A stretch of DNA of 64,000 bases, taken from sequence record NC_105512.1; one strand, written 5' to 3'. The notes under the pieces were generated by a model. It searched no databases. It was given only the letters and a program-made list of their open reading frames with translations, and was not told the origin of the DNA. The translations under genes were made by a program, and so were the position numbers. This DNA is from Escherichia phage JLBYU43. How positions within the stretch are numbered: the first letter of the stretch is position 1; each line of letters starts with the position of its first letter. This document shows, in pieces, positions 1-64,000 of this stretch.

Positions 1-124
1 GTGCAGTGGGTTGGGGGAGAATACTTAGTCTGCTAACCGCCACCCCCGTTACTATTACCTTGCTAACTGTTTCATCCTGTAACCATTATTTAATTACAGG
101 ATGAAACTATTTTATTTTTAATTG

Positions 125-859
125 TTAGGCAACTTTTAATTTCTCAATATATTGTTGCGGGCTGCAACTATATTCTGCGCGTTCTTCTTCGGTCATACCT
201 TCCCAGCATAATTTTAAACGGTCAGCTAGGAATTGATAATCATTATCATCGTCGAGAGATTCATCAATAAAGGTTTCACCTATCAATGCCACGCCGATTG
301 ATAGAATATCGTTAATGGCTTGCGCGTCCAGCGTTTTAAATCCGTATGATGCCGCCGCTGATAATACGCCTTTATGATCATCAATCATCGTAAAATCAGC
401 GTTCGGATATAACTGTTTAAACAGTTCAAAGTAATAGCTTTTGTACACTGCATCTTTACTATGATATATATCGCTAACCTTATCAGCTTTAAAATATTTA
501 TGCAGTGTATCACGGGAAAATACGCGAATATTGCTTTTATCACGACCGCGTAAACCTTGTTTGCGCAGGAAGTAATAATCTGATTTGCTCATTAGTCGAG
601 CGGTACAAATAATGTTTAAAGTATTTGCGTCATTCATGCACTGGCGCATGTATTCAACTAATGGTAATAATGTATCTTGCATTATTAAATGATGTTTGCA
701 GGCTTCATTTTTATATTTATTTAAATCTAAATTGCCCTCATTATCAAAGCAAGGCGCTACACGATGGAAAGAATTAATGATAGTGCCGTCTAAATCCCAA
801 ATCATGACGCGGGAAATATGCGGGAAGCTGCGGGAAATAGTCATAATAGCTTTATTCAT
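125..859 (-). CDS. dmp: 5'-deoxyribonucleotidase Dmp (HAD-like)
   Basis: 244 aa; N-terminal HAD motif I (WDLDGTI); size and position match my recollection of T5 Dmp; GGAG RBS. Confidence 0.8.
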   Translation of the reverse strand: MNKAIMTISRSFPHISRVMIWDLDGTIINSFHRVAPCFDNEGNLDLNKYKNEACKHHLIMQDTLLPLVEYMRQCMNDANTLNIICTARLMSKSDYYFLRKQGLRGRDKSNIRVFSRDTLHKYFKADKVSDIYHSKDAVYKSYYFELFKQLYPNADFTMIDDHKGVLSAAASYGFKTLDAQAINDILSIGVALIGETFIDESLDDDNDYQFLADRLKLCWEGMTEEERAEYSCSPQQYIEKLKVA

Positions 860-938
860 TTGTTACGTTCTCCATTTAAGGGATTAGATTAATTCAGCAT
901 TACCCGCTATTTATAAGCGGGTAATAATAAATTAACTA

Positions 939-1331
939 TTAAAGACCAAAAGCAAGAGCATCGGCGATAAAACTAATATCCTCGCCGGATACACTGGAAC
1001 GAATGCCAGCGCAGGTGTATACCTTTGCACTGGTCAATTGATCATCAAGGCAGGCGAGGCAAGGCGCGACTACTGCAAAAGCTAAACCGGATTTTACGGC
1101 GTCGATGATAATCGTTTCTTGTTTCATCGTGTCAACATAAACACCTTTTGCTTTAATATGGCTTGTTAGTTTGCCTTGCATATATGCAAACGTTGTTACC
1201 TGTAGCGCCTCGTTAAAGTCTAGCAGTTCATCAATAATATGACCCGATTCAACGTGATAACGCTCGCCATTAGAATAAACCAGAACAATGGAAGATTGAG
1301 CGCGATCGAATGGAATATTTTGCTTTTTCAT
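939..1331 (-). CDS. hypothetical pre-early protein
   Basis: 130-aa ORF with the conserved TAATCCCTTAA-GGAG leader upstream. Confidence 0.55.
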   Translation of the reverse strand: MKKQNIPFDRAQSSIVLVYSNGERYHVESGHIIDELLDFNEALQVTTFAYMQGKLTSHIKAKGVYVDTMKQETIIIDAVKSGLAFAVVAPCLACLDDQLTSAKVYTCAGIRSSVSGEDISFIADALAFGL

Positions 1332-1368
1332 AGTTATAAAACTCCAGATTATTTAATAAGGGATTAAT

Positions 1369-1659
1369 TTATTTAATTTCAATACTAGCTGAATGGTTAG
1401 TTAATTCAACTGGTACATTAAATGATTCTTGTGAAAGGGTGTAACAATCAATAGTGATAAGAGAATCACAACCGATAATTATTACCCCATTATAGGCCAT
1501 TACTATAAAATCCCCTTTCCTGATTGGGTAATCGGGATAATCGTAACAATCAGAGCAAGCGCGGTAAACATGGTTATTTAAATATGCGTCACTGATTGGA
1601 ATATCAGATAATAAAAGGGATTTAGGCGAAAAGTCATTAATAGGTAGTACAATATTCAT
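1369..1659 (-). CDS. hypothetical pre-early protein
   Basis: 96-aa ORF in the leftward pre-early gene array. Confidence 0.5.
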   Translation of the reverse strand: MNIVLPINDFSPKSLLLSDIPISDAYLNNHVYRACSDCYDYPDYPIRKGDFIVMAYNGVIIIGCDSLITIDCYTLSQESFNVPVELTNHSASIEIK

Positions 1660-1716
1660 TTGATTAACCTTTTATTAATGGCGGTATATTTCAACCGCTA
1701 GGATGTTAATTAGTTA

Positions 1717-3387
1717 TTATGCAAAGAATTTTCCATTCTTAAAGTCAATCAAAGTACGTTGCCCGTTTGCATATGTAATTAAATGCGTTTGCGTCCAGCT
1801 TGACGCGCCAACGTTGTAACCCATATCCAGACTACCAGCAACGCCCGCGGTATATACGCCACCGTAAATGCTTGCCGTATGCGTATGCCCCGTGTTTAAC
1901 TTGCCCAATTTCTTAAATTGCTTAGGATTACCACGGCTGCCGTTAATGCCGTTGTGACCATGTACGCCGCATTCAATGCCTGCAATCTTGAAAGATTGAT
2001 CAGTGGTCAGGAAAATGGCGTTAAATTCACAACCTGCAACATTACGCAAGGCATAATCTAGCACGTTAAACGTTTCGTCGTGTTCACCGATTGCCGCGTA
2101 AATAGCCGCATTCAGGCGGTGATATATTTCCGCGTTTGCGGGATCGTCCTTAATGTTAGCATTACGATCATCAAGCCAACGGGATAGCGCCAAATCGTGA
2201 TTCGATTCGACAATGATCGTTTGACTAAAATCACGTTCCATCGATTCCAGCACGCGCCCCGTATCGATAAGATCATCCAGAACTTTATCACGTCCGGCGG
2301 CATACTGTTTTGCTAGGAATACACCGGATGCGCGGTTATGATGATTGCGGGATGTAAAATCATGCACGTCATGCACAAACTGATATTTTGGTTTAAGAAT
2401 ATCCACAAGCCCATAAGTATCACCATGCCCCCAAGATGCGGCGGCGCACTCTTCATCTAATTTTTCGGCGTGAATATCACCATACTGCAAGCCTAAAACA
2501 TGCCCCGATGTCTCATAGCATCCGGCAGGAGTAGCGCACACATTCAGATCATAAAATACCCCGCTTTCGTCCATCGTTTCGAGCTGGCGTACAAAAAATT
2601 CGCCGTCGTCGTCAAATTCTACCAGCAAAGCGCCGTAATTATGCAGCGCCTCAGCTTTTTGACCTGCTTTCTGCTGAATATAGTTTTTAAGTGTAGCCGT
2701 TCCGGTGGAGTACATACGGCGCACTACTTCACCTTTTAACGCTGGCACACTTTCAGCGGTAATTTTTGCGTGACCAATTGCCAGCCCTTCAATATTTAAA
2801 GCGGTGGCAGTTTCTGCGAATCCTGAAAGCGGGTAGTCTGCCGTTGGTAATACGTTAATTTCAGCCATGAAAGCAAAACGGCGATTGTTTAAAAATACAT
2901 TTTTCTCGCAGATATATTTATCAAATGCGGAGTCATATTTGATTTTTTCGCCGCCTTCCCCGTTCTGGAAGCCGTTTTTATTATAAATATACTTAGAAAC
3001 AAGCAAATCGGCACCGATATATTCAGCGAATTTTTCCAGACTTGCTAAAAAGTTTTTATGCGGGAAAGTATTATTCTGAATCGACGTAATAATAAAACGT
3101 TTACCCTGTTTTACTTCCCATTGCTCAACCGTACTAGAAACAATCCCAGCCGCTTCGGGGCGCTCGTCGTTTTTAATGGCTTTTGCTACTTTTGCCGCTT
3201 TCGGTTTAGCTGGTTTGTTTGCTTCCAGCCAATCACAAATGGCGGTAGAATGTTTCGTTGTATCGTAGACTGCTTTTGATATATCGTCGCAGACCTCCAG
3301 TTTAGTAGCGCGCAGACGTTTACCATAAAAATTAAAGTCAGCGGCCATTTTCAGGATAACGGTTTGTTTTTCTGCGGAAATAATCAT
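1717..3387 (-). CDS. A1: A1 protein, metallophosphoesterase-like
   Basis: 556 aa, the size I recall for T5 A1; calcineurin-like motifs GDIH and SNHD; conserved leader and GGAG RBS. Confidence 0.8.
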   Translation of the reverse strand: MIISAEKQTVILKMAADFNFYGKRLRATKLEVCDDISKAVYDTTKHSTAICDWLEANKPAKPKAAKVAKAIKNDERPEAAGIVSSTVEQWEVKQGKRFIITSIQNNTFPHKNFLASLEKFAEYIGADLLVSKYIYNKNGFQNGEGGEKIKYDSAFDKYICEKNVFLNNRRFAFMAEINVLPTADYPLSGFAETATALNIEGLAIGHAKITAESVPALKGEVVRRMYSTGTATLKNYIQQKAGQKAEALHNYGALLVEFDDDGEFFVRQLETMDESGVFYDLNVCATPAGCYETSGHVLGLQYGDIHAEKLDEECAAASWGHGDTYGLVDILKPKYQFVHDVHDFTSRNHHNRASGVFLAKQYAAGRDKVLDDLIDTGRVLESMERDFSQTIIVESNHDLALSRWLDDRNANIKDDPANAEIYHRLNAAIYAAIGEHDETFNVLDYALRNVAGCEFNAIFLTTDQSFKIAGIECGVHGHNGINGSRGNPKQFKKLGKLNTGHTHTASIYGGVYTAGVAGSLDMGYNVGASSWTQTHLITYANGQRTLIDFKNGKFFA

Positions 3388-3478
3388 AGTAATAAAACTC
3401 CATTAAAGGGATTAGATTAATAATGGCAATATTGCCAAATATAACGCCTCAAATAATAGGCGTTATAATTTGCAATAT

Positions 3479-3676
3479 TTAACTAATAGGCATCAGGCTA
3501 GAACTAACACCACAAACAACGGCGGCAATAAAACAAAGTAAGCCTAACCGCTTTGCTAACTTAGATTTGCGTTTAAAATAATACGAATCTAGATCATTTT
3601 GAAAATAAGTGAACAATAATGAGGCCGCCATAATAAACAAGCCTAGAATCAAAGATTCAGTAGGGAAGAAAATCAT
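3479..3676 (-). CDS. small membrane protein
   Basis: 65 aa, two hydrophobic helices, conserved pre-early leader. Confidence 0.45.
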   Translation of the reverse strand: MIFFPTESLILGLFIMAASLLFTYFQNDLDSYYFKRKSKLAKRLGLLCFIAAVVCGVSSSLMPIS

Positions 3677-3732
3677 TTTTAAAACTCCTGATTTAAGGGA
3701 AATTAGTGGGGAGTATTCCCCACTAATTAAAT

Positions 3733-4140
3733 TTATTCACCTGCGGCCTGTTTTACTTCATCGGCAACGCCTAACAATTGCGCCACGGCTTCCAGCGTTT
3801 CAAGTTTTGCACTTTCCAGCGATGCCAGATCATCGGCGTCTTTGATAATGCCGGAATCGATAGCATGTTTAGCGATAACGCGCACATAGTGAGCTTTACG
3901 CACAGAGCTACCGCCGCCAACTTTACGCGGCTTATCGCTTTTTTGATAGGCTTTTGCACTGGTCAATTTTGACCGAACGGATACGGGAGAAGCCGCGCCT
4001 ACTGCTTTTGCAATCTCTTTTAAACCGTCGCTATTTGCGAAATCTAAACCGTTTTCATTGATTAACTGCTGGTACATAGAAACAGCTTTCTGAGTGTTTT
4101 CTTCGTTCCATGCGAATTTTGCGGTTTTTGCGTTAGTCAT
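3733..4140 (-). CDS. A2: A2-like DNA-binding protein
   Basis: 135 aa directly upstream of A1 with an HTH-like segment; the A2 assignment rests on size and position. Confidence 0.6.
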   Translation of the reverse strand: MTNAKTAKFAWNEENTQKAVSMYQQLINENGLDFANSDGLKEIAKAVGAASPVSVRSKLTSAKAYQKSDKPRKVGGGSSVRKAHYVRVIAKHAIDSGIIKDADDLASLESAKLETLEAVAQLLGVADEVKQAAGE

Positions 4141-4240
4141 GGTAAAAACTCCTATTAGTTTAATTTAAGGGATTAAATGATTAACTAATGTTAATCGTTA
4201 TATGCCCCGAACTACTGGGGCATATAAAGTTAACACTAAA

Positions 4241-4492
4241 TTATAAAACAGCTTCCCACTTTTCGTTACGTTGAACAACCTTTACAACGTCGCCAGATTT
4301 AACGCGAACGTTATAAATTGGCTTGCCGTTGTTACTGCGTTCCGTTTCAGCGTATACCGCTTCGATTGTATCGAACGGCATAAGCGCCGCACCTTTAATA
4401 CGTTCGGCTTTTCCGGTTAATTCATCCATTTTAGTAACGAAAGGAATGAAGACGGATTGACCAACTTTCGGCGCGGTAATAACGTTTTGCAT
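4241..4492 (-). CDS. hypothetical pre-early protein
   Basis: 83-aa ORF with GGAG RBS; a 10-bp stem / GAAA loop hairpin lies upstream at ~4527-4552. Confidence 0.5.
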   Translation of the reverse strand: MQNVITAPKVGQSVFIPFVTKMDELTGKAERIKGAALMPFDTIEAVYAETERSNNGKPIYNVRVKSGDVVKVVQRNEKWEAVL

Positions 4493-4719
4493 AGTATAAA
4501 CTCCTAGTTATTTGGGGATTGTTCCGCATTACCTGCTAGAAAGTAGCAGGTAATAAGTAACAATCCGCTCGCCAATATAATAAAGTTAAAGAACTCCACG
4601 TAGGCCGCTATATCCCAGTTAGGGGGCGGGATGCATTATGGTAAGCACCGACCGTCAAATTGTATCAAGTTATCGCTCTTGTCGAACTGGGTATATCTTA
4701 AAGCCTATCGGCTAGGGTG

Positions 4720-4923
4720 TCAAACTGTTTTTTGCAGTTTTTTATGATTTTCTTTCAGGTCAATCATAATGTTTCGCCAGATCATTTCTAAACCTTGCTG
4801 GCGACCTTTCTTGTACTGCTTGAATCGGTATTTTACCGATCTTTGCGCTACGGTCAACAAATTTTTTGTTTTGCTATCTAGTGCCTTGCTAGGCTTGCCA
4901 GTGATCAATAAAGTTTGTTTCAT
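4720..4923 (-). CDS. small basic protein inside an inverted-repeat-flanked segment
   Basis: 67-aa Lys/Arg-rich ORF bracketed by perfect 25-bp inverted repeats (4688-4712 / 4956-4980). Confidence 0.3.
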   Translation of the reverse strand: MKQTLLITGKPSKALDSKTKNLLTVAQRSVKYRFKQYKKGRQQGLEMIWRNIMIDLKENHKKLQKTV

Positions 4924-5492
4924 ATCGTCGATTCCTTATAGTAGATAAGTTTACCGCCGATAGGCTTTAAGATATACCCAATTTTTAAAGAGCGCGGCGG
5001 TAAACTTCCCGCCGTGTAGTTCGTCATTGCCGCCCTACGAGATAAATAATAGGGGATTCCCGAAAATGGCGCAACCTTATTTTTGTAAAGAAACGTAAAG
5101 ACACGATTCACCGCACCACGTCCGGCGACGGCCTAAAATTAAAAGAAACGGGCGCGCAAATACCACAAAACATAGCAGATAAGCAAGTAATTTTTTCATT
5201 TATATTTGCTTTGCCCTAATTGACAAAATCCAAAAAGCTCATGGCAGCGATAAACGGCTTATCCCTTTATGATTGGATGGCTAAAAACTTTATTGCGTTC
5301 TGGAGCGTTTTCTCACTGCTGCCCTTATTATAATAAAGCCTTGTGTACGCTTACAGGACGCTAGAAATAGAAAACGCGCGGCTATCATAAAATTAGACGC
5401 TAGGCAAGGAAAATAAAAAAGTAAAATAATCTTTGCCCCTAGAAAGAAAATACCTTTATCATTCTTCTACCGATTAACGAGGAGGCCAACAA

Positions 5493-5819
5493 ATGCGGCT
5501 ATATAAACCAGATAACGCAACCGTCTTAAAAGGTGCACTGCGTAACCTGCTGGATGGTAGCAGAACAACCAGCATCCGGCATTTTGTTTTCAATTTTGAA
5601 ACTATTCATCAAAACTTTTTTGATGAATATGACGCTCATAATATGAATAGTTTTCTACCGTTATATAAACAAGGGGCAACGCTTGTTTTGTATAATCAGG
5701 ATTATCAATTGCTCACTAGTCGGGGGCCGGATACTGATTTCATAATCGTAAAAGGCAACACAGTAAAAGCCTATGATACTGGGGCGGGCTTAGAAGTTTT
5801 TTTCAATAGAAAACTATGA
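5493..5819 (+). CDS. hypothetical protein
   Basis: 108-aa ORF, strong GAGGAGG RBS. Confidence 0.55.
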   Translation: MRLYKPDNATVLKGALRNLLDGSRTTSIRHFVFNFETIHQNFFDEYDAHNMNSFLPLYKQGATLVLYNQDYQLLTSRGPDTDFIIVKGNTVKAYDTGAGLEVFFNRKL

Positions 5820-6129
5820 AGCCAATGATAATGATCTTTATGACGTAGAAAATTTTCTTGATTCATTTTGGCGTTATTTATCAGTTGGCTGGAATCGGTC
5901 GGATTATGACGGGTATTGTTTTGCGGCTATAATGGCCTTCGATGATAACGGTAATTTTTTGCTACCGTCGGAACTATGCCCGTATGTTTATAATGATCTG
6001 ATACAGGAGGCCGGTTTTACTTTCTGGAAAGATGAGGATCAGATTATTAACAGTATAGAAAAACATGCTGTAAATTCTAACACTCAAAGCGTTATCACTC
6101 AAACTACTGAAAATAAAGGAAAAAACACT

Positions 6130-6486
6130 ATGACCAAGATCGCTAACATCGTTGCCGCCAATAAGTCTGCCGTTGTAAACGCTGCAAAACTGGAAGCGGG
6201 TAAAATTGCACTAACTCAAATCACGAAAGTAGCGGCTAAAAAAGCACCGTTCATGATCAAAGGTTATATCGATACGCCGATTGGTCGCGTAGTAATCGCT
6301 AACCTGCTGAGTGTAGTGGTTGACCAGTACGCCCCTAACAACCAAAAAGCGAAAGCGGTAGCAGGCGCGGCTATGGAAGCGGCAATGCTGGAAATGGTAC
6401 AGAGTTTCAATATTGCTGAAATGATCGATGAAATGGTAAAAGGTATTGACATTTCAACCTTTACCCAAAATGCTGAAAGCGAGTAA
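6130..6486 (+). CDS. hypothetical protein
   Basis: in-frame ATG with an AAGGA RBS inside track ORF 5932-6486; start uncertain. Confidence 0.4.
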   Translation: MTKIANIVAANKSAVVNAAKLEAGKIALTQITKVAAKKAPFMIKGYIDTPIGRVVIANLLSVVVDQYAPNNQKAKAVAGAAMEAAMLEMVQSFNIAEMIDEMVKGIDISTFTQNAESE

Positions 6487-6605
6487 TAATTAGTCTAATG
6501 TAAAGTTTTGTAAAGGTCGCCTATTATGGCGGCCTTTTTTGTTATAATGCCTTTACACCGAAACGGTGGATTGAAAATTTTCCCTGATTTCTAGGAGGCG
6601 TTAAA

Positions 6606-6833
6606 ATGGTACATTCATCATCTTCTGCAATTTTTAATGGTATGGAATGGGTATCCGTTCCCGCTATTATCAGCGTTATGGTTTCTGAATTTGGGATTGG
6701 TAAAACTTATGTTACCATTCAGGAGCTTTACGACAATGACAAGATTGATCAGCAAACAGCCGGATTTTTGCTGGATGAATTGAAAGCTAACTACTGCACC
6801 AAAAAGCAAGCGGTAAAAATTGTTTTAATGTAA
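6606..6833 (+). CDS. hypothetical protein
   Basis: 75 aa, AGGAGG RBS. Confidence 0.5.
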   Translation: MVHSSSSAIFNGMEWVSVPAIISVMVSEFGIGKTYVTIQELYDNDKIDQQTAGFLLDELKANYCTKKQAVKIVLM

Positions 6834-6879
6834 TTATTAAAGGGGATAATATATCCCCTAATTTCTAGGAGCTAATGAA

Positions 6880-7062
6880 ATGGTTATTTTTCGATCTATT
6901 CTGGCTAGTATCTTGGGCGCTATTTTATCGCTGTTTGTAATAGCTTTCGGTATTCAGGATTCCTATTGCGGTTTGGTAAACACAAAACCTATGGTTATTA
7001 TTGGAGCAGGTATCGCTGTATTTTCTTATCTGCTGGGCTGCATGACTAGTAAAGGAGAATAA
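6880..7062 (+). CDS. small membrane protein
   Basis: 60 aa, hydrophobic, AGGAG RBS. Confidence 0.5.
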   Translation: MVIFRSILASILGAILSLFVIAFGIQDSYCGLVNTKPMVIIGAGIAVFSYLLGCMTSKGE

Positions 7063-7064
7063 AA

Positions 7065-7277
7065 ATGATCCGCAACGTTTCTCTTGCACGTTCGAAAGGC
7101 TTTAAGCTGGTGGATGCTAACACGTTCGAGCGGGAAGATTGTAAAATCGAATATGTAGCACGTAATAAAAATGCCTTTCGTGTTACCGAGAAAAAATTTG
7201 ATAAGCGCGGCAACGTGATCCTTGAAACGGTTAGGCACTTTGCCACCTTTTACGCTGCATTTCGTGGGGTACTATGA
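7065..7277 (+). CDS. hypothetical protein
   Basis: 70 aa, AAGGAGA RBS. Confidence 0.45.
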   Translation: MIRNVSLARSKGFKLVDANTFEREDCKIEYVARNKNAFRVTEKKFDKRGNVILETVRHFATFYAAFRGVL

Positions 7278-7400
7278 AAAGCGTTATTGTTGTTCTCCTT
7301 GCAATGGCTGGCGGTTTTATCGCCACCTTATTTAAGAATGATCCCACTTCGTTGGGGATCTTTATGTTATTATCTGGCTATCTGATCGGGAGGTTATAAA

Positions 7401-7745
7401 ATGGTTATTTATGAGGGCAATCGTTTTGTTGCTAACTGCCGCCCGGCATTGTTAGCAAACTATTTGAACCAGCTTTCGCCAGCTTATAAGGGCGTTATTA
7501 ATATTTATGAGGGCAAGGCGCATTATAAAATTAATGCGGTCGTTGCCCGTGAACTAGCGTTTCAATTTTTAACCTTTGCAGCTTGCGACGTTCAGGTTAT
7601 GGGTGAGGCATTAATCGCAGAAAATGAAGATGATTTTATTAATATTTTTCGCAAGATATGCACCGAGCGCCTGATAATGAAAGGCGCATATATTCAATCC
7701 ACGGCTGATAGTATTGAAACAGCGTTTCGAAAAATAGGTAAATAA
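7401..7745 (+). CDS. hypothetical protein
   Basis: 114 aa, GGGAGG RBS. Confidence 0.5.
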   Translation: MVIYEGNRFVANCRPALLANYLNQLSPAYKGVINIYEGKAHYKINAVVARELAFQFLTFAACDVQVMGEALIAENEDDFINIFRKICTERLIMKGAYIQSTADSIETAFRKIGK

Positions 7746-8018
7746 TATGGCTGTTTATATTGCTTTGCTAGGATATGCGCTATCCCTTATTGCTGGTATG
7801 GTTACTTATAACATGATCGGCAATATTGTGTTACCCCTTGTTGTCTGCACTATCTTAGGTCAGTTTTGCGGAATGTTCGTTATGTATAAATTAATGCAAG
7901 GAAAATAATACTAATGAAACTATATATTTTCGTTGGTAATGCTGAGGCAGCTAATGATTCCGCTGGTGGCGGTAACGTTCGCCACTATTGGCAAAAATAT
8001 ATTTACTAGGGCGTTATT

Positions 8019-8222
8019 ATGAGCAATAAAATTGTTGTAACCAAAACTACTACGATGGTAGACGTTTTCTACGTGCCCGATACGCCGGAAAACCGACAAG
8101 CGGTTGAGCGTGGGGAGTATGATAAAGTGATTTATGATCACGATGGTTATTATCAGTATTTAGTGGATTCATATGGGGAGGAGGAAAAAATCACGCATCG
8201 ACTACCAGAGGAGGATTTATGA
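8019..8222 (+). CDS. hypothetical acidic protein
   Basis: 67-aa ORF. Confidence 0.45.
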   Translation: MSNKIVVTKTTTMVDVFYVPDTPENRQAVERGEYDKVIYDHDGYYQYLVDSYGEEEKITHRLPEEDL

Positions 8223-8375
8223 AACGATGGTTTAATCACTGGTATAAACGGTTTTTAGTACGCCGTCGCAAGTCTAGATATCAAGATGAGTGGCGGGAGT
8301 GGGCAAAGCGTAACGATTGCCCACTACTATAATAATCACGGGGCGCAACTCTCAGGGAGTGCCCCCGTTTCTCAA

Positions 8376-8396
8376 ATGAGAATCATTCTCATTTGA
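8376..8396. repeat. palindrome AAATGAGAAT-C-ATTCTCATTT
   Basis: perfect 10-bp inverted arms with a 1-nt centre; first member of a repeat family recurring to ~8910. Confidence 0.7.
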
Positions 8397-8616
8397 CCGC
8401 GCCCGCGATGGTTAGCCTGCTAATGGTTAGGGTGTTACGTGTCGCCTTGTGTGATCGTTAGCGAGCTAACTAATTTTCAAGCCTCCTCCAATTTTGCCCT
8501 TGTTTTAGTATCCCCACCAAAATTAAACGCGTTAGAATGCGATCTAGGACGTTTTAGCGGTATATTAGAATTATTCACTGCGTAGGAATACTGTATATTT
8601 ATACAGTAGGATAAGC

Positions 8617-8625
8617 TGTGGATAA
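8617..8625 (-). promoter_or_regulatory. DnaA box (TTATCCACA on minus strand)
   Basis: exact 9-mer TGTGGATAA read on plus strand. Confidence 0.6.
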
Positions 8626-8689
8626 GTCTGTTAATAACGCCTCAAAATGGCTAGGGTTTTATCAAGTCAAATCGTGCTGTTAATAAACC

Positions 8690-8698
8690 TGTGGATAA
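8690..8698 (-). promoter_or_regulatory. DnaA box (TTATCCACA on minus strand)
   Basis: second exact TGTGGATAA, 73 bp from the first, same orientation. Confidence 0.6.
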
Positions 8699-8719
8699 CT
8701 TAAATAACAGTGTTTCTCA

Positions 8720-8910
8720 CTTCCATTCTTAAATGCGAATCATTATCATTATCATTTGTATTTCACTTCCTAAATGAGAATCATTCCACTTTTTAACTGA
8801 GAATCACTCCACTTTTTAAATGATTCTCATTTCACTTTCTAAATGCGAATTACTATCATTCTCATTCCGCTTTTTAAATGAGAATGATTCTTATTTTTAT
8901 TCTCATTTAG
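8720..8910. repeat. array of AAATG(A/C)GAAT(C/G)ATT partial palindromes
   Basis: about 6 degenerate copies at ~20-35 bp spacing, several self-complementary. Confidence 0.6.
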
Positions 8911-8932
8911 CGCAGGGCAAATTGCCCTGCGC
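8910..8932. repeat. perfect 23-bp palindrome GCGCAGGGCAA-A-TTGCCCTGCGC
   Basis: exact 11-bp inverted arms around one central base. Confidence 0.75.
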
Positions 8933-8936
8933 TTTT

Positions 8937-9672
8937 GTGCAAATCCGACATTGCTCCACGGGTGTTACGTGCGGGCGTGTATGTGCGAATCCGACAATTT
9001 TTGGTAGTGTGCAAATCCGACCCCAAAATTTTTTATAGTGTGCAAATCCGACAATGAATTTTCCCAAAAACTCCAGCAATCTCGAACTGCGTTCGAATCC
9101 TGTGGAATATGTGCAAATCCGACATGGTTTTTCTAGGATTAAGATGTGCGAATCCGACAAGATTTTTGTGACTTCGATGAGAAGGTGTGTGATTGTGTGA
9201 GTTTGGGGAGAAGTTGAGAGAGCGAGAGAAAATTAGGGGAACTGCGAGAGGGGCAGCAGTGGTGGCGTGCAACGCCTGATTTGCTGCGTTTTTGGGGAAG
9301 AGTTGAGAAGATTTGGGTTAATTTGAGATTAGGGGAGATAAAGTAAAATTTTATTAGCAAAATGGGGCAAAATAGCTTGACAAGTGAAAATTTCTGTGGC
9401 TCTAAAAAACTCAGGCAATCATGGGCCTTCGGCCCGAAATAATGCTGCCATTTTCAATATCCATAGAAACTCTGGAGACCCCTATCAATGTGCAAATCCG
9501 ACCATAAATTTCTAGAAACACAATGTGCAAATCCGATAGTAATTTCTGGAAATGTGTTTTGGAAAAATGCCTTCTAGAAATAACCGCCCTCCCTATAACC
9601 GCCCTGTATAGGAAAACCGGCCTAGGATATGTGACGTTGAGAGAAACTGCCCTAGAACATGTGCAAATCCGA
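8937..9672 (+). repeat. iteron-like direct repeats GTGC(A/G)AATCCGA, 9 copies
   Basis: copies at 8937, 8983, 9009, 9040, 9111, 9146, 9490, 9525 and 9661, all in the same orientation, mostly as TGTGCAAATCCGACA. Confidence 0.8.
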
Positions 9673-10126
9673 TTTAAAGTTTAGTATAAACGCTAGAGTT
9701 AGTGTTTAACTATTTAACTATTCCTAGAAACTTAGGAGTCTACTAGAAAGTGTTGAGCCATCCTAGCAGATGAGCGGCAACTGAGTGTATCATCTTGAAC
9801 GTTAATTTACCTATTTGACAATATCAGTTTTTATGTAAGTATAAGATCCCCAGGGTTCTCATATAGAGCTTTGCCCCCGCCAGAAGGTCTCGTGATGTTT
9901 CTAGTAATCTTTATTAAATTACCTGTTGACTTGTCCTGTCGCTCCGTAACCTACGCTACAAGTCAGTAATTTAAGATTCCTGAACCACCACACCTTCTGT
10001 GTGGCAACTCTAAATGGTTAATTCTATTAACTCATAGAGTTATGATAACATACATTTAGCTATCTGTCAACGAGAGTTTGTATTATTGTCTCGGTACAGG
10101 TATTGTGCACCGAGACTTGCAAGATC

Positions 10127-11008
10127 TTACAGTAACTCTTGGTATGCTTTTTGATACGCCTCAGTGTCAGTAGGTGTATCTTTTGCAATAGCTATTAATT
10201 CATCTGTGATCTGAATATTCGTGTTATAACGTGTGTGGAACTCGTTAGGAATTTCTAGGTATCTATTGATGAATGCTGCAGCAAGCGGTGAAGCTATACC
10301 CATTTCTAGAACCCATCCAACTTGTTTCTCAAACTTCAGATAAGGAGATTCTGTTTGAGTAGTAGAAGTTTTGGTTTCCTTGACTTCTTTAGTTGGTAGA
10401 ATTGGATTTTCATAACGTGCTTCTTCTGGAATAGCAGATCTACGTTCTTTATAAATATAAGTTTCTAGATCCGATGCTTTAGACCCTGAGTATACTGCAA
10501 AGACACTTGCTTTACCTTGTGATGCTCTAATTGGAAGATAACAATTTGGATAGCTTCTTAAGGCATCATGGAACGGGCTTCCAGAATATTGATAACGATC
10601 TCCATATAAATCATCAATATTCATTCGTTCATCTTCAAAGATGTGGAATGCACTAAATGAAGGTAGCGTAAAATATTCTGTCTCTAGCGCACGAATTAAG
10701 AAACGATGTGCATATGCACTAATCTTAATAACTGTGTAAGGTTTTTCTCCTTCTTTAAGAGCGTTACCCTTAGATGTAACTTGATAACGTTTCCCAAAGA
10801 ACTCTACTAAACGTTTCTCATTTAACGAGAGCGTAGAGTATAAACGTCCATTTAGTCCTAGCAAAGTATCAAACATAAATGCTAGCTTATCTTTTTCTTC
10901 TTTGGTTAATTCAGGGAATGGTAGGATCTTAGCATTTGGAATGTTATTTGTTTCCTTTGCCTTTCCTTTACCAGCATTTTGTCTTAGTTTATCTTTAAAG
11001 TTATACAT
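10127..11008 (-). CDS. hypothetical early protein
   Basis: 293-aa ORF. Confidence 0.55.
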   Translation of the reverse strand: MYNFKDKLRQNAGKGKAKETNNIPNAKILPFPELTKEEKDKLAFMFDTLLGLNGRLYSTLSLNEKRLVEFFGKRYQVTSKGNALKEGEKPYTVIKISAYAHRFLIRALETEYFTLPSFSAFHIFEDERMNIDDLYGDRYQYSGSPFHDALRSYPNCYLPIRASQGKASVFAVYSGSKASDLETYIYKERRSAIPEEARYENPILPTKEVKETKTSTTQTESPYLKFEKQVGWVLEMGIASPLAAAFINRYLEIPNEFHTRYNTNIQITDELIAIAKDTPTDTEAYQKAYQELL

Positions 11009-11085
11009 TATTTATCTCTCGTTTTTAAGGTCATTGTGACCTTCTTTTTATTTTAGAGCCTCCGTAGAGGCTCGTGCTTTTATTA

Positions 11086-11436
11086 CTAGATATCACAGGC
11101 TTGATCACCTGTAAATTTTTTAACTGGTCTTTCTTTTAATGTTATGACTCTATCTATAGCGGGATCTAATTTAATCCATATTAGATTTAGTTGAGCAACA
11201 ATATGAGACATGTTTCTAGCTGTGAAAGGTATATCTTTTGGCAATCTAAATACTAGCTCTTTGAGATCATTCATTAAATGACCATCAGCAAAGAATAAAT
11301 ACGCTAGCCTTTCCACACGTTCATATTCATCCTCCTTAATTTCAAAGATCCCAATAGTTTCTTCGTTATTAAAAGACTTTTCATTGAGAAAAGCCACCTT
11401 GCAGTGGCCTATAGTAAATTCAGTAACTAGTTCCAT
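11086..11436 (-). CDS. hypothetical protein
   Basis: 116-aa ORF. Confidence 0.5.
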   Translation of the reverse strand: MELVTEFTIGHCKVAFLNEKSFNNEETIGIFEIKEDEYERVERLAYLFFADGHLMNDLKELVFRLPKDIPFTARNMSHIVAQLNLIWIKLDPAIDRVITLKERPVKKFTGDQACDI

Positions 11437-12047
11437 TAATTAAAACCCTTACTATTAGTCAGATCAACAAGAGCTTCCATAACTGCATCAGCAAAGCTCT
11501 CATTCCTGCTAGATGGTGTGCTCAGATGAATAGTATATGAGTTCCTAGAAACTCCAGCATCCGCTGGTGCTACGCTTCGCATATCAGATTCAAGAGCTTC
11601 TTGAGTATGTTTCAGTTGTACGGAAGGACTGCAATCTTCCCCAAACTTATATGACTGCGTACTACTTACCACACCCCCACAAGGAACATTGTGCATATCC
11701 GACATTAATCTTTTATCAGAATTAGTTAGTGCAGTAATATGCCAAGGGTCATTACGAGGAATAGTTGTAGTACTCGGGCGGTTCACTTCAGTCTTCACGA
11801 GTTTGTATCCTGCATCGATCAGTGCATTAATCAGATTATCCGCCGGGATGCGAGCTGTGCCAAAGATATTACGAGCATTCATGAGCTTAGCCTGAAACTC
11901 TTTGCAAGCCTGAAGATCAGTGTGCAAAAACGACAGTTGCATAGATTTAAACTGTACTGTAGCAGTCAGATCTTTAAAGCTATAATCCCATGTGTCGAGT
12001 TCGTGGTCTGGTACTACTTGAATAGATTGTTGTGTATTAAAAGTCAT
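11436..12047 (-). CDS. hypothetical protein
   Basis: 203-aa ORF, start overlaps the downstream gene. Confidence 0.55.
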   Translation of the reverse strand: MTFNTQQSIQVVPDHELDTWDYSFKDLTATVQFKSMQLSFLHTDLQACKEFQAKLMNARNIFGTARIPADNLINALIDAGYKLVKTEVNRPSTTTIPRNDPWHITALTNSDKRLMSDMHNVPCGGVVSSTQSYKFGEDCSPSVQLKHTQEALESDMRSVAPADAGVSRNSYTIHLSTPSSRNESFADAVMEALVDLTNSKGFN

Positions 12048-12232
12048 TATTTATTCTCCAGTTTGTCTAACAGTTTATGAGCTGCGATATTATATTGTTT
12101 AAGTTCACGATTAAGGATTTGGTTCTCACACTTTAGCTCTAGATTCTTGTTGTTAAGAATATTGCAGATTAGTAGAAGTGCTAGTATTAGTAACAGAGAA
12201 CCTACGAGCATTAAAAGAAAAAGAGTTTCCAT
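12047..12232 (-). CDS. small membrane protein
   Basis: 61 aa with an N-terminal hydrophobic helix. Confidence 0.4.
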   Translation of the reverse strand: METLFLLMLVGSLLLILALLLICNILNNKNLELKCENQILNRELKQYNIAAHKLLDKLENK

Positions 12233-12672
12233 TATTTTATCTCCATTCTTAACTTTGAAAACTTATTATACCAAACTATATGATTATCGTCAATTACAAA
12301 CTTATGATAACATGCTGGTACGGTATAAGTTCCATAATCCGTGACACGCTGCACAACCTTGTGTGCACACAGTCGACAACCATGCCCTTCTAAATGAGAT
12401 CTAGCAGTTTGCCAGTAATACCCTTCATGATCTGGACAGTAGATCTCGACTTGCTGTTGCATTGTTTTGTAATTTACACGCTCATACCCAAAGAAAGCTC
12501 CATGAACTGCAACAGCTTTCTTGATAAATATAAGGTTTAGTGCTTCTTGTTGAAAGTCGGGATGTAGCTGTTTAATCTTAGTTCTATTAATAGATCCATC
12601 CGATTTGATAAACCTATTTATTGGGAAGTTGTTAGCTTCCTCGATTAGTAATTCATTTATTTTATCACGCAT
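12232..12672 (-). CDS. Cys/His-rich hypothetical protein
   Basis: 146 aa with a CPDH...HGCRLCAH cluster. Confidence 0.5.
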   Translation of the reverse strand: MRDKINELLIEEANNFPINRFIKSDGSINRTKIKQLHPDFQQEALNLIFIKKAVAVHGAFFGYERVNYKTMQQQVEIYCPDHEGYYWQTARSHLEGHGCRLCAHKVVQRVTDYGTYTVPACYHKFVIDDNHIVWYNKFSKLRMEIK

Positions 12673-12673
12673 G

Positions 12674-12892
12674 TTACTTATTAAATAACTTATTTAGTTT
12701 ACAGTATAAGTCTTTTGCTTGTTCTTCGGATAGCCAAATAATATTGGGGGATGTTCCTCCACCTTTTTGAGCTAATCGTACTGTTTTATTTTTGCTTATT
12801 TCACAGGTTACAGCAGATTGATCTTCCGTAGGGCTATATCTAGCCTTTAGGTAGTTATCTAATGTTTTCATACTAAGTTCCTTGAAACACAA
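12674..12892 (-). CDS. hypothetical protein
   Basis: 72-aa ORF. Confidence 0.45.
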   Translation of the reverse strand: MCFKELSMKTLDNYLKARYSPTEDQSAVTCEISKNKTVRLAQKGGGTSPNIIWLSEEQAKDLYCKLNKLFNK

Positions 12893-12918
12893 AAGGCCAG
12901 AACAATTAAGTCCTGGCC
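12885..12918 (-). terminator. rho-independent terminator
   Basis: GGCCAG/CTGGCC stem followed by a U-tract on the minus strand. Confidence 0.5.
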
Positions 12919-12925
12919 TCTAGAA

Positions 12926-13297
12926 TTAATGAAGTTGTTTACCACTTCTTAAAATAGTGGCCGTTTCCATAAGATTTAGTGTTGTATCACGCTTTTTGAT
13001 TTGTTTGTCGAGTTCATCGGTACGTTTGCCAATGTAAGCGTTAATAGCCATATTCATAGCTGAGGCGAGATCTTCTTTGGTTATCTCTTCATCATCTAAA
13101 GCTAATTTAGCCAAAGAATCGAAAGTACTAGAAAGTCCTATAAGATCTGAGGTTTCACTAGCCAAAATAGGATTTATATTATCTATTGTTACTTCTAGCA
13201 TAGAGTTAACAATATCTTCTCCGTCTACCAGACCAGATTCAATATTACTCTCCCATTCCCTCATCTGCTCCAGCAATGGATTTTTCTTTTCTGTCAT
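12926..13297 (-). CDS. hypothetical acidic protein
   Basis: start moved to the internal ATG at 13297 with an AGGAAA RBS. Confidence 0.45.
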   Translation of the reverse strand: MTEKKNPLLEQMREWESNIESGLVDGEDIVNSMLEVTIDNINPILASETSDLIGLSSTFDSLAKLALDDEEITKEDLASAMNMAINAYIGKRTDELDKQIKKRDTTLNLMETATILRSGKQLH

Positions 13298-13706
13298 GGT
13301 AAAGGTTTCCTGTGTCAGTGGGTAAGAAGGACGATTGAGCTTTAGGTGGATGTTGTTTAGCAATCCAGTTAAGAATCAGCACACGACTAGGAACAATATC
13401 GGTGTTGTACCAGAAATCATGAACCCATTGACGAGCATCCTCAAACTTACCAAATTTATACGCTTTCTTAAATAATTCAAACCCAAAACAATCTGGTGTG
13501 AAGTCTACTTCACGATACTGAATTACTTTAGAACCAGTTAGATCTTGGATCGCTGCATTAATTTCTGTATGCGAGAATTTTGTTTCGTGAAACTTATTAA
13601 AGAATCGGTAGTTGAAGCGTCCGTTCGTTTCGACAAACAACTGGATGAAGAGATCGTTAAATTGGTTATCAAACCAGTAATTCTGTAGTTGTTGTAGTGC
13701 TGTCAT
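13245..13706 (-). CDS. hypothetical protein
   Basis: 153-aa ORF. Confidence 0.5.
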   Translation of the reverse strand: MTALQQLQNYWFDNQFNDLFIQLFVETNGRFNYRFFNKFHETKFSHTEINAAIQDLTGSKVIQYREVDFTPDCFGFELFKKAYKFGKFEDARQWVHDFWYNTDIVPSRVLILNWIAKQHPPKAQSSFLPTDTGNLYHDRKEKSIAGADEGMGE

Positions 13707-13903
13707 TTACGAACTCCGTTAATTGCCACAATGATGCCTTCGTACATAAAAGGAAGAACTTGTGAAATGTGGAAATCTTGGACTGTCCAACCAGCTTCTT
13801 GATACATAATGTTAATGATTGCACAACTTAACATAAAAGCTGGTAGAATTATAAAGTAATCCCACGTTGCTTTCTGCAAGTTAGGGTTATAAAAATTAAT
13901 CAT
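13703..13903 (-). CDS. small membrane protein
   Basis: 66 aa, hydrophobic. Confidence 0.45.
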   Translation of the reverse strand: MINFYNPNLQKATWDYFIILPAFMLSCAIINIMYQEAGWTVQDFHISQVLPFMYEGIIVAINGVRK

Positions 13904-14003
13904 CTGTTTTTAAGTCTCCGTATTACTTTGGCCTGCTCAACGATTATGAAAACGGCAATCACTAAACCGAAGATTAGGATTGCCGTAACAGTTGTTAAAT
14001 CAA

Positions 14004-14336
14004 TCAAGGCAGACGCCAAATATAATGGGCTGTCCAAAGTGTTTCTGGTTCATCGTCATGATGCATCACTATGGACTCTGGAGAATAACTATTAGCCAGT
14101 TCTTTACGAACCATCTCACGTTCTTCACCAGTTTCAATATTTTTAACAATCACTTTCATATTAAGAGGAGTTAGCTCAGAAAGTGGTCGCCATAAGTCTT
14201 CCAGATCTGTTTTAGTTTTATTCTGGATGGATTGCAAGACTTCTAGTGTCTGAGGATCTACATTAATAGACCCACGTTCAGTAACAAAACCTAGAAACTC
14301 GTCCAGCAGGGTTAATTCACTAAAATTAAGCTTCAT
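14004..14336 (-). CDS. hypothetical protein
   Basis: 110-aa ORF. Confidence 0.5.
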   Translation of the reverse strand: MKLNFSELTLLDEFLGFVTERGSINVDPQTLEVLQSIQNKTKTDLEDLWRPLSELTPLNMKVIVKNIETGEEREMVRKELANSYSPESIVMHHDDEPETLWTAHYIWRLP

Positions 14337-14571
14337 CTTTCAGAATATCCTCGATCATGTCTGAAGATTGCTGTAGTTCATCTACAATGCGTTTAACGTC
14401 AGTTTTCGTCACTTTACCGGCCAACATCGTGAACAGCATTGCAACGATGATGATAGGAACTGGCAGAACAAACAGTGCTACTTTACCAACGTTCTTCGGG
14501 GTCCAGGTATGATACTTAGTAACCAGAACACCAACAATAACCAGATAAAAAGCTAAGATAATTAACATCAT
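14326..14571 (-). CDS. membrane protein
   Basis: 81 aa with two predicted TM helices. Confidence 0.45.
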   Translation of the reverse strand: MMLIILAFYLVIVGVLVTKYHTWTPKNVGKVALFVLPVPIIIVAMLFTMLAGKVTKTDVKRIVDELQQSSDMIEDILKDEA

Positions 14572-14849
14572 TTCTTAATCTCCGTGATTACCTGAGCGCG
14601 CAGGACTTTAATAGGAAGTTTAGTGTTACCAACAAGAGTTTCAATATTCATTAGCTTTTCTTTAAGGAGATCTGAACGTCTTTGGGCTAATTCGATATCT
14701 TCTTCCTGTTCGACAAGGCGTTTAACTAGCCCATCATTGGTGAGGCGCATCCTCTCCATATTTTTATTAGCATTAAGAATGCCAATGATTCCACCAATTG
14801 CTGCTAAAGTCGTGAGAACCAGCAATCCAATTAAAATTTCTGTAATCAT
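14568..14849 (-). CDS. membrane-anchored coiled-coil protein
   Basis: 93 aa with an N-terminal TM helix. Confidence 0.45.
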   Translation of the reverse strand: MITEILIGLLVLTTLAAIGGIIGILNANKNMERMRLTNDGLVKRLVEQEEDIELAQRRSDLLKEKLMNIETLVGNTKLPIKVLRAQVITEIKK

Positions 14850-15262
14850 TAATCCGTTACTCCATTACTACATTTAATGTAGGGGCTTATAGTTTCATAA
14901 AACTTAATTTTTACTAAGGAGGAATCATTCATTTTACAGAATCTTTTACCCTCTTCAATTTGAAGCTTGACTTCAATTGAGTCTTCTATTTTGTAGGCAT
15001 CTAATACTTCAACCCCAGAATATTTCGATAACGCTTCATCTAATTCTATTTGTTTAAGTGCAACGTTTGCTTCTGCGAGCACTCTATTACGTTCCGCTAT
15101 TGCTTGTACTTCAGGGCTAGCATAAACGTATACTTCTTTAGTTACTGGTTTTGGTAAATCTGCATCTCTTTGACTAAGCATATAGCCCGTCGTGCCCATC
15201 GAAATACAGAGTGAAACTAGGGCACCAAGCCCTAGTGAATAGAAGAATTGGCTGTAAGTCAT
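14849..15262 (-). CDS. hypothetical protein with N-terminal TM segment
   Basis: 137-aa ORF. Confidence 0.5.
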   Translation of the reverse strand: MTYSQFFYSLGLGALVSLCISMGTTGYMLSQRDADLPKPVTKEVYVYASPEVQAIAERNRVLAEANVALKQIELDEALSKYSGVEVLDAYKIEDSIEVKLQIEEGKRFCKMNDSSLVKIKFYETISPYIKCSNGVTD

Positions 15263-15531
15263 TATTTCTTACCTTTCAGTTGCTTAACTTCACGCTCAAA
15301 AGATGCTGCACGACGTTCGGCAGTTGCCTGATGCTCTTTCGCAAAACGTGCTTCCTGTTTTGCTAGGTTGAATGCCATAGCATTCTTGTTCAGAGAATCA
15401 TACATCTTTTTCATTGCCGGAATAGACATCTTCATGAGCTGACCTTCAAACCCTTGCATGTCCAGCAGGATAGCCAATACGTTTGCCATTTCAGTTTTAG
15501 TCATGTTTTCCATTTGAACTTCCTCTCTCAT
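15262..15531 (-). CDS. hypothetical protein
   Basis: 89 aa, directly behind an early promoter-leader cassette. Confidence 0.5.
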   Translation of the reverse strand: MREEVQMENMTKTEMANVLAILLDMQGFEGQLMKMSIPAMKKMYDSLNKNAMAFNLAKQEARFAKEHQATAERRAASFEREVKQLKGKK

Positions 15532-15545
15532 TAATTTATAAATAT

Positions 15546-15574
15546 ATTATATAAGATTTCTGGACATTTAGCAA
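15546..15574 (-). promoter_or_regulatory. sigma70 early promoter (TTGCTA-17-TATAAT)
   Basis: consensus -10, near-consensus -35, exact 17-bp spacer, AT-rich upstream, conserved leader into RBS. Confidence 0.7.
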
Positions 15575-15587
15575 GTAAATTATTTAT

Positions 15588-16019
15588 TTACCAATCGTTA
15601 ACGAAACCTGAGAACTCCGAAGCAAATACTAACTCAAATTTCTCAGCAATTTCAGGATAATCCTTACAGATCAGTTCGATGCACTTCTCAGGTTCCATAC
15701 CGTCTTCTTCAGGATCACCGTAATACTTATCCCAAAGATCATCAGGAATGATATGCTCCGCCAAATCCTGAAAAGAGATTAACTGATAACGTTCTGCCTC
15801 CTCAGCGATAAGAATTTCGCACAGATCTTTATCTATATCGCTACGATAATCCGCAATTAATAGGGCATTGCAAGCATGACATTCCCAGACCATCAAACGT
15901 TCAGAGATAGGATTAGACTTATCTTGAACGTAAGACTGGAACAAGGTTCGGAAAGTTGCCTTAACTTGTTCAAACTTATCTGCTGCTGCGAAAACTAGAG
16001 CTTTATCAACTTTGTTCAT
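15588..16019 (-). CDS. hypothetical protein
   Basis: 143-aa ORF. Confidence 0.5.
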   Translation of the reverse strand: MNKVDKALVFAAADKFEQVKATFRTLFQSYVQDKSNPISERLMVWECHACNALLIADYRSDIDKDLCEILIAEEAERYQLISFQDLAEHIIPDDLWDKYYGDPEEDGMEPEKCIELICKDYPEIAEKFELVFASEFSGFVNDW

Positions 16020-16186
16020 TTTGATTCCTTCTCATCAATTTATAAAGTAATTATACAGAAACTTAAGCATTTTAGCAAATAAAACTTTTAATTAAAATGC
16101 CTAATCCTGTACCAATAGCAATACAAATGATTATAAGTATTGCTATCGCTTGTATGATTCGTTTAATAATAGCCTCAGCTATATAC

Positions 16187-16777
16187 TTAGACATTTATAT
16201 CGCCACGTAATACAGCAGCTACATCTTCCCCTATTTGTAATACTTCGCCAGTAGTACAATTAACTACTCTATCGTAACTAGTAAACTTACCAGACACAAT
16301 ATCCTCTAATGGAATTGGAGTTTTACTCATTTCAAACGAGACATTGATATAACGTGGGTCACGTAAAGAAGTAGTATGTACATGTCCGTGAATATTTAGT
16401 TTGCCACGAAGTTCATTGGGGTGCAAAGGGCAGTGAGATAGCCAAAACTTTTTGCCACCTCCAGTCTGTTTACCCAGAGCCTGAATATCATCATAAACTT
16501 CTGCTAAGTCCCTAATGCTCAGTCCTTGACGTTCCGCATCATGATTACCCATAATAAGTTGATTAGGAACATTGTGGATAACCGACTTTAATTTGGCCAG
16601 GCCTTCACGACCTACTGCAATATCTCCTAGCAAAATAAGTTTTGTTCGTTTACCAATATGCTTCGAAAGAGTATCTAGAATATACTCATCGTGCTCTTTC
16701 ATGTTCTTAAACCATGGACGAAAACGTAGTGCTCCGGGGTGGTCTAGGTGCAAGTCTGACCAGAATTTAACTTTCAT
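16187..16777 (-). CDS. metallophosphoesterase (calcineurin-like)
   Basis: motifs SDLHLD, GD, GNHD and GHVH. Confidence 0.7.
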   Translation of the reverse strand: MKVKFWSDLHLDHPGALRFRPWFKNMKEHDEYILDTLSKHIGKRTKLILLGDIAVGREGLAKLKSVIHNVPNQLIMGNHDAERQGLSIRDLAEVYDDIQALGKQTGGGKKFWLSHCPLHPNELRGKLNIHGHVHTTSLRDPRYINVSFEMSKTPIPLEDIVSGKFTSYDRVVNCTTGEVLQIGEDVAAVLRGDINV

Positions 16778-17066
16778 TACTCTTTTCCTTATTCTGTATT
16801 AAACTATCAACCCAAGAGGTTAACACTTTGGTTTTAAACTCTTCGTGGGTCTCTCCTTCCTTAAGGTCTACCTCATTAAGGTAGGTAGTAAGCCTTGTTT
16901 CTATCTCTATTTCAGCAGGAGAATTAAAACAAAAATTGACTGCTATTCCAGAATATATTACTCCGGTATCTCCTTTGACGAAAGCATTAACTAATGCCCT
17001 CCAACGAAGGGCATCAATACGCATTGCTCGTAATTCTTCTCGTACTTCTTTCATTCTATCATTCAT
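16767..17066 (-). CDS. hypothetical protein
   Basis: 99-aa ORF. Confidence 0.45.
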   Translation of the reverse strand: MNDRMKEVREELRAMRIDALRWRALVNAFVKGDTGVIYSGIAVNFCFNSPAEIEIETRLTTYLNEVDLKEGETHEEFKTKVLTSWVDSLIQNKEKSNES

Positions 17067-17929
17067 TAAAGAATCCTCTGTACACCGCAGCTATCTTCCC
17101 GGAGTGTAGTAAATGTGGTGATTTTGCCAGTTTCATCGTTAACTTGCGCAACCGTCAACTGCCCGTTGAAAACACCGCCAGTATCAAGATAAACACGGTT
17201 CTGGTATAAAATCGGGTAGGGTACTCCAGTATGCCCATGAAATACAAAGTCTACTCCATTAACTGGGGGTACTTCTACCATGTATTTTTCCTTAAATCCT
17301 GCATAACGCTGGAAATATGGGTGTTCCTCACCATTTTTGGACAAGTAGAAGCCTATTTCTTGGATTACATCTCGATCCCATAAATATGGTTCAACATGAT
17401 ATCCCGGATGGTCATGTGGGTCTTCCTTAGCTGCTTCTACTTGCGCAATAAGATTATCCCATACTGGGGTTTCTACTTCATTACCGCATTCTTTGTATGT
17501 AAAAGGTACACCACCATGAACAACACCAAACTTCTTACCACGATGTCTAACAGTTAGGAATACTGGCATTTTTTCAGCCATATCTTCGGCAATATTTTTA
17601 ATTGTGTCTGCATCTAGTTCATTCATGGCCCACATACCACCATTATACATCCAATTAGCCCAATCTCCTACAATCATAAATTGGTCATGATTACCACGTA
17701 CACTGATAAAACGTGGATTATACAGGAATTTGGCTAAAACTTGTAGGTTTTGTGTGCCTCGGTCTATTAAGTCGCCGACACATACTACGCAATCTTTTTT
17801 GCTATTATACCCAGCTAATTTCAACGCATCTTCTAGCAAATCATTGCATCCATGAATATCACCAACGAAAAATAAATTAGCGTCATCCGGCACTACTAGA
17901 GTTTTATGTACATTAAATTCTTTTTTCAT
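17066..17929 (-). CDS. Ser/Thr protein phosphatase (lambda-PPase-like)
   Basis: GDIHG, GDLIDRG and GNHD motifs; start set to the ATG at 17929 because the track start codon is TTG. Confidence 0.75.
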   Translation of the reverse strand: MKKEFNVHKTLVVPDDANLFFVGDIHGCNDLLEDALKLAGYNSKKDCVVCVGDLIDRGTQNLQVLAKFLYNPRFISVRGNHDQFMIVGDWANWMYNGGMWAMNELDADTIKNIAEDMAEKMPVFLTVRHRGKKFGVVHGGVPFTYKECGNEVETPVWDNLIAQVEAAKEDPHDHPGYHVEPYLWDRDVIQEIGFYLSKNGEEHPYFQRYAGFKEKYMVEVPPVNGVDFVFHGHTGVPYPILYQNRVYLDTGGVFNGQLTVAQVNDETGKITTFTTLREDSCGVQRIL

Positions 17930-17931
17930 AA

Positions 17932-18177
17932 TTATTCCCAAATAACAGTTAAAATAGTTGTGCCATAGTCATTAGATAGTTGGAGAGTATAACCCTCTTT
18001 ATAGAGGGCTTTTATAGCTTCATAACTAATTTCATCACGATTAAACTGCACAAAAGAACCCCCAATCCCTACAGAAGAAACTATTCTCTTTTTAACATAC
18101 TTATATGGTTTCTTTCTGCTATTAAGAAGTGCAGCTCTATTTATCCTGGCTAAACGTTTTGCTTGTTCCGCTAACAT
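17932..18177 (-). CDS. hypothetical protein
   Basis: 81-aa ORF. Confidence 0.45.
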   Translation of the reverse strand: MLAEQAKRLARINRAALLNSRKKPYKYVKKRIVSSVGIGGSFVQFNRDEISYEAIKALYKEGYTLQLSNDYGTTILTVIWE

Positions 18178-18274
18178 TTAATCCTCCAATCAATTTATAT
18201 AACTATTATACCAAAATTTTTAGCAAAAAGCAAGTAAAATAAAAGCCTGATCAGCTAAGATCAGGCTTTGTTTA

Positions 18275-18565
18275 TTAGTCCTCTGGATTATCATCTAGGA
18301 AATTTTTAATAGCTTCGTGCATAGTTTCTTTACGAAGCTGACGTCCAATCAGAATATGATTAGCTTCTACTCGACCATTAGGTAAACGATCCGCCAGAAC
18401 TACTACAGGAACTTGGCGCACACCAAATTTCTGCATTAATTCTGTATTATCAGTCTCTTTATGGATTTCTAAATTATAGTCATTGACTACTTTATCAAAT
18501 ACTGGCTCGAAAAGTTTGCAAGGGTTGCAAGTGGAACCTTTTAATAGATATACTAATTTACTCAT
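18275..18565 (-). CDS. thioredoxin/glutaredoxin-like protein
   Basis: 96 aa with a CNPC redox motif near the N-terminus. Confidence 0.55.
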   Translation of the reverse strand: MSKLVYLLKGSTCNPCKLFEPVFDKVVNDYNLEIHKETDNTELMQKFGVRQVPVVVLADRLPNGRVEANHILIGRQLRKETMHEAIKNFLDDNPED

Positions 18566-18989
18566 AGTTATTAATGGCCTCTAAGAAGTTTCTCATGGTT
18601 TTTACGGTTGCGGTGCTTAGATCAAGATTTACACCCAAACACTCGGTTAATGCTTCCTGATAAGGAGCCTTTAATCTGCCTTCCGGGACTTCTACCTTCT
18701 TATACTCTTTATTTTTGACCTTTTTAATCATAGTCTCTAGTACAAGAAGCGGTAATTTAGCACCTTCAATATCAGTACCCAAAAGTTCAGTTAAAATTTT
18801 ATTAAGATCAAGACGAGTTAACTTTTTGCCCTTAGACATAGATGCACCTACCTTTGTATCAATAGATTTTTCCGCTTTCTTTTCGAGCTTTTTGTACTCA
18901 GGAGAGTCATGATCACGGAGTGCAATGTTTAGCTCGTAATGTGGTATACGAAAATGTTCCGCCATTTGAGTATAGAAACGATCAGACAT
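18558..18989 (-). CDS. hypothetical protein
   Basis: 143-aa ORF. Confidence 0.5.
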   Translation of the reverse strand: MSDRFYTQMAEHFRIPHYELNIALRDHDSPEYKKLEKKAEKSIDTKVGASMSKGKKLTRLDLNKILTELLGTDIEGAKLPLLVLETMIKKVKNKEYKKVEVPEGRLKAPYQEALTECLGVNLDLSTATVKTMRNFLEAINNYE

Positions 18990-19064
18990 AATATATACCT
19001 CTCTTAACTAATTTATGTATATATTATATAATAACGAGGGCTAAAAGTCAACTACTTTTTTATC

Positions 19065-19481
19065 TTAATCTACTGCATGTATAAATCTTTTCCTAACTAG
19101 ATACATAGTTATTGGGTAAATTGAGTACATAAGTATCGGGGAGAAAAGGGTGAAATACGCTGTAACTCCCCCAGCTAACATCAAAGGTATTAATGCTAGA
19201 ATAAGGGCCATAAGAATCATGCCGAATGAAACAGCCAAAGCTATGGATATAGGATTCTCTAGTTCCATCCATAACCAACAATATTTCGTATCTCTATGGC
19301 AATTGCATTTACAAACGCCGAATGAACCCATAATTATATACTCTAGTCCGTGAATAACCTTTATTAATAAGCTATTTCGGGTAGTTAATGCAAGGATAGT
19401 AAAGACTATCATTAAAACGAATACTACTAGACTTATTTTCCAGATACCTAGCAGCATCATAGTGAATAGTTCTGCAAACAT
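19065..19481 (-). CDS. multi-pass membrane protein
   Basis: 138 aa with 3-4 hydrophobic helices. Confidence 0.45.
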   Translation of the reverse strand: MFAELFTMMLLGIWKISLVVFVLMIVFTILALTTRNSLLIKVIHGLEYIIMGSFGVCKCNCHRDTKYCWLWMELENPISIALAVSFGMILMALILALIPLMLAGGVTAYFTLFSPILMYSIYPITMYLVRKRFIHAVD

Positions 19482-19558
19482 GGCTTTCTCCTATCTTTAA
19501 AAATTATTAAAGCCCCCTTTGCCTAAAAAGGCGGGAATATTCCCGCCTAAGTTATTAA

Positions 19559-19972
19559 TTAAACTAGTTCGACATGACCGCCATCATAGGTACCACGTTT
19601 TATTTCATCGTGATAATCTCCCGAAGCATCCCAATCAGCACCAAAACGAAGTTTAATGCCTAGTTCTTTACCTGCTTGTTCAAAAGCCTTTTTAACTGCC
19701 CAAAATGCTTCTAAGTCATTCCAATCAATTTTGCCATTAATGTATGGAGCAAAATCAAGGGCATCTCCAGTAATATGCTTACTTTTACTAGGGTCTTTTA
19801 AAAATGAAGTACCATTAGCAATATTCTGGGCACTTTGTGCTACTGTACGAATACCCTGTACGATCGTGAAATCATACGGGGATAATTCTAAAGCTCTACG
19901 AGCTACTTTTTGTAGCTCTGGCTTAACAGTAGCTAATTGTTTTTCGCTATTTTTACCAAATTTAAAACTCAT
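19559..19972 (-). CDS. lys: endolysin, L-alanyl-D-glutamate peptidase (M15-like)
   Basis: 137 aa; H...D...H zinc-ligand pattern (SKHITGDALDF, DGGHVE); sits just downstream of a holin-like gene. Confidence 0.75.
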   Translation of the reverse strand: MSFKFGKNSEKQLATVKPELQKVARRALELSPYDFTIVQGIRTVAQSAQNIANGTSFLKDPSKSKHITGDALDFAPYINGKIDWNDLEAFWAVKKAFEQAGKELGIKLRFGADWDASGDYHDEIKRGTYDGGHVELV

Positions 19973-20625
19973 ATTGATCTACCTAAAGATCTCTGTTGTG
20001 GGGAACAGAGCTTTGTTAAATACTCGTTAAATTTCTCAGAATCGGCTGCATCTACAGGATTATCTTTCCAAGCAATACCAATATATCCAGCATAGATATT
20101 GTTTAGATTGAAATATGGACAAGTGTATATGTAATTAAAAGTAACGTTCTTAAACGCAGGTATATTTAACCCCATGTATTTATTTACTTTTACACTTAAA
20201 TCCGATGCGTAGTTAAAGCCGTCTAAGTGACGTCTATATAGCTCAGACGTCTTATTTACCGCTTTATCGGCCAAGTCAGCCCTATCTAATTGCGCATTGC
20301 TTTCCCATGCAATAATGTTAGAATAATCATTAATGGCATCGGGTTTATACTTGACTACAAAAACAGCATCCGCACCCGTTTGGGAAAAAAGCACCATGCT
20401 CTTTTCTCTAGCTACGTTAGGAAAATTACTTATCCTTTGAGTTTGAACATCCTGTAGAACCGCAGACGTGGAGAAAGTCTTTAAGAATGACATCACCTCA
20501 CTAGTATTACTAACAAATAAGAAAATAATGACAGCAACTAAGATAGTTAGCAGACGTTTAAGAAGCGATGCTGGATCTTTCGCTTCTTGGAGCAGTACCG
20601 TTAATAATTGTAAGAACTTTTCCAA
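19969..20625 (-). CDS. putative holin
   Basis: 218 aa with a TM segment, start/stop overlap with the endolysin gene. Confidence 0.55.
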   Translation of the reverse strand: MEKFLQLLTVLLQEAKDPASLLKRLLTILVAVIIFLFVSNTSEVMSFLKTFSTSAVLQDVQTQRISNFPNVAREKSMVLFSQTGADAVFVVKYKPDAINDYSNIIAWESNAQLDRADLADKAVNKTSELYRRHLDGFNYASDLSVKVNKYMGLNIPAFKNVTFNYIYTCPYFNLNNIYAGYIGIAWKDNPVDAADSEKFNEYLTKLCSPQQRSLGRSI

Positions 20626-20781
20626 TTGTAACCTCCTCTAACCAATACCATTATACTAATTTTGGAGGAAAATTACAATGTGTTTTTAAAGATCACTTCT
20701 GGAGCATAAAATTTTGTCGTTGTCAAGAAGAATTTTAGATAAAAGAAAAGCCAGGGTCGTTAAACCCTGGCTTAAAACTAC

Positions 20782-21381
20782 TTACTCTTCTTTATGCTCC
20801 TCTGATTGAGGTAACTGGGCTTTGTTATATTGCTCAGATCGATATTTTGCCAAGATTTCAATACGCTTATGGATTTCTTTGCTATCTAGATAGATATTTT
20901 TGTTGTCTTTTACCATCTCGTCTATTTCGTCTATTGAGAAGAACGGATAGTAGACATCTAGCATCATATCTTCTACGAACTTGTTGTAAGATTCATAGGC
21001 TTTCTTGATTTCCTGACCTTTCTCACAGAACCCACCAGAGAACGTGTGGCCCATTAGCGTAGCATGTGGATGTACTACCCATCCATGACAGGATAGAAAA
21101 ATTGTGCAGTAAGCAGAAGCACTAGGACCAACCAGATGTCCTATAACTGTTCCACGGCAATTAGCAATTAAGTTAGATAACTGTGCAGCAGTATCAACAT
21201 AACCACCTGGACCATTAATCATCAGATTAATTTCGTCGTCCTCATTTGCTTGCATAAGTACCATTGATAAATCACGGTATTCATCTGGCGGGCCTAATTC
21301 CTCATCAAAGAAAAAGGTATACTCGTTAGATTGGCGAATGGAGTGAAACAGGTTAGTCTTTTCTTCTTTTTTATTAGTCAT
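20782..21381 (-). CDS. ClpP-like serine peptidase family protein
   Basis: INGPGG and GPSASA motifs resemble the ClpP/S14 fold. Confidence 0.45.
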   Translation of the reverse strand: MTNKKEEKTNLFHSIRQSNEYTFFFDEELGPPDEYRDLSMVLMQANEDDEINLMINGPGGYVDTAAQLSNLIANCRGTVIGHLVGPSASAYCTIFLSCHGWVVHPHATLMGHTFSGGFCEKGQEIKKAYESYNKFVEDMMLDVYYPFFSIDEIDEMVKDNKNIYLDSKEIHKRIEILAKYRSEQYNKAQLPQSEEHKEE

Positions 21382-21393
21382 AGCGATCCTTGA

Positions 21394-22143
21394 TTATCCA
21401 ACTAGTGGTTCTAGCTCTAAGTCACAGAAGTTATAAACTTCTAGTTTAAGGTTATTGATACCATCGAATTTATTAACTAATTCGTGAGTAATATATTTTG
21501 CAGGAATACCACTTTCAGATGGATGATCTGATTTAATAGTGAACTTCTGCTCAGCGGGTACTACATTTACTATCAAAGAATCCATATCTAGAGTATTGGT
21601 TTCCATAATTAGCTCTCCCTCATTGGGAAAACGCACATCGGTAACGATTGCGACGTCTGGGTCGTCTTTATCGATGGATTGCTCCAGAATTATGAGCCAA
21701 ATGCGTTCATGCACCAGCTGCCTTCCCAACTCAGTACCTACGAGCTGTAGCATTTTTCTTGGGGAGATAAATACGCTATACAGCGCATCATCAGCTTGCC
21801 CAATTAACTGCTGAGGATCAAGGTATTTTCCTTCAAAAATAGGCCAAACGTACGAGAAGTCCTCAAACTTATCGATACCATACTTAAACCATACGTCTCT
21901 AGCTCGCTCCAGCTGAGATTGTGTGACCGTAAACCATTGGTCAATCTCCTTTCCCCTGCGCTCTCCTAGAAACTCTGGAGTTACACCGAGGATTACGGAT
22001 GCAAGTTCATAAACGGGCTTAGCAAAACTATAACGACGAGAAAAACACGTTGGATACGTGTCATTACACCAATCGATAATTAATTTTGCAACGGTATCTT
22101 TTCCCGAACCAGCTTCACCATGTAAACCGACTAATACTGACAT
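21394..22143 (-). CDS. dnk: deoxynucleoside monophosphate kinase
   Basis: P-loop GLHGEAGSGKDT at the N-terminus; ~250 aa as for T5 Dnk. Confidence 0.75.
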   Translation of the reverse strand: MSVLVGLHGEAGSGKDTVAKLIIDWCNDTYPTCFSRRYSFAKPVYELASVILGVTPEFLGERRGKEIDQWFTVTQSQLERARDVWFKYGIDKFEDFSYVWPIFEGKYLDPQQLIGQADDALYSVFISPRKMLQLVGTELGRQLVHERIWLIILEQSIDKDDPDVAIVTDVRFPNEGELIMETNTLDMDSLIVNVVPAEQKFTIKSDHPSESGIPAKYITHELVNKFDGINNLKLEVYNFCDLELEPLVG

Positions 22144-22496
22144 TAATCTTTCCTATTGTTAATTGGTGGATAATATACTAAACAACGTTTTTCTTGCAAA
22201 TCTTGACGATAGAAGCAAACCATACTTGTCAGTCGTGAAATATAAGAGTAAACTGCTTCCTCGCATTTTGCTTTTGCATTCCAATCTTTGTAAGGTACAA
22301 CAACTACTACGCCATCTTCACCATTTGTAGCTAATTTCTTTTCGAATTTGAAATCAAAACTACACGGCTGAAGTCCTTTAGGCCAATCTACATGGGCTTG
22401 CTTTAACTCATGGGATGGCTCCGGTTTTATTTCTTCTGCACAGCCTGTGATTGTGATTGCGGCTGCAAGCAGTACTCCAAGTTTCCAGTTAAACAC
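22143..22496 (-). CDS. putative lipoprotein
   Basis: signal peptide with lipobox ITGC. Confidence 0.5.
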   Translation of the reverse strand: MFNWKLGVLLAAAITITGCAEEIKPEPSHELKQAHVDWPKGLQPCSFDFKFEKKLATNGEDGVVVVVPYKDWNAKAKCEEAVYSYISRLTSMVCFYRQDLQEKRCLVYYPPINNRKD

Positions 22497-22870
22497 GCTA
22501 ATCTTTCCTCGAACTCTTTATTCTGCTTTTTAGCAATTAATGTTACCAATCCAGGCTTTGCAGCGATAATATCTTGACGACTAAGAGCTTTATCTAACTG
22601 CTTAATCTTTTTGTCTAGATCTGCTTGCGAAATATTATTCATTGTAAAATACTGGTTCATTCGAGTCTCACGAAGTTCACTCTCAGTTTTCACTTTATTA
22701 AGAGAAGTCTCTAGAGTGGAGATCTTTTTAGTCGCAACTGCAAGATCTCCCGCTAAAGTTTCGACCTTATTTACTAAATGATAAGCACCGAATCCGATAC
22801 CTATCGCAAGACCAGCTCCCAGGATATACCACTTACCTTGCCATAGAGAACTAATAAAGTTTTTTATCAT
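22427..22870 (-). CDS. membrane-anchored coiled-coil protein
   Basis: 147 aa with an N-terminal TM helix. Confidence 0.45.
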   Translation of the reverse strand: MIKNFISSLWQGKWYILGAGLAIGIGFGAYHLVNKVETLAGDLAVATKKISTLETSLNKVKTESELRETRMNQYFTMNNISQADLDKKIKQLDKALSRQDIIAAKPGLVTLIAKKQNKEFEERLACLTGNLEYCLQPQSQSQAVQKK

Positions 22871-23547
22871 CTTTTCATATTCCTGAATGACGTAACCGTA
22901 TCAAATCCATGTGCTGCTAGGCGGTCTTTATCAGAAATGGTAATAATATCTGGTTCTCCTGTTCCAAGCACGCCCCAGATATATTGTTCAATTCTCTGGT
23001 GTAATCGATATAGGTTGCTTTCAATTTCCTGCCACGGAGTACCTGATAGGTGTAGACGCGGATTAGTTATAACCTTGAAGTATTTATTGTTATCTTTATC
23101 ATTTGGAACTAATGAATCTAGAACTGCTAACGGTACTCTTAGCTCAGATAAGGCTTCTTTAGCTTTCGGGGTAACTTCATCTTGCCATGATAAGATAGAC
23201 TCTTTTGGCTTCCCTCTATTTATATCTAGTAGAGAAAATCCCGTTGACCATCCATTCTCTTTCAAAACTTCTAATGCTTTGTCTAGGTTGAAAGTTTTTA
23301 CTTGAGTATCCAATACATCAATATGGTACATCCAGTAAATCTCTCCTGCTAGGAAAAACGGTAGAATTTTAAAGTAGCCTTTCTTTTCACCAACACGAGC
23401 AATCATACGTTCTTGCATAATCATGTAGTTGCCATCATCTGGAGCCTTTATTATTAGCTCTTCAGTTTTACGCTCCCAAGCACGATCGGGGTCAAACAAG
23501 CTGTTCTGCAAATCGTATACATCTGCCCATTTACTAATAATTCTCAT
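22867..23547 (-). CDS. hypothetical protein
   Basis: 226-aa ORF. Confidence 0.5.
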   Translation of the reverse strand: MRIISKWADVYDLQNSLFDPDRAWERKTEELIIKAPDDGNYMIMQERMIARVGEKKGYFKILPFFLAGEIYWMYHIDVLDTQVKTFNLDKALEVLKENGWSTGFSLLDINRGKPKESILSWQDEVTPKAKEALSELRVPLAVLDSLVPNDKDNNKYFKVITNPRLHLSGTPWQEIESNLYRLHQRIEQYIWGVLGTGEPDIITISDKDRLAAHGFDTVTSFRNMKR

Positions 23548-23699
23548 ATTTAATCCTCTTGCCTCAATCTATAAACATATTATACAATACTTGTGGCATC
23601 TGAGCAACTGAAATTTTATTACAAAAAATAGCCCAGTCGCAAAATTGCAGGCTGGGCTTTGTCATTATTATTCTTGCTAGGAGGTGATTATCATCACTC

Positions 23700-24083
23700 T
23701 TATTTACTTAATTCTCTAGCACGACGTAGCGATCCAGCGGTTCTCCATAGTTTAATGTCGTCAATAACGTCTTTGTAAGGAGCAATAGTAAGACCTAGCG
23801 GTCCTGCTACCAACAGTCCAAAGAAACCAATTACACGCATGTAGAGCAAGCATTCTTTGGGAGTCATTGACTGGACAGCCTGCCTTTCCTCATCACTGTC
23901 GAACTCATATTCTTGATCGTCTAAACGTAGGTACTTAATAAACCATTCAGCAGAATATTCATCCAGATGACGAATAACTGCAATAGCATAGCCTAAACCA
24001 ATAATAAACCATGCTGCTACAATGAATAAAATAAAGCTCATGATATCTCCAGTTAAAGTTGAGGTCAGCGACCAACTCACCAC
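23700..24083 (-). CDS. membrane protein
   Basis: 127 aa, two TM helices. Confidence 0.45.
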   Translation of the reverse strand: MVSWSLTSTLTGDIMSFILFIVAAWFIIGLGYAIAVIRHLDEYSAEWFIKYLRLDDQEYEFDSDEERQAVQSMTPKECLLYMRVIGFFGLLVAGPLGLTIAPYKDVIDDIKLWRTAGSLRRARELSK

Positions 24084-24157
24084 TTACCGCACTAAGGGGC
24101 ACGACTCCCTTATCCGTAACAGTTGCAGGTGACGCAACTCGGTCCTACGCGAGTTCT

Positions 24158-24433
24158 TTACTTGTTATGCATTTCAGCTTTGAATTGCTTAACCTTTAAG
24201 GTCTTGCGATAAAAGCCCCAAATAGCTACTGGCCCCATTAAGGTATCCATTGCTATCCAAACACACATCAAGATTTTAAATACTTTGGTATCATCCCAGG
24301 GAATAACGTTACTTTGACGGAACTTCCAGACCATAACTTCTTTGTTCTTGGAAATAAAGACATCATCAATAACACTATAGATACCTACAACAGCACCAAT
24401 GATAAACCATAGAGCAAAAGGTGAAACAATCAT
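24158..24433 (-). CDS. membrane protein
   Basis: 91 aa, two TM helices. Confidence 0.45.
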   Translation of the reverse strand: MIVSPFALWFIIGAVVGIYSVIDDVFISKNKEVMVWKFRQSNVIPWDDTKVFKILMCVWIAMDTLMGPVAIWGFYRKTLKVKQFKAEMHNK

Positions 24434-24726
24434 TTAAGATCCTTTTCGTCAATTAAAATATTAGTAAAGAATGGTTCGCAGCCTGGAAACATAGATGCTC
24501 CGAACTTCTCCATTACACTCCATAATGGCATTGTGATCATACCATTTTTAACTTTAGGATCTTTATACTCAGCTATTCGTTTATCCGCGAATGTTATTGC
24601 ACTAGAAGTTTCTTCGTACTGTTCTGTATAGTTAGTCCAGAATTTAACATGATCCTTTCTAAGATATTCTAGTACAGCATCAGTTGCTGGAATCTGTACT
24701 AGACTGTTGATGTTTAGTCTTTTCAC
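24430..24726 (-). CDS. hypothetical protein
   Basis: 98-aa ORF. Confidence 0.45.
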   Translation of the reverse strand: MKRLNINSLVQIPATDAVLEYLRKDHVKFWTNYTEQYEETSSAITFADKRIAEYKDPKVKNGMITMPLWSVMEKFGASMFPGCEPFFTNILIDEKDLK

Positions 24727-25099
24727 GTTCTTCTCTCCGACGTTTGCGTTCTTTCATCATATGAGCTGCTACAACTTCATGGTAGTAGTCATTAATGTTA
24801 CCTTCTGGCAAGAAATGCTTAATAGTCACTAGCTGACAAATAACTCGATGAAGATGGTTATTTGGTAGACACAATTTTATACCTGCAACAAATCCAGAGA
24901 AGCCTGGAACACTGAACATGGGTTGGGCTTCTACTCTACCTTCAGAGTTGATATTAAGCTCAATTGAGATACCCATTTTCATGCTATAAAGCTGACAACC
25001 TTCACCATTACCAAATTTTGACCAAACAGTGAAATCCTCATCGATTTGATCTTGGATTTCTTCAACTGCAAGTTTAATTCTAGGGTCTAAATTACTCAT
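24680..25099 (-). CDS. hypothetical protein
   Basis: start set to the internal ATG with a GAAGGTGAAG RBS; start uncertain. Confidence 0.4.
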   Translation of the reverse strand: MSNLDPRIKLAVEEIQDQIDEDFTVWSKFGNGEGCQLYSMKMGISIELNINSEGRVEAQPMFSVPGFSGFVAGIKLCLPNNHLHRVICQLVTIKHFLPEGNINDYYHEVVAAHMMKERKRRREEREKTKHQQSSTDSSN

Positions 25100-25397
25100 C
25101 TTCACCTTCAAAGCCACAGTCATAACGGCAAGTAAAAGAATCAGAACTATTAGTACGTTGAGTAGTGATTTCACCACGTTTGCTAACAGTAACAGCCGGA
25201 GTAGAGAAGTTTTTATTAGTATAGATTTCTACTTTGCCGTTACGTTCTTTAACATCACGCACTTTACCATATTCGGTGGTAATGCCGTTCTGTTGAACTT
25301 TAACATTACCATTTTTCATAGAAACTTTGGTAGTTGCCTGAGAACCGAAACTAACTGCTGAGATTACTAGAGCAATAATAAACTTATTCATCTTCAT
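25092..25397 (-). CDS. secreted small protein
   Basis: signal peptide MKMNKFIIALVISAVSFGSQA; AAGAGGA RBS. Confidence 0.45.
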   Translation of the reverse strand: MKMNKFIIALVISAVSFGSQATTKVSMKNGNVKVQQNGITTEYGKVRDVKERNGKVEIYTNKNFSTPAVTVSKRGEITTQRTNSSDSFTCRYDCGFEGEDE

Positions 25398-25683
25398 CGT
25401 CCTCTTTACAGTCACGGCATACATCATAATCATTGAAAGAATGTTCGTGAGCTTCACACCACCAAGAACAAGAATCGCACAAGAAAATTTCTGTTTTCTC
25501 TATTGACTGTCCAAGCAGTTCGTCTGCTTCATCTTCTGTGATTTTCAAACTACAAACATCAGCAACACGTTTAACAATCATTTTACCTGCTTCATGATAA
25601 GACATACAAGTCCCAACAACATCATGCTCAAGTACGTGAACAGCACAGTCTAGGCGAGTTTTCATTTCAAAGCTCCTTATCAA
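25384..25683 (-). CDS. Cys-rich acidic protein
   Basis: 99 aa with CDSCSWWC and CRDC motifs. Confidence 0.45.
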   Translation of the reverse strand: MIRSFEMKTRLDCAVHVLEHDVVGTCMSYHEAGKMIVKRVADVCSLKITEDEADELLGQSIEKTEIFLCDSCSWWCEAHEHSFNDYDVCRDCKEDDEDE

Positions 25684-25736
25684 TTTATGTAAATATTATA
25701 TCAATAAAGAGGACTTTCGTCAAGTAAATTTTTAAG

Positions 25737-26255
25737 TTATCTACTCTTTTCTTTTATAATATTAGATATAGTAGGTTGGCTAACACCAAACATAGCAGCT
25801 AAAGCCGATTGTCCAAATTCTTTGCTTCTAGGTTGATAATGTGTGCGTATCCAATATACATCTGCATCTGATAACTTACACCTTCCGTGCTGCTCTCCTT
25901 TAGCTCTCTTTTCAGGGCTATTTAATCCAGTATTGTACGCATGTTCCATATTTTCTTCTGCCGTCACCCACTCTAGGTTACTTTCCTCGTTGTTATACTT
26001 ATTGCCATCTAGGTGGTTAACAAAAGGTTTGTTATCTGGGTTAGACACATAATGCTCTGCAACTAGCCTATGTATCCTATACTTTCTACACTTACCTGTC
26101 TCATAGTAAAGATTTACTATTAAGTAACCTTGTCTATTCACTTGAGGTTTAAGAATTTTACCAGATAAGTAACTCAGAACATTTCCTTTATTACTTATCT
26201 GATATTTACCCTCAAAACCTGTTATATCTTTCCAGGTTTCCACTAGTATCCTCAA
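25737..26255 (-). CDS. HNH homing endonuclease
   Basis: NUMOD4-like N-terminus, HNH core (HRLVAEHY...NHLDGNK), C-terminal HTH. Confidence 0.7.
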   Translation of the reverse strand: MRILVETWKDITGFEGKYQISNKGNVLSYLSGKILKPQVNRQGYLIVNLYYETGKCRKYRIHRLVAEHYVSNPDNKPFVNHLDGNKYNNEESNLEWVTAEENMEHAYNTGLNSPEKRAKGEQHGRCKLSDADVYWIRTHYQPRSKEFGQSALAAMFGVSQPTISNIIKEKSR

Positions 26256-26599
26256 TCATATACCCACCATAACCCACGCTTACGCATGTCATGGTCGCGA
26301 TTATAATCATAATTTTCTGGATCTTTCATCACGCGGTGGAGTTCTTGACGATTCCCTTGACGAACCATCTTATTAGAATGCCACTTAACATTCTTACTAA
26401 TGGAATTCCAGTTATAACCATCCTTTTTCTCATTACGAATGGTTGCTTCCTTCATTTCTTTTTTGATGTCGTCCCAGGATTTGGCATAAATAACACGAAT
26501 CCAGTAGCCATTTTCTTTGAGGAAAGAATATTCTTGAGAGAATTGTTCTTTAGACTTCCACCACTGATCACCAGATTGTTTACGATAAGTACGGCTCAT
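26252..26599 (-). CDS. hypothetical protein
   Basis: 115-aa ORF. Confidence 0.45.
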   Translation of the reverse strand: MSRTYRKQSGDQWWKSKEQFSQEYSFLKENGYWIRVIYAKSWDDIKKEMKEATIRNEKKDGYNWNSISKNVKWHSNKMVRQGNRQELHRVMKDPENYDYNRDHDMRKRGLWWVYD

Positions 26600-26720
26600 A
26601 TTACCTCCATTAAGTCTTTTAAATTAACCTAATGTGGATGAATTTTATTATACATATATTATGTACCTTTATACAGAAAAACCCCAGACTACTTATTCAA
26701 TAGCTGGGGTTTGTTATTAA

Positions 26721-27035
26721 TTACAGATCGGGGCGTTCATCTTCGAAACAGCCTGAGCTGATTCCTTCTCCGAATCCTACAAAGCCGTCAAATTCATCGT
26801 TTGAGATGCCCATAATCATTGCTTCCATTTTCCTGATCTCCGAGATTTTCATACCTGCTTTACTATTCTTATAGTATTTGCGAGGATTCCCACACATCCA
26901 ACAAGAACAGATGCAAGGAGTGGTAGTAATAATGCCTAACCGCTTAGGACTTTCTTCATGTGGGAAGACTGTCCAATACTTTTTGCGATTGTTTTTCACA
27001 CGTTGCCGGTGATGGCGTCTTAATGCTCGATCCAC
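26721..27035 (-). CDS. hypothetical Cys-containing protein
   Basis: 104-aa ORF. Confidence 0.45.
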   Translation of the reverse strand: MDRALRRHHRQRVKNNRKKYWTVFPHEESPKRLGIITTTPCICSCWMCGNPRKYYKNSKAGMKISEIRKMEAMIMGISNDEFDGFVGFGEGISSGCFEDERPDL

Positions 27036-27116
27036 ACATTTCTCCTAAAACTTGGGAGATAAATGGAGTTTGCTCGACTACCTTGCGTAGTTGGGAGAAA
27101 TCGTATCCAAATCCCA

Positions 27117-27485
27117 TTATATCGCCTGAGTAAATGTACGACTAATAACGTCGTTCTGTTGTTCACGCGTCAATGCGTTAAATCGAACAGCATAGCCAGA
27201 GACACGGATGGTCAACTGAGGATATTTTTCAGGATGTTTCTGTGCATCCAAAAGCTGATCACGGCTTAACACATTGACATTTAGGTGCTGACCACACTCG
27301 ACTTGAGGAACCACTTCTACATCTACAATGCGGAAGGCCTCAGGGTCAAAATGAGGTGTGATACCCTCTAGATCTTCAACTAGAACCTTTTGTTTAAGTT
27401 CACCATCTTTAGAATATAGCTGAATGATCTGGTTATCATGAACAAGGTTAATTACGCCAGACTTAAGACTTTGATATGCTTTCAT
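27117..27485 (-). CDS. autonomous glycyl radical cofactor (GrcA/YfiD-like)
   Basis: 122 aa; C-terminus [27 protein letters not shown] closely matches my recollection of E. coli GrcA (glycyl-radical RVSGYAV). Confidence 0.7.
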
Positions 27486-27668
27486 TAGATCTCCCTGATG
27501 TTAGAATTTGGCTCAGCTTTTTGTTAACCCAGAAGCAAGATAAAAACTGGGAGGCAGGCTGTTTATTAAGTGAATACCCGATAATCGCTCGTAGTCCGGC
27601 TTGTGGATTGATAGTCCCATTCAGTTTAATAAACACAGAGATCTGGCACAAAGGCCTGATCTTATCTT

Positions 27669-27744
27669 TGGTAGTTAGTAGTGGAGTTGAACCACTGTAG
27701 TCGCTCCGTATGAAGGAGGTGCATAACCACTCTGCCAACTAACT
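27669..27744 (-). tRNA. tRNA with anticodon CAU (Met or Ile2)
   Basis: 7-bp acceptor stem, T-arm AGTGG-TTCAACT-CCACT, encoded CCA, loop TTCATAC. Confidence 0.55.
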
Positions 27745-27750
27745 ATAATT

Positions 27751-27825
27751 TGGTACCCAATCTAGGTTACGATCCTAGGTCTGAGAGTTATCGGCTCTCT
27801 GTTCTACCATTGAACTAATCGGGCT
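27751..27825 (-). tRNA. tRNA-Ile (GAU)
   Basis: perfect D-arm and anticodon stem, encoded CCA; unusual T-loop ATCGTAA. Confidence 0.5.
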
Positions 27826-28390
27826 TTTTAATACTTTTGGGATCTTTTCCTGTTAAGGCTTTATATCTTTTTCTTAAGCCATTATCAGAATAACCAAGTT
27901 CTTTAGCTGCTCTGACCCAGGAATAGTTAGATACCCAATATTCAATTTGTTCAGCAGATACACTATTATCTTTTACTTTTGACTCGCTATAATGTTTAAG
28001 ACAATAAGTAGACTTACCCGCTATTCTTATTCCACAGACTTTGCAAAAACTTTGTTTGGGCGGAGATATTCCCCTATCAAAACAAGTTTTCTCATAATGA
28101 TCCAGTTTAGACCTCACTATCAGGTTATCTAAATCATTATTAGATATATCTGTATCATCGTGATCTACTTCTAAATCAGAGGTTAATGAGGGTAGATCTT
28201 TATATACTCTCGCTAATGCTCTGCTTAGTAGTATATTTTTAGTTCCATTTTCGACGCCGAAATATTTATACCCAGTAGTATTAGTACGTATACTAAGTAA
28301 TTTATTACTTATTTTGGAATATACTCTACCCTCTCTAGAAATTAAATAATCTGGATACTCTGGTATTTCCTTAAATTCTGTTAAGTCCAT
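27815..28390 (-). CDS. HNH homing endonuclease
   Basis: NUMOD4-like N-terminus and HNH motif (EVDHDD...N). Confidence 0.7.
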   Translation of the reverse strand: MDLTEFKEIPEYPDYLISREGRVYSKISNKLLSIRTNTTGYKYFGVENGTKNILLSRALARVYKDLPSLTSDLEVDHDDTDISNNDLDNLIVRSKLDHYEKTCFDRGISPPKQSFCKVCGIRIAGKSTYCLKHYSESKVKDNSVSAEQIEYWVSNYSWVRAAKELGYSDNGLRKRYKALTGKDPKSIKKPD

Positions 28391-28683
28391 TACATCATCT
28401 CGTCTAGGTAAGAAGTATACTGGTATTTAGCTTCACCAGTTTTAGCTACTTCGACTTCTGTTCTAGGTACTTTTCGTACCAGACCATGAATCATCTTATA
28501 GTTAAGAGACTTAGATGGTTCGTGATCTTTTGGAAAGACTTGTTTAACCGTTACTACTTTGAAGCCTTCACGAGGTGTTAATACAACAACTTGATCACCT
28601 TCTTTAATTTTCCAGGACTCAGGAAATTCATAAGTGTAGCGTTGACCACCAGTTTGGAACACGACAGAAAGATAACGTTTCAT
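28390..28683 (-). CDS. hypothetical protein
   Basis: 97-aa ORF behind an early promoter. Confidence 0.5.
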   Translation of the reverse strand: MKRYLSVVFQTGGQRYTYEFPESWKIKEGDQVVVLTPREGFKVVTVKQVFPKDHEPSKSLNYKMIHGLVRKVPRTEVEVAKTGEAKYQYTSYLDEMM

Positions 28684-28757
28684 TTGGTTTCCCTCTCATT
28701 AATTTATATAAATATTATAACAAGAAATAAGAGAGAAGGCAAATGAATTTTTAAATT

Positions 28758-28832
28758 TGGTGCTCCCACCAGGAGTCGAACCTAGTTCAGATGCTTACAA
28801 GGCAACTGCATCGCCAGCAATGCTTTAGGAGC
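28758..28832 (-). tRNA. tRNA-Thr (UGU)
   Basis: acceptor and T-arm fold, CCA encoded, loop CTTGTAA. Confidence 0.6.
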
Positions 28833-28999
28833 AATAAACCCGTCATTTCAACGGGATTTCTTTTTCAAATACAGGAGACTTATCAGACATTACTGTCATC
28901 GCCAACTGCTGAAGAAACTCGAAGGATAGTGCTAGGCGTTCGTCACCAAGCTCAATCTCTACACGTTTCTTTTGTTTGTCAACCTTTAGTTTCAGGTTA

Positions 29000-29221
29000 T
29001 CAGCCATCTTCGGATTCTAGTTGCTCGGCTACTGCTAGCCAGTCTGGTAAAAGAAACTTAGTACGAAACTCTTCATAAGGTTCTTCTGGATAAAAGCTAA
29101 AATTTGCTTTCTCATCATTTAATAAAACCGAACCGTCTTCCTGTTCATAAGCTCGGTATGTTTCACCAATAATTAAAACTCGTCTATTAGGATTTTTATT
29201 ACGAAACTCAAAAACGTCCAT
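29000..29221 (-). CDS. hypothetical protein
   Basis: 73-aa ORF. Confidence 0.45.
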   Translation of the reverse strand: MDVFEFRNKNPNRRVLIIGETYRAYEQEDGSVLLNDEKANFSFYPEEPYEEFRTKFLLPDWLAVAEQLESEDG

Positions 29222-29236
29222 AACGTTTCCTTAAAT

Positions 29237-29311
29237 TGGTGCGGGATACGAGAGTCGAACTCGTGTCTACTGGTTGGAAGCCAGTTATTCTAGCCACTGA
29301 ACTAATCACGC
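29237..29311 (-). tRNA. tRNA-Gly (UCC)
   Basis: T-arm ACGAG-TTCGACT-CTCGT, CCA encoded, loop CTTCCAA. Confidence 0.6.
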
Positions 29312-29318
29312 ATTCGTT

Positions 29319-29394
29319 TGGCTGGAGAAGGAGGAATCGAACCTACCATTAACGGAGTCAAAGGCCGCTGTGCTAACCGTTACACTACTCTCCA
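29319..29394 (-). tRNA. tRNA-Gln (UUG)
   Basis: U1-A72 acceptor with discriminator G as in Gln tRNAs; loop CTTTGAC. Confidence 0.55.
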
Positions 29395-29400
29395 ATTGTT

Positions 29401-29476
29401 TGGCTGGAGTGCCTGGGATCGAACCAGGAACCTTCGGAGTCAGAGGCCGACGATCTGCCAATTGATCTACACTCCA
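29401..29476 (-). tRNA. tRNA-Gln (CUG)
   Basis: perfect acceptor TGGAGTG/CACTCCA, discriminator G, loop CTCTGAC. Confidence 0.55.
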
Positions 29477-29484
29477 ATAATTCT

Positions 29485-29685
29485 TCACTCTACAGGAACC
29501 GTGGCTATTGGTTCTGGTTCTTCTAGACGTTTGCCTTCATGATCTACACGAATAACACCACAACCTTCACAGATTACAACAGCACCGTAGCCTTCTTTAA
29601 CTTCGGCTTCTGTAATCAGACCAGAAAGATCACCAGTATCTCTACCCCACATATCAATGGAGCATTGTTTGCAGAAATCAGCCAT
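29485..29685 (-). CDS. small zinc-ribbon protein
   Basis: 66 aa with CxxC...CxxC. Confidence 0.45.
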   Translation of the reverse strand: MADFCKQCSIDMWGRDTGDLSGLITEAEVKEGYGAVVICEGCGVIRVDHEGKRLEEPEPIATVPVE

Positions 29686-29710
29686 ATTTTATTTCCTATT
29701 TAAGTTAACT

Positions 29711-29787
29711 TGGGGTGGCTAGTGGAATTCGAATCCACATAGGCCTGATTCACAATCAGGATCATTAACCAATTATGATATAGCCAC
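29711..29787 (-). tRNA. tRNA-His (GUG)
   Basis: extra 5' G (G-1), discriminator C, loop TTGTGAA, CCA encoded. Confidence 0.7.
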
Positions 29788-30255
29788 AATTGAAAACTCG
29801 CAGTGTTAGCGAAACCATCCTCAAATAGCATTTTCTAGAATACTAATCAAGTTATCTCCTATTGCACGCAGCTCAAGACGAGTACGAATTTTCAATTGTG
29901 GCGGCTCTCCGAAACTCATCACACTAACAACTAGTTGATTACACCTGGATTCTCGCCCAGGAAATTCTCTAGAAAGGCGCACCGTTACACTTTGAGCCAT
30001 TGAATGGGATGGTCTCTCATCCCTACTAACTACTTGATCCTTACGATCCGTCGGTTAGCACGAGCAGCGACCCTTCATATATTGTATAGTGCTCAGAAGG
30101 TCATTAGAAGCACTTATCAAGAAGCAGAAGGACTTGAACCTTCACGAGATAGACCATTTATCTCAGCCTCGTTTTCGGGTATCTTATGAGGAGTGGATGT
30201 TCCCCTTACGCCCTTTAGGAAGCCCCGTCTACCGATTCCGGCATACTTCAAGATT

Positions 30256-30350
30256 TGGAGGTAGGTAAGGGGATCGAACCCTTACACCGTATCACTACGA
30301 TCAACCGATTTCAAGTCGGAGTCCAGCGCCAGCCATTGGATTGACCTACC
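30256..30350 (-). tRNA. tRNA-Ser (UGA), long variable arm
   Basis: perfect acceptor GGTAGGT/ACCTACC, CCA encoded, loop CTTGAAA, 95 nt. Confidence 0.55.
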
Positions 30351-30362
30351 GTATAAATTGTT

Positions 30363-30456
30363 TGGCGGAAAAGATGGGAGTTGAACCCATAAGGCGGTAT
30401 TGCTACCACTCAACCGATTTCCAATCGGGTTTAGTCACCAGTCTATTTGCTTTTCC
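30363..30456 (-). tRNA. tRNA-Ser (GGA), long variable arm
   Basis: perfect acceptor GGAAAAG/CTTTTCC, CCA encoded, loop TTGGAAA. Confidence 0.5.
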
Positions 30457-31027
30457 GTTGTTCTGTTAATACTTTTGGGCTTAATCCGGTTAGTTTAGTA
30501 TATCGTCTACGTAAAGTGGACTCTGATACTTCTAGATCTTTAGCTGCCTTAACCCACCCCATTAATAATACCTTTTCAGTTATGTCTTCTAAGGACAATT
30601 CTGGTTTTATTAACTTTCCTGTAGGTTTTGGCTTACAATTTGTACATGTTACTGATCTCTGAAGCATTAGATTTCCACATAAGGGGCAAGGTACTCTACT
30701 ATCAGACCATCCATTATCTTTATTAGTTTTCTTCTGATGTTCTATTTTTGATAAAACTTGAAGATTATCTTTAGATAGATTCAGCCTATCTCTATCCTTG
30801 TGATCTACTTCTAATTCAGGGTCAAATAGATTATATAAGTCCCCAAATACATGAGAAATAATTCGGTGTATAAGTACCGAAGTTTGCTTACCATTTATCT
30901 GTAATTTTACAGCAGGGTATCCATCAACTATATATCTTGATAAAATTTTATTAGTAAATGTAGATAACACATCCCCTGTTTCATTTACTAAATACCCTGG
31001 TGCATCTTTTATTGGTACAAACTGCAT
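30443..31027 (-). CDS. HNH homing endonuclease
   Basis: NUMOD4-like N-terminus, HNH motif EVDHKDRDRLN, Cys-rich zinc ribbon. Confidence 0.7.
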   Translation of the reverse strand: MQFVPIKDAPGYLVNETGDVLSTFTNKILSRYIVDGYPAVKLQINGKQTSVLIHRIISHVFGDLYNLFDPELEVDHKDRDRLNLSKDNLQVLSKIEHQKKTNKDNGWSDSRVPCPLCGNLMLQRSVTCTNCKPKPTGKLIKPELSLEDITEKVLLMGWVKAAKDLEVSESTLRRRYTKLTGLSPKVLTEQRKSK

Positions 31028-31043
31028 ACATTACCCTATAAGT

Positions 31044-31128
31044 TGGTGGGGCTAGGGAGACTCGAACTCCCACGCATTTAAGCTACGGAATCTAAGGCCG
31101 TATTGTCTACCAGTTCCAGCATAGCCCC
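31044..31128 (-). tRNA. tRNA-Leu (UAG), long variable arm
   Basis: perfect acceptor GGGGCTA/TAGCCCC, CCA encoded, loop CTTAGAT. Confidence 0.55.
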
Positions 31129-31133
31129 AAATT

Positions 31134-31207
31134 TGGTGGAGAAAGAGGGAGTTGAACCCTCGTCTTCTGCGTGCAAAGCAGATGTTCTACCATTAAACTA
31201 TATCCCC
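31134..31207 (-). tRNA. tRNA-Ala (UGC)
   Basis: G3-U70 wobble (Ala identity element), loop TTTGCAC, CCA encoded. Confidence 0.6.
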
Positions 31208-31467
31208 AAATTCTTTAGTTTACTAAGGCTATTAGCTCGGTGTGCGTATTACCCTCAGACATTAGCCAGTAGAGGATAACCGCTCTTCACAAACCCGATA
31301 CACTATTCAGTTGCCGCTGAATCTAGTGGACTAATCTAGAACTTCTCCCGAGTCGTAGGGATTGTGCTTTTTGGCAGCCAGTCCTAGGTCGAGCTAATAC
31401 CTTAGTGAACTTTGATGAGGATTTCTCCTCATCAATTTATATAAATATTATAACAAGAAATTAAACA

Positions 31468-31827
31468 TTAAGCAAGTACATTTTTGCAGATTTCTTGTAT
31501 TTCCTTAACGTCACTAACGAAAAGGTAATCAGAGCTTCCAGAGTGCATACTCTGCATAACCACACCACCATCCGGTGCATCTTCTTTCAAAGTAATACCT
31601 AACCAGAACTTGGCAAAACTAGGTGTTACCTCACCTTGACTTGCCTTGAACACATCGCCTTCTGTGATCTCTTGACCAGTGGAGAGTCCCATGTATGGTA
31701 CGTTCAGATCAATATCTTTGTAGAACTCAGCTAGATCTTGCTCGAAATCCCAACCTTTAGAGATAGCGAACTCCATTGTTACATGACCGAAATAGCCTTG
31801 AACCTTGCTTGATAATTGCATTTGCAA
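31468..31827 (-). CDS. hypothetical protein
   Basis: 119-aa ORF. Confidence 0.5.
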   Translation of the reverse strand: MQMQLSSKVQGYFGHVTMEFAISKGWDFEQDLAEFYKDIDLNVPYMGLSTGQEITEGDVFKASQGEVTPSFAKFWLGITLKEDAPDGGVVMQSMHSGSSDYLFVSDVKEIQEICKNVLA

Positions 31828-31846
31828 TTCCTTATTTTGAGTTAAT

Positions 31847-31920
31847 TGGTACTCGGTGATAGAATCGAACTATCGCAACCGCCGTGTAAAGACGGGGTTC
31901 TCCCATTAAACTAACCGAGC
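31847..31920 (-). tRNA. tRNA-Val (UAC)
   Basis: T-arm GATAG-TTCGATT-CTATC, loop TTTACAC, CCA encoded. Confidence 0.55.
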
Positions 31921-31924
31921 AATT

Positions 31925-32002
31925 TGGTGGATTGCCTGGGATTCGAACCCAGAACTGACGGATTAAAGGTCCGCTACTCTTATCCAGTTGAGCTAGCAAT
32001 CC
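31925..32002 (-). tRNA. tRNA-Lys (UUU)
   Basis: perfect acceptor GGATTGC/GCAATCC, loop CCTTTAA (C at position 33), CCA encoded. Confidence 0.5.
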
Positions 32003-32466
32003 AATTTTTCTACTAATAATTTAAAAGCATCTAGTACAGGTACTTCAAACCATTCTCCAGATACTATATAATCTTTAAGAAGATTATGTAATTCTTTCTC
32101 TGTACGTCTTTTATCCGACGAAAATCTGAAATGGTATAGCTTGTAGTCTCTATTAGGTGAATAAGTTTGATAACTTGCTAACCTCTCATTCACATCTATA
32201 GTCATACCTATTTTATACATGCCTGGCCATGCTGGATTACCAATTACATATACAAAACCTTCCGTTATAGGTATTTTATGCTCCCTTTTATACTTTAAGA
32301 GATTTAAGGCTGCCATTCGATAACAGAATCTAAACTCTGAAGTTTTTAACTTACCTTCTTTACCTGAAATTTCGTTATATTTGCTCATATAAGCTCTTAT
32401 GAGCTTATCATCTATAATGAAGTTATCAGGAAGGTTTAAGGCAGATAAAACTTTATTAATTAGCAT
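31993..32466 (-). CDS. T5orf172-domain protein (GIY-YIG-like)
   Basis: motif VYVIGNPAWPGMYKIGMT...ERL...YQTYSP. Confidence 0.55.
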   Translation of the reverse strand: MLINKVLSALNLPDNFIIDDKLIRAYMSKYNEISGKEGKLKTSEFRFCYRMAALNLLKYKREHKIPITEGFVYVIGNPAWPGMYKIGMTIDVNERLASYQTYSPNRDYKLYHFRFSSDKRRTEKELHNLLKDYIVSGEWFEVPVLDAFKLLVEKLDC

Positions 32467-32641
32467 AGACTTCCTTAATAGAATAAACTTTTAAGTAAGG
32501 GTGATTAATACCAAATTCCGCCATCACTTCGTTTTCATCTTTACCGTAATGGGCTAGTGGATACTTCTTACGATCTTTGCTAGAACGCAGATCACTTACT
32601 TTTAAACGAAATAATTTCATTTCGAAATCCTTCTATTAAAT

Positions 32642-32719
32642 TGGAAGCGGGTGTAGGAATCGAACCTACCTCTTTCTAGCTTATGAGACTAGCGATCTCT
32701 ACCAGAGATCTAACCCGCA
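32642..32719 (-). tRNA. tRNA-Met (CAU)
   Basis: loop CTCATAA, T-arm GTAGG-TTCGATT-CCTAC, CCA encoded; 1-72 pair mismatched. Confidence 0.5.
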
Positions 32720-32725
32720 ATTGTT

Positions 32726-32803
32726 TGGTCTCCGTGGGAGGATTTGAACCCCCGACCCTACCGCCCCAAACGGAACGCTCTGGCCAAACTGAGCTACACG
32801 GAG
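32726..32803 (-). tRNA. tRNA-Pro (UGG)
   Basis: perfect acceptor CTCCGTG/CACGGAG, loop TTTGGGG, CCA encoded. Confidence 0.6.
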
Positions 32804-33119
32804 AATATTCTTTGTTAACTCACTTTATAAGATATATTATACAGAGAATTAAGTGAAATAGCAAATGAATTTTTAATAAATTTACTTATTGCGTAGGCCA
32901 CCTGGAGGGTTCAAGCCCCACGGCTGACAAAGAAGTTTGCGAGACTTCTCTTAAATGCCAGAATAGACCCGCCGATCTATCGGAACCTACATAATAAGTA
33001 AACTTTCGTTTACCTACACCTACCTGGTCGGGAGGATTTTCAGCGACTAGAACCGGCCGGAAACTCATCGCCTTGTTTACCCTGTAGTCCCACTATAAGT
33101 GACGCGACCTACAAAGATT

Positions 33120-33193
33120 TGGTGCGGTCGGAGGGAATCGAACCCTCAACTTCTGGTTGGCAACCAAAAATTATACCTTTTAACTACGAACGC
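33120..33193 (-). tRNA. tRNA-Gly (GCC)
   Basis: T-arm GAGGG-TTCGATT-CCCTC, loop TTGCCAA, CCA encoded. Confidence 0.5.
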
Positions 33194-33406
33194 ATAATGA
33201 GTCAATCTAGGTAGGACTTGAACCTACTATCACTTGTGCGGATTTACGAGAACCATTCTTTCACTCGAATCGAACGAGCTTCTACCCTCGGCAAGCTGGT
33301 GTCCCCTCTCCACCACGCTAGAATGATAATTAATGCCTGCTCCTTTGAATCAAGAAGTCCACCCCGGACTTTGGGTCTTTGCAGTACATCACGCTGCTCT
33401 GATGTT

Positions 33407-33483
33407 TGGTACACCCACTAGGACTTGAACCTAGAACCCTCCGCTTAAGAGGCGGTAGCTCTAACCAATTGAGCTATGGATGT
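33407..33483 (-). tRNA. tRNA-Lys (CUU)
   Basis: acceptor ACATCCA/TGGGTGT, loop CTCTTAA, CCA encoded. Confidence 0.5.
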
Positions 33484-33489
33484 ATAATT

Positions 33490-33542
33490 TGGCGGTACTA
33501 AGGGTAATCGAAACCCTACCTCTCCCGTGACAGGGGAGTACC
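33490..33542 (-). tRNA. compact tRNA-like element without D-arm (anticodon loop GUC, Asp-like)
   Basis: 53 nt: acceptor-like stem, hairpin CTCCC-CTGTCAC-GGGAG, T-arm AGGGT-TTCGATT-ACCCT, CCA encoded; no room for a D-arm. Confidence 0.3.
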
Positions 33543-33574
33543 ATTACCAAGCCAGCCCCGATCGCATAATTTAT

Positions 33575-33760
33575 TTACTCAGCTTTGAGTTTTTCGATAG
33601 CTTCCTCAACCTCTTTTAGAGCTTCACGACGCTCTACTTGACCTTGAAGTTCTTCAAGAAGTTCAGCTTTCAGAGCCTTAATAATATTACCACGAACCTT
33701 AATATTATTAATCATATTATCACGATCAGCTTCTAGTCGAGCAATTGCACGAGTTGTCAT
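33575..33760 (-). CDS. small coiled-coil protein
   Basis: 61-aa charged ORF. Confidence 0.35.
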   Translation of the reverse strand: MTTRAIARLEADRDNMINNIKVRGNIIKALKAELLEELQGQVERREALKEVEEAIEKLKAE

Positions 33761-33787
33761 ATCTATTTCCTCAGTTGTTAGTGAAAT

Positions 33788-33873
33788 TGGCGGGCCGTGT
33801 AGGAGTTGAACCTACTTTATCCTTGCGGATACGGATTAACAGTCCGGCGCTTAAACCGTTCAGCCAACGACCC
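33788..33873 (-). tRNA. tRNA with anticodon GUU (Asn-type loop) and long variable arm
   Basis: 86 nt; acceptor GGGTCGT/ACGGCCC, loop CTGTTAA, variable hairpin ATCC-GCAA-GGAT, CCA encoded. Confidence 0.5.
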
Positions 33874-34025
33874 TAAATTTATATTGCTGACTAGGATTTT
33901 CACCTAGACGGAGTTAGCACCGTAGCGTGTAGCGGCATACCTCTCCAAACCGTGCCTCATCTTTCAATTACTGAGGCAGTGTTCCTACGCGTGCCTGAAC
34001 TGTTTTAACAATTCTTTCAGCAAAT

Positions 34026-34101
34026 TGGACGACCGCATGAGATTCGAACTCACATAAAAAGGATTTGCAATCCTTCGCCTAAGCCATTCAGCCAACAGTC
34101 G
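34026..34101 (-). tRNA. tRNA-Cys (GCA)
   Basis: loop TTGCAAA on a perfect AAGGA/TCCTT stem, discriminator U, CCA encoded. Confidence 0.6.
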
Positions 34102-34282
34102 ATTTATCTTGTTTTTCGAGATCTTCAAATTCTAGATTTATAGAATGTCCTATGGACCTAGCATAATAGCTATCTCCAGCATCAGTATCTCTTTCAATTT
34201 GGTACAACCTGTACGCAACGATCGTACCTCTTCTCCTTTTCAGGGAGATACTAATCCTTCTCAGTTAAAGTTGCATATTATC

Positions 34283-34353
34283 TGGCAGGGGTAAAGGTAT
34301 TCGAAACCTTTTCATGGGTTTTGGAGGCCCACTAGCAACCTATGCGTACCCCA
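34283..34353 (-). tRNA. tRNA-Trp (CCA)
   Basis: 3' end CCCCTGCCA as in E. coli tRNA-Trp, loop CTCCAAA. Confidence 0.55.
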
Positions 34354-34362
34354 ATTATTAAT

Positions 34363-34437
34363 TGGCACACCCACGGAGAATTGAACTCCGATTCTCAGAT
34401 TGAAATCCTGATGTCCTAACCATTAGACGATAGGTGC
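34363..34437 (-). tRNA. tRNA-Glu (UUC)
   Basis: Glu-type D-arm GTCTAATGGTTAGGAC, loop ATTTCAA, CCA encoded. Confidence 0.55.
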
Positions 34438-34445
34438 ATTAATTT

Positions 34446-34526
34446 TGGTGGGGGATGGAGGACTCGAACCTCCGCGTGGTATACCCGGTCTACAGCCAGG
34501 CGCCGTCGCCACTGAGCCAATCCCCC
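34446..34526 (-). tRNA. tRNA, probable anticodon GUA (Tyr)
   Basis: perfect acceptor GGGGGAT/ATCCCCC and T-arm, CCA encoded; anticodon arm fold ambiguous. Confidence 0.45.
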
Positions 34527-34632
34527 ATATTTGAATGAAAAGTAAGTCGGTTAAACTCAAAGTGGAATATTTCAGGAAATCCTGACTTTACCCCTAAAAG
34601 CAACTCGCTTAATTACTTCTCATTCAGATATG

Positions 34633-34661
34633 TTTCCAAAGTAGATAACTATTATATCAAG
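34633..34661 (-). promoter_or_regulatory. sigma70 promoter upstream of the tRNA cluster (TTGCTC-17-TATAAT)
   Basis: consensus -10 and 17-bp spacer on the minus strand; a 13-bp-stem hairpin lies immediately upstream at 34662-34701; ~110-nt leader before tRNA-Tyr. Confidence 0.5.
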
Positions 34662-34715
34662 TTTTATGGCACTGAGCAAGTCAGATTTTAAAGAACTTGC
34701 TCAGTGCTATATCAG

Positions 34716-35009
34716 TTAATCAAATGAAGGAGTGACTTTCAAAGTGAATGGAAGTTCGAATACCTCTTCACCTTCATCAGTAACAGTGACTACTCGACCC
34801 TCTAGATTATTCATGCTGATTTCAACATCAGCCGTAGCATCAGGAGCCATACCAGCCTCAATACATTGAGCTTTGATCTCTGGAAGAAGTTCTACATTGT
34901 AGAAATAAAGCCACTCGATCTCACCTTCCCAACCACCCCAGGATTTACATACTGAGCTTTCAATACCAGTTGCTGTAACACGTTTTGACATTCTGATTCC
35001 TCTCATCAA
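34716..35009 (-). CDS. hypothetical protein
   Basis: 97-aa ORF. Confidence 0.5.
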   Translation of the reverse strand: MMRGIRMSKRVTATGIESSVCKSWGGWEGEIEWLYFYNVELLPEIKAQCIEAGMAPDATADVEISMNNLEGRVVTVTDEGEEVFELPFTLKVTPSFD

Positions 35010-35080
35010 TTTATATAACTATTATATCAGAAATTTAAGGCAAAAGGCAAGTACATTTTTAAAAATTCTGTTTGGAGGAG

Positions 35081-35287
35081 TTAAAGACCGGATTCATCAG
35101 CCAGATCTAGACCAATAAGGGTGATTGCCATGATTGCAGCAGCCTGTTCTTTTTCACTCACATCTTTAGCAGACGCGATAATCTTTTCAAATTGTGATTT
35201 AAAATCTGCTACTTCAGCTTCTAAACCAGCTTCAGCAATAATGCCTTTCACCATAATACGCTGCGTCATAATTTCAGGATTTGCCAT
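35081..35287 (-). CDS. hypothetical protein
   Basis: 68-aa ORF. Confidence 0.4.
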   Translation of the reverse strand: MANPEIMTQRIMVKGIIAEAGLEAEVADFKSQFEKIIASAKDVSEKEQAAAIMAITLIGLDLADESGL

Positions 35288-35462
35288 TTGTTTTCTCCAG
35301 TTTCATTTTTAGTATTTTGCAAACAAAGTCAATATCTTCATCCGTGCCTAGATCTCTATCTTCAAGGGTTGCCTTGAAATTTTTTGTTAGTTCCATAAGA
35401 ATAACTTCCCTGGAACGACGTGTTGGCGGAGGTGGATGTCTATACATCTTAATTCCTTAATT

Positions 35463-35537
35463 TGGTGGGTCGGAGGAGAATCTAACTCCTACTCGTTAGC
35501 TTATGAGGCCACCGCTTTAACTTTAAGCTACCGACCC
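35463..35537 (-). tRNA. tRNA with anticodon CAU (Met/fMet/Ile2)
   Basis: perfect acceptor GGGTCGG/CCGACCC, loop CTCATAA, CCA encoded; anticodon stem weak. Confidence 0.5.
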
Positions 35538-35543
35538 TATGTT

Positions 35544-35632
35544 TGGAGGAAGAAGTGGGAATCGAACCCACAAGGCTATATTTCAAACTGACAGATTAGC
35601 AATCTGCTGCAATACCGTTATGCTATTCTTCC
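35544..35632 (-). tRNA. tRNA-Ser (GCU), long variable arm
   Basis: perfect acceptor GGAAGAA/TTCTTCC, loop TTGCTAA, CCA encoded. Confidence 0.55.
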
Positions 35633-35653
35633 GAATTTATAAGATATATTATA

Positions 35654-36172
35654 TTAGAAATTTAGCTTCATAGCAAGAAAATTTTTCAAGTTTTCGGTAG
35701 ACATCTCATCCACATCTACAGGAGAAACAAATCCATTTAATTGTTTAGCAAATTTTTCACCTGCAGGATCATTATCCCCAACAGCTACCAATTTAAAAGG
35801 TAGTAATTTCAATTGCTTTAACAACGCTTTTCCAGGGGAAGAACCCAACATTGCTAGGGCTGGATAACCAGCATTATGTAATGCAACTGCCTTAAATACA
35901 GATTCAGCAATCAATACTACTTTTTCATCTCCATTGAGAGTTTCTAGTCCCCATACACACTGGGTAGTAGAATAAGTAAAATATTTAGCTTCAAAGGGAC
36001 ACTTACCATGACCTTTTGGAGCAGAAGGATTATAAGTTTGATAGCCCCTCAACATCCCAGAGAAATCATATAACGGGACTGTTAGCCATCCTTCCGGACT
36101 TAACCAGCAATGATATTTTTCTGTATCAAATCCCCTAGATAGAAGGTGCTGTGTTAGCTCATCAACACTCAT
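35654..36172 (-). CDS. Toprim-domain protein (primase-like)
   Basis: conserved Glu (LIAES) and DxD (VAVGDNDPAG) typical of DnaG-type Toprim. Confidence 0.45.
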   Translation of the reverse strand: MSVDELTQHLLSRGFDTEKYHCWLSPEGWLTVPLYDFSGMLRGYQTYNPSAPKGHGKCPFEAKYFTYSTTQCVWGLETLNGDEKVVLIAESVFKAVALHNAGYPALAMLGSSPGKALLKQLKLLPFKLVAVGDNDPAGEKFAKQLNGFVSPVDVDEMSTENLKNFLAMKLNF

Positions 36173-36210
36173 ATTTGATCTCCTAGTTAGTTTTATAAAT
36201 ACATTATATA

Positions 36211-36242
36211 GAAAAGCCCGCGCTCTCGGAGGAAACGCGGGC
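36211..36242 (-). terminator. rho-independent terminator
   Basis: AGCCCGCG/CGCGGGCT stem followed by a U-tract on the minus strand. Confidence 0.5.
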
Positions 36243-36267
36243 TTGTTTCGAAGATTACGTGTAACTA

Positions 36268-37284
36268 TTACTTATTACGCATATCCATAATCATCTGGCC
36301 ATCATAACCAGTACCTACAACAGTCTGAGGAACGCCACCCTGATATTTTTCAGCGCGTTTCATATCAACTTCCAGCTGCTTCCAACGAATCATTTCAGGA
36401 GTAATGGTACGTTGCAGAGCGGCGTTAGCTTCAGCTTCTTTCTTAGCTGCGTACAGTTTAGCATCTGCGTCACGTTCGTTAGCTACTGCCATATTTTCAC
36501 GAGCAGAACGATCAGCTTCAGCTTGCTTAACTTTCTGCTGTGCTTCTTGTTCAACACGAGCTAGTTCAGCTTTTGCAGCGTTAACTTGTTCTTCACGAAC
36601 TTTTGTGTTTTGTACCTGTTCCATGATTACCGGTGGCAGAGTAATATCCTGAAGGAATACTTGCTTAACGGTGTAACCATAAGGACGCGCGTACTCTTCT
36701 ACTTCTTGCTGAATAGCGGTTTGCAGTTGAGCCTGAATCTTAGCGTCGAACAGATCTTGTGCTTTTGGTACAGACTTACCAAACTCACGAATCGTAGACA
36801 GCATCTTCTCTTCAACGTACTTGTTCAGAGCTTGATCCTGAGTACCTGCGTTAATACGGTTAATCGGTGCCTTAGAACCATCAAACTGCAACATAACAGT
36901 CAAGTCAACAGTGGATTTAAACTTATCCTGGCTAGGAACCTGAAGTTTATCTAATTTTACAGCAATATCTTTTGTACTAAAAGTATCGAAAGATGCAAAC
37001 GGGTTTACAAGATGGAAACCAGGCAATACTGGATTAGGATCTACTTTACCCAGAAATGTTTGGGTTTTAACCGTACCATCAGAAACAATAGTATATGAAT
37101 TAAAAGCTAGAATCAAGCCTGCTAAACCAACTACAGCACCAATACCCCAACGTTTAATAGTATATGAATTAAAAGCTAGAATCAAGCCTGCTAAACCAAC
37201 TACAGCACCAATACCCCAACGTTTAATAGTACGAATTACTTTCTGCTCAGAAGTCAGTTCTTTCATATTTTTAGTATTAAACAT
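36268..37284 (-). CDS. SPFH/band-7 (prohibitin, HflC-like) membrane protein
   Basis: N-terminal TM anchor, SPFH core, C-terminal coiled coil; contains an exact 69-bp tandem duplication. Confidence 0.7.
   Translation of the reverse strand: MFNTKNMKELTSEQKVIRTIKRWGIGAVVGLAGLILAFNSYTIKRWGIGAVVGLAGLILAFNSYTIVSDGTVKTQTFLGKVDPNPVLPGFHLVNPFASFDTFSTKDIAVKLDKLQVPSQDKFKSTVDLTVMLQFDGSKAPINRINAGTQDQALNKYVEEKMLSTIREFGKSVPKAQDLFDAKIQAQLQTAIQQEVEEYARPYGYTVKQVFLQDITLPPVIMEQVQNTKVREEQVNAAKAELARVEQEAQQKVKQAEADRSARENMAVANERDADAKLYAAKKEAEANAALQRTITPEMIRWKQLEVDMKRAEKYQGGVPQTVVGTGYDGQMIMDMRNK
37087..37231. repeat. 69-bp perfect tandem duplication (2.1 copies)
   Basis: 37088-37156 is identical to 37157-37225; in frame, duplicating the TM segment of the SPFH protein. 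Confidence 0.85.
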
Positions 37285-37318
37285 ATGTTTCCTTTGTTTT
37301 AGTTACAGTTAATAAAAT

Positions 37319-37393
37319 TGGCCGAGGTGACAGGATTCGAACCTGCATAAAGGAATTTAGAAGACTCCTGCCTATCCCTTAGACTACACCCCG
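37319..37393 (-). tRNA. tRNA-Arg (UCU)
   Basis: T-arm GCAGG-TTCGAAT-CCTGT, loop CTTCTAA, CCA encoded. Confidence 0.55.
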
Positions 37394-37995
37394 TTTAGGT
37401 ATTTTTAAGAACTCTCGTAAAAGTCCTTAAAGATACCCAACGGTAGGTAGGGTCAGCCCCCTCAGATTAAGCTCTGCAGCCCTTCCGTCAGACAATATCT
37501 TCCAGTTTAAGTCAAGGTGACTTTGTGGTTATGTTCTCCGTATGTGAAGAACTCGGTTAGGCTTAGGTCATGACTCCCAGCCTACTGCTGCCGCTCAACA
37601 GGAATTATCGCGAATTACCTGTACTATTGGGCACCATTAGTGACATCTCTCATGTCAGCATTTCCCACTTTGTGGATAGCTTGAAAAACTACTCCGATAT
37701 GGAGAAAGAACTTCACTATCCTAGAAATACCTTCTAAAGTTCTTCTTTAGCCTGGACATAGTTAAATCGTAATAAAACTATTCAGCAGACTAGTTGGTTA
37801 GCCTGGAACCAACTACCGCGTGGTTTAGGCAGTGCGTAACTAACCTAGGAAGCTTTTACGTTAAAAGCATCAGTTATCCAGTTCTTACCGACCGTAGGAT
37901 TCGAACCTACATCTTCCACCAGTTACGGCTTGATAATACCAATTATACTAGGACGGCAGTGTTACTACATAAGTGATTTCCACACACCACTATTA

Positions 37996-38478
37996 CTAAC
38001 CAAAGTTAGTAAATTCTTTATGTAAGGATTCTCTTAATATCTTAGAGGCCTCGAAAGCCTCTTCCGCAGTTTTAAACCCTCTTTTACTGTAATTTTTTCC
38101 TTCATGTCTTACTTGGTATCTCCAGGAAGAGCCTTCCCAACTTACTCCTTTGTACCCAGAAGTATTATTGCATTGTTGGTTTCTATTCGCATTGTTTTGC
38201 GATCTAGAGGCGTCCCTTAGATTATTTTTCCTATTATTTCTAGGATTAGTATCCTTATGATCTACTTCTTCAGGCCTATATCCATAGTACATAATAAACA
38301 ATAAGACATGCAGTTGATAGGTGTCGCCCTGAAATCCCACATCTGGGTGTGATTTCTTATTATTGGCACAACACTCTTTCAAACCTTTCTTTGTTTTCCT
38401 ATATAGTACCCCATTATCAGGATCAGCTACAAAATATTTTTCAAGTATTTCTTTAGTAGGGTATTCTTTCCTTTTCAT
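37996..38478 (-). CDS. HNH endonuclease with AP2-like domain
   Basis: HNH motif (EVDHKDTNPRNN) plus C-terminal YKGVSWEGSSWRYQV. Confidence 0.65.
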   Translation of the reverse strand: MKRKEYPTKEILEKYFVADPDNGVLYRKTKKGLKECCANNKKSHPDVGFQGDTYQLHVLLFIMYYGYRPEEVDHKDTNPRNNRKNNLRDASRSQNNANRNQQCNNTSGYKGVSWEGSSWRYQVRHEGKNYSKRGFKTAEEAFEASKILRESLHKEFTNFG

Positions 38479-38521
38479 GAAACTATTATATCAACTTTTT
38501 CGATGTTAAGCAAATCAATTT

Positions 38522-38965
38522 TTAATTAAATTCGCCAGCAACCTGAGCAGCAATGCCACCGTCGTAACGACCAGGAAACTCTTCCTTAATCGCTTTCATC
38601 AGCATACCTTTTGTAATCCCAGGATTCAACTTAACTAATTCTGCAAAGTATTTGCGAATCTCAGAATCAGATAACTGAGGCGGCAGATACTGCTGTAACC
38701 ATTTGTTCAGTATATATTCATACTGAGCAGACTGCAAGCTATAATTATCAAGGTCTTGACCGTGAAGTTTAGCTTTCGTCTGATTAATGCTTTTCAGTTG
38801 AGCTTTTAGATAAGATACAAACTGTTCAGAAGTAATGAAGTCTTTATCAACACGCTGAAGATCTCCGATTATGGTCTGGTAGCTTTTAGCTACTTCTTTA
38901 TCAGAACCATTAAACTTGGATTCCTGCAAAGCCCTACGCAAAACATCTAGAATATTCTCTTCCAT
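38522..38965 (-). CDS. GatB/YqeY-domain protein
   Basis: 147 aa; C-terminal pattern (GITKGMLMKAIKEEFPGRYDG) resembles the YqeY family. Confidence 0.5.
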   Translation of the reverse strand: MEENILDVLRRALQESKFNGSDKEVAKSYQTIIGDLQRVDKDFITSEQFVSYLKAQLKSINQTKAKLHGQDLDNYSLQSAQYEYILNKWLQQYLPPQLSDSEIRKYFAELVKLNPGITKGMLMKAIKEEFPGRYDGGIAAQVAGEFN

Positions 38966-39156
38966 TATTTAATTCCCAGTGCTTGGTTAAAAGATTGTTC
39001 TGTCATAACTGCTGAGACTTTGGCGAAATCAAACTTCTTAGGATTTGTAGTAATTTCAGCAACGTTAGTAGTTTTAACTGTTTTCGTAGTACGAATACCG
39101 TGAGTGTTAACACCAATAATTACTAAGGTTTTCATTGTTCGCTTTCCTCTCATCAA
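38965..39156 (-). CDS. hypothetical protein
   Basis: 63-aa ORF. Confidence 0.4.
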   Translation of the reverse strand: MMRGKRTMKTLVIIGVNTHGIRTTKTVKTTNVAEITTNPKKFDFAKVSAVMTEQSFNQALGIK

Positions 39157-39204
39157 TTTATACAGTTATTATACAGAATTTTAAGGCTTAAAGCAATTGA
39201 ATTT

Positions 39205-39651
39205 TTAAATTTTCTTAGTCACAGGCTTATAGAACGTGTGGCCTTGAATTTTAGTTGTTTTCTTGAACGTTTTCGTCCAGTACGGCTTTTCTTTACCACT
39301 ATGGAAGTATAACGCTCCATATGTTGGATCATGTGGTAAATCAACGTAGTATATCACTCTAGCTACATTCTTAGCAGTTTGCCAAGCCGCATCGGTTTTA
39401 TCAACTTTTGGTCTCTTAGATACCCAAGAGAACTGGTTAGACTGATATACTACTTTACAGTAAGAATCCGGGAATGTGCCAGAGTTAACACGGTTTTTAG
39501 TGACCTGTGCAACTGCAACCATTCCCTTCGTGCCCTCACCTCGGCTCTCAAAATAGACATTTTTTGCAATGCAATCAATCTGTTTAGCGTCGTAGGTAGC
39601 ATGACTCTGAAAGCTAAAGGTTAGGGCAGCCATTAGTAAGACTGCCTTCAT
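39205..39651 (-). CDS. secreted cell-wall hydrolase (SleB-like)
   Basis: signal peptide plus Hydrolase_2-like core (NVYFESRGEG...GALYFH). Confidence 0.6.
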   Translation of the reverse strand: MKAVLLMAALTFSFQSHATYDAKQIDCIAKNVYFESRGEGTKGMVAVAQVTKNRVNSGTFPDSYCKVVYQSNQFSWVSKRPKVDKTDAAWQTAKNVARVIYYVDLPHDPTYGALYFHSGKEKPYWTKTFKKTTKIQGHTFYKPVTKKI

Positions 39652-39663
39652 TCTTTTTACTCC

Positions 39664-40485
39664 TTAAAATAGATCATATTCTAATCTATTGGGATTTTCT
39701 CGGTATCCATAAGACGTAAGGGTTCCTCTCATGTACTCTGCGTCAACAGGATTAGATGTTACTAGAACCACTTTTAGTGGTCTTTGACCTAAAAATAGTA
39801 TATGATCTAATAAATCTTTTCCTTGTACCTCTGGATCCCCTAAATCTGAGTCCATAAATAAATAGGATCCTGTGAAACTAAACATATCTGATAGTTCCAG
39901 CGCACCTATAACTGTACGACAAATAATGGACATTTCAGGTAGATCTCTAACATCGTCTATTAGAATATTGGTCTGCTTCCCAATTTCTGCATTACATAAA
40001 CCATTTACTAGTTTTTCTCTTTCCCCTTTAGCTTGTTCGAAAGTGGTGAAGCCAGGAGATACGAAAAACTTTCCACCTAATGTAATGCTATACGCAAAAC
40101 CCTCGGAGAGGAGTTCTACACCTACGGTTTTATCAGTATTAATCCTATTTAACTTAAAATTTGTCTCTCTTAGATTAAGAATTCTGTTATCCCACGGTAT
40201 GGTATTTATATGGTCGATCATATCAGGTGGCTCTTCACCATAATGGAGCAACCACGCTATTCGGTGCCCATAAATAATTGTGGGTTTATTACCTAAGAGC
40301 AAGCTAACTCTGATGTACCCATTAGAGTTCTTACTACATATTTCTCTCCCAGCATATAGGGTGTGCCAAGTTTTATTCTTGTATTTATTAGGCTTATAAA
40401 ATAATTTACCTGTATAAGGATTATATTCTATAATTTCTCGAATATAATCTATATATGATAGTATTTGTTTTTGTAATTTACCCAT
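39664..40485 (-). CDS. HNH homing endonuclease
   Basis: HNH motif (HRIAWLLHYG...IDHIN...N). Confidence 0.65.
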   Translation of the reverse strand: MGKLQKQILSYIDYIREIIEYNPYTGKLFYKPNKYKNKTWHTLYAGREICSKNSNGYIRVSLLLGNKPTIIYGHRIAWLLHYGEEPPDMIDHINTIPWDNRILNLRETNFKLNRINTDKTVGVELLSEGFAYSITLGGKFFVSPGFTTFEQAKGEREKLVNGLCNAEIGKQTNILIDDVRDLPEMSIICRTVIGALELSDMFSFTGSYLFMDSDLGDPEVQGKDLLDHILFLGQRPLKVVLVTSNPVDAEYMRGTLTSYGYRENPNRLEYDLF

Positions 40486-40936
40486 AATAGCCTCGTCTCA
40501 TCAATTTAAAAATATATTATATAGAAAACTAAACTAATTAGCAAATACATTTTTAAATTGAGAGACTAGTAAACCGATAAACAGCCTAGAGGCGCCACAG
40601 GCCATATCTTATGAGCCATGTACCTTTGATCTAGGGTTTGAATCATCAACGAATACTTTGCATCTTTTAGCTTTAGAAGGTTAGAAGTTTGAGTGCTTTT
40701 AACTTTTCAGCTTTCATACTTGAGCGTTGATCTTTGAAGTTGTGTTGGTACTACCAACGACGTCTTGTTTTATTTTGACAGATGCAACATCTGCCGAAAA
40801 ATAAATTAAGATAATCTCCAATAGATTATACTGTATCTAGTATGGTCAGCGGTCTTATTTAACCTCGTATTTCAACCGCTGCTGCGAGGTAAGATGCTTG
40901 GGCTTTCGTCTACCGATTTACTAGTCTTTTAAATTA

Positions 40937-41575
40937 TTACTCTACTTCGATAAAAGTAGAGGCGTTGGACTCAGACAGAACAAAGTCAACGTTGGTTGCA
41001 AAGTCCTGGTATTCTTCGTCGTGTTGCTTGATCAGCTTTTCCAGCTCCAGCGGATCGATCAGGAACGGAGTGTTCTTGAGTTCCAGCAGGTTAAGCTGCA
41101 TCTTAACTTCATCCTCGGAAGTCTTCTTGTCGCGGGTAGCCATGGTATCCTGCAAACGCTCATACTTAGCATCAAACTGAGCTTTCTGAGTGTTAAACTT
41201 AACAGTAGCAGCATGGAACTGCTTACGCATGTTAGCCAGCAACTGAGCTTTGAGTTCCATAGAACGCTTAGCTTCGATTGCTTCCGCAACAGTCATAGAG
41301 CGCGAACCGATCTCTACAACAGTTTCAGCATTGCTCTTGATCAGCGCAGCTTTCAGACGATCACGCTGGGACATCATATCCAGCAGAGACTGGAAATCAG
41401 TCTTAATACGGGTAGACAGATCGTCTACTTCGATTGCAGCGCCAACTACAACCTGGTTCTTGTCCTTACCTTCACCAACAGCGATCAAAAGCTGTTGTTC
41501 AGTAGCTTTACGGATTTTAGCTTCCAGAGACTTGATAGTTGCCAGAGCACGAGTTTTAGAGATACGAGTAGTCAT
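40937..41575 (-). CDS. hypothetical protein
   Basis: 212-aa ORF in a locally GC-richer segment. Confidence 0.5.
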   Translation of the reverse strand: MTTRISKTRALATIKSLEAKIRKATEQQLLIAVGEGKDKNQVVVGAAIEVDDLSTRIKTDFQSLLDMMSQRDRLKAALIKSNAETVVEIGSRSMTVAEAIEAKRSMELKAQLLANMRKQFHAATVKFNTQKAQFDAKYERLQDTMATRDKKTSEDEVKMQLNLLELKNTPFLIDPLELEKLIKQHDEEYQDFATNVDFVLSESNASTFIEVE

Positions 41576-41628
41576 TATTTGCTTCCTTATATGAAGTTTG
41601 AGATTTGAATTTGTTTAAATTTGGTCTA

Positions 41629-41811
41629 TTACAGACCAATTGCCAGCAGAGTGCGCAGAACAGTATCGTTACTGTTATCAATTTTAGGATTAGCACGATT
41701 TAGCAGATCAAAGATTTTCTGGATACCTGATTGACGTTCAGCCATACGACGGATACCCAGATTACGAGTAGCTTTCTTACCATTTTTACGAACATTTTTA
41801 GATACTGGCAT
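41629..41811 (-). CDS. hypothetical basic protein
   Basis: 60-aa ORF. Confidence 0.4.
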   Translation of the reverse strand: MPVSKNVRKNGKKATRNLGIRRMAERQSGIQKIFDLLNRANPKIDNSNDTVLRTLLAIGL

Positions 41812-41881
41812 ATTTGTTTTCCTTTTATTGTTTTCTCAAATTTATGAATATATTATACAGAATTTTGGAGCCGGAAGCAAA

Positions 41882-42583
41882 TCAAATTTTCATTTTTTCG
41901 ATCATAGCTGCAACACAATAGCTCTCAACTAGGGCATCGAATGCTGGGTCGTGCTTAACCGGATAGATCCCATAACGAATGGTGTCCATCTTCTCCATTT
42001 TAGCTATTGCCCAGCTAATACCTTCGGTTTCTAGAGCTTTATAACTATAGCCAGTTTGCATCCAGAGATTACGAAGAGATCTAACATTACCCAAGTTCCA
42101 GAATTTCCACGGAACTATTTCTTCATTGGTTCCAGCATGGAAAGTGTTTGCAGAGTAGATAGTCATATCAAACTCTGGGCCATTGCCATAATACAAAGCA
42201 TTTTCGCCTAGAGCCAACTCCATAATATTTTGAGCCATAGAGAAGGCAGCATGGTTAGAGCCAAGTTTATTAGTGCAATGATGTTTACCATTTTGGAAGG
42301 CAACCAGTTTTGGATTAGGCTCATTCATAGCTTCCATAATGTGGATAGCAGACGGGCTATGTTTAGCCTGATCCATCCAGAATGCTAGAGTAGATGCTGT
42401 AACTTTGGCACCAGAATTAAGTTGATCTTGTACATCTAAAGTAACAAATACTAGATCAGGGTCTTTATCAATTCCATGCATAGCCACAAAAGCGAATGAA
42501 GGCATTGCGATATGGGTAGTACCACAATCTCCTGGAGTTCCTAGAGATTCAATATCTAGCATACCAAATGGTTTTACTTTCAT
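41882..42583 (-). CDS. putative 3'-5' exonuclease (DEDD-like)
   Basis: Exo I-like LDIESLG and Exo III-like HDPAFDAL motifs. Confidence 0.45.
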   Translation of the reverse strand: MKVKPFGMLDIESLGTPGDCGTTHIAMPSFAFVAMHGIDKDPDLVFVTLDVQDQLNSGAKVTASTLAFWMDQAKHSPSAIHIMEAMNEPNPKLVAFQNGKHHCTNKLGSNHAAFSMAQNIMELALGENALYYGNGPEFDMTIYSANTFHAGTNEEIVPWKFWNLGNVRSLRNLWMQTGYSYKALETEGISWAIAKMEKMDTIRYGIYPVKHDPAFDALVESYCVAAMIEKMKI

Positions 42584-42611
42584 AACTTATCCTTTATTGT
42601 GTAGAAAACTA

Positions 42612-42833
42612 TTAAAGAGCTGTCTCTTTAATAGACTCCCACTTCTTGGGGTCTTTAAAACCAGGAAGCATATCCTCACTGACATCCCAGTTCTCTTCCA
42701 TATAGAGATCATCTAAGTCTAGCTCATCCACTGCTAAATCCATTATCTCATGACTAGAAAGTCGTGTATAATCTCTAGCGGACTTATGAGTGCTAGCACG
42801 GTTAAAATCATTCTTTGCTACAAAATTACGCAT
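42612..42833 (-). CDS. hypothetical protein
   Basis: 73-aa ORF. Confidence 0.4.
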   Translation of the reverse strand: MRNFVAKNDFNRASTHKSARDYTRLSSHEIMDLAVDELDLDDLYMEENWDVSEDMLPGFKDPKKWESIKETAL

Positions 42834-42874
42834 AGTTTCTCCGATTAAGAGGGGCTTTCGCCCCTATTTATCTA

Positions 42875-43390
42875 TTACTTCGCTTTACGCTTGCGAGCTG
42901 GTTTAGCAGATTTACGAGCAGAATCACCCGTGAACTTAATGCCTACACCGTAACACAGAGCACGAACGTTATCTTTACTATACTCTACGCCAAAGATATT
43001 TGGCTTAACAGAACCAAACTGCCCGCGAGTATCACGCAATACATCTGCCGTTGGTTTACGCTTCTGGTTAACTGCCTTCTCATAGTCTTTCATAGACATA
43101 CCATTACGAGAGAACAATTCAGCCCCAGCGTTGAAGCTCAGGGAAACTGGGACAGATTTGTGGCCGTAATTTTCTACATACATAACCATTTTGTAGGATT
43201 TACGGGTGGCATTTTTAGCTTTAGGCTTCTGACGAATCGGAGCCGGATTATTCAGTGCTTGCGCAGCCTGAGCATCGGTGGGATGCTTACGCAGGTGGCG
43301 TTCCAGACGAGCCTTGCGATTAGCCTCAGTCTTCGGGAAAGTTTTAACTGCCGGAGCTGCTTGAGTTTTTGCGTTTTTCTGCTTAGCCAT
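42875..43390 (-). CDS. hypothetical basic protein
   Basis: 171-aa ORF, Lys/Arg-rich. Confidence 0.5.
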   Translation of the reverse strand: MAKQKNAKTQAAPAVKTFPKTEANRKARLERHLRKHPTDAQAAQALNNPAPIRQKPKAKNATRKSYKMVMYVENYGHKSVPVSLSFNAGAELFSRNGMSMKDYEKAVNQKRKPTADVLRDTRGQFGSVKPNIFGVEYSKDNVRALCYGVGIKFTGDSARKSAKPARKRKAK

Positions 43391-43473
43391 TATTTGTTTT
43401 CCTTTTTGTTTATCAATTTATGAAGTATATTATACGAGAATTTGAAGCGTTTAGCAAATGAATTTTTTAAAAA

Positions 43474-43752
43474 TTATCTACCAACCATCTTAGCTTGTTC
43501 GGCATCTGAGACATATTGATACGCCCCTTTATTATACGCCGGAGCAGTACACATTTTCTTACGCTCAATCTCTTCCTGAGCTTTTCTTTCACGTTCAGCT
43601 AATTCTTCATCCAGATAAACTAAACGTTGCTCTGGAGGAGGTGGAAGACGTGTTTCTGGCTCACCAATATTAGCCTTTCTTATTTGACGAGGTGATTGTG
43701 CACGTTTTCTCAATGGTTTAAATCCTAATGAATTTGAGTTATAAATTCGCAT
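43474..43752 (-). CDS. hypothetical protein
   Basis: 92-aa ORF. Confidence 0.45.
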   Translation of the reverse strand: MRIYNSNSLGFKPLRKRAQSPRQIRKANIGEPETRLPPPPEQRLVYLDEELAERERKAQEEIERKKMCTAPAYNKGAYQYVSDAEQAKMVGR

Positions 43753-43828
43753 AAAGCCCTCCTCACTTTCAATACGAATATTATACTAAATTAGAGGGCT
43801 TTAAGCAAGAAAATTTTTAATTTATTTA

Positions 43829-44305
43829 TCACATCTCAGCCATTTCAGCTTCAGTAATAACTGTGTTGCACAATGCATCTACAGCTTCATTACCACTAAT
43901 ACCAGAATGCCCTTTAACCTTAATAAAGGTAGGATTAGTATTATGAAAGTTGATATACTGCTGTGTTAATTTAAATGCTTCCTGCCAAAGTTCTAGATTA
44001 AGAGGAACTTCACCATCTGCTTTCTTCCAGCCTTTCCTTTGCCAAGAAAACATCCAACTTTCCATACCATTTTTGCAATAAGCAGAATCAGTATAGATAG
44101 CAATTGGTCTATTATCTTTTTTAACAGACCAACGTAGAGCTTCTACAATAGCTGTGAGTTCCATCTCATTATTTGTAGTTTTAGGATTATAACCAGATTT
44201 AGAACCTAAACGATCGTCGTTATCATCATAGACAATAAAACCCCAAGCACCTGGACCTGGGTTAGACTTACAAGCACCATCTGTGTAAATGTGGAAAACG
44301 CTCAC
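43829..44305 (-). CDS. rnh: ribonuclease H
   Basis: RNase HI signature (YTDGAC...ELTA...TDS). Confidence 0.8.
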   Translation of the reverse strand: MSVFHIYTDGACKSNPGPGAWGFIVYDDNDDRLGSKSGYNPKTTNNEMELTAIVEALRWSVKKDNRPIAIYTDSAYCKNGMESWMFSWQRKGWKKADGEVPLNLELWQEAFKLTQQYINFHNTNPTFIKVKGHSGISGNEAVDALCNTVITEAEMAEM

Positions 44306-44850
44306 TTATTAAGTTCCTCTATTGGTGGGTAATAGTTGGTATAGAAATCTTCTATAACTGCTTCGCTACCATGAAGTGTTTTTCTTAGTTCATTAGCCTT
44401 TATGACCGCACTTTCTAGGTCTAAGTAGTCAAAAACACACCCGTAAATATTTTTACCATTATTATCAATCACCTGTACTTGCCATTTCTGTAGTTGTTTG
44501 TTCCAGTGTACGCCTAGATATCCAGATTTACTCGATGCGGTACAATTTCTGTTATTAGACTGGCTTGTAGCTTCTCTTAGATTTATCCACCTATTATCTG
44601 ACCTAATTCTATTTTTGTGGTCTATTAAATCAGGTATTGATCCTGTCATGTATAGAAAGGCTAACCTATGAGCTAAATAATCTATTTTATCTATCTTAAT
44701 AGTTATATAGCCATCTTTTCTTAGGTATCCAGCGGGCGAACCTGCTTTTCCTCCCCTACCACGACTTATCTTATTAGTAAATATACCGGTATCTGGGTCA
44801 TAGATTAGTATTTCTTTTAATCTTTCTTGGCTAGGTAACTTTTTACTCAT
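44302..44850 (-). CDS. HNH homing endonuclease with AP2-like domain
   Basis: HNH motif (DHKNRIRSDN) plus YLGVHWNKQLQKWQVQV. Confidence 0.7.
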   Translation of the reverse strand: MSKKLPSQERLKEILIYDPDTGIFTNKISRGRGGKAGSPAGYLRKDGYITIKIDKIDYLAHRLAFLYMTGSIPDLIDHKNRIRSDNRWINLREATSQSNNRNCTASSKSGYLGVHWNKQLQKWQVQVIDNNGKNIYGCVFDYLDLESAVIKANELRKTLHGSEAVIEDFYTNYYPPIEELNK

Positions 44851-45226
44851 CTAACCATCCTATGTCTATACTAAGTAATGCTTTTATTCCTGTAATACCT
44901 GTACCATAAGTATTATATCGAATAGCACTTCTGCTCTTTACTTCAAGTATATTTTCATACTCTGTATTTTCTAGAATTTCTGTAGATATACCTAAATATC
45001 CTAATTGATCTTCCTCGTCCCAACCCATATCTTCTAGAAGATTTAGACGTAACTCTACCTTCTCATCTCCATTGCCTACAGAGTGGTAGTCTTCTAAAGT
45101 CCTGAATTTAGAAGTGATAGAGTCTAGTATTAATAATACCTGTTCCTTAGTAATAGTTTCTTTATCACTCTGCAAGTAATTGGAGTAATTCAGAAGGGCT
45201 TGTTCTAATTCAATTTCTTTACTCAT
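44843..45226 (-). CDS. hypothetical acidic protein
   Basis: 127-aa ORF. Confidence 0.45.
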   Translation of the reverse strand: MSKEIELEQALLNYSNYLQSDKETITKEQVLLILDSITSKFRTLEDYHSVGNGDEKVELRLNLLEDMGWDEEDQLGYLGISTEILENTEYENILEVKSRSAIRYNTYGTGITGIKALLSIDIGWLDE

Positions 45227-45325
45227 TTTATTATCCTTTTGTACTTATTGAGTATATTATATTTGAAATTGTACTTAATAAGCAAATACAATTTCAAATA
45301 TAATAGTCCCGAAGGACTATTTAAG

Positions 45326-46165
45326 TTAAGAAGACATTTTAGCTTTAAGAGCTGGATGCGGATCATATCCTTCCAGCTTGAAAGACCAAGCCGCAGTATT
45401 ATTCTCTAATAAATCATAGAGATCTACAAATTCTGGCATTACTAGAGTTGGCAAGGGACGTGGTTTACGTTTCAATTGCTCCTCTACTTGCTCTATATGA
45501 TCACTGTAAATATGTGTATCTCCACCACTAAAGATGAGATAACGGGGTTTTAATCCAGTCAGTTTTGCCAGGATATGTGTTAATAAAGCATAACTAGCAA
45601 TATTGAAAGGTAGGCCTAGAAAACAGTCTACAGAACGTTGTGTCCATTTAAGATCTAAGTATCCATCATTACTTACGTAACATTGGAAACCATAGTGACA
45701 TGGTGGTAATGCCATCTTATCCAGTTCAGCTACATTCCATGCAGATACTAGGTGTCTACGACCATGTGGATTATTCTTGAGACCCTCAATGAGTTCTAGA
45801 ATCTGATCTCGTCCACCAAAGTTACGCCATTGTTTGCCATATACTGGCCCTAGATTACCCTTGTCATATCCCATACTTATGGCTTGGTCTTCATAATTTG
45901 GAGTCCAGATGGTCCACTGTCCTTCGTCACGCCCAAATGTGAATACTCGTAGATCATGGAGATTTGTAGATCCAGATAAAAACCATAAGAGTTCTCCAAC
46001 TACCGATTTCCAAGCTAGACGTTTAGTAGTTACAGCTGGGAATCCCTCACGTAAATCGAACTTAGCATAGGAATCAAAAATTGAAACTGTGCCTGTTCCT
46101 GTACGATCGTTACGTGGTTCACCTAGTAGAATTACATCTGTTAGAATTTTTAAATATTGTTGCAT
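45326..46165 (-). CDS. thyA: thymidylate synthase
   Basis: 279 aa with canonical ThyA motifs. Confidence 0.9.
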   Translation of the reverse strand: MQQYLKILTDVILLGEPRNDRTGTGTVSIFDSYAKFDLREGFPAVTTKRLAWKSVVGELLWFLSGSTNLHDLRVFTFGRDEGQWTIWTPNYEDQAISMGYDKGNLGPVYGKQWRNFGGRDQILELIEGLKNNPHGRRHLVSAWNVAELDKMALPPCHYGFQCYVSNDGYLDLKWTQRSVDCFLGLPFNIASYALLTHILAKLTGLKPRYLIFSGGDTHIYSDHIEQVEEQLKRKPRPLPTLVMPEFVDLYDLLENNTAAWSFKLEGYDPHPALKAKMSS

Positions 46166-46698
46166 TAATAAGTAACCAATTCCTGTACAAATCGCAGGCT
46201 GTTATCACTGTTTGCGCCAGTTGCGTAAACTAAACGAGTAGATTCATAGTTGTAATCTAGAATCATATTATCCAGATGTACATCTGCATCTAGTTTTTGA
46301 TTACTAAAGATTGTTGATACAAAAGCACTTTCAATATGTCCATGAATATACATTTCGTATAGTAATGTTGCGCCACCTAAAACCACTGTCTGTTGATCTT
46401 TTAAGAATGTAGGTAATGTATCCCCAATCTTAGAAATTGGAGTGTAAATACCATGTTTAATATCATCAGGCAGAGGACGATCCGCACGAATAAAGAGGTC
46501 AGATTCTCCAATCATACGTTGCCGAACAACTTCTGGAAGTGCTAAATAAGTACCCACACCAATGATGATGTTATCTGGGTTCAACACGTCCAGTTGAGAG
46601 TAGAAAGCATCTAGTTCTTCTTTGAAGGAACCCCAGGGGAGTTTACCTCGGAGGCCGAACTCCCCATTCGGCCCAACTGCATATAATGCCGTTATCAT
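46165..46698 (-). CDS. frd: dihydrofolate reductase
   Basis: DHFR N-terminus (ITALYAVGPNGEFG...LPW); start at ATG 46698 in an ATGA overlap with the nrdB stop. Confidence 0.8.
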   Translation of the reverse strand: MITALYAVGPNGEFGLRGKLPWGSFKEELDAFYSQLDVLNPDNIIIGVGTYLALPEVVRQRMIGESDLFIRADRPLPDDIKHGIYTPISKIGDTLPTFLKDQQTVVLGGATLLYEMYIHGHIESAFVSTIFSNQKLDADVHLDNMILDYNYESTRLVYATGANSDNSLRFVQELVTY

Positions 46699-47840
46699 AA
46701 GAAATCTCCAAATTCGTTGCCAAGATCTTTCAGAGTATCCATAGATGTTTCTGTGACTTGACCTACACGATATGCTGCGCCAATCTGAATCTCTTGCGGA
46801 GCAGGTTGTAAAGATGTAGTATCCAACCAGTTCATGATCCACGGAATAGGGTTTTTGGTGATTACTGGTAAATGACTAGGCCATTCTACACCAATGTGCA
46901 TAAACGCATTACGCCCCACAAAATATAGGTACTCTTCTAGAAGTTCTGCATTCAAGCCAATCAGACTACGACCTTTGAAAATGAAATGACCCCATTCAAT
47001 TTCAGTTTTCAGAGTTTTCAGGAGCTGTGCTGGTGCTTTAGCCACTGCTTCATCCACCAGATCTTTGTCAAACTGCTGGAACATAATCTGGATGATTGCT
47101 TTGGACATCTGAGTATGCAGAGCTTCATCTTTAGCGATTAATTGCAGATTTTTAGCAATACCCTGCAGAATATCATTCTCTGCTAATGCAAAGGTACATG
47201 CAAAGGATGCGTAAAACTGCATTGCTTCCAGACCGTAGATCGCAAAGTAAGCGTCTAATAGCTTAGCCTGAGTTTCACGTTTAACTTCAGGGAACTCAGT
47301 TTCTGGATATGTATTGTCGCCACGATGATCGCGTACTGCGATGAAATACTGACCTAACTGGTACAGTTCATCGAATAGTTCAACAGAATCAGCGATGCGT
47401 GCGAATGCTTCTTGGTTTTTGGTTACAGAATCAATAAATTCTGCTGGATCAGTTAGCACATTACGAATAATATTGCTATAAGCACGACTATGCAGATCTT
47501 CGAAGTAGCTCCACTGTTTGAGCATACCTTCTAGTTCTGGACGACTTACAAGCGGCATAATAGCTGCTTCAGGAGCACGACTGATAAAAGAATCTGTTTG
47601 AGTCTGCCATGCTAAGTTCAGGAGTGTAATTTCCTGAATTTCACGTGGGAGATTAGGCCATTGTTTCTTATCTGCTTCCAGACTGATTTCAGTTTCAGTC
47701 CAAAATTGAGAGCGTTGCAAAAGTGCCAGACGTTCTAGTTCTGGGTGTGCTACACGTACATAATCTGCGATACCGAGAGAATCGCCCAGGAAAAGGTCAG
47801 CGTTAGTATGGTCCCAATTCAGGTTTAGTAAAGTAGTCAT
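46695..47840 (-). CDS. nrdB: ribonucleotide reductase class Ia beta subunit
   Basis: 381 aa with the di-iron/tyrosyl-radical architecture. Confidence 0.85.
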   Translation of the reverse strand: MTTLLNLNWDHTNADLFLGDSLGIADYVRVAHPELERLALLQRSQFWTETEISLEADKKQWPNLPREIQEITLLNLAWQTQTDSFISRAPEAAIMPLVSRPELEGMLKQWSYFEDLHSRAYSNIIRNVLTDPAEFIDSVTKNQEAFARIADSVELFDELYQLGQYFIAVRDHRGDNTYPETEFPEVKRETQAKLLDAYFAIYGLEAMQFYASFACTFALAENDILQGIAKNLQLIAKDEALHTQMSKAIIQIMFQQFDKDLVDEAVAKAPAQLLKTLKTEIEWGHFIFKGRSLIGLNAELLEEYLYFVGRNAFMHIGVEWPSHLPVITKNPIPWIMNWLDTTSLQPAPQEIQIGAAYRVGQVTETSMDTLKDLGNEFGDFL

Positions 47841-47910
47841 TGATTTTCCTCTTTCTCACTATTTCAGGAATATTATAGCAAATCTGGTAGCGATTAGCAA
47901 GTAAAATTTC

Positions 47911-47948
47911 AAAGAAAAAGGAGACCCGAAGATCTCCTTGTTTTTATT
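47911..47948. terminator. bidirectional hairpin terminator between nrdA and nrdB
   Basis: AGGAGA/TCTCCT stem with A-tract on one side and T-tract on the other. Confidence 0.45.
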
Positions 47949-50277
47949 AAATAGTACAACCACCGGATGCACAACCGGCTGCTTCTTCTCCAGCACCTCC
48001 ACCATTTGCGGTATTGAAGTTTGCATAGTAGAAAGTTTTCCACCCATACTTAACAGCAGTCATGAAATCACGAACTACTACTGGGCCAGGAATGATTTCA
48101 TTCTCAAACTTGGTGTAGTCATAGTACATATTCGTACTGATAGACTGACTGAAGAATTTCTGCATAGTTGCTACCCATTTGATCCACTCGATACGATCTA
48201 CATCATAAGCCAGTTTATAGCTCATTAACGTTTCCCAATCAGTTGCACCTGGAGCAATTGCAATTACTTTATTAACTGCACTACCCTTGATAGATACAAT
48301 CTTACGAGGTGGTTCGATAGAGTTAGTAACACCTAACAGAACAGAAGAACTTTCTCCCGGCATCTGAGCAGTCAGAACAGAGTTACGCATACCATATTTC
48401 AGAATATCTGCACGCAGAGACTCCCAATCCATTTCTAGACCTACAGATACCAGTTCATCAACAGTTTTCTTGTACGTGTCGATTACCAGAATTCCTTTAG
48501 ACGGTTTAGTACGATCAAACCACTCACATGCACCCTGTTCTTTAGCTAGGCGTACAGAGGCTTTATGCAGGAAGTAAGACAGTTTTTCAGCCTCACGGTG
48601 GATCCAGTTACGGGCTTCAATACCTTCATAAGCCAGACCTTCTGCTGCCATTGCACCTGCTGCGTTCATTAGGCCAATACCAACATTACGACGTTTCTTA
48701 GCCGTATATTCCATAGTTGGGAACGGATAATCCTGAATTTCAATAATTGTATCAACGAATTTCAGGAGGATGTAGCAAGTTTTTTCCCACTCAGCCAGAG
48801 ATTCCATGCGTCCAAGTACAACACCACCTAAGTTACACAGAGATACTTCACCAATATCCTCCGGCTTCATTTGATCAAGCTGCTCTTTTGTCTTATACAG
48901 TTCTGTGATATGATGGAACGGGCGTGTAGGCTGAGTAATTTCAACACAAAGGTTTGTCATACGGATCGGATCAAGGAAGTTACCATGACGATTAGATTCC
49001 CCGATGTGATGAGCATACATACGTCCTGTTTCCATTCGGATACGTAGCCAAGTATCTAGGATTTCTTTTGCGGAAACTTTAGGAGCTGCTGGAACTGTTT
49101 TTCCTTCATGATCGATCTTTGTAAGAGATGCCACACGTTTCTCCGCTGCCACGTAGATTTCTTCAAATTTAGCCTCGTCATCACTATAAAACGCTTCATG
49201 AACTTCTGGAGCATAGAAGTATGACATTAGCGTAATATCTTCGTTTTTAAGATAACGTTTTAACAAAAGATTGTTAAAGCTCAGAGAATAATCCATCTTA
49301 TCGATTTTATTCTCATCTGTAGCACGTTGTTGCTTAACCTGCATCAATTGAATGATTTCAGGGTCGAAGTATGGATAAGACACTGTGGCAGAACCACCAC
49401 GAGTTTGCTGAGTATTGGCCTTTACTGAGCGGTCAATGTGTCGATAATATGGCAGTTTTCCGGAATGCGGGAATGCCCCATTTCGCACCGGATCAGCAAT
49501 TGATCGGCTTTCAAGATGATACCCGATTCCCGCTCTGGCTGCGACCATTTTGAAGACGATGTGCTCGGCGGTGTCGATTGAATCCAACGTGTCAGTGGAA
49601 TCCACGAGGCAGCAACTAGCAAATCCACGGTCACTAGAGCGCAGACCAACCAGTGGCGGCGTAGGAACGTTGATTTTGTGGAGTGACATTGCGTTGTAGA
49701 GGTCGATTGCATCTAGAATTGTCCAGTTAGGTTGAGATAGCATCGCCATTGCCATACCCATGTAGGCAAACTGCGGAGTTTCGTAAATTTCACCAGTGGC
49801 TATGTTGCGACGGGAATACTTATCAAAGAACTGCTTCAGTCCACCACTAGTAAAAAGACGATCACGATCATGGTCGATAACCTGATTCAGAGCTTCAAAT
49901 TGCTCATCGGTAATCCATGCACTCATGTCTTCCCATGCACCTACGCTAACCATATGGTCATGGAAGAAGCGTAGAGAAGGTGGTTCGAAAGAGTCATAGA
50001 GGCGCTTACGCATTTGCGCAAGACGTAATTCCTTTGCTGGCACATCGTATGCTGGGTTATCTTTAATAAGACTTTCAGCAGCTTTAATTAATGCATCCAT
50101 CAGAGTGTCGGAATCTACAACCCCTTTAGGCAGAGTTTTTTGAGCAGCCATAGTAATGGCTGACCAACTTACATCAACTGTTTTGCAACCATACTCTGCC
50201 CAACCATTGATTTTTTCAGGAGCAAAGTCTTCTACAGTACCGTCACGTTTAATTACTTTTTCAATGCGATGGCTCAT
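47947..50277 (-). CDS. nrdA: ribonucleotide reductase class Ia alpha subunit
   Basis: ATP-cone N-terminus; start set to ATG 50277 (AGGAAAG RBS), trimming a 35-aa upstream extension in the track. Confidence 0.85.
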   Translation of the reverse strand: MSHRIEKVIKRDGTVEDFAPEKINGWAEYGCKTVDVSWSAITMAAQKTLPKGVVDSDTLMDALIKAAESLIKDNPAYDVPAKELRLAQMRKRLYDSFEPPSLRFFHDHMVSVGAWEDMSAWITDEQFEALNQVIDHDRDRLFTSGGLKQFFDKYSRRNIATGEIYETPQFAYMGMAMAMLSQPNWTILDAIDLYNAMSLHKINVPTPPLVGLRSSDRGFASCCLVDSTDTLDSIDTAEHIVFKMVAARAGIGYHLESRSIADPVRNGAFPHSGKLPYYRHIDRSVKANTQQTRGGSATVSYPYFDPEIIQLMQVKQQRATDENKIDKMDYSLSFNNLLLKRYLKNEDITLMSYFYAPEVHEAFYSDDEAKFEEIYVAAEKRVASLTKIDHEGKTVPAAPKVSAKEILDTWLRIRMETGRMYAHHIGESNRHGNFLDPIRMTNLCVEITQPTRPFHHITELYKTKEQLDQMKPEDIGEVSLCNLGGVVLGRMESLAEWEKTCYILLKFVDTIIEIQDYPFPTMEYTAKKRRNVGIGLMNAAGAMAAEGLAYEGIEARNWIHREAEKLSYFLHKASVRLAKEQGACEWFDRTKPSKGILVIDTYKKTVDELVSVGLEMDWESLRADILKYGMRNSVLTAQMPGESSSVLLGVTNSIEPPRKIVSIKGSAVNKVIAIAPGATDWETLMSYKLAYDVDRIEWIKWVATMQKFFSQSISTNMYYDYTKFENEIIPGPVVVRDFMTAVKYGWKTFYYANFNTANGGGAGEEAAGCASGGCTI

Positions 50278-50419
50278 TTGGCTTTCCTTTTTATAGTTAT
50301 CAGGATTTAAGGAATATTCTACTTTATTATCGGTCATTAGGCAAATAAAATTTTCTGATAGAAAAGGCCCGAGTATTTTCATACCCAGGCCCTGTGTATT
50401 ACCAGTCTAGCTTTTTAGC

Positions 50420-50641
50420 TTATTCAATTACTTTAGCTCTAGCTACTTCTTTTAATAGAATATCTATGGAGGTGCTCAGCTCGTTATAATTGAATGGTTT
50501 ATTTGGATTTGAGGTTACAATTTTCCACGCTAGGGTTGTCTTAGGACTTTCTTCCCCTTCCTTACGTGTAATAATATTAGCAGCACTCAGTGAAGTACGA
50601 TGTATTTTAGTTTTACGGCTCAGATGAACGACGTTTCCCAT
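50420..50641 (-). CDS. hypothetical protein
   Basis: start set to the internal ATG with a GGGGAAGGTG RBS just after the phoH stop. Confidence 0.4.
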   Translation of the reverse strand: MGNVVHLSRKTKIHRTSLSAANIITRKEGEESPKTTLAWKIVTSNPNKPFNYNELSTSIDILLKEVARAKVIE

Positions 50642-50642
50642 A

Positions 50643-51404
50643 TTACACCTTCCCCATGTCTTTAAAAATACCATAGAATGCTTTAGACTCAACAGAACGA
50701 ACGTTATCAATCAATTCGATCATTGAGAATGGGGCATTTTCATATTTCTCATAGACTTCCATAAGGAGTGCTAGACCTGAGTCACCTTTAATGTCTTTCT
50801 GAGCTATATCTCCGCAGATAATTAAACGGCAGTCTTGTCCTACACGAGTTAGGAGACAAATCATTGCCTCAACGGAAATATTCTGAGCTTCATCGACAAT
50901 TACATAGGAGTTGTTGAAAGTTCTGCCACGAGCATGTTCGATAGCCAAAAATTTAATTTTCTGACGTTCGACATATCCCTTATATGCATGATCTCCGATG
51001 GCCCATTTCATACCATCAGCTATTGGCTCCAACCAAGGCTCTAGCTTTTCCGCTAGATCACCAGGAAGCATACCAAGAGACTTACCTAGAGGTTCATTAG
51101 GACGTACGAGGATCACTTGCTCAATATCTGAGTGAATGTCTACGAGTTCCTGAGCTGCAAGAACGGACGGAATAAAGGTTTTACCAGTACCTGGCTCACC
51201 GATACCCACAGTCACTGTGTTGTTCTTGATCATATTGATATATGATTTTTGCTCGCGGTTTTTACCTACTAGGGATTTAGCAACTGGGTTAGCGTAATCA
51301 TTAGAAAAATCAGCCTGAATTACGTTATTCTCATATTTGTTGCCACGCTTTCTTGAACCATTGCGGTTCTCTCTTTTTTGACGTGCTTTTCCCATAAATA
51401 ACAC
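50643..51404 (-). CDS. phoH: PhoH-like ATPase
   Basis: Walker A GEPGTGKT, PhoH-like architecture. Confidence 0.8.
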   Translation of the reverse strand: MLFMGKARQKRENRNGSRKRGNKYENNVIQADFSNDYANPVAKSLVGKNREQKSYINMIKNNTVTVGIGEPGTGKTFIPSVLAAQELVDIHSDIEQVILVRPNEPLGKSLGMLPGDLAEKLEPWLEPIADGMKWAIGDHAYKGYVERQKIKFLAIEHARGRTFNNSYVIVDEAQNISVEAMICLLTRVGQDCRLIICGDIAQKDIKGDSGLALLMEVYEKYENAPFSMIELIDNVRSVESKAFYGIFKDMGKV

Positions 51405-51694
51405 TCCTATAGTGTACTTCGCTTCTAACAGAGGATCAACAAAAAGATCTTGTTTATCAACTTACAAATATATTATACCAATATATGTGGGAGAAAGCAA
51501 CTACAATTTTAAATAAGCATATGATATTGCATTTAAATAAAAAATTTGCTTGCTTATAGAGGCAGAAATATGATACTAGATAATCATTTATTTATACGCA
51601 AAATATTACAGTATTAGATGACGAAAGAAAATTTTAATTGACATAGTGGATAATGTTTAGTATAATAGGTGTAAAAATTCTGTGGAGAAGGGGA

Positions 51695-52558
51695 ATGCCG
51701 AAAAAATTAACTCAAGAAGAAGTAGATAAATGCCTAGCCGAACGTGGTTTTACTATGGTGGATAAGCCTTACCAAAATTCTAGGTATAGGCATACGTATC
51801 AGTGTGAATATGGTCATCAATGGACATCTAAATTTGATGCTATTAGGAATGGAAAGACCAATTGTCCTACTTGTTCTATTAATAGCCGTAAACTAGATAT
51901 CGATAAAATTAATACTGTATTACAGGGTAGGGGTATTACATTGTTGGAGGGCTATAAAAATAGTGCCGATATAAATACTAAATTTAGGTGTGTTTGTGGT
52001 CATGAGTGGGCTACTACACTTAATAGTATAATTAATAGAGGTAGTGGCTGCCCCTCTTGTGCTATTAATAAACAAAAACTTAGTATTAATACTATAAACG
52101 ATCGTCTTACTGCTAGGAATATTAGAATAGTAGGTGAATATAGTAATGCGAATATTAAGACCACCTTTCTCTGTGGTGCAGGGCATCAGTGGGAAGCTAC
52201 TCCAGGATCCGTGTTAGGAGGAAATGGTTGTCCTTACTGTAAGTATAGGGATTTAGAAAATACTAAGGTATATATTATGCATAGCCCTTCACATGGTGTT
52301 AAAATAGGAAGGTCTAACAATCCAGAGCGCAGACTTTTACATATTAAATCTAGTAGTCACCTTACTGATCTGGAAGTAATTAAAGTATTTGAAATTGGAG
52401 AATATAGTGATGCTGTTCAAATCGAAAAATTAGCTCATAATTACTTTAAAGAACAGAATTGCCAATACAAAGATTTTGATGGTGCTACGGAATTCTTCAA
52501 TATTGAGCCAGAAGTAGCTATAAAATTTATCGAGGAAATAATCAATGACAGAAAATGA
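51695..52558 (+). CDS. T5orf172-domain protein with three zinc-ribbon repeats
   Basis: three ~47-aa repeats CxxGHxW...GxGCPxC followed by a T5orf172/GIY-YIG-like C-terminus; start at ATG 51695 with a GGAGAAGGGG RBS. Confidence 0.55.
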   Translation: MPKKLTQEEVDKCLAERGFTMVDKPYQNSRYRHTYQCEYGHQWTSKFDAIRNGKTNCPTCSINSRKLDIDKINTVLQGRGITLLEGYKNSADINTKFRCVCGHEWATTLNSIINRGSGCPSCAINKQKLSINTINDRLTARNIRIVGEYSNANIKTTFLCGAGHQWEATPGSVLGGNGCPYCKYRDLENTKVYIMHSPSHGVKIGRSNNPERRLLHIKSSSHLTDLEVIKVFEIGEYSDAVQIEKLAHNYFKEQNCQYKDFDGATEFFNIEPEVAIKFIEEIINDRK

Positions 52559-54371
52559 ACTAATTGAAAATTGCAAAGGTTTACTTACTCTAACTGCTGA
52601 CAAAGACTTGCAGCATAATAATGCTAATAAACCTAGCGAGATGTTTCATACACAGAGGGACTTACTAGCTGGAGAAATCAACAAGTATTTAGTAGCACAA
52701 GAATTACCTAAACATTTATTAGACGCCCATAATCTAGGTAAAATACACATCCATGATATGGATTATAGAGCACAGGGGTACACTAACTGTTGTTTAGTAG
52801 ACCTAGGTGGTATGTTGAAAAATGGTACTAAAATTGGTAATGCGAATATTGAAACTCCTAAATCTATAACTACTGCATGTGCGATTACTGCTCAGATTAT
52901 TGCTCAGGTATCAGGCGCTCAGTATGGGGGTACTTCTATTGATCGTATTGATGAAGTTCTAGCTCCGTATGTTAGGAAGTCCTACAATAAACATCTGGGG
53001 CGTGGCCTACGTTGGCTTAAGGATGAGAGAAAAGCTGCTGTATATGCTACTGAACTTACTGAAAAAGAATGTTATGATGCATTCCAAGCTCTAGAGTATG
53101 AAACTAATTCATTATTTAACTCTAATGGGCAGACTCCTTTTATTACGCTGGGCTTTGGATTAGGGCAGGAGTGGGAGGAAAGGATGATTCAGAAAGCCAT
53201 CCTCCAAAATCGTATTAAAGGTTTAGGTGCTGCTGAGTCAACTCCTATCTTCCCTAAACTAGTATTCTCAGTTAAAGAAGGGTTAAATAAAAATCCAGGT
53301 GATCCTAACTATGATATAAAACAACTAGCACTTGAGTGTTCTGCTACTCGTATGTACCCAGACTATTTAAGTTACGAGAAAGTTGTAGCTGTTACTGGTG
53401 ATTTTAAAGCCCCTATGGGTTGTCGTAGTTTTTTATCTGCCATCCCCTCTGGAGAAATTGCAGGACGTAATAATTTAGGTGTTGTGTCTATCAATCTACC
53501 TATGGTTGCTGCTGAGGCAGATGGAGTTTTTGAAGATTTCTGGGATATTCTAGACAAATATGTGGATGAGGCTTTTGAAGCACATGACTTCTTCTTAAAC
53601 AGACTGAAGAAAGTTAAGGCTAAACAAGCCCCTATTCTTTATATGCACGGTGGTTTTGGTGTACGTTTAGAAGGAGAAGAATATGTATGGCCTATTTTTG
53701 AGGGTAGATCTTCTGTATCTCTTGGGTATATTGGGGTCTATGAGATGTGCCAAATAATGTTTAGTTTACCACAGACTCATAGGGACTGTATTGAATTTAC
53801 AGAGGAAGTTCTCACTCACCTAAAAAATCGTTGCGAAGTTAAAGCTACTGAAACTAATCTTGGGTTTAGCTTGTATGCTACTCCTAGTGAGTCTCTGTGT
53901 AATCGCTTTAATAAACTACTGGAGCGTAGATTCCCAGAGTATTCTTGGTTAGCAGATAAAGGTTATCTTACTAATAGCCATCATTTGGACGTGAGGGAGA
54001 AGGTAGCTCCAGATACTAAATTTGAGTATGAGGCTCATTTTACTAAAATAGCTAATGGTGGTAATATATCATTTGTGGAACTACCTCAAATGAAAAAGTT
54101 CCACAAAGCTCTTGAGTATGTGGTGGATAAGGGGCTAGAATGTAGTCATTATATTGGTGTTAATATACCAATTGATGAGTGCTTCAATTGTGGGTATATG
54201 GGTGAATCTATTGCTTCTGAGCGTGGGTTTGTATGTCCAAGTTGTGGGTCTGAAGAAATAGAGGTTACACGTAGGGTTTGCGGGTACCTGGGATCCCCTG
54301 GCAGTAGGCCTTTCAATTCTGGGAAACAAAAAGAAGTTCTTGGTAGAGTAAAACACTTAAATTTCAAGTAA
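52545..54371 (+). CDS. nrdD: anaerobic ribonucleoside-triphosphate reductase (class III)
   Basis: 608 aa; C-terminal zinc ribbon CxxC...CPxCG and glycyl-radical motif RRVCGYLGS. Confidence 0.85.
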   Translation: MTENELIENCKGLLTLTADKDLQHNNANKPSEMFHTQRDLLAGEINKYLVAQELPKHLLDAHNLGKIHIHDMDYRAQGYTNCCLVDLGGMLKNGTKIGNANIETPKSITTACAITAQIIAQVSGAQYGGTSIDRIDEVLAPYVRKSYNKHLGRGLRWLKDERKAAVYATELTEKECYDAFQALEYETNSLFNSNGQTPFITLGFGLGQEWEERMIQKAILQNRIKGLGAAESTPIFPKLVFSVKEGLNKNPGDPNYDIKQLALECSATRMYPDYLSYEKVVAVTGDFKAPMGCRSFLSAIPSGEIAGRNNLGVVSINLPMVAAEADGVFEDFWDILDKYVDEAFEAHDFFLNRLKKVKAKQAPILYMHGGFGVRLEGEEYVWPIFEGRSSVSLGYIGVYEMCQIMFSLPQTHRDCIEFTEEVLTHLKNRCEVKATETNLGFSLYATPSESLCNRFNKLLERRFPEYSWLADKGYLTNSHHLDVREKVAPDTKFEYEAHFTKIANGGNISFVELPQMKKFHKALEYVVDKGLECSHYIGVNIPIDECFNCGYMGESIASERGFVCPSCGSEEIEVTRRVCGYLGSPGSRPFNSGKQKEVLGRVKHLNFK

Positions 54372-54378
54372 GCTAATC

Positions 54379-54411
54379 AGCCAGGTTGCTAGTCGACCTG
54401 GCTTTTATTTT
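54379..54411 (+). terminator. rho-independent terminator after nrdD
   Basis: AGCCAGGT/ACCTGGCT stem followed by TTTATTTTATTT. Confidence 0.65.
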
Positions 54412-54412
54412 A

Positions 54413-54441
54413 TTTGCTTTCAGCTAAAAATTTATGTATAA
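54413..54441 (+). promoter_or_regulatory. sigma70 early promoter (TTGCTT-17-TATAAT)
   Basis: consensus -10, near-consensus -35, 17-bp spacer, conserved leader into RBS. Confidence 0.65.
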
Positions 54442-54469
54442 TAGATTTATAAATTTAAGAGGAGGGTAT

Positions 54470-54829
54470 ATGAAATTAAAACCATTTATTGTTGTATCTA
54501 AACTAGGGCATTATCACGTAGGAGTAGATACAATTCAGGAAGCTATTTTTGCTGCTACAGGTGATTACTCATTACTAGAAGGTATTGGGTATCCTACACT
54601 ACTAGGCGACTTCGTAGAGCAAGAACTAGATATTACTGTCTATAATCCTATATATGAAGAACCTGAATACTTAAAAGAGACTCTAGAATTTGTATATTGG
54701 AACCACTTACAAGTATTTAATGTTACCTCTAATGGCACAGAGGATTTCTCTTCTGTTATTAAATGCCATATTAAACAAGTTTACTACGATTATTTCTACG
54801 AGGATATTGGAGCGGAGCTAAAAGTATGA
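54470..54829 (+). CDS. hypothetical protein
   Basis: start at ATG 54470 with a GAGGAGGG RBS directly behind the promoter. Confidence 0.5.
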   Translation: MKLKPFIVVSKLGHYHVGVDTIQEAIFAATGDYSLLEGIGYPTLLGDFVEQELDITVYNPIYEEPEYLKETLEFVYWNHLQVFNVTSNGTEDFSSVIKCHIKQVYYDYFYEDIGAELKV

Positions 54830-55029
54830 AAAACGTAAAACATCTTAAATATCGCTTAATTTACAACGGACGTATGGAAACAGAAGATCTAGCACAGCTA
54901 GCGATCAATTCAGATGAAGTTACAGTTCGTGCTTTGTCCATTGAGAAGCTGCGTGCTTCTTACGAAAATCGTATTATGGAATTAGAGGAGAAACTTTATG
55001 GCATTCTCGAGTCAGAAGCTACCAAGTGA
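54826..55029 (+). CDS. hypothetical protein
   Basis: 67 aa, ATGA overlap with the upstream gene. Confidence 0.45.
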   Translation: MKNVKHLKYRLIYNGRMETEDLAQLAINSDEVTVRALSIEKLRASYENRIMELEEKLYGILESEATK

Positions 55030-55243
55030 AAATGTTAGTCTTATTGACCTGAGTAAACTCAATGTAGAGTTTCAGGGGGTTTTAATGAAGCACTGGGAAA
55101 CTGGCTATAAGGATGGTGTTGAATCCTGTGCTACTATGCTAGAATTTATTGCTAATACCTTAGTGGAGAAAGGCAATAAAGAATTAGCTGAGCTGTTAGA
55201 CAGTATTGGGCAAAACTTCAGAGAGCAGGTGAAAAATGCGTAG
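54998..55243 (+). CDS. hypothetical protein
   Basis: 81-aa ORF. Confidence 0.45.
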   Translation: MAFSSQKLPSENVSLIDLSKLNVEFQGVLMKHWETGYKDGVESCATMLEFIANTLVEKGNKELAELLDSIGQNFREQVKNA

Positions 55244-56012
55244 ACTAATCATTGTTAGTGGTGCTGGTTTAAGTGTTGATAGTGGTATCCGTGCATTCCG
55301 TACAGATACTGCTAGTGGTAAAGCAATGTGGGACGAGTACGATCTAGAAGAGGTGTGTGATATTCATGCTTTTCGTGGCCAGTTCTACTGGAAAACCCAC
55401 GAGTTCTACAACAAGCGTCGTCAGGAGTTGCGGACTGTTGAACCTAACATTGCGCACCTTCGTATTGGGGAATGGTTCCAGCGGTATCCAGAAGCGGTAC
55501 TAAACATTACTACTAACGTAGATGACTTGCTGGAAAGAGCTGGTGTGCCGAAAAGTGAGGTTCTCCACGTTCATGGCTATTTACCGGAAGTTCGTATTAA
55601 GGAATTGCCAGACCGAAAAGAGTACATCCTAGATGTGGGCTATACTGCTATTGATCCTGATGAATTTTATTGGGCAAAGCCTAACGTTGTATTCTTTGGT
55701 GAAGCAGCCCCCGAATATGCTCTGATGCATGCCACTTTTGATAGTCTTACAGCTAACGATATGGTTATCGTGGTTGGGTGTAGTAACCAAGTTATCAACT
55801 TCAACTGGGAACTTTTTCCTGCACTAGCTCGTGGTACTAAGATGATGGTTGTTAACCCAACTATTAACTACTTGGAACAATCCCTGTACGAAGAGCGTGG
55901 TGTTACTGTATGGCGTGCTGGGGCTGCCGAAGTTTTCGGTAACAAACACTTTATTGGCCAGGTAGAAGCTTTTATGGAAGGAACTATTTATGCCCCAGAA
56001 AAGCATGTGTGA
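55236..56012 (+). CDS. SIR2-family (sirtuin-like) NAD-binding protein
   Basis: sirtuin motifs GAGLSVDSGIRAFR, VVFFGE and VVGCS; no CxxC zinc-ribbon insert visible. Confidence 0.65.
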   Translation: MRRLIIVSGAGLSVDSGIRAFRTDTASGKAMWDEYDLEEVCDIHAFRGQFYWKTHEFYNKRRQELRTVEPNIAHLRIGEWFQRYPEAVLNITTNVDDLLERAGVPKSEVLHVHGYLPEVRIKELPDRKEYILDVGYTAIDPDEFYWAKPNVVFFGEAAPEYALMHATFDSLTANDMVIVVGCSNQVINFNWELFPALARGTKMMVVNPTINYLEQSLYEERGVTVWRAGAAEVFGNKHFIGQVEAFMEGTIYAPEKHV

Positions 56013-56182
56013 TCTTTTAGTATGGCCGGACGGTAGTTGGTGCTACCGTTTCGAATTTGCTACCGATGACTTCTCATGGAAAAGTGATGATTTCTGCGTT
56101 ATCTAAGAGGATACAGCAGAATGGAAAGAGTTCCTTATTAAGGAGGGAGAGTATGGTGAAGAAGATTTTTAAGGGTATCTGG

Positions 56183-56338
56183 AAGGGTCTATTATGGTTT
56201 GTCAACCTAATCGGTATGATTACCATTTATTCTCTGTTCCTATCTGTTATGTGGGGTAAAGGTGAACTGAAGGTTCCAGTTCCTTTTACTGATGAAGTTA
56301 AAGTCTGGACGTGGGATGCTACTGGTGGAAATAAGTAA
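56183..56338 (+). CDS. small membrane protein
   Basis: AAGGAGGGAG RBS, one TM helix; start moved inside the track ORF. Confidence 0.4.
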   Translation, partial: KGLLWFVNLIGMITIYSLFLSVMWGKGELKVPVPFTDEVKVWTWDATGGNK

Positions 56339-56528
56339 TACTCCTGTGATTTTCCTGGATATTGATGGGGTGCTCAATTCGAGCATCTCTCACCATCATG
56401 CTCGAGATAATGAAAAGCTGTTCTTTGGCAGTGATTGGGTTTATAAGCCATTACTCCAGGCTTTTCAGAACTTCCTCAAACCTTCTCCAATAATGATTGT
56501 TGGGGTATCTTCATGGTTTTCTGTATGA
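56316..56528 (+). CDS. HAD-like fragment (motif I DIDGVLN), N-terminal part
   Basis: ends at an in-frame TGA; continues in the same frame as 56535-56831. Confidence 0.35.
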   Translation: MLLVEISNTPVIFLDIDGVLNSSISHHHARDNEKLFFGSDWVYKPLLQAFQNFLKPSPIMIVGVSSWFSV

Positions 56529-56534
56529 AATGAA

Positions 56535-56831
56535 ATGGAGAACGTTCAGATTATGACCGGACTCGGTTTGATCGATCGTTTTCTTGGTACAACAGATTTT
56601 ACTGGAGGTGGTTTATCTAGGGGTAATTCTGTTTTACGTTTTGTCGAAAAATATAAGCTCAAACATTGGTGTGTGCTGGATGATGCCGGTGCTATGATGT
56701 ATCAGTATCCAACGGTTATAGTCAATGGTAGAACTGGGATAAATCTTCAAGATTTAAGAGCTGTTAGCTATATGTTAGAATTTAGTCCAGATCTTGAAAT
56801 GTGTAAAGCCCTACAGCAATTTAAGGTGTAA
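56535..56831 (+). CDS. hypothetical protein (possible C-terminal part of split HAD-like protein)
   Basis: 98 aa in the same frame as the upstream fragment; contains VLDDAG. Confidence 0.4.
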   Translation: MENVQIMTGLGLIDRFLGTTDFTGGGLSRGNSVLRFVEKYKLKHWCVLDDAGAMMYQYPTVIVNGRTGINLQDLRAVSYMLEFSPDLEMCKALQQFKV

Positions 56832-56833
56832 AT

Positions 56834-57262
56834 ATGTTTAATAATGTATTCTCTAAAGAAGCTAACCCAATTTTGGTTAACTTTTGGCGTACTCTCCCAG
56901 CTAGCCTGTATAATGAGGCTATTAACTCTTTGAAAATATGGTGTGAGAATAACGAAATCTCCTTTGCTTTTAAAGATGATATTGATGAGGCCCCTTGTAT
57001 TGGTTTAATTGTTCAGGTAGAGGAGGGTCTTGAAGAGATTGTCGGCTGGAAAGAGTTAGATGAAATGGGCTTAGTTTTTGCATTAAATTATAAGCTGTTT
57101 ATGCCTGCTAAGCATCGCCTCGTTGTTAACTATAAAACTAGTGAGTCTCCTGGTTTTCAGGTTAATGAACGTGAGGGCTGGTCATATTCGCCCGAGGAAG
57201 TAAATGAAGGGATTCAGAAACTTCGTCGTTTCGGGTATATGATCCCAGGTTTAACTGCTTAA
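56834..57262 (+). CDS. hypothetical protein
   Basis: 142-aa ORF. Confidence 0.5.
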   Translation: MFNNVFSKEANPILVNFWRTLPASLYNEAINSLKIWCENNEISFAFKDDIDEAPCIGLIVQVEEGLEEIVGWKELDEMGLVFALNYKLFMPAKHRLVVNYKTSESPGFQVNEREGWSYSPEEVNEGIQKLRRFGYMIPGLTA

Positions 57263-57271
57263 GGAGGCAGA

Positions 57272-57667
57272 ATGGAACAAGTATTTTGGCGTCAGATAGA
57301 TCCTAGTTTGGTAGAGCGTGCTGAGGGGCTCCTTGCACATTGGTTGGGGGTTGACAAGGTTAGTGTAACATTTCCGTTTACTTCTGTAACAGACCCTAGT
57401 GTAGGTGTATTTGTGGACGAAGATGAAGATGATGGTTGGGAAGCTGACTGGAATGAATTGTCCAGCATGGGCTTGATTGTTGCCATCAACTTCTCTATAT
57501 TCCATCCACGTGGCTTAGCCATTACACGTGACCCCGAAACTGGTGAATCCCCTTATCTTTTGCAAGTAGAAGATGATATTTGGGAGTACACCGAAGATAT
57601 TCTCGAAGAAGCTAAAGGTCAATTAAATCGCATTGGGATCTATGTTCCAGGCCTAAATGATGATTGA
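57272..57667 (+). CDS. hypothetical acidic protein
   Basis: 131 aa, AGGAGG RBS. Confidence 0.5.
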   Translation: MEQVFWRQIDPSLVERAEGLLAHWLGVDKVSVTFPFTSVTDPSVGVFVDEDEDDGWEADWNELSSMGLIVAINFSIFHPRGLAITRDPETGESPYLLQVEDDIWEYTEDILEEAKGQLNRIGIYVPGLNDD

Positions 57668-57690
57668 TTTTCATTAGCCCAATCCTGATT

Positions 57691-57718
57691 ACCGAGTCAT
57701 TTTGGCTCGGTTTTCTCT
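57691..57718 (+). terminator. rho-independent terminator
   Basis: ACCGAG/CTCGGT stem followed by a T-tract. Confidence 0.55.
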
Positions 57719-57753
57719 GTGCTCAAAGACACTGATAGCACCTTCGTAAAAAA

Positions 57754-57782
57754 TTTTGTTGCACGATGCTCAAAATCTTGGT
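57754..57782 (+). promoter_or_regulatory. candidate sigma70 promoter (TTGCAC-17-TATAAT)
   Basis: consensus -10, 17-bp spacer, upstream A-tract; ~590 nt before the next start codon. Confidence 0.45.
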
Positions 57783-58380
57783 ATAATATTTATATTGAAT
57801 TGAGAGACATTAGTAAAAATTGATTTTGCTAATTTTTCTTAGTGAAGCTGACAATGGATTTACGGCGAGAGTGGTCGATGACCCGTAAATAGCTGCATAA
57901 GGTACGTTGCTAGAGCTTTATGAAAAAGTTTTTCTTGTTTACAATCCGCGATACGGAACAGTTAGGCTGCCCCATTAAGGGTTGTTTTAACTATTACTAG
58001 TGTTTATATTGCATTAGTTAATCTTCAATTAAGTGATCTGTGTACCCTGAATTCGGAAAGGTAAATCCAAACCGTGCATATTTAGCTCGTTATATAGGCA
58101 GAGCTTTATATGGGGGTGCGAACGAAAAGAGCAGCGAATGGCGGCACGTACAGTAGTCACCTACCAATAGGATAGCGAGGACAAATAGAATCGGCTTAGC
58201 GGCCAATGACCTAGGTTCTATTCTGTATATGAGCGAAGAGAGCACAGCACTGAGATATGATAACTTATTCATATTGTTTGATGATAATTGATGTTTACGT
58301 AAATAGTAGTAATAGTTGTTCTATTCTTTCTGAATAGTCCTAAAGAAAAGATTTCGATTAATCAACACAGGAGTATTGTT

Positions 58381-61170
58381 GTGTTTTCTATCCTCCAAGG
58401 TCACGCCGGGTTTTCTCGTGATTTAGCAACAGGTATTTGGCGAGAAATCAAAGCGGAAGATTATACCTTTGCCAAACGATTCTCGAAAGAGCATCCAGAA
58501 GGTAAACCAGCTTCTATGCCCTTCAAATTTGATGTAATAGAAGAGCACGACCCACAAAGCCTTGCTGAAATGTTACCACTTATGAGACGTTTAACGTCTG
58601 ACCCTCATATCGTTGTGGTACGAGGTCGATGTCTTGCACCTAAAAATAATGTGCGACGTAAGAAAGGTAACTTTAATGTATCCAACCCTAGCAATATTAT
58701 TGCTATGGACGTGGATGGTATCCTGGATACCGGTGGGTACGACAAGTTTAATCTTGTAGGTATGGCCCGTCACATTATTAAGATGTTGAATAGTATTAGT
58801 GAGGACATGTTTCCTCTTGATGCAGGGTTTATTGCTCATGCATCGTCTTCGGCTGGCCTAAAACCAGGTATCCGAATGCACTTAATGCTAGAATCTAACG
58901 TCAAGGTAACTCAAGGTCAGTTAAAGTTCTTATTTACGTCTATCAATGATAGTAGTAAGCAAAAATTCGGTTTTGATATTGCCGACTTAGCTTATTATTC
59001 ATCTGTCCAGCTTCACTATTTTGCCGACCCTTTATTTAGCGATGGTATTGTTGATCCGTTTAAAGCGGAGAGTAAGCCACGTCTGGTGTATGTTAAAGGT
59101 TCGAAAGTAAATTTGCCTAATAATCTGGTTGACTATGAAACAACTAGAGGGGAGTTTAAGGAAGAGTTTTATTCTTTACTTGATCAAATTAAAGGCAAAA
59201 AGATTGCTTCTGATAAAGTAGAAGAAACCATCAGCGAATTGGAAGAAGCTGAGGATGGGGTGTACTTGCGTATTATCCCCAAACTATACCATAGAGCATT
59301 AGAGGATGGTGTTGATTTCGCATGGCTAGAACGTGAGATTAAACCCGCTTTATCTGAATATATTGCAACTAAAGATAACAGTCGTAATATTCAAGATTAC
59401 TTTAATAACGGTCGTAAGCAGGCTCTCAAAGCGTTTGTTAATAATTCTAAACGCGAGATTCCATTAAATCTGAAAGGTGTTCCTCTTAAGAAATTAGAAG
59501 TGGATTCTCCACCAGAAGTTCCATACCTGAAGATTAACATTGTGCCCCCAAAAGGGCATATAACATTTGTTAAGGCAAGTCTTGGTACTGGCAAAACTAC
59601 GGCAGTAACTAAATGGCTGGACGCAGGTGTTCTTCCTGGCAACTTTTTAGCAGTTACAAATACTAGAGCGCTGGTATCTTCAAACGCTAAGAAATTTAGC
59701 GCAGGACAATATGATAAGTCTGTAGATATGCTCAACTTTAAACGTGGAGCTATTGATCGTATGTCCACAACTATTCACTCTTTGCATAAGTTCAAGAGTT
59801 TTATTGGTCAAATTGATGCAATCTTTATCGATGAATGTGATGCTGTAATGAATGACCTATTATTCGCCCCGGTTGTTAAACAGCGTCGTGAATGTATTCA
59901 AGTTCTACGTGACATCCTCATGACAGCTAAAACTGTAATTCTATCAGATGGTGATATTAGTGCCGAAACTATTGAAGCATATGGTTCTCTAATTGATTTT
60001 GATAAACCAGTAGCATTTTATAATCATCACCGTAAAATGCTGTCAAAAGCTCATGCTTATGAGTTCCCTGACGAATCCAGTATTTGGGTTGCACTTCAAA
60101 CATCTCTAGAGATGGGTGAGAAGTCAATCCTAGTATCTGACTGTGGACCTGATGAATTAAATGAAAAGGGAATGGCATTACGTCGTAATACCGGTGCGTT
60201 AGTTAAAGAAATTCACTCAAACTCTACGTCTGATGTAGATATCCGACGTATTCTGGATTATACAACTAATGAGCTAATTGATCAACAGATTGATTGTTTG
60301 TTATGTAGTCCATCTGTAACGAGTGGTGTTGACTTTAACTATTTTGATAACGTATTCGTAATCACTAGAACCTCAAACCAAGCGCCAAACATGCGTTTCC
60401 AAGCAATCAGGCGCGACCGTGGTGCTCAGAACATTTATTATTTTATTGATAAATCTACGAGTGGATTTTCTGCAGGTTCCGAGCAATATAATATTGACGA
60501 GGGTTGGATTGAGTTAGCCCAACAACTGTACGCACGTCGTCGTGAGCTGGAATCTAGAAACTATACCAGTACTTTGCGTTATTATCTTCTCGATCAAGGT
60601 GCAACTATTGATATCTTCAGTGAAAGCTGGGGGACTATCGAAGGTGCAGGCAAAGAGTATACAGAAGAGCGAATCAAAGCCATTTTGTATTCAACTCCTG
60701 ATTATTGTGCTCCACGCCATGCAGATGCGTATGAAGCTAAACTACTTCTTGTTCGCTATTATCATCTTGAGTCTATTAAAGATGTAACAGTTGAGCATGT
60801 TGAGCAATATATCAAGGATAAACCTAATGATCGAGCTGCATTCTTCCATAAAATGCACGAGATGTTCTGGGAAGATATTAAGAAGTGTTCAAATGTCACT
60901 ATCAAACCATTCATAGAAGCTCTGAAAGGTAAGAAGAAAGATTTCTTCCTTAAAACAGGTCAGAGTGCTAACCCAAAATACGCCAGAATGTATCTTGGTA
61001 TGATGGGTATTGGTAAGGATATGAACACGGAGAATATTGTAGACTGGTACAGAACCTATTGTAAAATCGAATGTATGCCAATCCCGTATAAGTTTATGAC
61101 TGATGAGGAGAAACATATGCATGATGAAGCAATGGCAGAGCTAGGCGCTAGAAATGACAGTGAAGAATAA
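58381..61170 (+). CDS. large Walker-ATPase/helicase-like protein (putative replication initiator or origin-binding protein)
   Basis: 929 aa; GTG start after an AGGAG RBS; Walker A SLGTGKTT and Walker B-like IFIDECD. Confidence 0.6.
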   Translation: MFSILQGHAGFSRDLATGIWREIKAEDYTFAKRFSKEHPEGKPASMPFKFDVIEEHDPQSLAEMLPLMRRLTSDPHIVVVRGRCLAPKNNVRRKKGNFNVSNPSNIIAMDVDGILDTGGYDKFNLVGMARHIIKMLNSISEDMFPLDAGFIAHASSSAGLKPGIRMHLMLESNVKVTQGQLKFLFTSINDSSKQKFGFDIADLAYYSSVQLHYFADPLFSDGIVDPFKAESKPRLVYVKGSKVNLPNNLVDYETTRGEFKEEFYSLLDQIKGKKIASDKVEETISELEEAEDGVYLRIIPKLYHRALEDGVDFAWLEREIKPALSEYIATKDNSRNIQDYFNNGRKQALKAFVNNSKREIPLNLKGVPLKKLEVDSPPEVPYLKINIVPPKGHITFVKASLGTGKTTAVTKWLDAGVLPGNFLAVTNTRALVSSNAKKFSAGQYDKSVDMLNFKRGAIDRMSTTIHSLHKFKSFIGQIDAIFIDECDAVMNDLLFAPVVKQRRECIQVLRDILMTAKTVILSDGDISAETIEAYGSLIDFDKPVAFYNHHRKMLSKAHAYEFPDESSIWVALQTSLEMGEKSILVSDCGPDELNEKGMALRRNTGALVKEIHSNSTSDVDIRRILDYTTNELIDQQIDCLLCSPSVTSGVDFNYFDNVFVITRTSNQAPNMRFQAIRRDRGAQNIYYFIDKSTSGFSAGSEQYNIDEGWIELAQQLYARRRELESRNYTSTLRYYLLDQGATIDIFSESWGTIEGAGKEYTEERIKAILYSTPDYCAPRHADAYEAKLLLVRYYHLESIKDVTVEHVEQYIKDKPNDRAAFFHKMHEMFWEDIKKCSNVTIKPFIEALKGKKKDFFLKTGQSANPKYARMYLGMMGIGKDMNTENIVDWYRTYCKIECMPIPYKFMTDEEKHMHDEAMAELGARNDSEE

Positions 61171-61387
61171 AAAATGGGAAACAAGGAAGTTTCCAGTAAA
61201 AGAGCGTAAAGTTCCTGTTTACGACACTTCGGAAAAGCTATGTAGGGTGGTACCACACAGATTAGCTGGCATCCCTAACATATCCGAGTGGTTACTTAAA
61301 CAACGGAAAACTAACGTGTCTCTTCGCATCGGCTTTGAGTTAGATAAAGTCTATGCTGAACTTGCTTCTTTGCTCAAGGAACAATAA
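61154..61387 (+). CDS. hypothetical protein
   Basis: 77-aa ORF overlapping the end of the ATPase gene. Confidence 0.4.
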   Translation: MTVKNKKWETRKFPVKERKVPVYDTSEKLCRVVPHRLAGIPNISEWLLKQRKTNVSLRIGFELDKVYAELASLLKEQ

Positions 61388-61959
61388 TGTTTATAAGAAT
61401 TCCCGAATTTCCTGACTATGCAGTGAATGAAAATGGAGATGTATACTCTTTTCTCTCCAACAAATTTCTTGCTCCAGGTCAAAATACTGCGGGGTACTTA
61501 CAAGTTAACTTAATGAAAGATGGCTCCCCTATAAATGTGAGAGTGCATAGGCTAGTGGCTTATTGTTTTGGTCTACTTCCTGAGTTAGAATCAGAGTTGG
61601 TAGTAGACCATATAAATGATAATAAGTTAGATCCTAGATTAGTTAACCTACAGGTATTAACCCACAAAGCTAATGCAATAAAATTCCATAATAAAAACTG
61701 GAGAGAACATCCAGATTTCTTAGCAGAGATTAAGAAATTAGAAAGTATGGGTATAACTAAAGCAGCTGCATCTTATAGGTGTAGGGCTATGTTTAAATAT
61801 AATGTGGTTATTCCTTCCGGTGATACTCTAACCTTAGAGTTAATAGAATCTACATATCAGAAAACCAATTCTTGGAGAAAAACCGCGAGAGTACTTGGAT
61901 TTAAAAGCGCTCCTGCCATTCTTTATAGATATAACAAGCTGAAAGCAGCTTCTTTATAA
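61387..61959 (+). CDS. HNH homing endonuclease
   Basis: NUMOD4-like N-terminus and HNH motif VVDHINDNKLDPRLVN. Confidence 0.7.
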   Translation: MFIRIPEFPDYAVNENGDVYSFLSNKFLAPGQNTAGYLQVNLMKDGSPINVRVHRLVAYCFGLLPELESELVVDHINDNKLDPRLVNLQVLTHKANAIKFHNKNWREHPDFLAEIKKLESMGITKAAASYRCRAMFKYNVVIPSGDTLTLELIESTYQKTNSWRKTARVLGFKSAPAILYRYNKLKAASL

Positions 61960-61965
61960 ATTTAT

Positions 61966-61994
61966 TTGCTTTCAGGAAAAAATTTCTGTATAAT
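61966..61994 (+). promoter_or_regulatory. P_N25-like sigma70 promoter (TTGCTT-17-TATAAT)
   Basis: TTTATTTGCTTTCAGGAAAAAATTTCTGTATAATAGATTCATAAATTTGAGAGAGGAG closely matches my recollection of T5 P_N25. Confidence 0.75.
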
Positions 61995-62025
61995 AGATTC
62001 ATAAATTTGAGAGAGGAGTTTAAAT

Positions 62026-62730
62026 ATGGCTGGTTCTCGTAGAAAGAAACACATTCATGAAATCCCGGATGAAGTCTTTAAAAAGGTTATAGAGCATCTG
62101 GAGAACGGCGGTACTAAGAAAGCAGCATGTGAAATGCTCGGCGTATCATCCAATCCAACTATGGAAAGGATGATTGAGGAATGGCAAGACCGCCAAATTC
62201 AAGTTGCCGAGATGAAGAAAAAGAAACGTGGCACACTCATTGAAGGCATTGAGTTAGCTAACGTTATTGAGCAGTATTTATCTGGTGATTCTTTTGAAGA
62301 AATTGCCGATCGTAATTATCGTTCTGTAGCAATGGTTAAATCTGTTTTGGAACGCTATGGTGCTCTGCTTCGTTTGAACGATATTGTAGATCCATTGAAT
62401 CCTCCAATTATTCCTGATGATGCTGTAGCAGAAGAATTTGAGGTTGGAGAACTAGTTTGGGTTCCTGGATACCAGTGTATTGGTGAAATCAAAAAAGCAA
62501 TGGATAATCCTGTTGGTTGTTACCGTGTATGGCTTCTATCAGAAGGCAAACAACAGAACGTCCATTATATGAATTACGAGCTGGCTTCTGTTAAACATCT
62601 GGAAAAGCTAGGGGTTGATGTAAAATCTCTAGGGTATAAATGGACTCGTGAAGAAATTATTACGTTGATTAATGAAGCTGTTAAGGCTGCCCTGAAACTT
62701 GATAAAGAAAAAGGAAAACGCCGTGAGTAA
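62026..62730 (+). CDS. HTH DNA-binding protein
   Basis: 234 aa with an N-terminal helix-turn-helix (GGTKKAACEMLGVS); first gene behind the P_N25-like promoter. Confidence 0.55.
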   Translation: MAGSRRKKHIHEIPDEVFKKVIEHLENGGTKKAACEMLGVSSNPTMERMIEEWQDRQIQVAEMKKKKRGTLIEGIELANVIEQYLSGDSFEEIADRNYRSVAMVKSVLERYGALLRLNDIVDPLNPPIIPDDAVAEEFEVGELVWVPGYQCIGEIKKAMDNPVGCYRVWLLSEGKQQNVHYMNYELASVKHLEKLGVDVKSLGYKWTREEIITLINEAVKAALKLDKEKGKRRE

Positions 62731-62959
62731 GCTAACTGATTTGCTTAAAGATGGGGATGTAAAATATCTTCAACGGGATAGCTGGGAGAATAATAAAGAG
62801 TATACTGTACTGTTAAAATTTGACGTAGACAGCAATACTGTACGTCAATACGTGTGGATGCCTCCAGATACTACGCTGCTGCCTAGTGATGAAGAGGTTG
62901 AATTAACCCTAGACGAAGCTCTAGCGGATGATTGGGAGATTGTTGAGCTAGATGTGTAG
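62726..62959 (+). CDS. hypothetical acidic protein
   Basis: GTG start after an AAGGAAAA RBS; start uncertain. Confidence 0.4.
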   Translation, partial: SKLTDLLKDGDVKYLQRDSWENNKEYTVLLKFDVDSNTVRQYVWMPPDTTLLPSDEEVELTLDEALADDWEIVELDV

Positions 62960-62977
62960 CAATTACCGAAAAATTTC

Positions 62978-63008
62978 AGTTGCTTAATCCTATAATTCTT
63001 GATATAAT
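62978..63008 (+). promoter_or_regulatory. sigma70 early promoter (TTGCTT-17-TATAAT)
   Basis: consensus elements upstream of the AAGGAAA RBS of gene 63066. Confidence 0.55.
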
Positions 63009-63065
63009 ATTCTCATAGTTTGAAAGAACTATTCTGTTTAATTCTTAATTAAGGAAATATAAAAT

Positions 63066-63476
63066 ATGACTACTCCAACTCAGTGGACTGATGAACTGTT
63101 CGAAAAAATGTCTTCCGAATACGTTGCTCGTATGGAGCAATTCCCAGAGGATGAACGTCCGGGTGTTAGCATGGAAATTGTTAGCGAAATTGCCCAGGAA
63201 AATGGTGTAACTCCGAACGGTTTTCGTATGAAGCTGACTAAAGCAGGTTTGTATATCAAGAAAGCTGCTGGCTCTGCTTCTAAATCTAGTGCATCTACTG
63301 GAGAAAAAGCTTCTGGTGGTTCTCGCACTTCTAAAGCTCAAGCCCATGCCGACCTTCGTTCAGCATTCTCTGATGCTGGCCTAGCACCAGATTTTCTGGA
63401 TGATGCAATTATTGACAAACTGACCGGTAAAGCGGCTGCTCATCTGGCAGAAGCAATCCGAGCTATCACTAAGTAA
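63066..63476 (+). CDS. hypothetical protein
   Basis: 136-aa ORF. Confidence 0.5.
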   Translation: MTTPTQWTDELFEKMSSEYVARMEQFPEDERPGVSMEIVSEIAQENGVTPNGFRMKLTKAGLYIKKAAGSASKSSASTGEKASGGSRTSKAQAHADLRSAFSDAGLAPDFLDDAIIDKLTGKAAAHLAEAIRAITK

Positions 63477-63512
63477 TTTTTAGATAAATCCACCAACAAA
63501 AGGAACACAGTT

Positions 63513-63809
63513 ATGACCAAAGCTGAAATTATCGCACAATGTGAAAAATTTGGTGAGTTTTATCTTCATTACGAGAAACTTCGTCAGAAAGGAACCACGT
63601 ACCTTCAGGGTACGATGGAATTTGATCCAGCCCAAGATAAATATCTGGCTGAGCGTATTAAACGTGAACGTATTCGTAAAGCGAAAGATGATGAGATCCT
63701 TGTCTTCTCTCGTACTAATGATAGCTTCCGTTTTATTCCTGTCGAGAAAGTCCGTCGTGTGACTAGCCTCCAATCAGAGTTAGATCGTGCTTCTCCAGTA
63801 GGCCGATAA
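63513..63809 (+). CDS. hypothetical protein
   Basis: 98 aa, AAGGAACACAG RBS. Confidence 0.5.
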   Translation: MTKAEIIAQCEKFGEFYLHYEKLRQKGTTYLQGTMEFDPAQDKYLAERIKRERIRKAKDDEILVFSRTNDSFRFIPVEKVRRVTSLQSELDRASPVGR

Positions 63810-63819
63810 GAAACCAATT

Positions 63820-63842
63820 AGCCCCTATATGGGGCTTTTTGT
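63820..63842 (+). terminator. rho-independent terminator
   Basis: AGCCCC-TATAT-GGGGCT hairpin followed by TTTTTG. Confidence 0.65.
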
Positions 63843-63859
63843 GTATTTGGGATATGTAA

Positions 63860-64000
63860 ATGAGCGAACAGGTAAATCAAAACTATGAAGGACACGTTGA
63901 TGACCAGTCCATCATACTTTGGGAGAAGGAGGGAGAACAAGTAAGATTAACAGTATCTGAATTTCGTGGGAATCTATACATGGGTATTCGTTACTGGCTT
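63860..64000 (+). CDS. hypothetical protein (partial, runs off window)
   Basis: ATG at 63860 with open frame to the window end. Confidence 0.35.
   Translation, partial: MSEQVNQNYEGHVDDQSIILWEKEGEQVRLTVSEFRGNLYMGIRYWL

What the first reader, a model, noticed from the sequence alone, without database searches (positions are those of the whole stretch)
25737..61959. High density of free-standing HNH homing-endonuclease genes
Seven HNH genes (25737, 27815, 30443, 37996, 39664, 44302, 61387), several with NUMOD4 or AP2-like DNA-binding modules, are interspersed among tRNA and nucleotide-metabolism genes. Their insertion points (next to tRNAs, rnh, and the helicase-like gene) mark probable recent mobile-intron-like invasions and likely sites of strain-to-strain variability.
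Basis: partly seen in the sequence, partly recalled or inferred. Interest (0 to 1): 0.4.

Follow-up and report, generated by a model that had tools for sequence, protein, structure and literature searches.

The report
Variable homing endonuclease genes in T5-like phage
This T5-like phage carries seven selfish HNH nuclease genes (plus two of another nuclease family) inserted between its tRNA and nucleotide-metabolism genes; each is missing from most related phages, a pattern already well known for this phage group.

Summary
All seven ORFs carry the Pfam HNH_3 domain, and no further HNH_3 gene is in the window. The window is a T5-like phage (Demerecviridae). None of the seven is conserved. Each sits in its place in only 0.7-15% of the 222-478 related phage records that match that query. 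Most relatives show a clean empty site of 13-90 bp, and some hold a different cassette. DNA around the endonuclease genes is 98-100% identical to two relatives, while the backbone further away is 72-92%. That indicates recent lateral transfer with co-conversion. No intron and no intein splicing domain was found, so the genes are free-standing.

Three additions:
- Two more variable nuclease genes, of the T5orf172 (GIY-YIG clan) family, lie inside the span at 31993-32466 and 51653-52558.
- The AP2-like module is weakly but specifically supported.
- The gene at 39664-40485 is a complete HNH gene inserted in frame just after the start codon of a cREC (predicted cyclic-phosphate-processing) gene. 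This gives a 273-aa fusion, conserved under purifying selection, that one GenBank record labels as an intein.

The parts
25737..26255 (-). HNH_3 + NUMOD4 free-standing homing endonuclease gene (172 aa, TTG start overlapping the upstream stop as TTGA), of the I-HmuI type
   Evidence: Pfam NUMOD4 1e-16 and HNH_3 4e-8. PDB 1U3E (I-HmuI) E=4e-24. Absent from all 28 relatives; most have a 64-bp empty site. Filled in 21/345 records.
27815..28390 (-). HNH_3 + NUMOD4 endonuclease gene (191 aa). Its start overlaps the upstream stop (TAATG). Its last 10 nt overlap tRNA-Ile(gat).
   Evidence: Filled in 3/432 records, i.e. KKP_3831 at 99% (counted as both its GenBank and RefSeq entries) and MSP1 at 87%. 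In T5 the T5.058 ortholog lies 15 nt from tRNA-Ile.
30443..31027 (-). HNH_3 endonuclease gene (194 aa), ortholog of T5 hegC (T5.064). It lies between tRNA-Leu(tag) and tRNA-Ser(gga), and its last 14 nt overlap tRNA-Ser.
   Evidence: 96% aa identity to T5 at the same position. Filled in 25/427 records.
31993..32466 (-). Its last 10 nt overlap tRNA-Lys(ttt).
   Evidence: Pfam MUG113 8e-17 and T5orf172 6e-14. Lies in a variable island present in 17% of 28 relatives. Filled in 85/376 records.
37996..38478 (-). HNH_3 + AP2-like endonuclease gene (160 aa). A promoter-like TTGCTT-17-TATAAT ends 6 nt before its ATG. It lies 38 nt upstream of a tRNA-like gene at 37886-37957.
   Evidence: Present in 1 of 28 relatives (phage H8, 99%); the others have an empty site of 88-250 bp. 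Filled in 60/440 records.
39664..40485 (-). In-frame fusion. A complete HNH_3 + AP2-like endonuclease (residues 1 to about 165) is joined to a cREC_REC domain (residues 173-257). It uses the start codon and promoter (40544-40516) of the cREC gene.
   Evidence: Pfam. Relatives have a free-standing 104-aa cREC gene at the same site. The HNH part is collinear with the whole length of paralogs 44302 and 37996. Filled in 27/439 records. The architecture is seen only in this phage group. pN/pS is about 0.18 in both halves.
44302..44850 (-). HNH_3 + AP2-like endonuclease gene (182 aa). It overlaps the upstream ORF 44843-45226 by 8 nt and the rnh start by 4 nt.
   Evidence: At 96-99% aa in 4 of 28 relatives, 81% in 2 and about 60% in others. 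The remaining relatives carry unrelated small genes or nothing between rnh and thyA. Filled in 34/222 records.
51653..52558 (+). Zn-finger (DUF4379/CapR) + T5orf172 (GIY-YIG clan) homing endonuclease gene (301 aa), inserted upstream of nrdD and overlapping its start.
   Evidence: Pfam. Variable island. Filled in 25/436 records, where it is annotated 'GIY-YIG nuclease family protein' or 'endonuclease'. One relative has an HNH gene at this same site (L007). The architecture is described in PMC10448857.
61387..61959 (+). HNH_3 (+ weak NUMOD4) endonuclease gene (190 aa). It is inserted between the stop of ORF 61154-61387 (overlap ATAATG) and the promoter of the helicase-like gene 62026-62730.
   Evidence: Most relatives have a 13-bp empty site, and some have a different 721-bp insert. 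Filled in 11/478 records. The DaisyDussoix copy is frameshifted.

Best explanation
The seven ORFs are free-standing HNH (His-Me finger) homing endonuclease genes of a T5-like phage. They come in two architectures: NUMOD4-HNH_3-C-terminal HTH (25737, 27815, 30443, 61387) and HNH_3-AP2-like (37996, 39664, 44302).

Inferred mechanism, from established knowledge of phage homing endonucleases and not shown here: during mixed infection, the enzyme nicks or cuts the allele of a related phage that lacks the gene, close to the insertion point. Recombinational repair from the genome that carries the gene then copies the gene and adjacent DNA into the broken genome (intronless homing with co-conversion).

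Shown here:
- Each gene is on the same strand as its neighbours.
- Each is wedged between an upstream stop codon or tRNA and a downstream promoter, tRNA or start codon.
- Most have overlapping stop/start codons, so they ride on host-phage transcription.
- Three nuclease genes (27815, 30443, 31993) end inside the next tRNA. Published work on T4 SegB and the T5 F-Tfl enzymes proposes that tRNA processing then trims their mRNA and keeps expression low.

Each insertion site is a presence/absence or alternative-cassette polymorphism across relatives. Two T5orf172 (GIY-YIG clan) genes behave the same way.
For: - Domains and intact catalytic motifs.
- Similarity to the solved nicking homing endonuclease I-HmuI.
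- AP2-like module.
- The window is a T5-like phage.
- Sporadic distribution at fixed sites, with clean empty sites.
- All seven coincide with the low-conservation islands of the region.
- Different nuclease genes, of the HNH and GIY-YIG-clan families, occupy the same sites in other relatives.
- 98-100% identity tracts around the genes against a 72-92% backbone.
- A decayed copy in one relative.
- No introns.
- Junction sequences.
- 30443 is the ortholog of T5 hegC.
- Literature: endonuclease genes are the main source of differences among T5-like genomes (PMC10644984). T5 F-Tfl enzymes lie in the tRNA cluster (PMC2330249). BASEL phages are 'infested' with homing endonucleases, with gene conversion (PMC8594841).
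Against: - No enzymatic activity, target site or homing event is shown for any of these nine genes.
- The HNH_3 score of 27815 is just below Pfam's cutoff.
- Record counts include GenBank/RefSeq duplicates and miss copies below about 85% identity, so the frequencies are approximate.
- The per-relative count may undercount, because the profile was built from this window's own genes.
- Strong purifying selection on the 39664 fusion could mean a function beyond selfish spread.
Confidence: 0.85

Rival explanations
1. The patchy distribution reflects ancestral presence followed by many independent deletions, not recent invasions.
For: One copy is visibly decaying: the DaisyDussoix homolog of 61387 is frameshifted. 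So losses do occur.
Against: - Each gene is present in only 0.7-15% of matching records.
- Copies are 96-99% identical between genomes whose backbone is about 91% identical overall and 72-92% nearby.
- Empty sites are uniform, intact intergenic sequences with promoter and terminator in place.
Confidence: 0.07
2. The HNH proteins are domesticated phage enzymes rather than selfish elements. Possible roles are the nicks in T5 DNA, host DNA degradation, or exclusion of competing phages.
For: The T5 F-Tfl enzymes are reported as site-specific endonucleases (Akulenko 2004, cited). That they act as nickases is from my memory only. Both halves of the 39664 fusion are under purifying selection.
Against: A core function is incompatible with absence from 85-99% of close relatives, or with replacement by unrelated cassettes at the same sites. 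Competitive exclusion is itself the phenotype of homing, not an alternative to it.
Confidence: 0.08
3. The gene at 39664-40485 is an intein-containing cREC gene, as annotated for phage SelmaRatti. The HNH part would be spliced out of the protein.
For: - The insertion is in frame.
- It begins just after the cREC start codon.
- It is followed by Thr172, giving a Gln-Thr junction.
Against: - No Hint or intein-splicing domain is found by Pfam, even at E<=5.
- The insert begins with Gly/Lys, not Cys/Ser/Thr, and no His-Asn is present at its end.
- Residues 1 to about 165 align from Met1 to the C-terminus with the free-standing paralogs 44302 and 37996.
- BASEL called inteins by genome comparison.
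Confidence: 0.03

Closest known systems
T5 heg genes / F-Tfl HNH endonucleases (hegA, C, D, hegE = F-TflV, hegF = F-TflVI; Akulenko et al. 2004)
   Same: Same phage family, same HNH_3/NUMOD4 architecture, same location among the tRNA genes and same overlap with the downstream tRNA. 30443 is the ortholog of hegC: 96% aa identity at an identical position.
   Different: The other six have no T5 ortholog at their site. T5 carries its own different set (hegA, D, E, F; an HNH gene between nrdA and nrdB; one after the primase gene), which this window lacks.
I-HmuI of Bacillus phage SPO1 (PDB 1U3E), a nicking HNH homing endonuclease
   Same: 25737 aligns over 107 residues at E=4e-24. The HNH-AP2 family profile also hits it at 3e-9.
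   Different: I-HmuI is encoded in a group I intron. The genes here are free-standing: no intron was found.
T4 Seg/Mob free-standing homing endonucleases, especially SegB in the T4 tRNA cluster (PMC2330249)
   Same: Free-standing and located between tRNA genes. Their mode is intronless homing with co-conversion of flanks. Expression is probably limited by tRNA processing.
   Different: SegB is a GIY-YIG enzyme, and T4 is an unrelated phage family.
T5orf172 homing endonucleases with CapR/DUF723/DUF4379 zinc fingers (Barth et al. 2023, PMC10448857)
   Same: 51653-52558 has exactly this architecture, and 31993-32466 has the nuclease domain. The paper reports that such genes are abundant in T5-like phages and lie at recombination boundaries.
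   Different: Nothing notable.
HNH-AP2 endonucleases, the proposed ancestors of plant AP2/ERF domains
   Same: The HNH nuclease is followed by a module of three strands and a helix. Its family profile hits plant AP2/ERF structures.
   Different: Support is marginal (E about 0.01). Pfam AP2 is not reached by single sequences.

Membership tests
HNH (His-Me finger) homing endonucleases, HNH_3 / I-HmuI type | HNH_3 catalytic core with the conserved D-H ... N ... N-L ... N/H residues | tested here: met
   Pfam HNH_3 in all seven, with 27815 just under the cutoff. D77, H78, N90, L91 and N102 are invariant in 28 family members.
HNH (His-Me finger) homing endonucleases, HNH_3 / I-HmuI type | Attached sequence-reading DNA-binding modules (NUMOD4, HTH, AP2) | tested here: met
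   NUMOD4 above the cutoff in 25737 and 27815, and weak in 61387. AP2-like by profile, E about 0.01. Weak C-terminal HTH hits.
HNH (His-Me finger) homing endonucleases, HNH_3 / I-HmuI type | Presence/absence polymorphism at a fixed site among otherwise collinear relatives | tested here: met
HNH (His-Me finger) homing endonucleases, HNH_3 / I-HmuI type | Site-specific nicking or cleavage of the allele that lacks the gene, and biased inheritance in mixed infection | not testable with these tools
   Needs enzyme assays and phage crosses.
Intron-encoded homing endonucleases | The gene lies inside a self-splicing group I or II intron | tested here: not met
   Rfam at gathering thresholds finds only tRNAs in the 64-kb window. 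Flanking genes are intact at the junctions.
Inteins (tested for 39664-40485) | Hint splicing domain, N-terminal Cys/Ser/Thr, and C-terminal His-Asn followed by Cys/Ser/Thr | tested here: not met
   No Hint or intein Pfam hit at E<=5. The insert starts with Gly2/Lys3 and ends Lys-Gln before Thr172. Only the +1 Thr fits.
T5 heg / F-Tfl set | Orthology with a T5 heg gene at the same genomic position | tested here: met
   Met for 30443 only, which equals hegC/T5.064 at 96% aa. Not met for the other six: their best T5 matches are 30-60% aa, and for g27815 and g44302 they lie at other sites.
T5orf172 / GIY-YIG-clan homing endonucleases | T5orf172/MUG113 nuclease domain, usually with CapR-like zinc-finger DNA-binding repeats, and variable presence | tested here: met
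   Pfam, variability, and the family description in PMC10448857.
Terminase-associated HNH proteins (packaging) | Located next to the terminase and portal genes and conserved in all relatives | tested here: not met
   Neighbours are tRNA, nucleotide-metabolism and replication genes. The genes are not conserved.

The most novel reading that the evidence does not exclude
The 273-aa HNH-cREC protein (39664-40485) may be more than an accident. In this reading it is a stably maintained chimera in which a homing endonuclease has taken over the start codon and promoter of a predicted RNA-repair/ADP-ribose-cyclic-phosphate-processing gene. The cREC domain can then be made only as a fusion, so the selfish gene is hard to lose without losing cREC. 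Alternatively, the two activities may cooperate.

The fusion persists intact in a second lineage that is 25% diverged, with equally strong constraint on both halves. Among the 150 best hits of a search of 1.84 billion representative proteins it has no counterpart outside this phage group.
Probability: 0.3. Interest if true: 0.4.

Novelty: already known. Interest (0 to 1): 0.15.

Why it matters
It matters little beyond annotation. The result shows that the variable parts of this phage's early region are almost entirely selfish nuclease cassettes, each with a short tract of co-converted DNA around it.

Practical consequences:
- These regions should be masked in phylogenies.
- They are dispensable targets for genome reduction or engineering of T5-like therapeutic phages.

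The one item worth a small experiment is the in-frame HNH-cREC fusion. It is mislabelled as an intein in at least one GenBank record. It could show how a selfish gene becomes locked to a host-phage gene.

Tried and rejected
- **Structure of the fusion.** An AlphaFold2 model from a 5-sequence alignment reached only pLDDT 53.7. I ran no fold search, because low-confidence models give meaningless matches. I noted only its secondary-structure pattern: three strands plus a helix after the HNH part, then an alternating alpha/beta C-terminus.
- **Word-indexed homolog search with the fusion.** It returned only two clusters, too few for a deep alignment.
- **Intein reading of 39664.** Considered and rejected.
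- **Intron-encoded reading.** Rejected.
- **Single-sequence AP2 tests.** Inconclusive. Only the family profile gave specific hits.
- **Gap sizes in the tRNA region.** They are inflated where the flanks align only partly. For 27815 I relied on the T5 annotation and the record searches instead.
- **Whether any record holds all seven.** Not established. No record covers 80% or more of window 25-45 kb, and none of the 30 genomes examined in detail (the 28 relatives plus KKP_3831 and MSP1) has more than four of the seven.

Full report
**What the window is.** Megablast of three large parts of the window finds 526-589 phage records, almost all T5-like phages of Salmonella, Escherichia and Klebsiella. 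Best-place identities fall mostly in the 80-95% band. No record covers 80% or more of window 25-45 kb. Gene order matches the annotated Tequintavirus DaisyDussoix and T5 itself.

**Check of the observation.**
- The seven coordinates are ORFs, and all seven match Pfam HNH_3.
- NUMOD4 is above its cutoff in 25737 and 27815 and weak in 61387.
- A profile built from the seven finds no other HNH_3 ORF among 354 ORFs of the window.
- The catalytic D-H ... N-L ... N/H residues are present in all seven.
- 25737 matches the solved nicking homing endonuclease I-HmuI (1U3E) at E=4e-24.
A profile of 28 family members hits I-HmuI and then two plant AP2/ERF structures at E about 0.01. I accept it as weakly supported.
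- The stated context is correct: 23 tRNAs, plus RNase H, ThyA, NrdB, NrdA, NrdD and an origin-binding/primase protein.

**Presence or absence in relatives.** I fetched three overlapping regions from 28 complete T5-like genomes and compared the flanks, the gap between them and the gene.
- 25737 is absent from all 28. Most have a 64-bp empty site.
- 27815 is absent from all 28.
- 30443 is present only in T5 and DaisyDussoix.
- 37996 is present only in phage H8.
- 39664 is present only in H8 and SHSML-45. The others have 311 bp there instead of 822.
- 44302 is present at 96-99% in four relatives and diverged in a few more. The rest carry other cassettes or nothing.
- 61387 is present only in DaisyDussoix, where it is frameshifted. 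Most relatives have a 13-bp empty site.

Protein-level scoring agrees. A conservation scan of window 24-63.5 kb shows that every one of the seven genes is a low-conservation island.

**Counts across GenBank phage records.** Each query was the gene plus 250-bp flanks. The table gives records with a filled site over records matching the query.

| Gene | Filled / matching |
|---|---|
| 25737 | 21/345 |
| 27815 | 3/432 |
| 30443 | 25/427 |
| 37996 | 60/440 |
| 39664 | 27/439 |
| 44302 | 34/222 |
| 61387 | 11/478 |

These counts include RefSeq duplicates and miss copies below about 85% identity.

**Other nuclease genes at the same and other sites.** In the relatives, other HNH genes occupy these or other recurrent sites. 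Examples are between nrdA and nrdB, after the primase gene, and between several tRNAs. By my profile, the equivalent region of a relative holds 0-7 HNH genes, median 1. This phage is therefore at the high end.

**Anatomy of the insertions.**
- Empty and filled sites differ by clean insertions. These lie between an upstream stop codon and the downstream promoter (25737, 61387) or in place of a terminator hairpin (37996).
- Every gene is co-oriented with its neighbours.
- Start codons overlap upstream stops as TTGA (25737), TAATG (27815), an 8-nt overlap (44302) and ATAATG (61387).
- 27815, 30443 and the nuclease gene 31993 end 10-14 nt inside tRNA-Ile, tRNA-Ser and tRNA-Lys. T5 hegC and hegD have the same arrangement.
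- For T4 SegB and the T5 F-Tfl enzymes, this arrangement was proposed to limit expression through tRNA processing (PMC2330249).
- Rfam finds no intron in the window, so the genes are free-standing.

**Signs of recent transfer.** KKP_3831 and MSP1 are about 91% identical to the window overall. Identity rises to 98-100% over 27.5-28.7 kb, 31.5-32.5 kb and 38-41.2 kb, which are the tracts around the nuclease genes. It falls to 72-92% elsewhere. KKP_3831 shares 27815, 37996, 39664 and 31993 at 96-99% aa. MSP1 shares 37996 and 39664 at 99% and 27815 at 86%. This pattern is expected from homing with co-conversion. It argues against simple ancestral presence followed by loss.

**Additions to the finding.**

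*Two missed nuclease genes.* The variable islands at 31993-32466 and 51653-52558 encode T5orf172/MUG113 proteins of the GIY-YIG clan. The second also has DUF4379/CapR zinc fingers. They are filled in 85/376 and 25/436 records. Barth et al. 2023 describe exactly this family as abundant in T5-like phages. One relative has an HNH gene at the nrdD site instead (L007). The span therefore holds nine mobile nuclease genes, 15% of its DNA.

*The 39664-40485 fusion.* This gene is not a plain endonuclease gene.
- Relatives carry a free-standing 104-aa cREC_REC gene at this site.
- Here a complete HNH-AP2-type endonuclease takes its place at the 5' end. It aligns from Met1 to its C-terminus with paralogs 44302 and 37996. 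It begins at the cREC start codon, behind the shared promoter at 40544-40516, and reads without a stop into cREC from about codon 2.
- The cREC part is 51% identical to T5's cREC and keeps the DD, D-x-D and TSNP motifs.
- A 75%-identical fusion lies in the same synteny on a metagenomic contig. Between the two, the non-synonymous and synonymous proportions are about 0.13 and 0.73 in both halves. Synonymous sites are saturated, so the dN/dS of about 0.05 is only indicative.
- Among the 150 best hits of a search of 1.84 billion representative proteins, only this cluster spans both halves.
- The GenBank record of phage SelmaRatti labels it 'intein-containing'. BASEL called inteins by genome comparison. 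I find no Hint domain, no nucleophile at the insert's first residue and no His-Asn at its end. I read it as a gene fusion.
- cREC domains are predicted, but not shown, to resolve cyclic phosphates in RNA repair or ADP-ribose metabolism (PMC9503650).

**Comparison with what is known.** T5 has annotated heg genes, including F-TflV and F-TflVI, in the same region. Akulenko et al. 2004 reported F-TflI, II and IV from T5, and the SegB paper places their ORFs in the tRNA cluster (cited). A 2023 study of BF23 states that homing endonuclease genes are the main source of differences among T5-like genomes (PMC10644984). The BASEL paper describes the same 'infestation' and its gene conversion. All seven genes have 87-99% identical counterparts in GenBank records.

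**Verdict.** The mechanism (cutting of empty alleles and repair-mediated copying) is inferred from family membership and population pattern, not demonstrated. The only mildly unusual element is the conserved in-frame HNH-cREC fusion.

Noticed in passing
Both are variable among relatives. The second has CapR/DUF4379 zinc fingers and sits upstream of nrdD.
   Followed up: yes
window 39664-40485 (-): An HNH endonuclease is fused in frame to a cREC_REC domain at the cREC start codon. The equivalent gene is annotated 'intein-containing hypothetical protein' in phage SelmaRatti (MZ501103), but no intein features were found.
   Followed up: yes
window 37886-37957 (-): Rfam finds a tRNA-like gene here (35.5 bits) that ARAGORN does not call. 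Relatives annotate the equivalent as tRNA-SeC(tca) or tRNA-OTHER. It lies 38 nt downstream of HNH 37996. A single-sequence fold gave a cloverleaf-like structure with no energy signal (z = -0.3).
   Followed up: partly
L013 and L026 (relatives), at the site equivalent to window ~37996: Many relatives carry an insert of about 160 bp, without an obvious ORF, inside the terminator hairpin that marks the empty site. This gives a gap of 235-250 bp instead of 88 bp. It may be a small RNA or the remnant of an element.
   Followed up: no
window 44843-45226 (-): This 127-aa ORF has no Pfam match and lies in the same variable island as HNH 44302. The rnh-thyA interval is a hypervariable cassette site: relatives hold 0-3 unrelated small genes there, including a 197-aa ORF.
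   Followed up: partly
window 33120-33193 and 33407-33483; also 34280-34627: tRNA-Gly(gcc) and tRNA-Lys(ctt), and the region around tRNA-Glu/Tyr, lie in islands present in fewer than a third of 28 relatives. The tRNA set itself varies, not only the nuclease genes. This window also lacks the Trp, Phe and Asp tRNAs that T5 and DaisyDussoix have.
   Followed up: no
L001 (DaisyDussoix) 2715-3292: The homolog of HNH 61387 is split by a frameshift into a 120-aa 'putative homing endonuclease' and a 70-aa 'hypothetical protein'. It is a decaying copy.
   Followed up: partly
window 55236-56012 (+): By synteny and length, this ORF corresponds to the Sir2-like / SIR2-family gene of DaisyDussoix and MSP1. 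Together with cREC it may belong to the predicted phage RNA-repair/NAD-ADPr network described in PMC9503650.
   Followed up: no
window 30363-30456 (-): ARAGORN calls tRNA-Ser(gga) here (94 nt), but Rfam does not report it at the gathering threshold. Its 5' end overlaps the last 14 nt of HNH 30443.
   Followed up: no

What the first reader, a model, noticed from the sequence alone, without database searches (positions are those of the whole stretch)
27117..27485. Phage-encoded GrcA/YfiD-like autonomous glycyl radical cofactor
The C-terminal 60 residues match the glycyl-radical domain of GrcA as I recall it, including RVSGYAV. The phage also encodes its own class III reductase NrdD, but no activase (NrdG-type CxxxCxxC protein) is visible in this window. 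The protein could repair oxygen-damaged host PFL or act in trans with a glycyl-radical enzyme during anaerobic infection.
Basis: partly seen in the sequence, partly recalled or inferred. Interest (0 to 1): 0.55.

Follow-up and report, generated by a model that had tools for sequence, protein, structure and literature searches.

The report
Phage copy of GrcA spare-part protein
This T5-like phage carries a small, well-conserved gene for a stand-alone "spare" glycyl-radical domain that most likely repairs the host's oxygen-damaged pyruvate formate-lyase; the same kind of protein was shown to work in phage T4 in 2001, so the finding is real but ordinary.

Summary
Window 27117..27485 (minus strand) is a 122-aa ORF with a PFL-type glycyl-radical domain in its C-terminal 60 residues (Pfam PF01228, E=1.9e-18; RVSGYAV at residues 94-100). 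The window is the left 64 kb of a T5-like phage. The exact protein is GenBank UGO55734.1 of Escherichia phage JLBYU43.

The gene is the orthologue of T5.056 (92% identical), which the T5 record annotates as a glycine-radical-domain protein. It shares PHROG 1209 with T4 vs.6/Y06I, which was shown biochemically to be activated by PFL activase and to rescue oxygen-cleaved PFL. Homologues occur in 1,580 phage records, and dN/dS against T5 is 0.07.

NrdD is at 52545..54371. No CX3CX2C activase is encoded in the window or in the complete genome of the close relative KKP_3831. The protein must therefore use host PflA, and the phage NrdD must use host NrdG.

Three additions:
- The tail after the radical glycine is closest to TdcE (92%).
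- This phage has a private G64C change at a near-invariant glycine.
- In six of nine other phage contexts sampled, the gene lies beside ribonucleotide reductase genes. This suggests it keeps PFL producing formate, the reductant used by NrdD.

Verdict: already known, low interest.

The parts
27117..27485 (-). CDS for the 122-aa GrcA/Y06I-like autonomous glycyl-radical protein (stop codon included). It is the orthologue of T5.056.
   Evidence: ORF list. Pfam, NCBIfam, PHROG and PDB matches. 92% identical to T5.056. The exact sequence is UGO55734.1. dN/dS against T5 is 0.07.
27120..27302 (-). Glycyl-radical domain, residues 62-122. It corresponds to PflB residues ~699-759.
   Evidence: Pfam PF01228 matches residues 62-103. 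PDB alignments to GrcA 53-126 and PflB 698-758. The model places Gly97 between two short strands (92-95 and 98-101), flanked by two helices, and superposes on 2PFL at 0.8 A rmsd.
27186..27206 (-). RVSGYAV fingerprint. The Gly97 codon (27195..27197) is the predicted radical site, equivalent to PflB G734 and GrcA G102.
   Evidence: Read directly from the sequence. The motif is invariant in alignments of 29 and 34 homologues.
27303..27485 (-). N-terminal region, residues 1-61. It is predicted to be beta-rich and is under purifying selection. By analogy with YfiD it is probably needed for activation by PflA.
   Evidence: dN/dS is 0.09 for residues 1-60. Gln5 is at least 90% conserved across phage and bacterial GrcA. 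The model shows strands 2-36 and 51-55 at pLDDT ~74. The role of the YfiD N-terminus is from PMC8683613.
27294..27296 (-). Cys64 codon (TGT). This is a private G64C substitution in the otherwise near-invariant EGGQH motif.
   Evidence: Gly64 is at least 90% conserved. T5 and the closest relatives P0001-P0006 all have Gly. The best match in the phage collection is 121/122.
27491..27496 (-). Shine-Dalgarno sequence AGGGAG, 5 nt upstream of the ATG.
   Evidence: Read from the sequence. The ribosome-binding role is inferred.
28714..28742 (-). Sigma-70-like promoter (TTGCCT, 17 nt, TG, TATAAT; 10 of 12 matches) at the position of T5 early promoter P11. It probably drives the unit ORF, HNH endonuclease, tRNA-Ile, tRNA-Met, grcA-like gene.
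   Evidence: Promoter scan. The T5 annotation places P11 upstream of T5.058, two tRNAs and T5.056. This is inferred; the number of promoter-like sites in the region does not exceed chance.
26956..27117 (-). 53-aa ORF of unknown function (phrog_31464). Its ATG overlaps the grcA-like stop codon (TAATG), so the two may be translationally coupled.
   Evidence: The same adjacency is annotated in KKP_3831. No function can be assigned.
52545..54371 (+). Phage class III ribonucleotide reductase NrdD, T4-type. It is the inferred beneficiary of PFL-derived formate. No nrdG accompanies it.
   Evidence: Pfam NRDD, E=2e-157. 593 bits to T4 NrdD 1H78. Formate is the reductant of the class III enzymes characterised so far (PMC4493059). 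The link to the grcA-like gene is inferred from synteny in other phages.

Best explanation

Proposed mechanism:
1. The protein is made early in infection, from the tRNA-rich early region.
2. The host's radical-SAM activase PflA installs a radical on Gly97, because the phage has no activase of its own.
3. The activated 14-kDa protein docks onto host pyruvate formate-lyase (PflB, and probably the paralogue TdcE) whose own C-terminal radical domain has been cleaved by oxygen or is otherwise inactive.
4. [quoted passage not shown]

Likely benefit to the phage: fermentative energy and acetyl-CoA supply are maintained under microaerobic or fluctuating oxygen. Formate, the reductant needed by the phage's own class III ribonucleotide reductase NrdD, is also maintained.

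Shown here: the domain identity, family membership, conservation, purifying selection and absence of a phage activase. Inferred by homology: PflA activation and PFL rescue. Inferred from synteny and known biochemistry: the formate-NrdD rationale.
For: Domain and fold:
- Pfam PF01228, and GrcA and PFL structures by sequence.
- The model superposes on PFL at 0.8 A over 43 residues.
- RVSGYAV and 32-37 C-terminal columns are invariant across phage and bacterial GrcA.

Family:
- Full-length match to phrog_1209 at E=4e-46. The T4 vs.6/Y06I CDS carries this same family label.
- 51% identity to T4 over 100% of the length.
- Y06I and YfiD are activated by PFL-AE and rescue oxygen-cleaved PFL (PMC8683613).
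- GrcA G102 transfers its radical to PflB C419 and rescues PflB G734A in vivo (PMC12338860).

The gene is functional:
- dN/dS is 0.07 against T5, in both halves of the protein.
- It is found in 1,580 phage records, about 430 of them T5-like at 80% identity or more.
- It has a good Shine-Dalgarno sequence.

Dependence on host activases:
- No CX3CX2C ORF in the window.
- In the rest of the KKP_3831 genome, every DNA-level CX3CX2C hit is out of the annotated frame or contains a stop codon.
- Positive controls PflA and PX29 NrdG both carry the motif.
- No T5-like genome appeared in the sampled rows of the NrdG and PflA tblastn searches.

Link to nucleotide reduction:
- The gene order is nrdD, grcA-like, nrdG in a 104-kb phage contig.
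- It is nrdD, grcA-like, DUF4326, nrdG in jumbo Klebsiella phage RCIP0023.
- It is nrdD, nrdG, vs.6, nrdC, nrdH in Aeromonas phage PX29.
- nrdD and nrdG lie within 4 kb of the gene in a 330-kb contig.
- nrdA, nrdB, grcA-like are adjacent in Vibrio phage D479 and in a 73-kb contig.
- Bacterial grcA is not next to RNR genes.
- Formate is the reductant of the characterised class III RNRs, and the window NrdD is T4-type.
Against: - There is no biochemistry for any T5-like member.
- The protein scores 115 bits on NCBIfam GrcA (TIGR04365), below the 170-bit cut-off. The validated T4 Y06I also fails, at 153 bits.
- The N-terminal half, which in YfiD matters for activation by PFL-AE, is only 25% identical to E. 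coli GrcA and 32% to T4 Y06I.
- This phage carries G64C at a near-invariant glycine, with unknown effect.
- In the T5-like and T4 genomes themselves the gene is about 20-25 kb from nrdD, so the RNR synteny is absent in the lineage under study.
- Two of the six RNR-adjacent cases involve aerobic class Ia genes. They may reflect only general clustering of nucleotide-metabolism genes.
Confidence: 0.8

Rival explanations
1. The protein is tuned mainly to TdcE (2-ketobutyrate/pyruvate formate-lyase) rather than PflB. It would supply the radical tail of that paralogue.
For: The segment from the radical Gly to the C-terminus (residues 97-122) is 92% identical to E. coli TdcE, against 81% for PflB and 73% for GrcA or T4 Y06I. 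The whole domain is 82% identical to TdcE against 76-77% for the others. The best nucleotide hits in E. coli genomes are tdcE and pflB, both at ~75%.
Against: The differences amount to 2-7 residues, and all catalytic-motif positions are shared by the three host proteins. PflB is the abundant fermentative enzyme. The two targets are not mutually exclusive.
Confidence: 0.1
2. The protein is a decoy. It soaks up host PflA or occupies PFL without restoring activity, shutting down or redirecting host fermentation as part of host takeover.
For: It is encoded in the early region, among host-takeover functions. The N-terminal half is divergent. The G64C change is present in this phage.
Against: The radical glycine and every residue that is invariant in functional GrcA and PFL domains are retained under strong purifying selection. 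The T4 family member restores PFL activity in vitro. An inhibitor would not need a catalytically competent tail.
Confidence: 0.05
3. The protein works directly with the phage class III reductase. It would act as a spare radical domain for oxygen-cleaved NrdD, or as a radical relay activated by NrdG.
For: In several phages the gene sits inside nrdD-nrdG operons. Some GenBank records even call it a 'ribonucleotide reductase subunit'.
Against: The domain is PFL-type throughout, and it is 98.9% identical at the DNA level to host grcA in T4. The window NrdD C-terminus reads RRVCGYLGSPG, preceded by Cys-rich CxxC motifs, and is unlike this protein. There is no Pfam NRDD match. T5-likes have no nrdG at all.
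Confidence: 0.03
4. It is a non-functional remnant of a captured 3' end of host pflB or tdcE.
For: It corresponds to only the last ~120 codons of a 760-codon gene. Many records mislabel it 'pyruvate formate-lyase'.
Against: dN/dS is 0.07 with dS 0.64 against T5. The ORF is intact with its own start and Shine-Dalgarno sequence. It is conserved at full length in 1,428 phage records across several families.
Confidence: 0.02

Closest known systems
Bacteriophage T4 Y06I (gene vs.6), an autonomous glycyl radical cofactor
   Same: Both are stand-alone phage proteins of ~120 aa in PHROG 1209. They align over their full length at 51% identity and share the MKAYQ N-terminus and the invariant GQHLNVNV...[16 protein letters not shown] core. 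Y06I is the experimentally validated phage member.
   Different: The 3' half of the T4 gene is 98.9% identical in DNA to E. coli grcA. The T5-like gene is only ~75% identical to any host gene, and its tail is TdcE-like. N-terminal halves are 32% identical. T4 encodes its own NrdG; T5-like phages encode no activase.
Phage T5 gene T5.056 (YP_006884.1, 'putative acetyltransferase-related protein', IPR001150)
   Same: It is the orthologue: 92% identical, the same length, and in the same position just downstream of tRNA-Met and tRNA-Ile in the early tRNA region.
   Different: There are ten substitutions, including the window's private G64C. The window has a 183-nt spacer to the tRNA against 13 nt in T5, and an HNH endonuclease inserted upstream.
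E. coli GrcA (YfiD), PDB 6OWR
   Same: Same size and architecture. The C-terminal 62 residues are 77% identical. Gln5 and the radical-domain motifs are conserved.
   Different: The N-terminal 60 residues are only 25% identical. The protein scores 115 bits against the 170-bit cut-off on the NCBIfam GrcA equivalog, where E. coli GrcA scores 234. It is encoded by a virus and has no chromosomal ung-grcA context.
C-terminal glycyl-radical domain of PflB and TdcE (formate C-acetyltransferases)
   Same: 76% (PflB) and 82% (TdcE) identity over the last 62 residues. The predicted fold superposes on PFL at 0.8 A.
   Different: It lacks the ~640-residue catalytic barrel with Cys418/Cys419. It scores 81.5 bits against the 994-bit cut-off on TIGR01255. 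It is therefore not a formate-lyase, despite frequent GenBank labels.

Membership tests
Glycyl-radical domain (Pfam PF01228 Gly_radical) | Profile score above the gathering threshold | tested here: met
   67.3 bits against a cut-off of 22.2, E=1.9e-18, residues 62-103.
Glycyl-radical domain (Pfam PF01228 Gly_radical) | RVxG[FWY] fingerprint with the radical glycine between the two strands of a beta-hairpin, flanked by helices | tested here: met
   RVSGYAV at residues 94-100. The model has strands 92-95 and 98-101 around Gly97 and helices 75-83 and 107-117. It superposes on PFL 2PFL at 0.8 A over 43 residues.
[quoted passage not shown] | Stand-alone protein of ~14 kDa: a short N-terminal region plus a PFL-type radical domain, with no catalytic barrel | tested here: met
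   The ORF is 122 aa. The only Pfam domain is Gly_radical.
[quoted passage not shown] | Score above the NCBIfam equivalog cut-off (170 bits) | tested here: not met
   115 bits. The cut-off also excludes validated T4 Y06I (153.3), a jumbo-phage member (135.8) and another T5-like member (121.6). E. coli GrcA passes at 233.9. So the protein is not a member of the bacterial equivalog as NCBI defines it. The phage clade as a whole sits just outside.
[quoted passage not shown] | N-terminal region homologous to that of GrcA | tested here: inconclusive
   Gln5 is at least 90% conserved and the N-termini can be aligned across phage and bacterial members. Identity to E. coli GrcA over residues 1-60 is only 25%, and HMM alignments start at about residue 50.
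[quoted passage not shown] | Glycyl radical installed by PFL-activating enzyme; the activated protein restores activity to oxygen-cleaved PFL | not testable with these tools
   Known for YfiD and T4 Y06I only (PMC8683613). Testing requires EPR and an enzyme assay.
Phage Y06I/Vs.6 family (PHROG 1209) | Full-length profile match to the family that contains T4 vs.6 | tested here: met
   E=4.1e-46, residues 1-122 against profile positions 1-121 of 121. The T4 vs.6 CDS is labelled phrog 1209 in its record. The tblastn match to T4 covers 100% of the length at 51% identity.
Pyruvate formate-lyase / formate C-acetyltransferase (the name many GenBank records give this protein) | A ~760-aa enzyme with the ten-stranded barrel and catalytic Cys418/Cys419; NCBIfam TIGR01255 cut-off of 994 bits | tested here: not met
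   81.5 bits, matching only profile positions 683-743. The protein is 122 aa.
Ribonucleotide reductase subunit (the name given in some records, e.g. SE19/SE20) | NRDD or radical-SAM NrdG domain | tested here: not met
   There is no PF13597 or radical-SAM match, and Gly_radical is the only Pfam hit at E up to 0.01. The sequence has no CX3CX2C motif.

The most novel reading that the evidence does not exclude
Phage GrcA-like proteins are a functional part of the phage anaerobic dNTP-supply module. By keeping host pyruvate formate-lyase active despite oxygen damage, they secure formate, the obligatory reductant of the phage-encoded class III ribonucleotide reductase. This would explain why the gene sits inside or beside nrdD/nrdG (or nrdAB) operons in at least six unrelated phage lineages. 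In T5-like phages the whole module (NrdD plus the GrcA-like protein) runs on two borrowed host activases, NrdG and PflA. I found no statement of this link in the searchable open-access library. Subscription papers, such as Wagner 2001 and the T4 genome review, could not be read.
Probability: 0.4. Interest if true: 0.45.

Novelty: already known. Interest (0 to 1): 0.2.

Why it matters
For this window the value is mainly correct annotation. The gene should be named 'autonomous glycyl radical cofactor (GrcA/Y06I-like)'. It is not a pyruvate formate-lyase, 2-ketobutyrate formate-lyase, acetyltransferase or ribonucleotide reductase subunit, all of which appear in GenBank for this one family.

More broadly, the data show three things:
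- The spare-part strategy is widespread in enterobacterial and Vibrio phages, with 1,580 records.
- T5-like phages depend on host radical-SAM activases for two glycyl-radical proteins.
- The gene is repeatedly embedded in ribonucleotide reductase operons.

If the formate-NrdD link is real, it would be a tidy example of a phage repairing a host enzyme in order to feed its own enzyme. It would also predict oxygen-dependent host-range or fitness effects relevant to phage use in the gut.

Tried and rejected
- Activase search. I looked for a hidden NrdG- or PflA-type protein by scanning all six frames of the window for CX3CX2C. I also ran a degenerate DNA pattern over the remainder of the closest complete genome. 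The only in-frame hit is the 104-aa ORF 26721..27035 (motif CICSCWMC). It matches PHROGs of unknown function and is too short to be a radical-SAM activase. I rejected it.
- tblastn of PX29 NrdG and E. coli PflA against all phages gave no T5-like genome in the sampled rows. The tool lists at most 60 rows, so this is supportive rather than exhaustive.
- A local tblastn against KKP_3831 failed because most fetched loci were not copied to the script machine. The DNA-pattern search replaced it.
- An Rfam scan of 26600..28900 found only the three tRNAs and nothing in the 183-nt spacer upstream of the gene.
- The promoter scan was not above chance. Only the P11-equivalent site is worth noting.
- Literature searches for a T5-like formate-lyase gene or a GrcA-NrdD phage link found nothing relevant. 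The T4 genome review (PMC150520) is not held.
- The pseudogene/remnant and NrdD-spare-part readings were considered and rejected on the selection and sequence evidence (see rival explanations).

Full report
**What is there.** Window 27117..27485 is a single minus-strand ORF with an ATG start, 122 codons and a stop. An AGGGAG Shine-Dalgarno sequence lies 5 nt upstream (sequence).
- The protein matches Pfam Gly_radical (PF01228) at 67.3 bits against a gathering score of 22.2, E=1.9e-18.
- It matches the solved structures of E. coli GrcA/YfiD (6OWR, E=2.9e-28) and pyruvate formate-lyase (1H16, E=2.4e-25).
- RVSGYAV is residues 94-100, so the predicted radical glycine is Gly97 (27195..27197).
- An AlphaFold model built on 34 homologues has modest confidence (mean pLDDT 69). 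It places Gly97 between two short strands (92-95 and 98-101), flanked by two helices.
- Foldseek returns the YfiD NMR structure first, then PFL at 0.8 A rmsd over 43 residues.

**Where it is.** The window is the left 64 kb of a T5-like phage (Demerecviridae, Epseptimavirus).
- The 3-kb neighbourhood is 94% identical to Salmonella phage KKP_3831 and similar to about 450 T5-like records.
- The window starts with the dmp, A1 and A2 genes, as KKP_3831 does.
- The exact protein sequence is GenBank UGO55734.1, 'putative pyruvate formate-lyase' of Escherichia phage JLBYU43.
- The gene lies at the edge of the early tRNA cluster of 23 tRNA genes, just downstream of tRNA-Ile and tRNA-Met.
- In T5 the orthologue is T5.056. 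It is 92% identical and annotated 'putative acetyltransferase-related protein, IPR001150'. It occupies the same position downstream of the annotated early promoter P11.
- A matching promoter-like site (TTGCCT, 17 nt, TATAAT) lies at 28742..28714 in the window. Promoter-like sites in this region are no more frequent than chance, so the assignment is inferred from T5.

**How it relates to known proteins.**
- The protein matches phrog_1209 over its full length (E=4e-46).
- T4 gene vs.6, which encodes Y06I, carries the same PHROG label and aligns over 100% of the length at 51% identity.
- Y06I and E. coli YfiD are the two experimentally validated 'spare part' proteins. PFL-activating enzyme installs a glycyl radical on them, and they restore activity to oxygen-cleaved PFL (Wagner et al. 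2001, as summarised in PMC8683613).
- In vivo work shows that GrcA G102 passes its radical to PflB C419 and rescues PflB G734A (PMC12338860).
- The disordered YfiD N-terminus is needed for activation, not for catalysis (PMC8683613 abstract).

A phage-encoded GrcA is therefore an established concept, and the T5 orthologue has long been annotated as a glycine-radical-domain protein.

**Membership caveat.** On the NCBIfam GrcA equivalog (TIGR04365, cut-off 170 bits) the window protein scores 115 and fails. Validated T4 Y06I also fails at 153.3, as do a jumbo-phage member (135.8) and another T5-like member (121.6). E. coli GrcA scores 233.9. The phage clade is thus a sister group that works like GrcA, not a member of the bacterial equivalog as NCBI defines it. 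The labels 'pyruvate formate-lyase' and 'ribonucleotide reductase subunit' used in many records are wrong. The protein scores 81.5 bits against a 994-bit cut-off on the PFL model and has no NRDD or radical-SAM domain.

**Is it functional?**
- Against T5, dS is 0.64 and dN is 0.045, giving dN/dS of 0.07. The N-terminal half gives 0.09 and the radical domain 0.04.
- Homologues occur in 1,580 phage records. About 430 are T5-like at 80% identity or more, about 1,000 are T4-like at ~51%, and the rest include jumbo Klebsiella, Salmonella and Yersinia phages and Vibrio phages.
- In alignments of 29 and 34 members, 32-37 columns are invariant, nearly all of them in the radical domain. Gln5 in the N-terminus is at least 90% conserved in phage and bacterial members alike.

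**Activase.**
- NrdD is at 52545..54371. It matches Pfam NRDD at E=2e-157 and scores 593 bits to T4 NrdD.
- No ORF of 50 aa or more in the window contains CX3CX2C, apart from an unrelated 104-aa ORF.
- In the rest of the KKP_3831 genome, the ten DNA-level matches to TGY-N9-TGY-N6-TGY are all out of the annotated reading frame or contain stop codons.
- The motif is present in the positive controls, PflA and PX29 NrdG.

T5-like phages therefore appear to rely on host PflA for this protein and on host NrdG for their NrdD.

**Details specific to this gene.**
- The tail from Gly97 to the C-terminus is 92% identical to E. coli TdcE, 81% to PflB and 73% to GrcA or Y06I. The whole domain is 82%, 76% and 77% identical respectively.
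- By contrast, the 3' half of the T4 gene is 98.9% identical in DNA to E. coli grcA. The T5-like gene is only ~75% identical to pflB or tdcE.
- This phage carries G64C (ECGQH in place of EGGQH) at a glycine conserved in at least 90% of members. T5 and all close relatives have Gly. The effect is unknown.

**Why a phage would carry it.** I sampled nine contexts of phage homologues outside the T5-like group.
- Six lie beside ribonucleotide reductase genes:
  - nrdD, grcA-like, nrdG in a 104-kb contig
  - nrdD, grcA-like, DUF4326, nrdG in Klebsiella jumbo phage RCIP0023
  - nrdD, nrdG, vs.6, nrdC, nrdH in Aeromonas phage PX29
  - nrdD, then nrdG, then the grcA-like gene, within 4 kb in a 330-kb contig
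  - nrdA, nrdB, grcA-like in Vibrio phage D479
  - divergent nrdAB in a 73-kb contig
- The three T4-type contexts place the gene in or near the thymidine-kinase (tk) region, away from RNR genes; two of them show the full tk-vs-regB arrangement.
- Bacterial grcA is next to ung or eamB, not RNR genes.

Formate, the product of PFL, is the reductant of the class III reductases characterised so far, including the E. coli and T4 type (PMC4493059, citing Mulliez 1995). The inference is that the spare part keeps PFL supplying formate, as well as acetyl-CoA and ATP, for phage DNA synthesis when oxygen intrudes. This remains an inference. In T5-likes the gene is 25 kb from nrdD, and two of the six cases involve aerobic class Ia genes. 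I found no statement of this link in the searchable library.

**Verdict.** The feature is a functional, conserved and already-known kind of phage gene, and this exact sequence is already deposited. Interest is low. The RNR synteny and the double dependence on host activases are the only points that might repay further work.

Noticed in passing
L002:6179-6363 (T4 vs.6) against E. coli grcA (L005:401-585): The 3' half of T4 vs.6/Y06I is 98.9% identical in DNA to E. coli grcA in all 5,426 complete E. coli genomes. The 5' half has no nucleotide match. The T4 gene looks like a mosaic produced by recent recombination with the host gene.
   Followed up: partly
window 27294..27296 (-): A private G64C substitution (ECGQH in place of EGGQH) at a glycine conserved in at least 90% of GrcA-like proteins. 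T5 and the closest relatives all have Gly. The exact sequence occurs only in Escherichia phage JLBYU43.
   Followed up: partly
L014:3185-6163; L019:4185-6830; L007:1359-4947; L017:1-5366; L012:1656-5372; L016:1411-5378: In six unrelated phage contexts the GrcA-like gene is inside or next to ribonucleotide reductase operons (nrdD/nrdG in four, nrdAB in two). Bacterial grcA and the T4- and T5-type phages do not show this.
   Followed up: partly
window 52545..54371 (+): The window NrdD is 100% identical to that of Salmonella phage 2-3. It is only 60-71% identical to the NrdD of most T5-like phages (49 records at 95% or more, 477 at 60-80%). Two divergent nrdD alleles circulate in otherwise similar genomes.
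   Followed up: no
window 51653..52558 (+): A 301-aa ORF overlaps the nrdD start by 14 nt. It carries DUF4379 zinc-finger, T5orf172/MUG113 and CapR-homology domains. It is probably a homing-endonuclease-like insertion next to nrdD, and it is not an activase.
   Followed up: no
window 26721..27117 (-): Two overlapping ORFs lie downstream of the gene, and both have strong PHROG support. One is a 53-aa ORF (phrog_31464) whose ATG overlaps the grcA-like stop codon (TAATG). The other is a 104-aa Cys-rich ORF (CICSCWMC) that matches phrog_4499 plus phrog_6828, as if two small genes had fused.
   Followed up: partly
window 27486..27668: A 183-nt spacer separates tRNA-Met from the start codon. It has no Rfam match and no convincing promoter. 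In T5 the same spacer is 13 nt, and in phage oselot it is ~600 nt and contains an extra small ORF.
   Followed up: partly
window 25737..26255, 27815..28390, 30443..31027 (-): Several HNH homing endonuclease genes are interspersed among the tRNA genes. The one at 27815..28390 overlaps the 3' end of tRNA-Ile and is absent from the equivalent position in T5.
   Followed up: no
window 55236..56012 (+): A SIR2-family (NAD-dependent deacetylase-like) protein is encoded about 0.9 kb downstream of nrdD. It is also annotated in Salmonella phage 2-3.
   Followed up: no
GenBank records of T5-like phages (hits H1-H36, P0001-P0033): One protein family is annotated under at least seven names: pyruvate formate-lyase, 2-ketobutyrate formate-lyase, formate acetyltransferase, acetyltransferase-related protein, ribonucleotide reductase subunit, glycyl radical cofactor and hypothetical protein. 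Some records split it into a 65-67-aa fragment.
   Followed up: yes

What the first reader, a model, noticed from the sequence alone, without database searches (positions are those of the whole stretch)
27669..37393. tRNA island with about 26 minus-strand tRNA genes that all encode the 3' CCA
By manual folding I find tRNAs with acceptor/T-arm complementarity for Thr, Gly(x2), Gln(x2), His, Ser(x3), Leu, Ala, Val, Lys(x2), Met/CAU(x3), Pro, Ile, Asn-like, Cys, Trp, Glu, Tyr-like and Arg. Every one has a genomically encoded CCA, which gives an internal criterion separating them from CCA-less tRNA-like fragments. Several carry unusual features: U1-U72 mismatches, C33 in two loops, and an aberrant T-loop in tRNA-Ile.
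Basis: seen in the sequence. Interest (0 to 1): 0.4.

Follow-up and report, generated by a model that had tools for sequence, protein, structure and literature searches.

The report
T5-type phage tRNA gene island
This stretch is the well-known tRNA-rich region of a T5-like phage: 26 tRNA genes, all with a built-in CCA end, that let the phage keep translating when host tRNAs are scarce or destroyed, so it is real but ordinary for this phage family.

Summary
Window 27669-37393 holds 26 cloverleaf tRNA genes, all on the minus strand and all ending in an encoded CCA. ARAGORN finds 23 at default settings. Rfam's tRNA model supports 23 at or above its gathering score. Ser(UGA) and Trp(CCA) need relaxed settings, and Trp is never found by the covariance model.

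A 27th CCA-ending element (33490-33565) is a broken tRNA-Asp chimera, so CCA is not a clean test of function.

The window is a T5-like phage (Markadamsvirinae, about 90-94% identical to known genomes). The island is syntenic with the annotated and experimentally studied tRNA region of T5: the same order of tRNA genes, and homologues of T5's promoters, stable RNAs and F-TflI endonuclease.

Most likely function: a nearly complete, host-processed decoding set. It reads 73-84% of the phage codons in this window. It should sustain phage translation and, as shown for T5 tRNA-Lys, Thr, Asn and Tyr, bypass tRNA-cleaving defences.

C33 and the T-loop swap (A54/U58) recur at about 2-3% in unrelated phage tRNAs.

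Verdict: a new member of a known kind, of low interest.

The parts
27669..27744 (-). tRNA-Met(CAU), elongator type, CCA encoded
   Evidence: ARAGORN; RF00005 49.5 bits; 99% identical to T5 tRNAM.
27751..27824 (-). tRNA-Ile(GAU) with C33 and an A54/U58 T-loop (ATCGTAA)
   Evidence: ARAGORN; 55.5 bits; arms; the minimum-energy fold is a perfect cloverleaf, z = -2.4; 100% identical in phages phiR2-01 and KKP_3831.
28758..28832 (-). tRNA-Thr(UGU)
   Evidence: 46.7 bits. Positions 36-41 read UAAGCA, as in T5 tRNA-Thr.
29237..29476 (-). Tandem tRNA-Gly(UCC) 29237-29311, tRNA-Gln(UUG) 29319-29394 and tRNA-Gln(CUG) 29401-29476, with 6-7 nt spacers
   Evidence: 65.5, 48.6 and 58.5 bits; arms.
29711..29787 (-). 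tRNA-His(GUG); acceptor stem identical to E. coli hisR but with T instead of G at position -1
   Evidence: 59.9 bits; comparison with hisR and 8 relatives.
30256..30350 (-). tRNA-Ser(UGA), long variable arm, CCA encoded
   Evidence: Relaxed ARAGORN; tRNA-Sec model 37.6 bits; cloverleaf minimum-energy fold; occupies the position of T5 tRNAS1.
30363..30456 (-). tRNA-Ser(GGA)
   Evidence: ARAGORN at default settings; tRNA-Sec model 43.9 bits; 95% identical to T5 tRNAS2.
31044..31207 (-). Tandem tRNA-Leu(UAG) 31044-31128 and tRNA-Ala(UGC) 31134-31207
   Evidence: 39.7 and 72.3 bits. Leu is 100% identical to T5.
31847..32002 (-). Tandem tRNA-Val(UAC) 31847-31920 and tRNA-Lys(UUU) 31925-32002; the Lys has C33
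   Evidence: 57.8 and 59.9 bits. Lys loop is CCTTTAA with stem GCGGA/TCCGT. Same allele in rutana and phiR2-01.
32642..32803 (-). Tandem CAU tRNA 32642-32719 (initiator-like, U1-U72 mismatch) and tRNA-Pro(UGG) 32726-32803
   Evidence: 46.2 and 53.3 bits. The CAU tRNA is 99% identical to T5 'tRNAfM, initiator'. G2-C71, C3-G70 and A11-U24 are present; the three G-C pairs of the anticodon stem are absent.
33120..33193 (-). tRNA-Gly(GCC); T5 annotates no tRNA gene at the corresponding place
   Evidence: 61.1 bits.
33407..33483 (-). tRNA-Lys(CUU)
   Evidence: 63.9 bits.
33490..33565 (-). Chimeric tRNA-Asp pseudogene: the 5' two-thirds match T5/rutana tRNA-Asp, the 3' T-arm and acceptor strand are foreign, the acceptor stem is broken, and it still ends GCCA
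   Evidence: Alignments; 25.6 bits, below the cut-off; acceptor pairing |xx|:x; no cloverleaf fold; shared with phages smaug and phagemcphageface.
33788..33873 (-). tRNA-Asn(GUU), 86 nt, with a 15-nt variable arm
   Evidence: 54.7 bits; 100% identical in rutana.
34026..34101 (-). tRNA-Cys(GCA)
   Evidence: 46.4 bits.
   Evidence: RF00005 40.0 bits with all stems standard; relaxed ARAGORN; orthologues with compensatory changes in the acceptor stem and D-stem.
34283..34353 (-). tRNA-Trp(CCA)-like, 71 nt, U1-U72 mismatch, 3-bp D-stem, G73
   Evidence: Relaxed ARAGORN only; no covariance-model hit; annotated tRNA-Trp in T5 and 96-100% conserved in T5, SPC35, KPP2018 and rutana.
34363..34526 (-). 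Tandem tRNA-Glu(UUC) 34363-34437 and tRNA-Tyr(GUA) 34446-34526
   Evidence: 55.6 and 49.9 bits. A homologue of T5 promoter P14a lies just upstream at 34623-34697.
35463..35632 (-). Tandem CAU tRNA 35463-35537 (in the position of T5 tRNA-Ile2; T-loop TTAGATT, D-loop AAAGTTA) and tRNA-Ser(GCU) 35544-35632
   Evidence: 60.6 and 59.9 bits.
37319..37393 (-). tRNA-Arg(UCU)
   Evidence: 49.3 bits; 99% identical to T5.
37394..37957 (-). Homologue of T5 'RNAX' (a stable RNA of unknown function). It contains a CCA-less tRNA-like element at 37886-37957 that has acceptor, D and T arms but no proper anticodon arm
   Evidence: blastn to the T5 features; RF00005 35.5 bits with the anticodon arm unaligned.
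30115..30252 (-). Homologue of T5 'RNA1' (tRNA-like stable RNA) with a T-arm hairpin at 30127-30143 and no CCA
33201..33325 (-). Homologue of T5 'RNA2' (tRNA-like stable RNA) with two T-arm hairpins (33211-33227 and 33263-33279) and no CCA
27815..28390 (-). HNH homing-endonuclease gene, 54% identical to T5 F-TflII; its TAG stop codon is U8-A9-G10 of tRNA-Ile
   Evidence: Pfam and PHROGs; blastp; coordinates.
30443..31027 (-). HNH homing endonuclease, orthologue of T5 F-TflI (96% identical); its 3' end overlaps tRNA-Ser(GGA) by 14 nt
31993..32466 (-). T5orf172/MUG113-domain ORF (putative GIY-YIG-like endonuclease); its TAG stop codon is U8-A9-G10 of tRNA-Lys(UUU)
   Evidence: The ORF and the C33 Lys allele are also linked in rutana and phiR2-01.
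28688..35696 (-). Homologues of the promoters annotated in T5: P11 28688-28762, P13b 31421-31496, P13a 32820-32883, P14a 34623-34697, P15c 34998-35069, P15b 35621-35696
   Evidence: 89-99% identical to the T5 promoter features. Four of them contain a 10-of-12 sigma-70 consensus match on the minus strand.

Best explanation
This is the tRNA-rich region of a T5-like phage (Demerecviridae, Markadamsvirinae). It holds 26 tRNA genes for 19 amino acids, interleaved with small ORFs, homing-endonuclease genes and tRNA-like stable-RNA genes, all transcribed leftward.

Shown here:
- The genes, their cloverleaf structures and their encoded CCA ends.
- Synteny and orthology with the T5 island.
- Homologues of the promoters annotated in T5.

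Inferred mechanism:
- Host RNA polymerase transcribes the island from several strong T5-type promoters, giving multi-gene precursors. Twelve tRNA junctions have spacers of only 4-12 nt.
- Host RNase P cuts the 5' ends.
- The A/U-rich trailers (CCA is followed by A in 25 of 26 genes) are removed by RNase E and 3' exonucleases, which stop at the encoded CCA. Maturation therefore follows the host's own pathway and needs no CCA addition.
- The mature tRNAs are charged by host synthetases and read 73-84% of the phage codons in this window.

Inferred benefit:
- The set favours the A-ending codons that the phage uses and E. coli avoids.
- By analogy with experiments on T5 and SP15, it keeps translation running when host tRNAs are depleted or cut by defence nucleases (PARIS AriB for Lys, Thr and Asn; retron-Eco7 PtuAB for Tyr).

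Homing endonucleases inserted at the 5' edges of tRNA genes help explain why about half of the tRNAs are replaced by divergent alleles of the same specificity.
For: Identity of the island:
- The island matches 555 phage records, nearly all T5-like. The flanking 24 kb is 90-93% identical to T5-like genomes.
- The T5 record AY543070 annotates the same order of tRNAs, including Phe, Trp, 'initiator fMet' and Ile2(CAU), together with promoters, stable RNAs and F-Tfl endonucleases. These features map onto the window at 81-99% identity.

Gene quality:
- 23 tRNAs by ARAGORN at default settings and 23 by the Rfam tRNA model.
- Stems are intact.
- Covariation is seen at the tertiary pairs 54-58 and 19-56, and compensatory changes in the acceptor stem and D-stem of Phe orthologues.

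CCA as a family trait: 207 of 210 tRNAs in 9 related islands end in CCA.

Codons:
- The set covers 73% of window codons under strict wobble rules and 84% if U34 also reads U.
- AGA, CUA, AUA, GGA, GUA, ACA and CCA are 2- to 8-fold enriched relative to an E. coli sample, and each is the Watson-Crick codon of a phage U34 or CAU tRNA.

Published function in close relatives:
- T5 tRNA-Lys neutralises PARIS (PMC11464382).
- T5 Lys, Thr and Asn together suffice (PMC12409363).
- The roughly 8-kb tRNA-rich region is dispensable in the laboratory, but its tRNA-Tyr rescues phage from retron-Eco7 (PMC11555353).
- The window's tRNA-Thr carries the same UAAGCA site as T5, and its tRNA-Lys carries the A41C change.
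Against: - No expression, processing or charging data exist for this phage.
- Trp is not recognised by covariance models. The T5 record notes that its Trp, Phe and several other tRNAs did not become amber suppressors when the anticodon was changed.
- tRNA-His lacks the encoded G-1 that E. coli HisRS normally needs.
- The window's Lys(UUU) keeps the host-like U39, and its Asn keeps the host-like UAAUCC site. Resistance to PARIS is therefore not predicted with confidence (PMC12409363).
- A test of codon enrichment over all cognate codons is not significant (p = 0.23).
- The promoter consensus scan as a whole is at chance level (29 found against 28.7 expected).
Confidence: 0.88

Rival explanations
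1. Pure codon-usage compensation. The tRNAs exist only to supply isoacceptors for codons that are frequent in the AT-rich phage and rare in the host, and they have no role against host defences.
For: The phage uses AGA, AGG, CUA, AUA, GGA, GUA, ACA and CCA far more than an E. coli sample does. It encodes exactly the U34 or CAU tRNAs that read them. In every four-codon family with a single phage tRNA, that tRNA is the U34 species.
Against: - The set also includes tRNAs for codons that are not enriched, such as AAA, GAA and AAG, and the overall test is not significant (p = 0.23).
- In T5 and SP15 the region is dispensable on ordinary hosts but is needed against PARIS and retron-Eco7 (PMC11464382, PMC11555353).
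- This explanation is not exclusive of the main one.
Confidence: 0.3
2. Selfish-element mosaic. The island's make-up mainly reflects homing endonucleases that target tRNA genes and drag flanking tRNA alleles between co-infecting phages. On this view the odd nucleotides (C33, A54/U58) are neutral hitch-hikers or changes that protect against the endonuclease.
For: - Four endonuclease-type ORFs lie in or beside the island, and three end inside the 5' part of a tRNA gene.
- Identity to T5 is bimodal: 12 tRNAs at 92-100% and 13 at 52-82%.
- The C33 Lys allele is always linked to the T5orf172 ORF.
- Homing endonucleases in the tRNA regions of T4 and T5 are documented (PMC2330249).
Against: - This explains allele turnover but not why a full decoding set is kept with intact structures and tertiary covariation.
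- C33 in Ile(GAU) occurs on at least five different backbones, with and without an adjacent endonuclease gene.
Confidence: 0.25
3. Largely decayed relics. Many of the genes are pseudogenes or tRNA-like decoys that no longer act in translation.
For: - The island contains a chimeric Asp pseudogene.
- It also has four CCA-less T-arm fragments and homologues of T5's tRNA-like stable RNAs.
- Trp has a minimal D-arm.
- T5 annotates Gln2 as a pseudogene and reports several failed suppressor conversions.
Against: - 23 of 26 genes pass the Rfam tRNA cut-off.
- Stems are intact, and deviations at conserved tertiary positions are compensated.
- Several T5 orthologues are functional suppressors or rescue infection (PMC11464382; PMC11555353).
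Confidence: 0.04

Closest known systems
tRNA gene region (tRNA-rich region, TRR) of Escherichia phage T5, GenBank AY543070
   Same: - Same gene order and strand.
- 12 tRNAs are 92-100% identical.
- All genes encode CCA.
- Homologues are present of T5 promoters P11, P13a, P13b, P14a, P15b and P15c; of stable RNAs III, 1, 2H, IV, 2 and X; of endonuclease F-TflI (96%); and of the Toprim ORF T5.076 and the SPFH protein.
   Different: - 13 tRNAs are divergent alleles at 52-82% identity.
- Gly(GCC) and Lys(CUU) are present here, whereas T5 annotates no such tRNA genes.
- tRNA-Asp is a broken chimera here.
- Gln(CUG) is intact here but marked as a pseudogene in T5.
- C33 in Ile and Lys, and A54/U58 in Ile and Phe, are absent from T5.
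- An extra F-TflII-like endonuclease lies upstream of Ile.
tRNA islands of Epseptimavirus phages (Salmonella phage rutana, Yersinia phage phiR2-01)
   Same: Many alleles are identical: Gly, Val, Lys(UUU) with C33, fMet-like, Pro, Asn, Trp, Glu and Arg in rutana, and Ile(GAU) in phiR2-01. The T5orf172 ORF lies upstream of Lys in the same way.
   Different: Rutana has 29 tRNAs, including intact Asp, a second Arg and a second Leu, and carries PnuC and NadR genes inside the island. The window lacks all of these.
Phage T4 tRNA gene cluster
   Same: It is a compact cluster of tandem tRNA genes processed from multi-gene precursors by host RNase P, with a homing endonuclease (SegB) embedded in it (PMC2330249).
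   Different: T4 has 8 tRNAs. From established knowledge, some T4 tRNA genes lack an encoded CCA and depend on the host CCA-adding enzyme. Here every gene encodes CCA.
Nuclease-resistant phage tRNA variants (T5 tRNA-Lys/Thr/Asn against PARIS AriB; T5/SP15 tRNA-Tyr against retron-Eco7)
   Same: The same isoacceptors are present. tRNA-Thr has the same 36-41 sequence as T5, and Lys(UUU) has the A41C change (PMC12409363).
   Different: Lys(UUU) keeps U39, the position whose change to A abolished cleavage, and has C33 instead. Asn has the host-like site. tRNA-Tyr is only 67% identical to the T5 gene.

Membership tests
Canonical tRNA (Rfam RF00005 / ARAGORN cloverleaf) | Covariance-model score at or above the 29-bit gathering threshold | tested here: met
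   22 genes in the whole-window scan, plus Phe at 40.0 bits with relaxed filters. Not met by Ser(UGA) and Ser(GGA), where only sub-threshold tRNA-Sec hits are shown, or by Trp, which has no hit.
Canonical tRNA (Rfam RF00005 / ARAGORN cloverleaf) | Seven-pair acceptor stem, 5-bp anticodon and T stems, 7-nt loops, discriminator base followed by CCA | tested here: met
   Arm-by-arm table for all 26 genes. The chimeric Asp fails, with 3 unpaired positions (and 2 G-U) among its 7 acceptor pairs.
Canonical tRNA (Rfam RF00005 / ARAGORN cloverleaf) | Invariant U33, T54-A58 and G19-C56 | tested here: not met
   Ile and Lys(UUU) have C33. Ile and Phe have A54/U58. The CAU tRNA at 35463-35537 has A56, with G-U in its D-loop where G18-G19 is normally found. 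The other genes conform.
T5-type tRNA-rich region of Markadamsvirinae | Synteny and orthology with the T5 island (tRNA order, flanking genes, F-Tfl endonucleases, stable RNAs, promoters) | tested here: met
T5-type tRNA-rich region of Markadamsvirinae | Early transcription and production of mature tRNAs in infected cells | not testable with these tools
   Only promoter homology and the published T5 work are available.
T5-type tRNA-rich region of Markadamsvirinae | Dispensable on laboratory hosts but required against tRNA-targeting defences | not testable with these tools
   Shown for T5 and SP15 (PMC11464382, PMC11555353), not for this phage.
PARIS-resistant tRNA-Lys(UUU) of T5 | U39-to-A change (Mut1), which abolishes AriB cleavage | tested here: not met
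   The window's Lys(UUU) reads UAAUCC at positions 36-41 and keeps U39 (PMC12409363).
PARIS-resistant tRNA-Lys(UUU) of T5 | A41-to-C change (Mut2), which substantially inhibits cleavage | tested here: met
   C41 is present.
Bacterial initiator tRNA-fMet (for the CAU tRNA at 32642-32719) | Unpaired 1-72 position with G2-C71 and C3-G70 | tested here: met
   U1-U72 mismatch, with acceptor strands TGCGGGT and ACCCGCT. The T5 orthologue is annotated as the initiator.
Bacterial initiator tRNA-fMet (for the CAU tRNA at 32642-32719) | Three consecutive G-C pairs at the bottom of the anticodon stem | tested here: not met
   The stem is CTAGT/GCTAG.

The most novel reading that the evidence does not exclude
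The departures from near-universal tRNA nucleotides seen here are not noise. They are C33 in Ile(GAU) and Lys(UUU), and the A54/U58 swap of the T54-A58 pair in Ile and Phe.

Evidence that they recur:
- In 729 unique tRNAs from unrelated phage contigs, C33 occurs in 14.
- In 660 of those tRNAs with a parsable T-arm, the A54/U58 swap occurs in 19. It appears on many backbones and is more than twice as frequent as any single-sided change.
- A review of the T-loop describes U54 as universally conserved, with the eukaryotic initiator tRNA as the special case (PMC7912444).

The novel reading is that phages repeatedly select these variants to escape host enzymes that read U33 or T54. Candidates are nucleases that cut at 32/33 (as CdiA-CT EC536 does in tRNA-Ile(GAU), PMC11724271) or at 33/34 (PrrC, from established knowledge), and T-loop-directed nucleases or modification enzymes.
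Probability: 0.2. Interest if true: 0.55.

Novelty: new member of a known kind. Interest (0 to 1): 0.2.

Why it matters
As a tRNA island it adds little. T5-like phages are known to carry such regions, and their role against tRNA-cleaving defences has been shown by experiment.

Its modest value lies in the detail:
- It shows how one lineage mixes conserved and replaced tRNA alleles next to homing endonucleases.
- It offers natural variants at U33, T54-A58 and G19-C56, and a tRNA-His without G-1. These could be tested for resistance to anticodon nucleases and for what the translation machinery tolerates.
- It is a practical reminder that default tRNA finders miss 2-4 genes in such islands.

Tried and rejected
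- The search for related loci with the 61-aa ORF at 33575-33760 returned only 3 loci. I switched to annotated GenBank relatives.
- blastn-short at E < 1e-4 missed the divergent alleles. Global alignment was used instead.
- The whole-window and 16-kb Rfam scans missed tRNA-Phe because of the speed filters. A 251-nt scan recovered it at 40 bits.
- Folding-energy z-scores do not discriminate: Trp -0.4, Ser(UGA) -0.45, the CCA-less element -0.9.
- The sigma-70 consensus scan was at chance overall. Promoters were placed by homology to the T5 annotation instead.
- The test for enrichment of all Watson-Crick cognate codons was not significant (p = 0.23).
- The test for enrichment of C33 in Ile(GAU) against other phage tRNAs was not significant (p = 0.10).
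- The donor of the foreign 3' part of the Asp chimera was not found in any fetched locus.
- Covariation analysis of Trp was impossible because its orthologues are 96-100% identical.
- I considered and rejected the idea that CCA presence marks function, because the chimeric Asp keeps it.
- I considered and rejected filing Lys(UUU) as a PARIS-resistant variant, because the key U39A change is absent.

Full report
**1. What is there**

ARAGORN at default settings finds 23 tRNA genes in the 64-kb window. Rfam at its gathering thresholds finds 22 of the same genes with the tRNA model. It also finds one further tRNA-like element at 37886-37957, outside the range.

Ser(GGA) at 30363-30456 and a second long-arm tRNA at 30260-30350 match only the tRNA-Sec model, at 43.9 and 37.6 bits. 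That is below the model's 47-bit cut-off. Relaxed ARAGORN adds four candidates: Ser(UGA) 30256-30350, Phe(GAA) 34200-34274, Trp(CCA) 34283-34353 and an Asp(GUC)-like element.

When 251 nt around it are searched with laxer filters, Phe scores 40.0 bits with the Rfam tRNA model and every stem is standard. Trp is never found by a covariance model.

I parsed every candidate arm by arm. Twenty-six have a seven-position acceptor stem in which at most one position is unpaired, 5-bp anticodon and T stems, 7-nt loops and a discriminator base followed by genomic CCA. CCA is followed by A in 25 of the 26.

**2.

- C33 occurs in Ile(GAU), loop CCGATAA, and in Lys(UUU), loop CCTTTAA. E. coli ileT and lysT have U33.
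- A U1-U72 mismatch occurs in the CAU tRNA at 32642-32719 and in Trp.
- The Ile T-loop is ATCGTAA.

**3. CCA is not a clean criterion**

The element at 33490-33565 ends in GCCA. Its 5' two-thirds are identical to tRNA-Asp of T5 and rutana, while its T-arm and 3' acceptor strand are foreign. Three of its seven acceptor positions cannot pair and two more are G-U, and it does not fold as a cloverleaf. The same chimera is present in phages smaug and phagemcphageface.

Conversely, four perfect T-arm hairpins without an acceptor-plus-CCA end lie inside the island, at 30127, 33211, 33263 and 37894. Only one such hairpin occurs in the remaining 54 kb.

**4. What it is**

The island matches 555 phage records, nearly all T5-like phages of Salmonella, Escherichia and Klebsiella. 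The best matches are 90-94% identical over 71-81% of the island. The next 24 kb of the window is 90-93% identical to T5-like genomes. The window is therefore a distinct member of the Markadamsvirinae.

The richly annotated T5 record lists the same series of genes on the same strand: Met, Ile1, Thr, Gly, Gln, Gln, His, Ser1, Ser2, Leu, Ala, Val, Lys, 'initiator fMet', Pro, Asp, Asn, Cys, Phe, Trp, Glu, Tyr, Ile2(CAU), Ser3 and Arg. [quoted passage not shown]

Six T5 promoters map to the window at 89-99% identity. Stable RNAs III, 1, 2H, IV, 2 and X map at 81-97%. This explains the CCA-less fragments: they lie in homologues of T5 RNA1, RNA2 and RNAX.

The HNH ORF at 30443-31027 is 96% identical to F-TflI and sits in the same place. 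The ORF at 27815-28390 is 54% identical to F-TflII. The other ORFs are a T5orf172-domain protein, a small Toprim protein, an SPFH protein and a YqeY-like protein.

**5. Family-wide checks**

In nine related islands, 207 of 210 ARAGORN tRNAs end in encoded CCA. All 25 annotated T5 tRNA genes do so too.

Identity between the window and T5 is bimodal. Twelve tRNAs are 92-100% identical. Thirteen of the same specificity and position are only 52-82% identical. This means whole alleles have been replaced.

Three endonuclease-type ORFs end inside the 5' part of the next tRNA gene. Two of them use the tRNA's U8-A9-G10 as their TAG stop codon.

**6. Are the odd tRNAs functional?**

- Phe orthologues show compensatory changes: A4-U69 against C4-G69, and A10-U25 against G10-C25.
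- Across 252 CCA-ending tRNA calls in ten T5-like islands, position 54 is A only when position 58 is T. There are 6 such cases, on three T-stem backgrounds, and no single-sided change.
- C56 is replaced by A in the CAU tRNA at 35463-35537, whose D-loop reads G-U where G18-G19 is expected. It is replaced by U in T5-type Ile1, whose D-loop reads G-A at that place.
- These look like compensated tertiary pairs, which argues for folded, selected tRNAs.
- Trp is 96-100% conserved among five phages while its neighbours Phe and Glu have diverged to 72% and 58%. It has G73, a CCA anticodon, G2-C71 and G3-C70. There is too little variation to test its structure.
- The T5 annotation notes that several of these tRNAs, Trp and Phe included, could not be turned into amber suppressors, while others could.

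**7. How it most likely works**

*Shown:* the genes, their structures, the encoded CCA, the short spacers (twelve junctions of 4-12 nt) and the promoter homologues.

*Inferred from established knowledge of E. coli tRNA maturation:*
- The island is transcribed into multi-gene precursors.
- RNase P makes the 5' cuts.
- RNase E cuts in the A/U-rich trailers.
- Exonucleases trim back to the encoded CCA, as they do for host tRNAs, all of whose genes also encode CCA.

*Decoding:* the set reads 73% of the codons of 75 window ORFs under strict wobble rules, and 84% if U34 also reads U. It lacks only Asp, Leu UUR, Arg CGN and some C-ending codons.

*Codon bias:* relative to a 14,684-codon E. coli sample, the phage over-uses AGA, AGG, CUA, AUA, GGA, GUA, ACA and CCA, and it encodes the matching tRNAs. 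A global test is not significant, p = 0.23.

*Published experiments on close relatives:*
- The T5/SP15 region is dispensable on plain hosts.
- T5 tRNA-Lys, with Thr and Asn, overcomes PARIS.
- tRNA-Tyr, driven by a strong promoter, overcomes retron-Eco7 (PMC11464382, PMC12409363, PMC11555353).

*Comparison with the AriB site UAAUC|A:*
- The window's Thr has the T5 form, UAAGCA.
- Lys(UUU) has UAAUCC, carrying only the weaker A41C change.
- Asn has the host-like UAAUCC.

Resistance to PARIS therefore cannot be assumed for this phage.

**8. A wider pattern**

C33 in Ile(GAU) is found on at least five backbones: the window and phiR2-01; rutana; and three unrelated IMG/VR lineages. C33 in Lys(UUU) is found on two backbones.

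In 729 unique tRNAs from unrelated tRNA-rich phage contigs, C33 occurs in 14. Among the 660 with a parsable T-arm, the A54/U58 swap occurs in 19, mostly as ATCGTTA.

A review describes U54 as universally conserved, with the eukaryotic initiator tRNA as the special case (PMC7912444). CdiA-CT EC536 cuts E. coli tRNA-Ile(GAU) between C32 and U33 (PMC11724271). Escape from such enzymes is a plausible reading, but it is untested.

**9. Verdict**

This is a real tRNA island, correctly read by the first stage. It is an instance of a well-described and experimentally studied feature of T5-like phages. The novelty is limited to this genome's particular mix of alleles and to a few unusual nucleotides.

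Noticed in passing
window 29711-29792: tRNA-His has the same acceptor stem and C73 as E. coli hisR, but T instead of G at position -1. This holds in the window and in all 8 T5-like relatives where the gene was found (100% conserved). G-1 is the main HisRS identity element in E. coli, yet T5 notes that this tRNA converts to an effective amber suppressor.
   Followed up: partly
window 33490-33565: CCA-ending chimeric tRNA-Asp pseudogene: the 5' part is tRNA-Asp and the 3' T-arm and acceptor strand come from an unidentified tRNA. It is shared with phages smaug and phagemcphageface. This phage therefore has no intact tRNA-Asp, although Asp makes up 6% of its codons.
   Followed up: yes
window 27815-27824, 30443-30456, 31993-32002: Three endonuclease-type ORFs end inside the 5' part of the downstream tRNA gene. 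In two cases the stop codon is the tRNA's conserved U8-A9-G10 (TAG).
   Followed up: partly
window 35654-36172: A small Toprim-domain ORF (homologue of T5.076, usually labelled 'DNA primase') sits inside the tRNA island. Toprim nucleases include the tRNA-cleaving AriB and OLD and the RNA-processing RNase M5, so an RNA-related role is conceivable.
   Followed up: no
window 38522-38965: A YqeY/GatB-like ORF (the PHROG family is named 'tRNA amidotransferase') lies just beyond the island, as in the other T5-like phages.
   Followed up: no
window 33788-33873: tRNA-Asn(GUU) is 86 nt long with a 15-nt stem-loop variable arm. That shape is normally restricted to Leu, Ser and Tyr in bacteria. The gene is 100% identical in rutana but only 62% identical to the 78-nt T5 gene.
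   Followed up: partly
window 35463-35537; L005 1711-1787: Apparent covariation of the tertiary 19-56 pair. The CAU tRNA has A56 in its T-loop with G-U in the D-loop. T5-type Ile1 has U56 with G-A in the D-loop.
   Followed up: partly
loci L007-L075 (IMG/VR): In unrelated tRNA-rich phage contigs, about 2% of tRNAs have C33 and about 3% have the A54/U58 swap (often ATCGTTA). The swap recurs in Ile, Asp, Met and His tRNAs.
   Followed up: partly
window 36173-36267, compared with L001 11797-13531: The PnuC transporter and NadR-like adenylyltransferase genes lie between the Toprim and SPFH genes in rutana and phiR2-01. They are absent here. A strong hairpin terminator follows the SPFH gene at 36214-36244.
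   Followed up: no
window 29789-29894, 31287-31399, 32890-32992: Homologues of T5 stable RNAs III, 2H and IV (function unknown) are conserved at 94-97%. Two of them overlap short ORFs that may be spurious.
   Followed up: no
locus L003: A more divergent T5-like contig has C33 in Leu(UAG) and Arg(ACG) instead of Ile and Lys.
   Followed up: no
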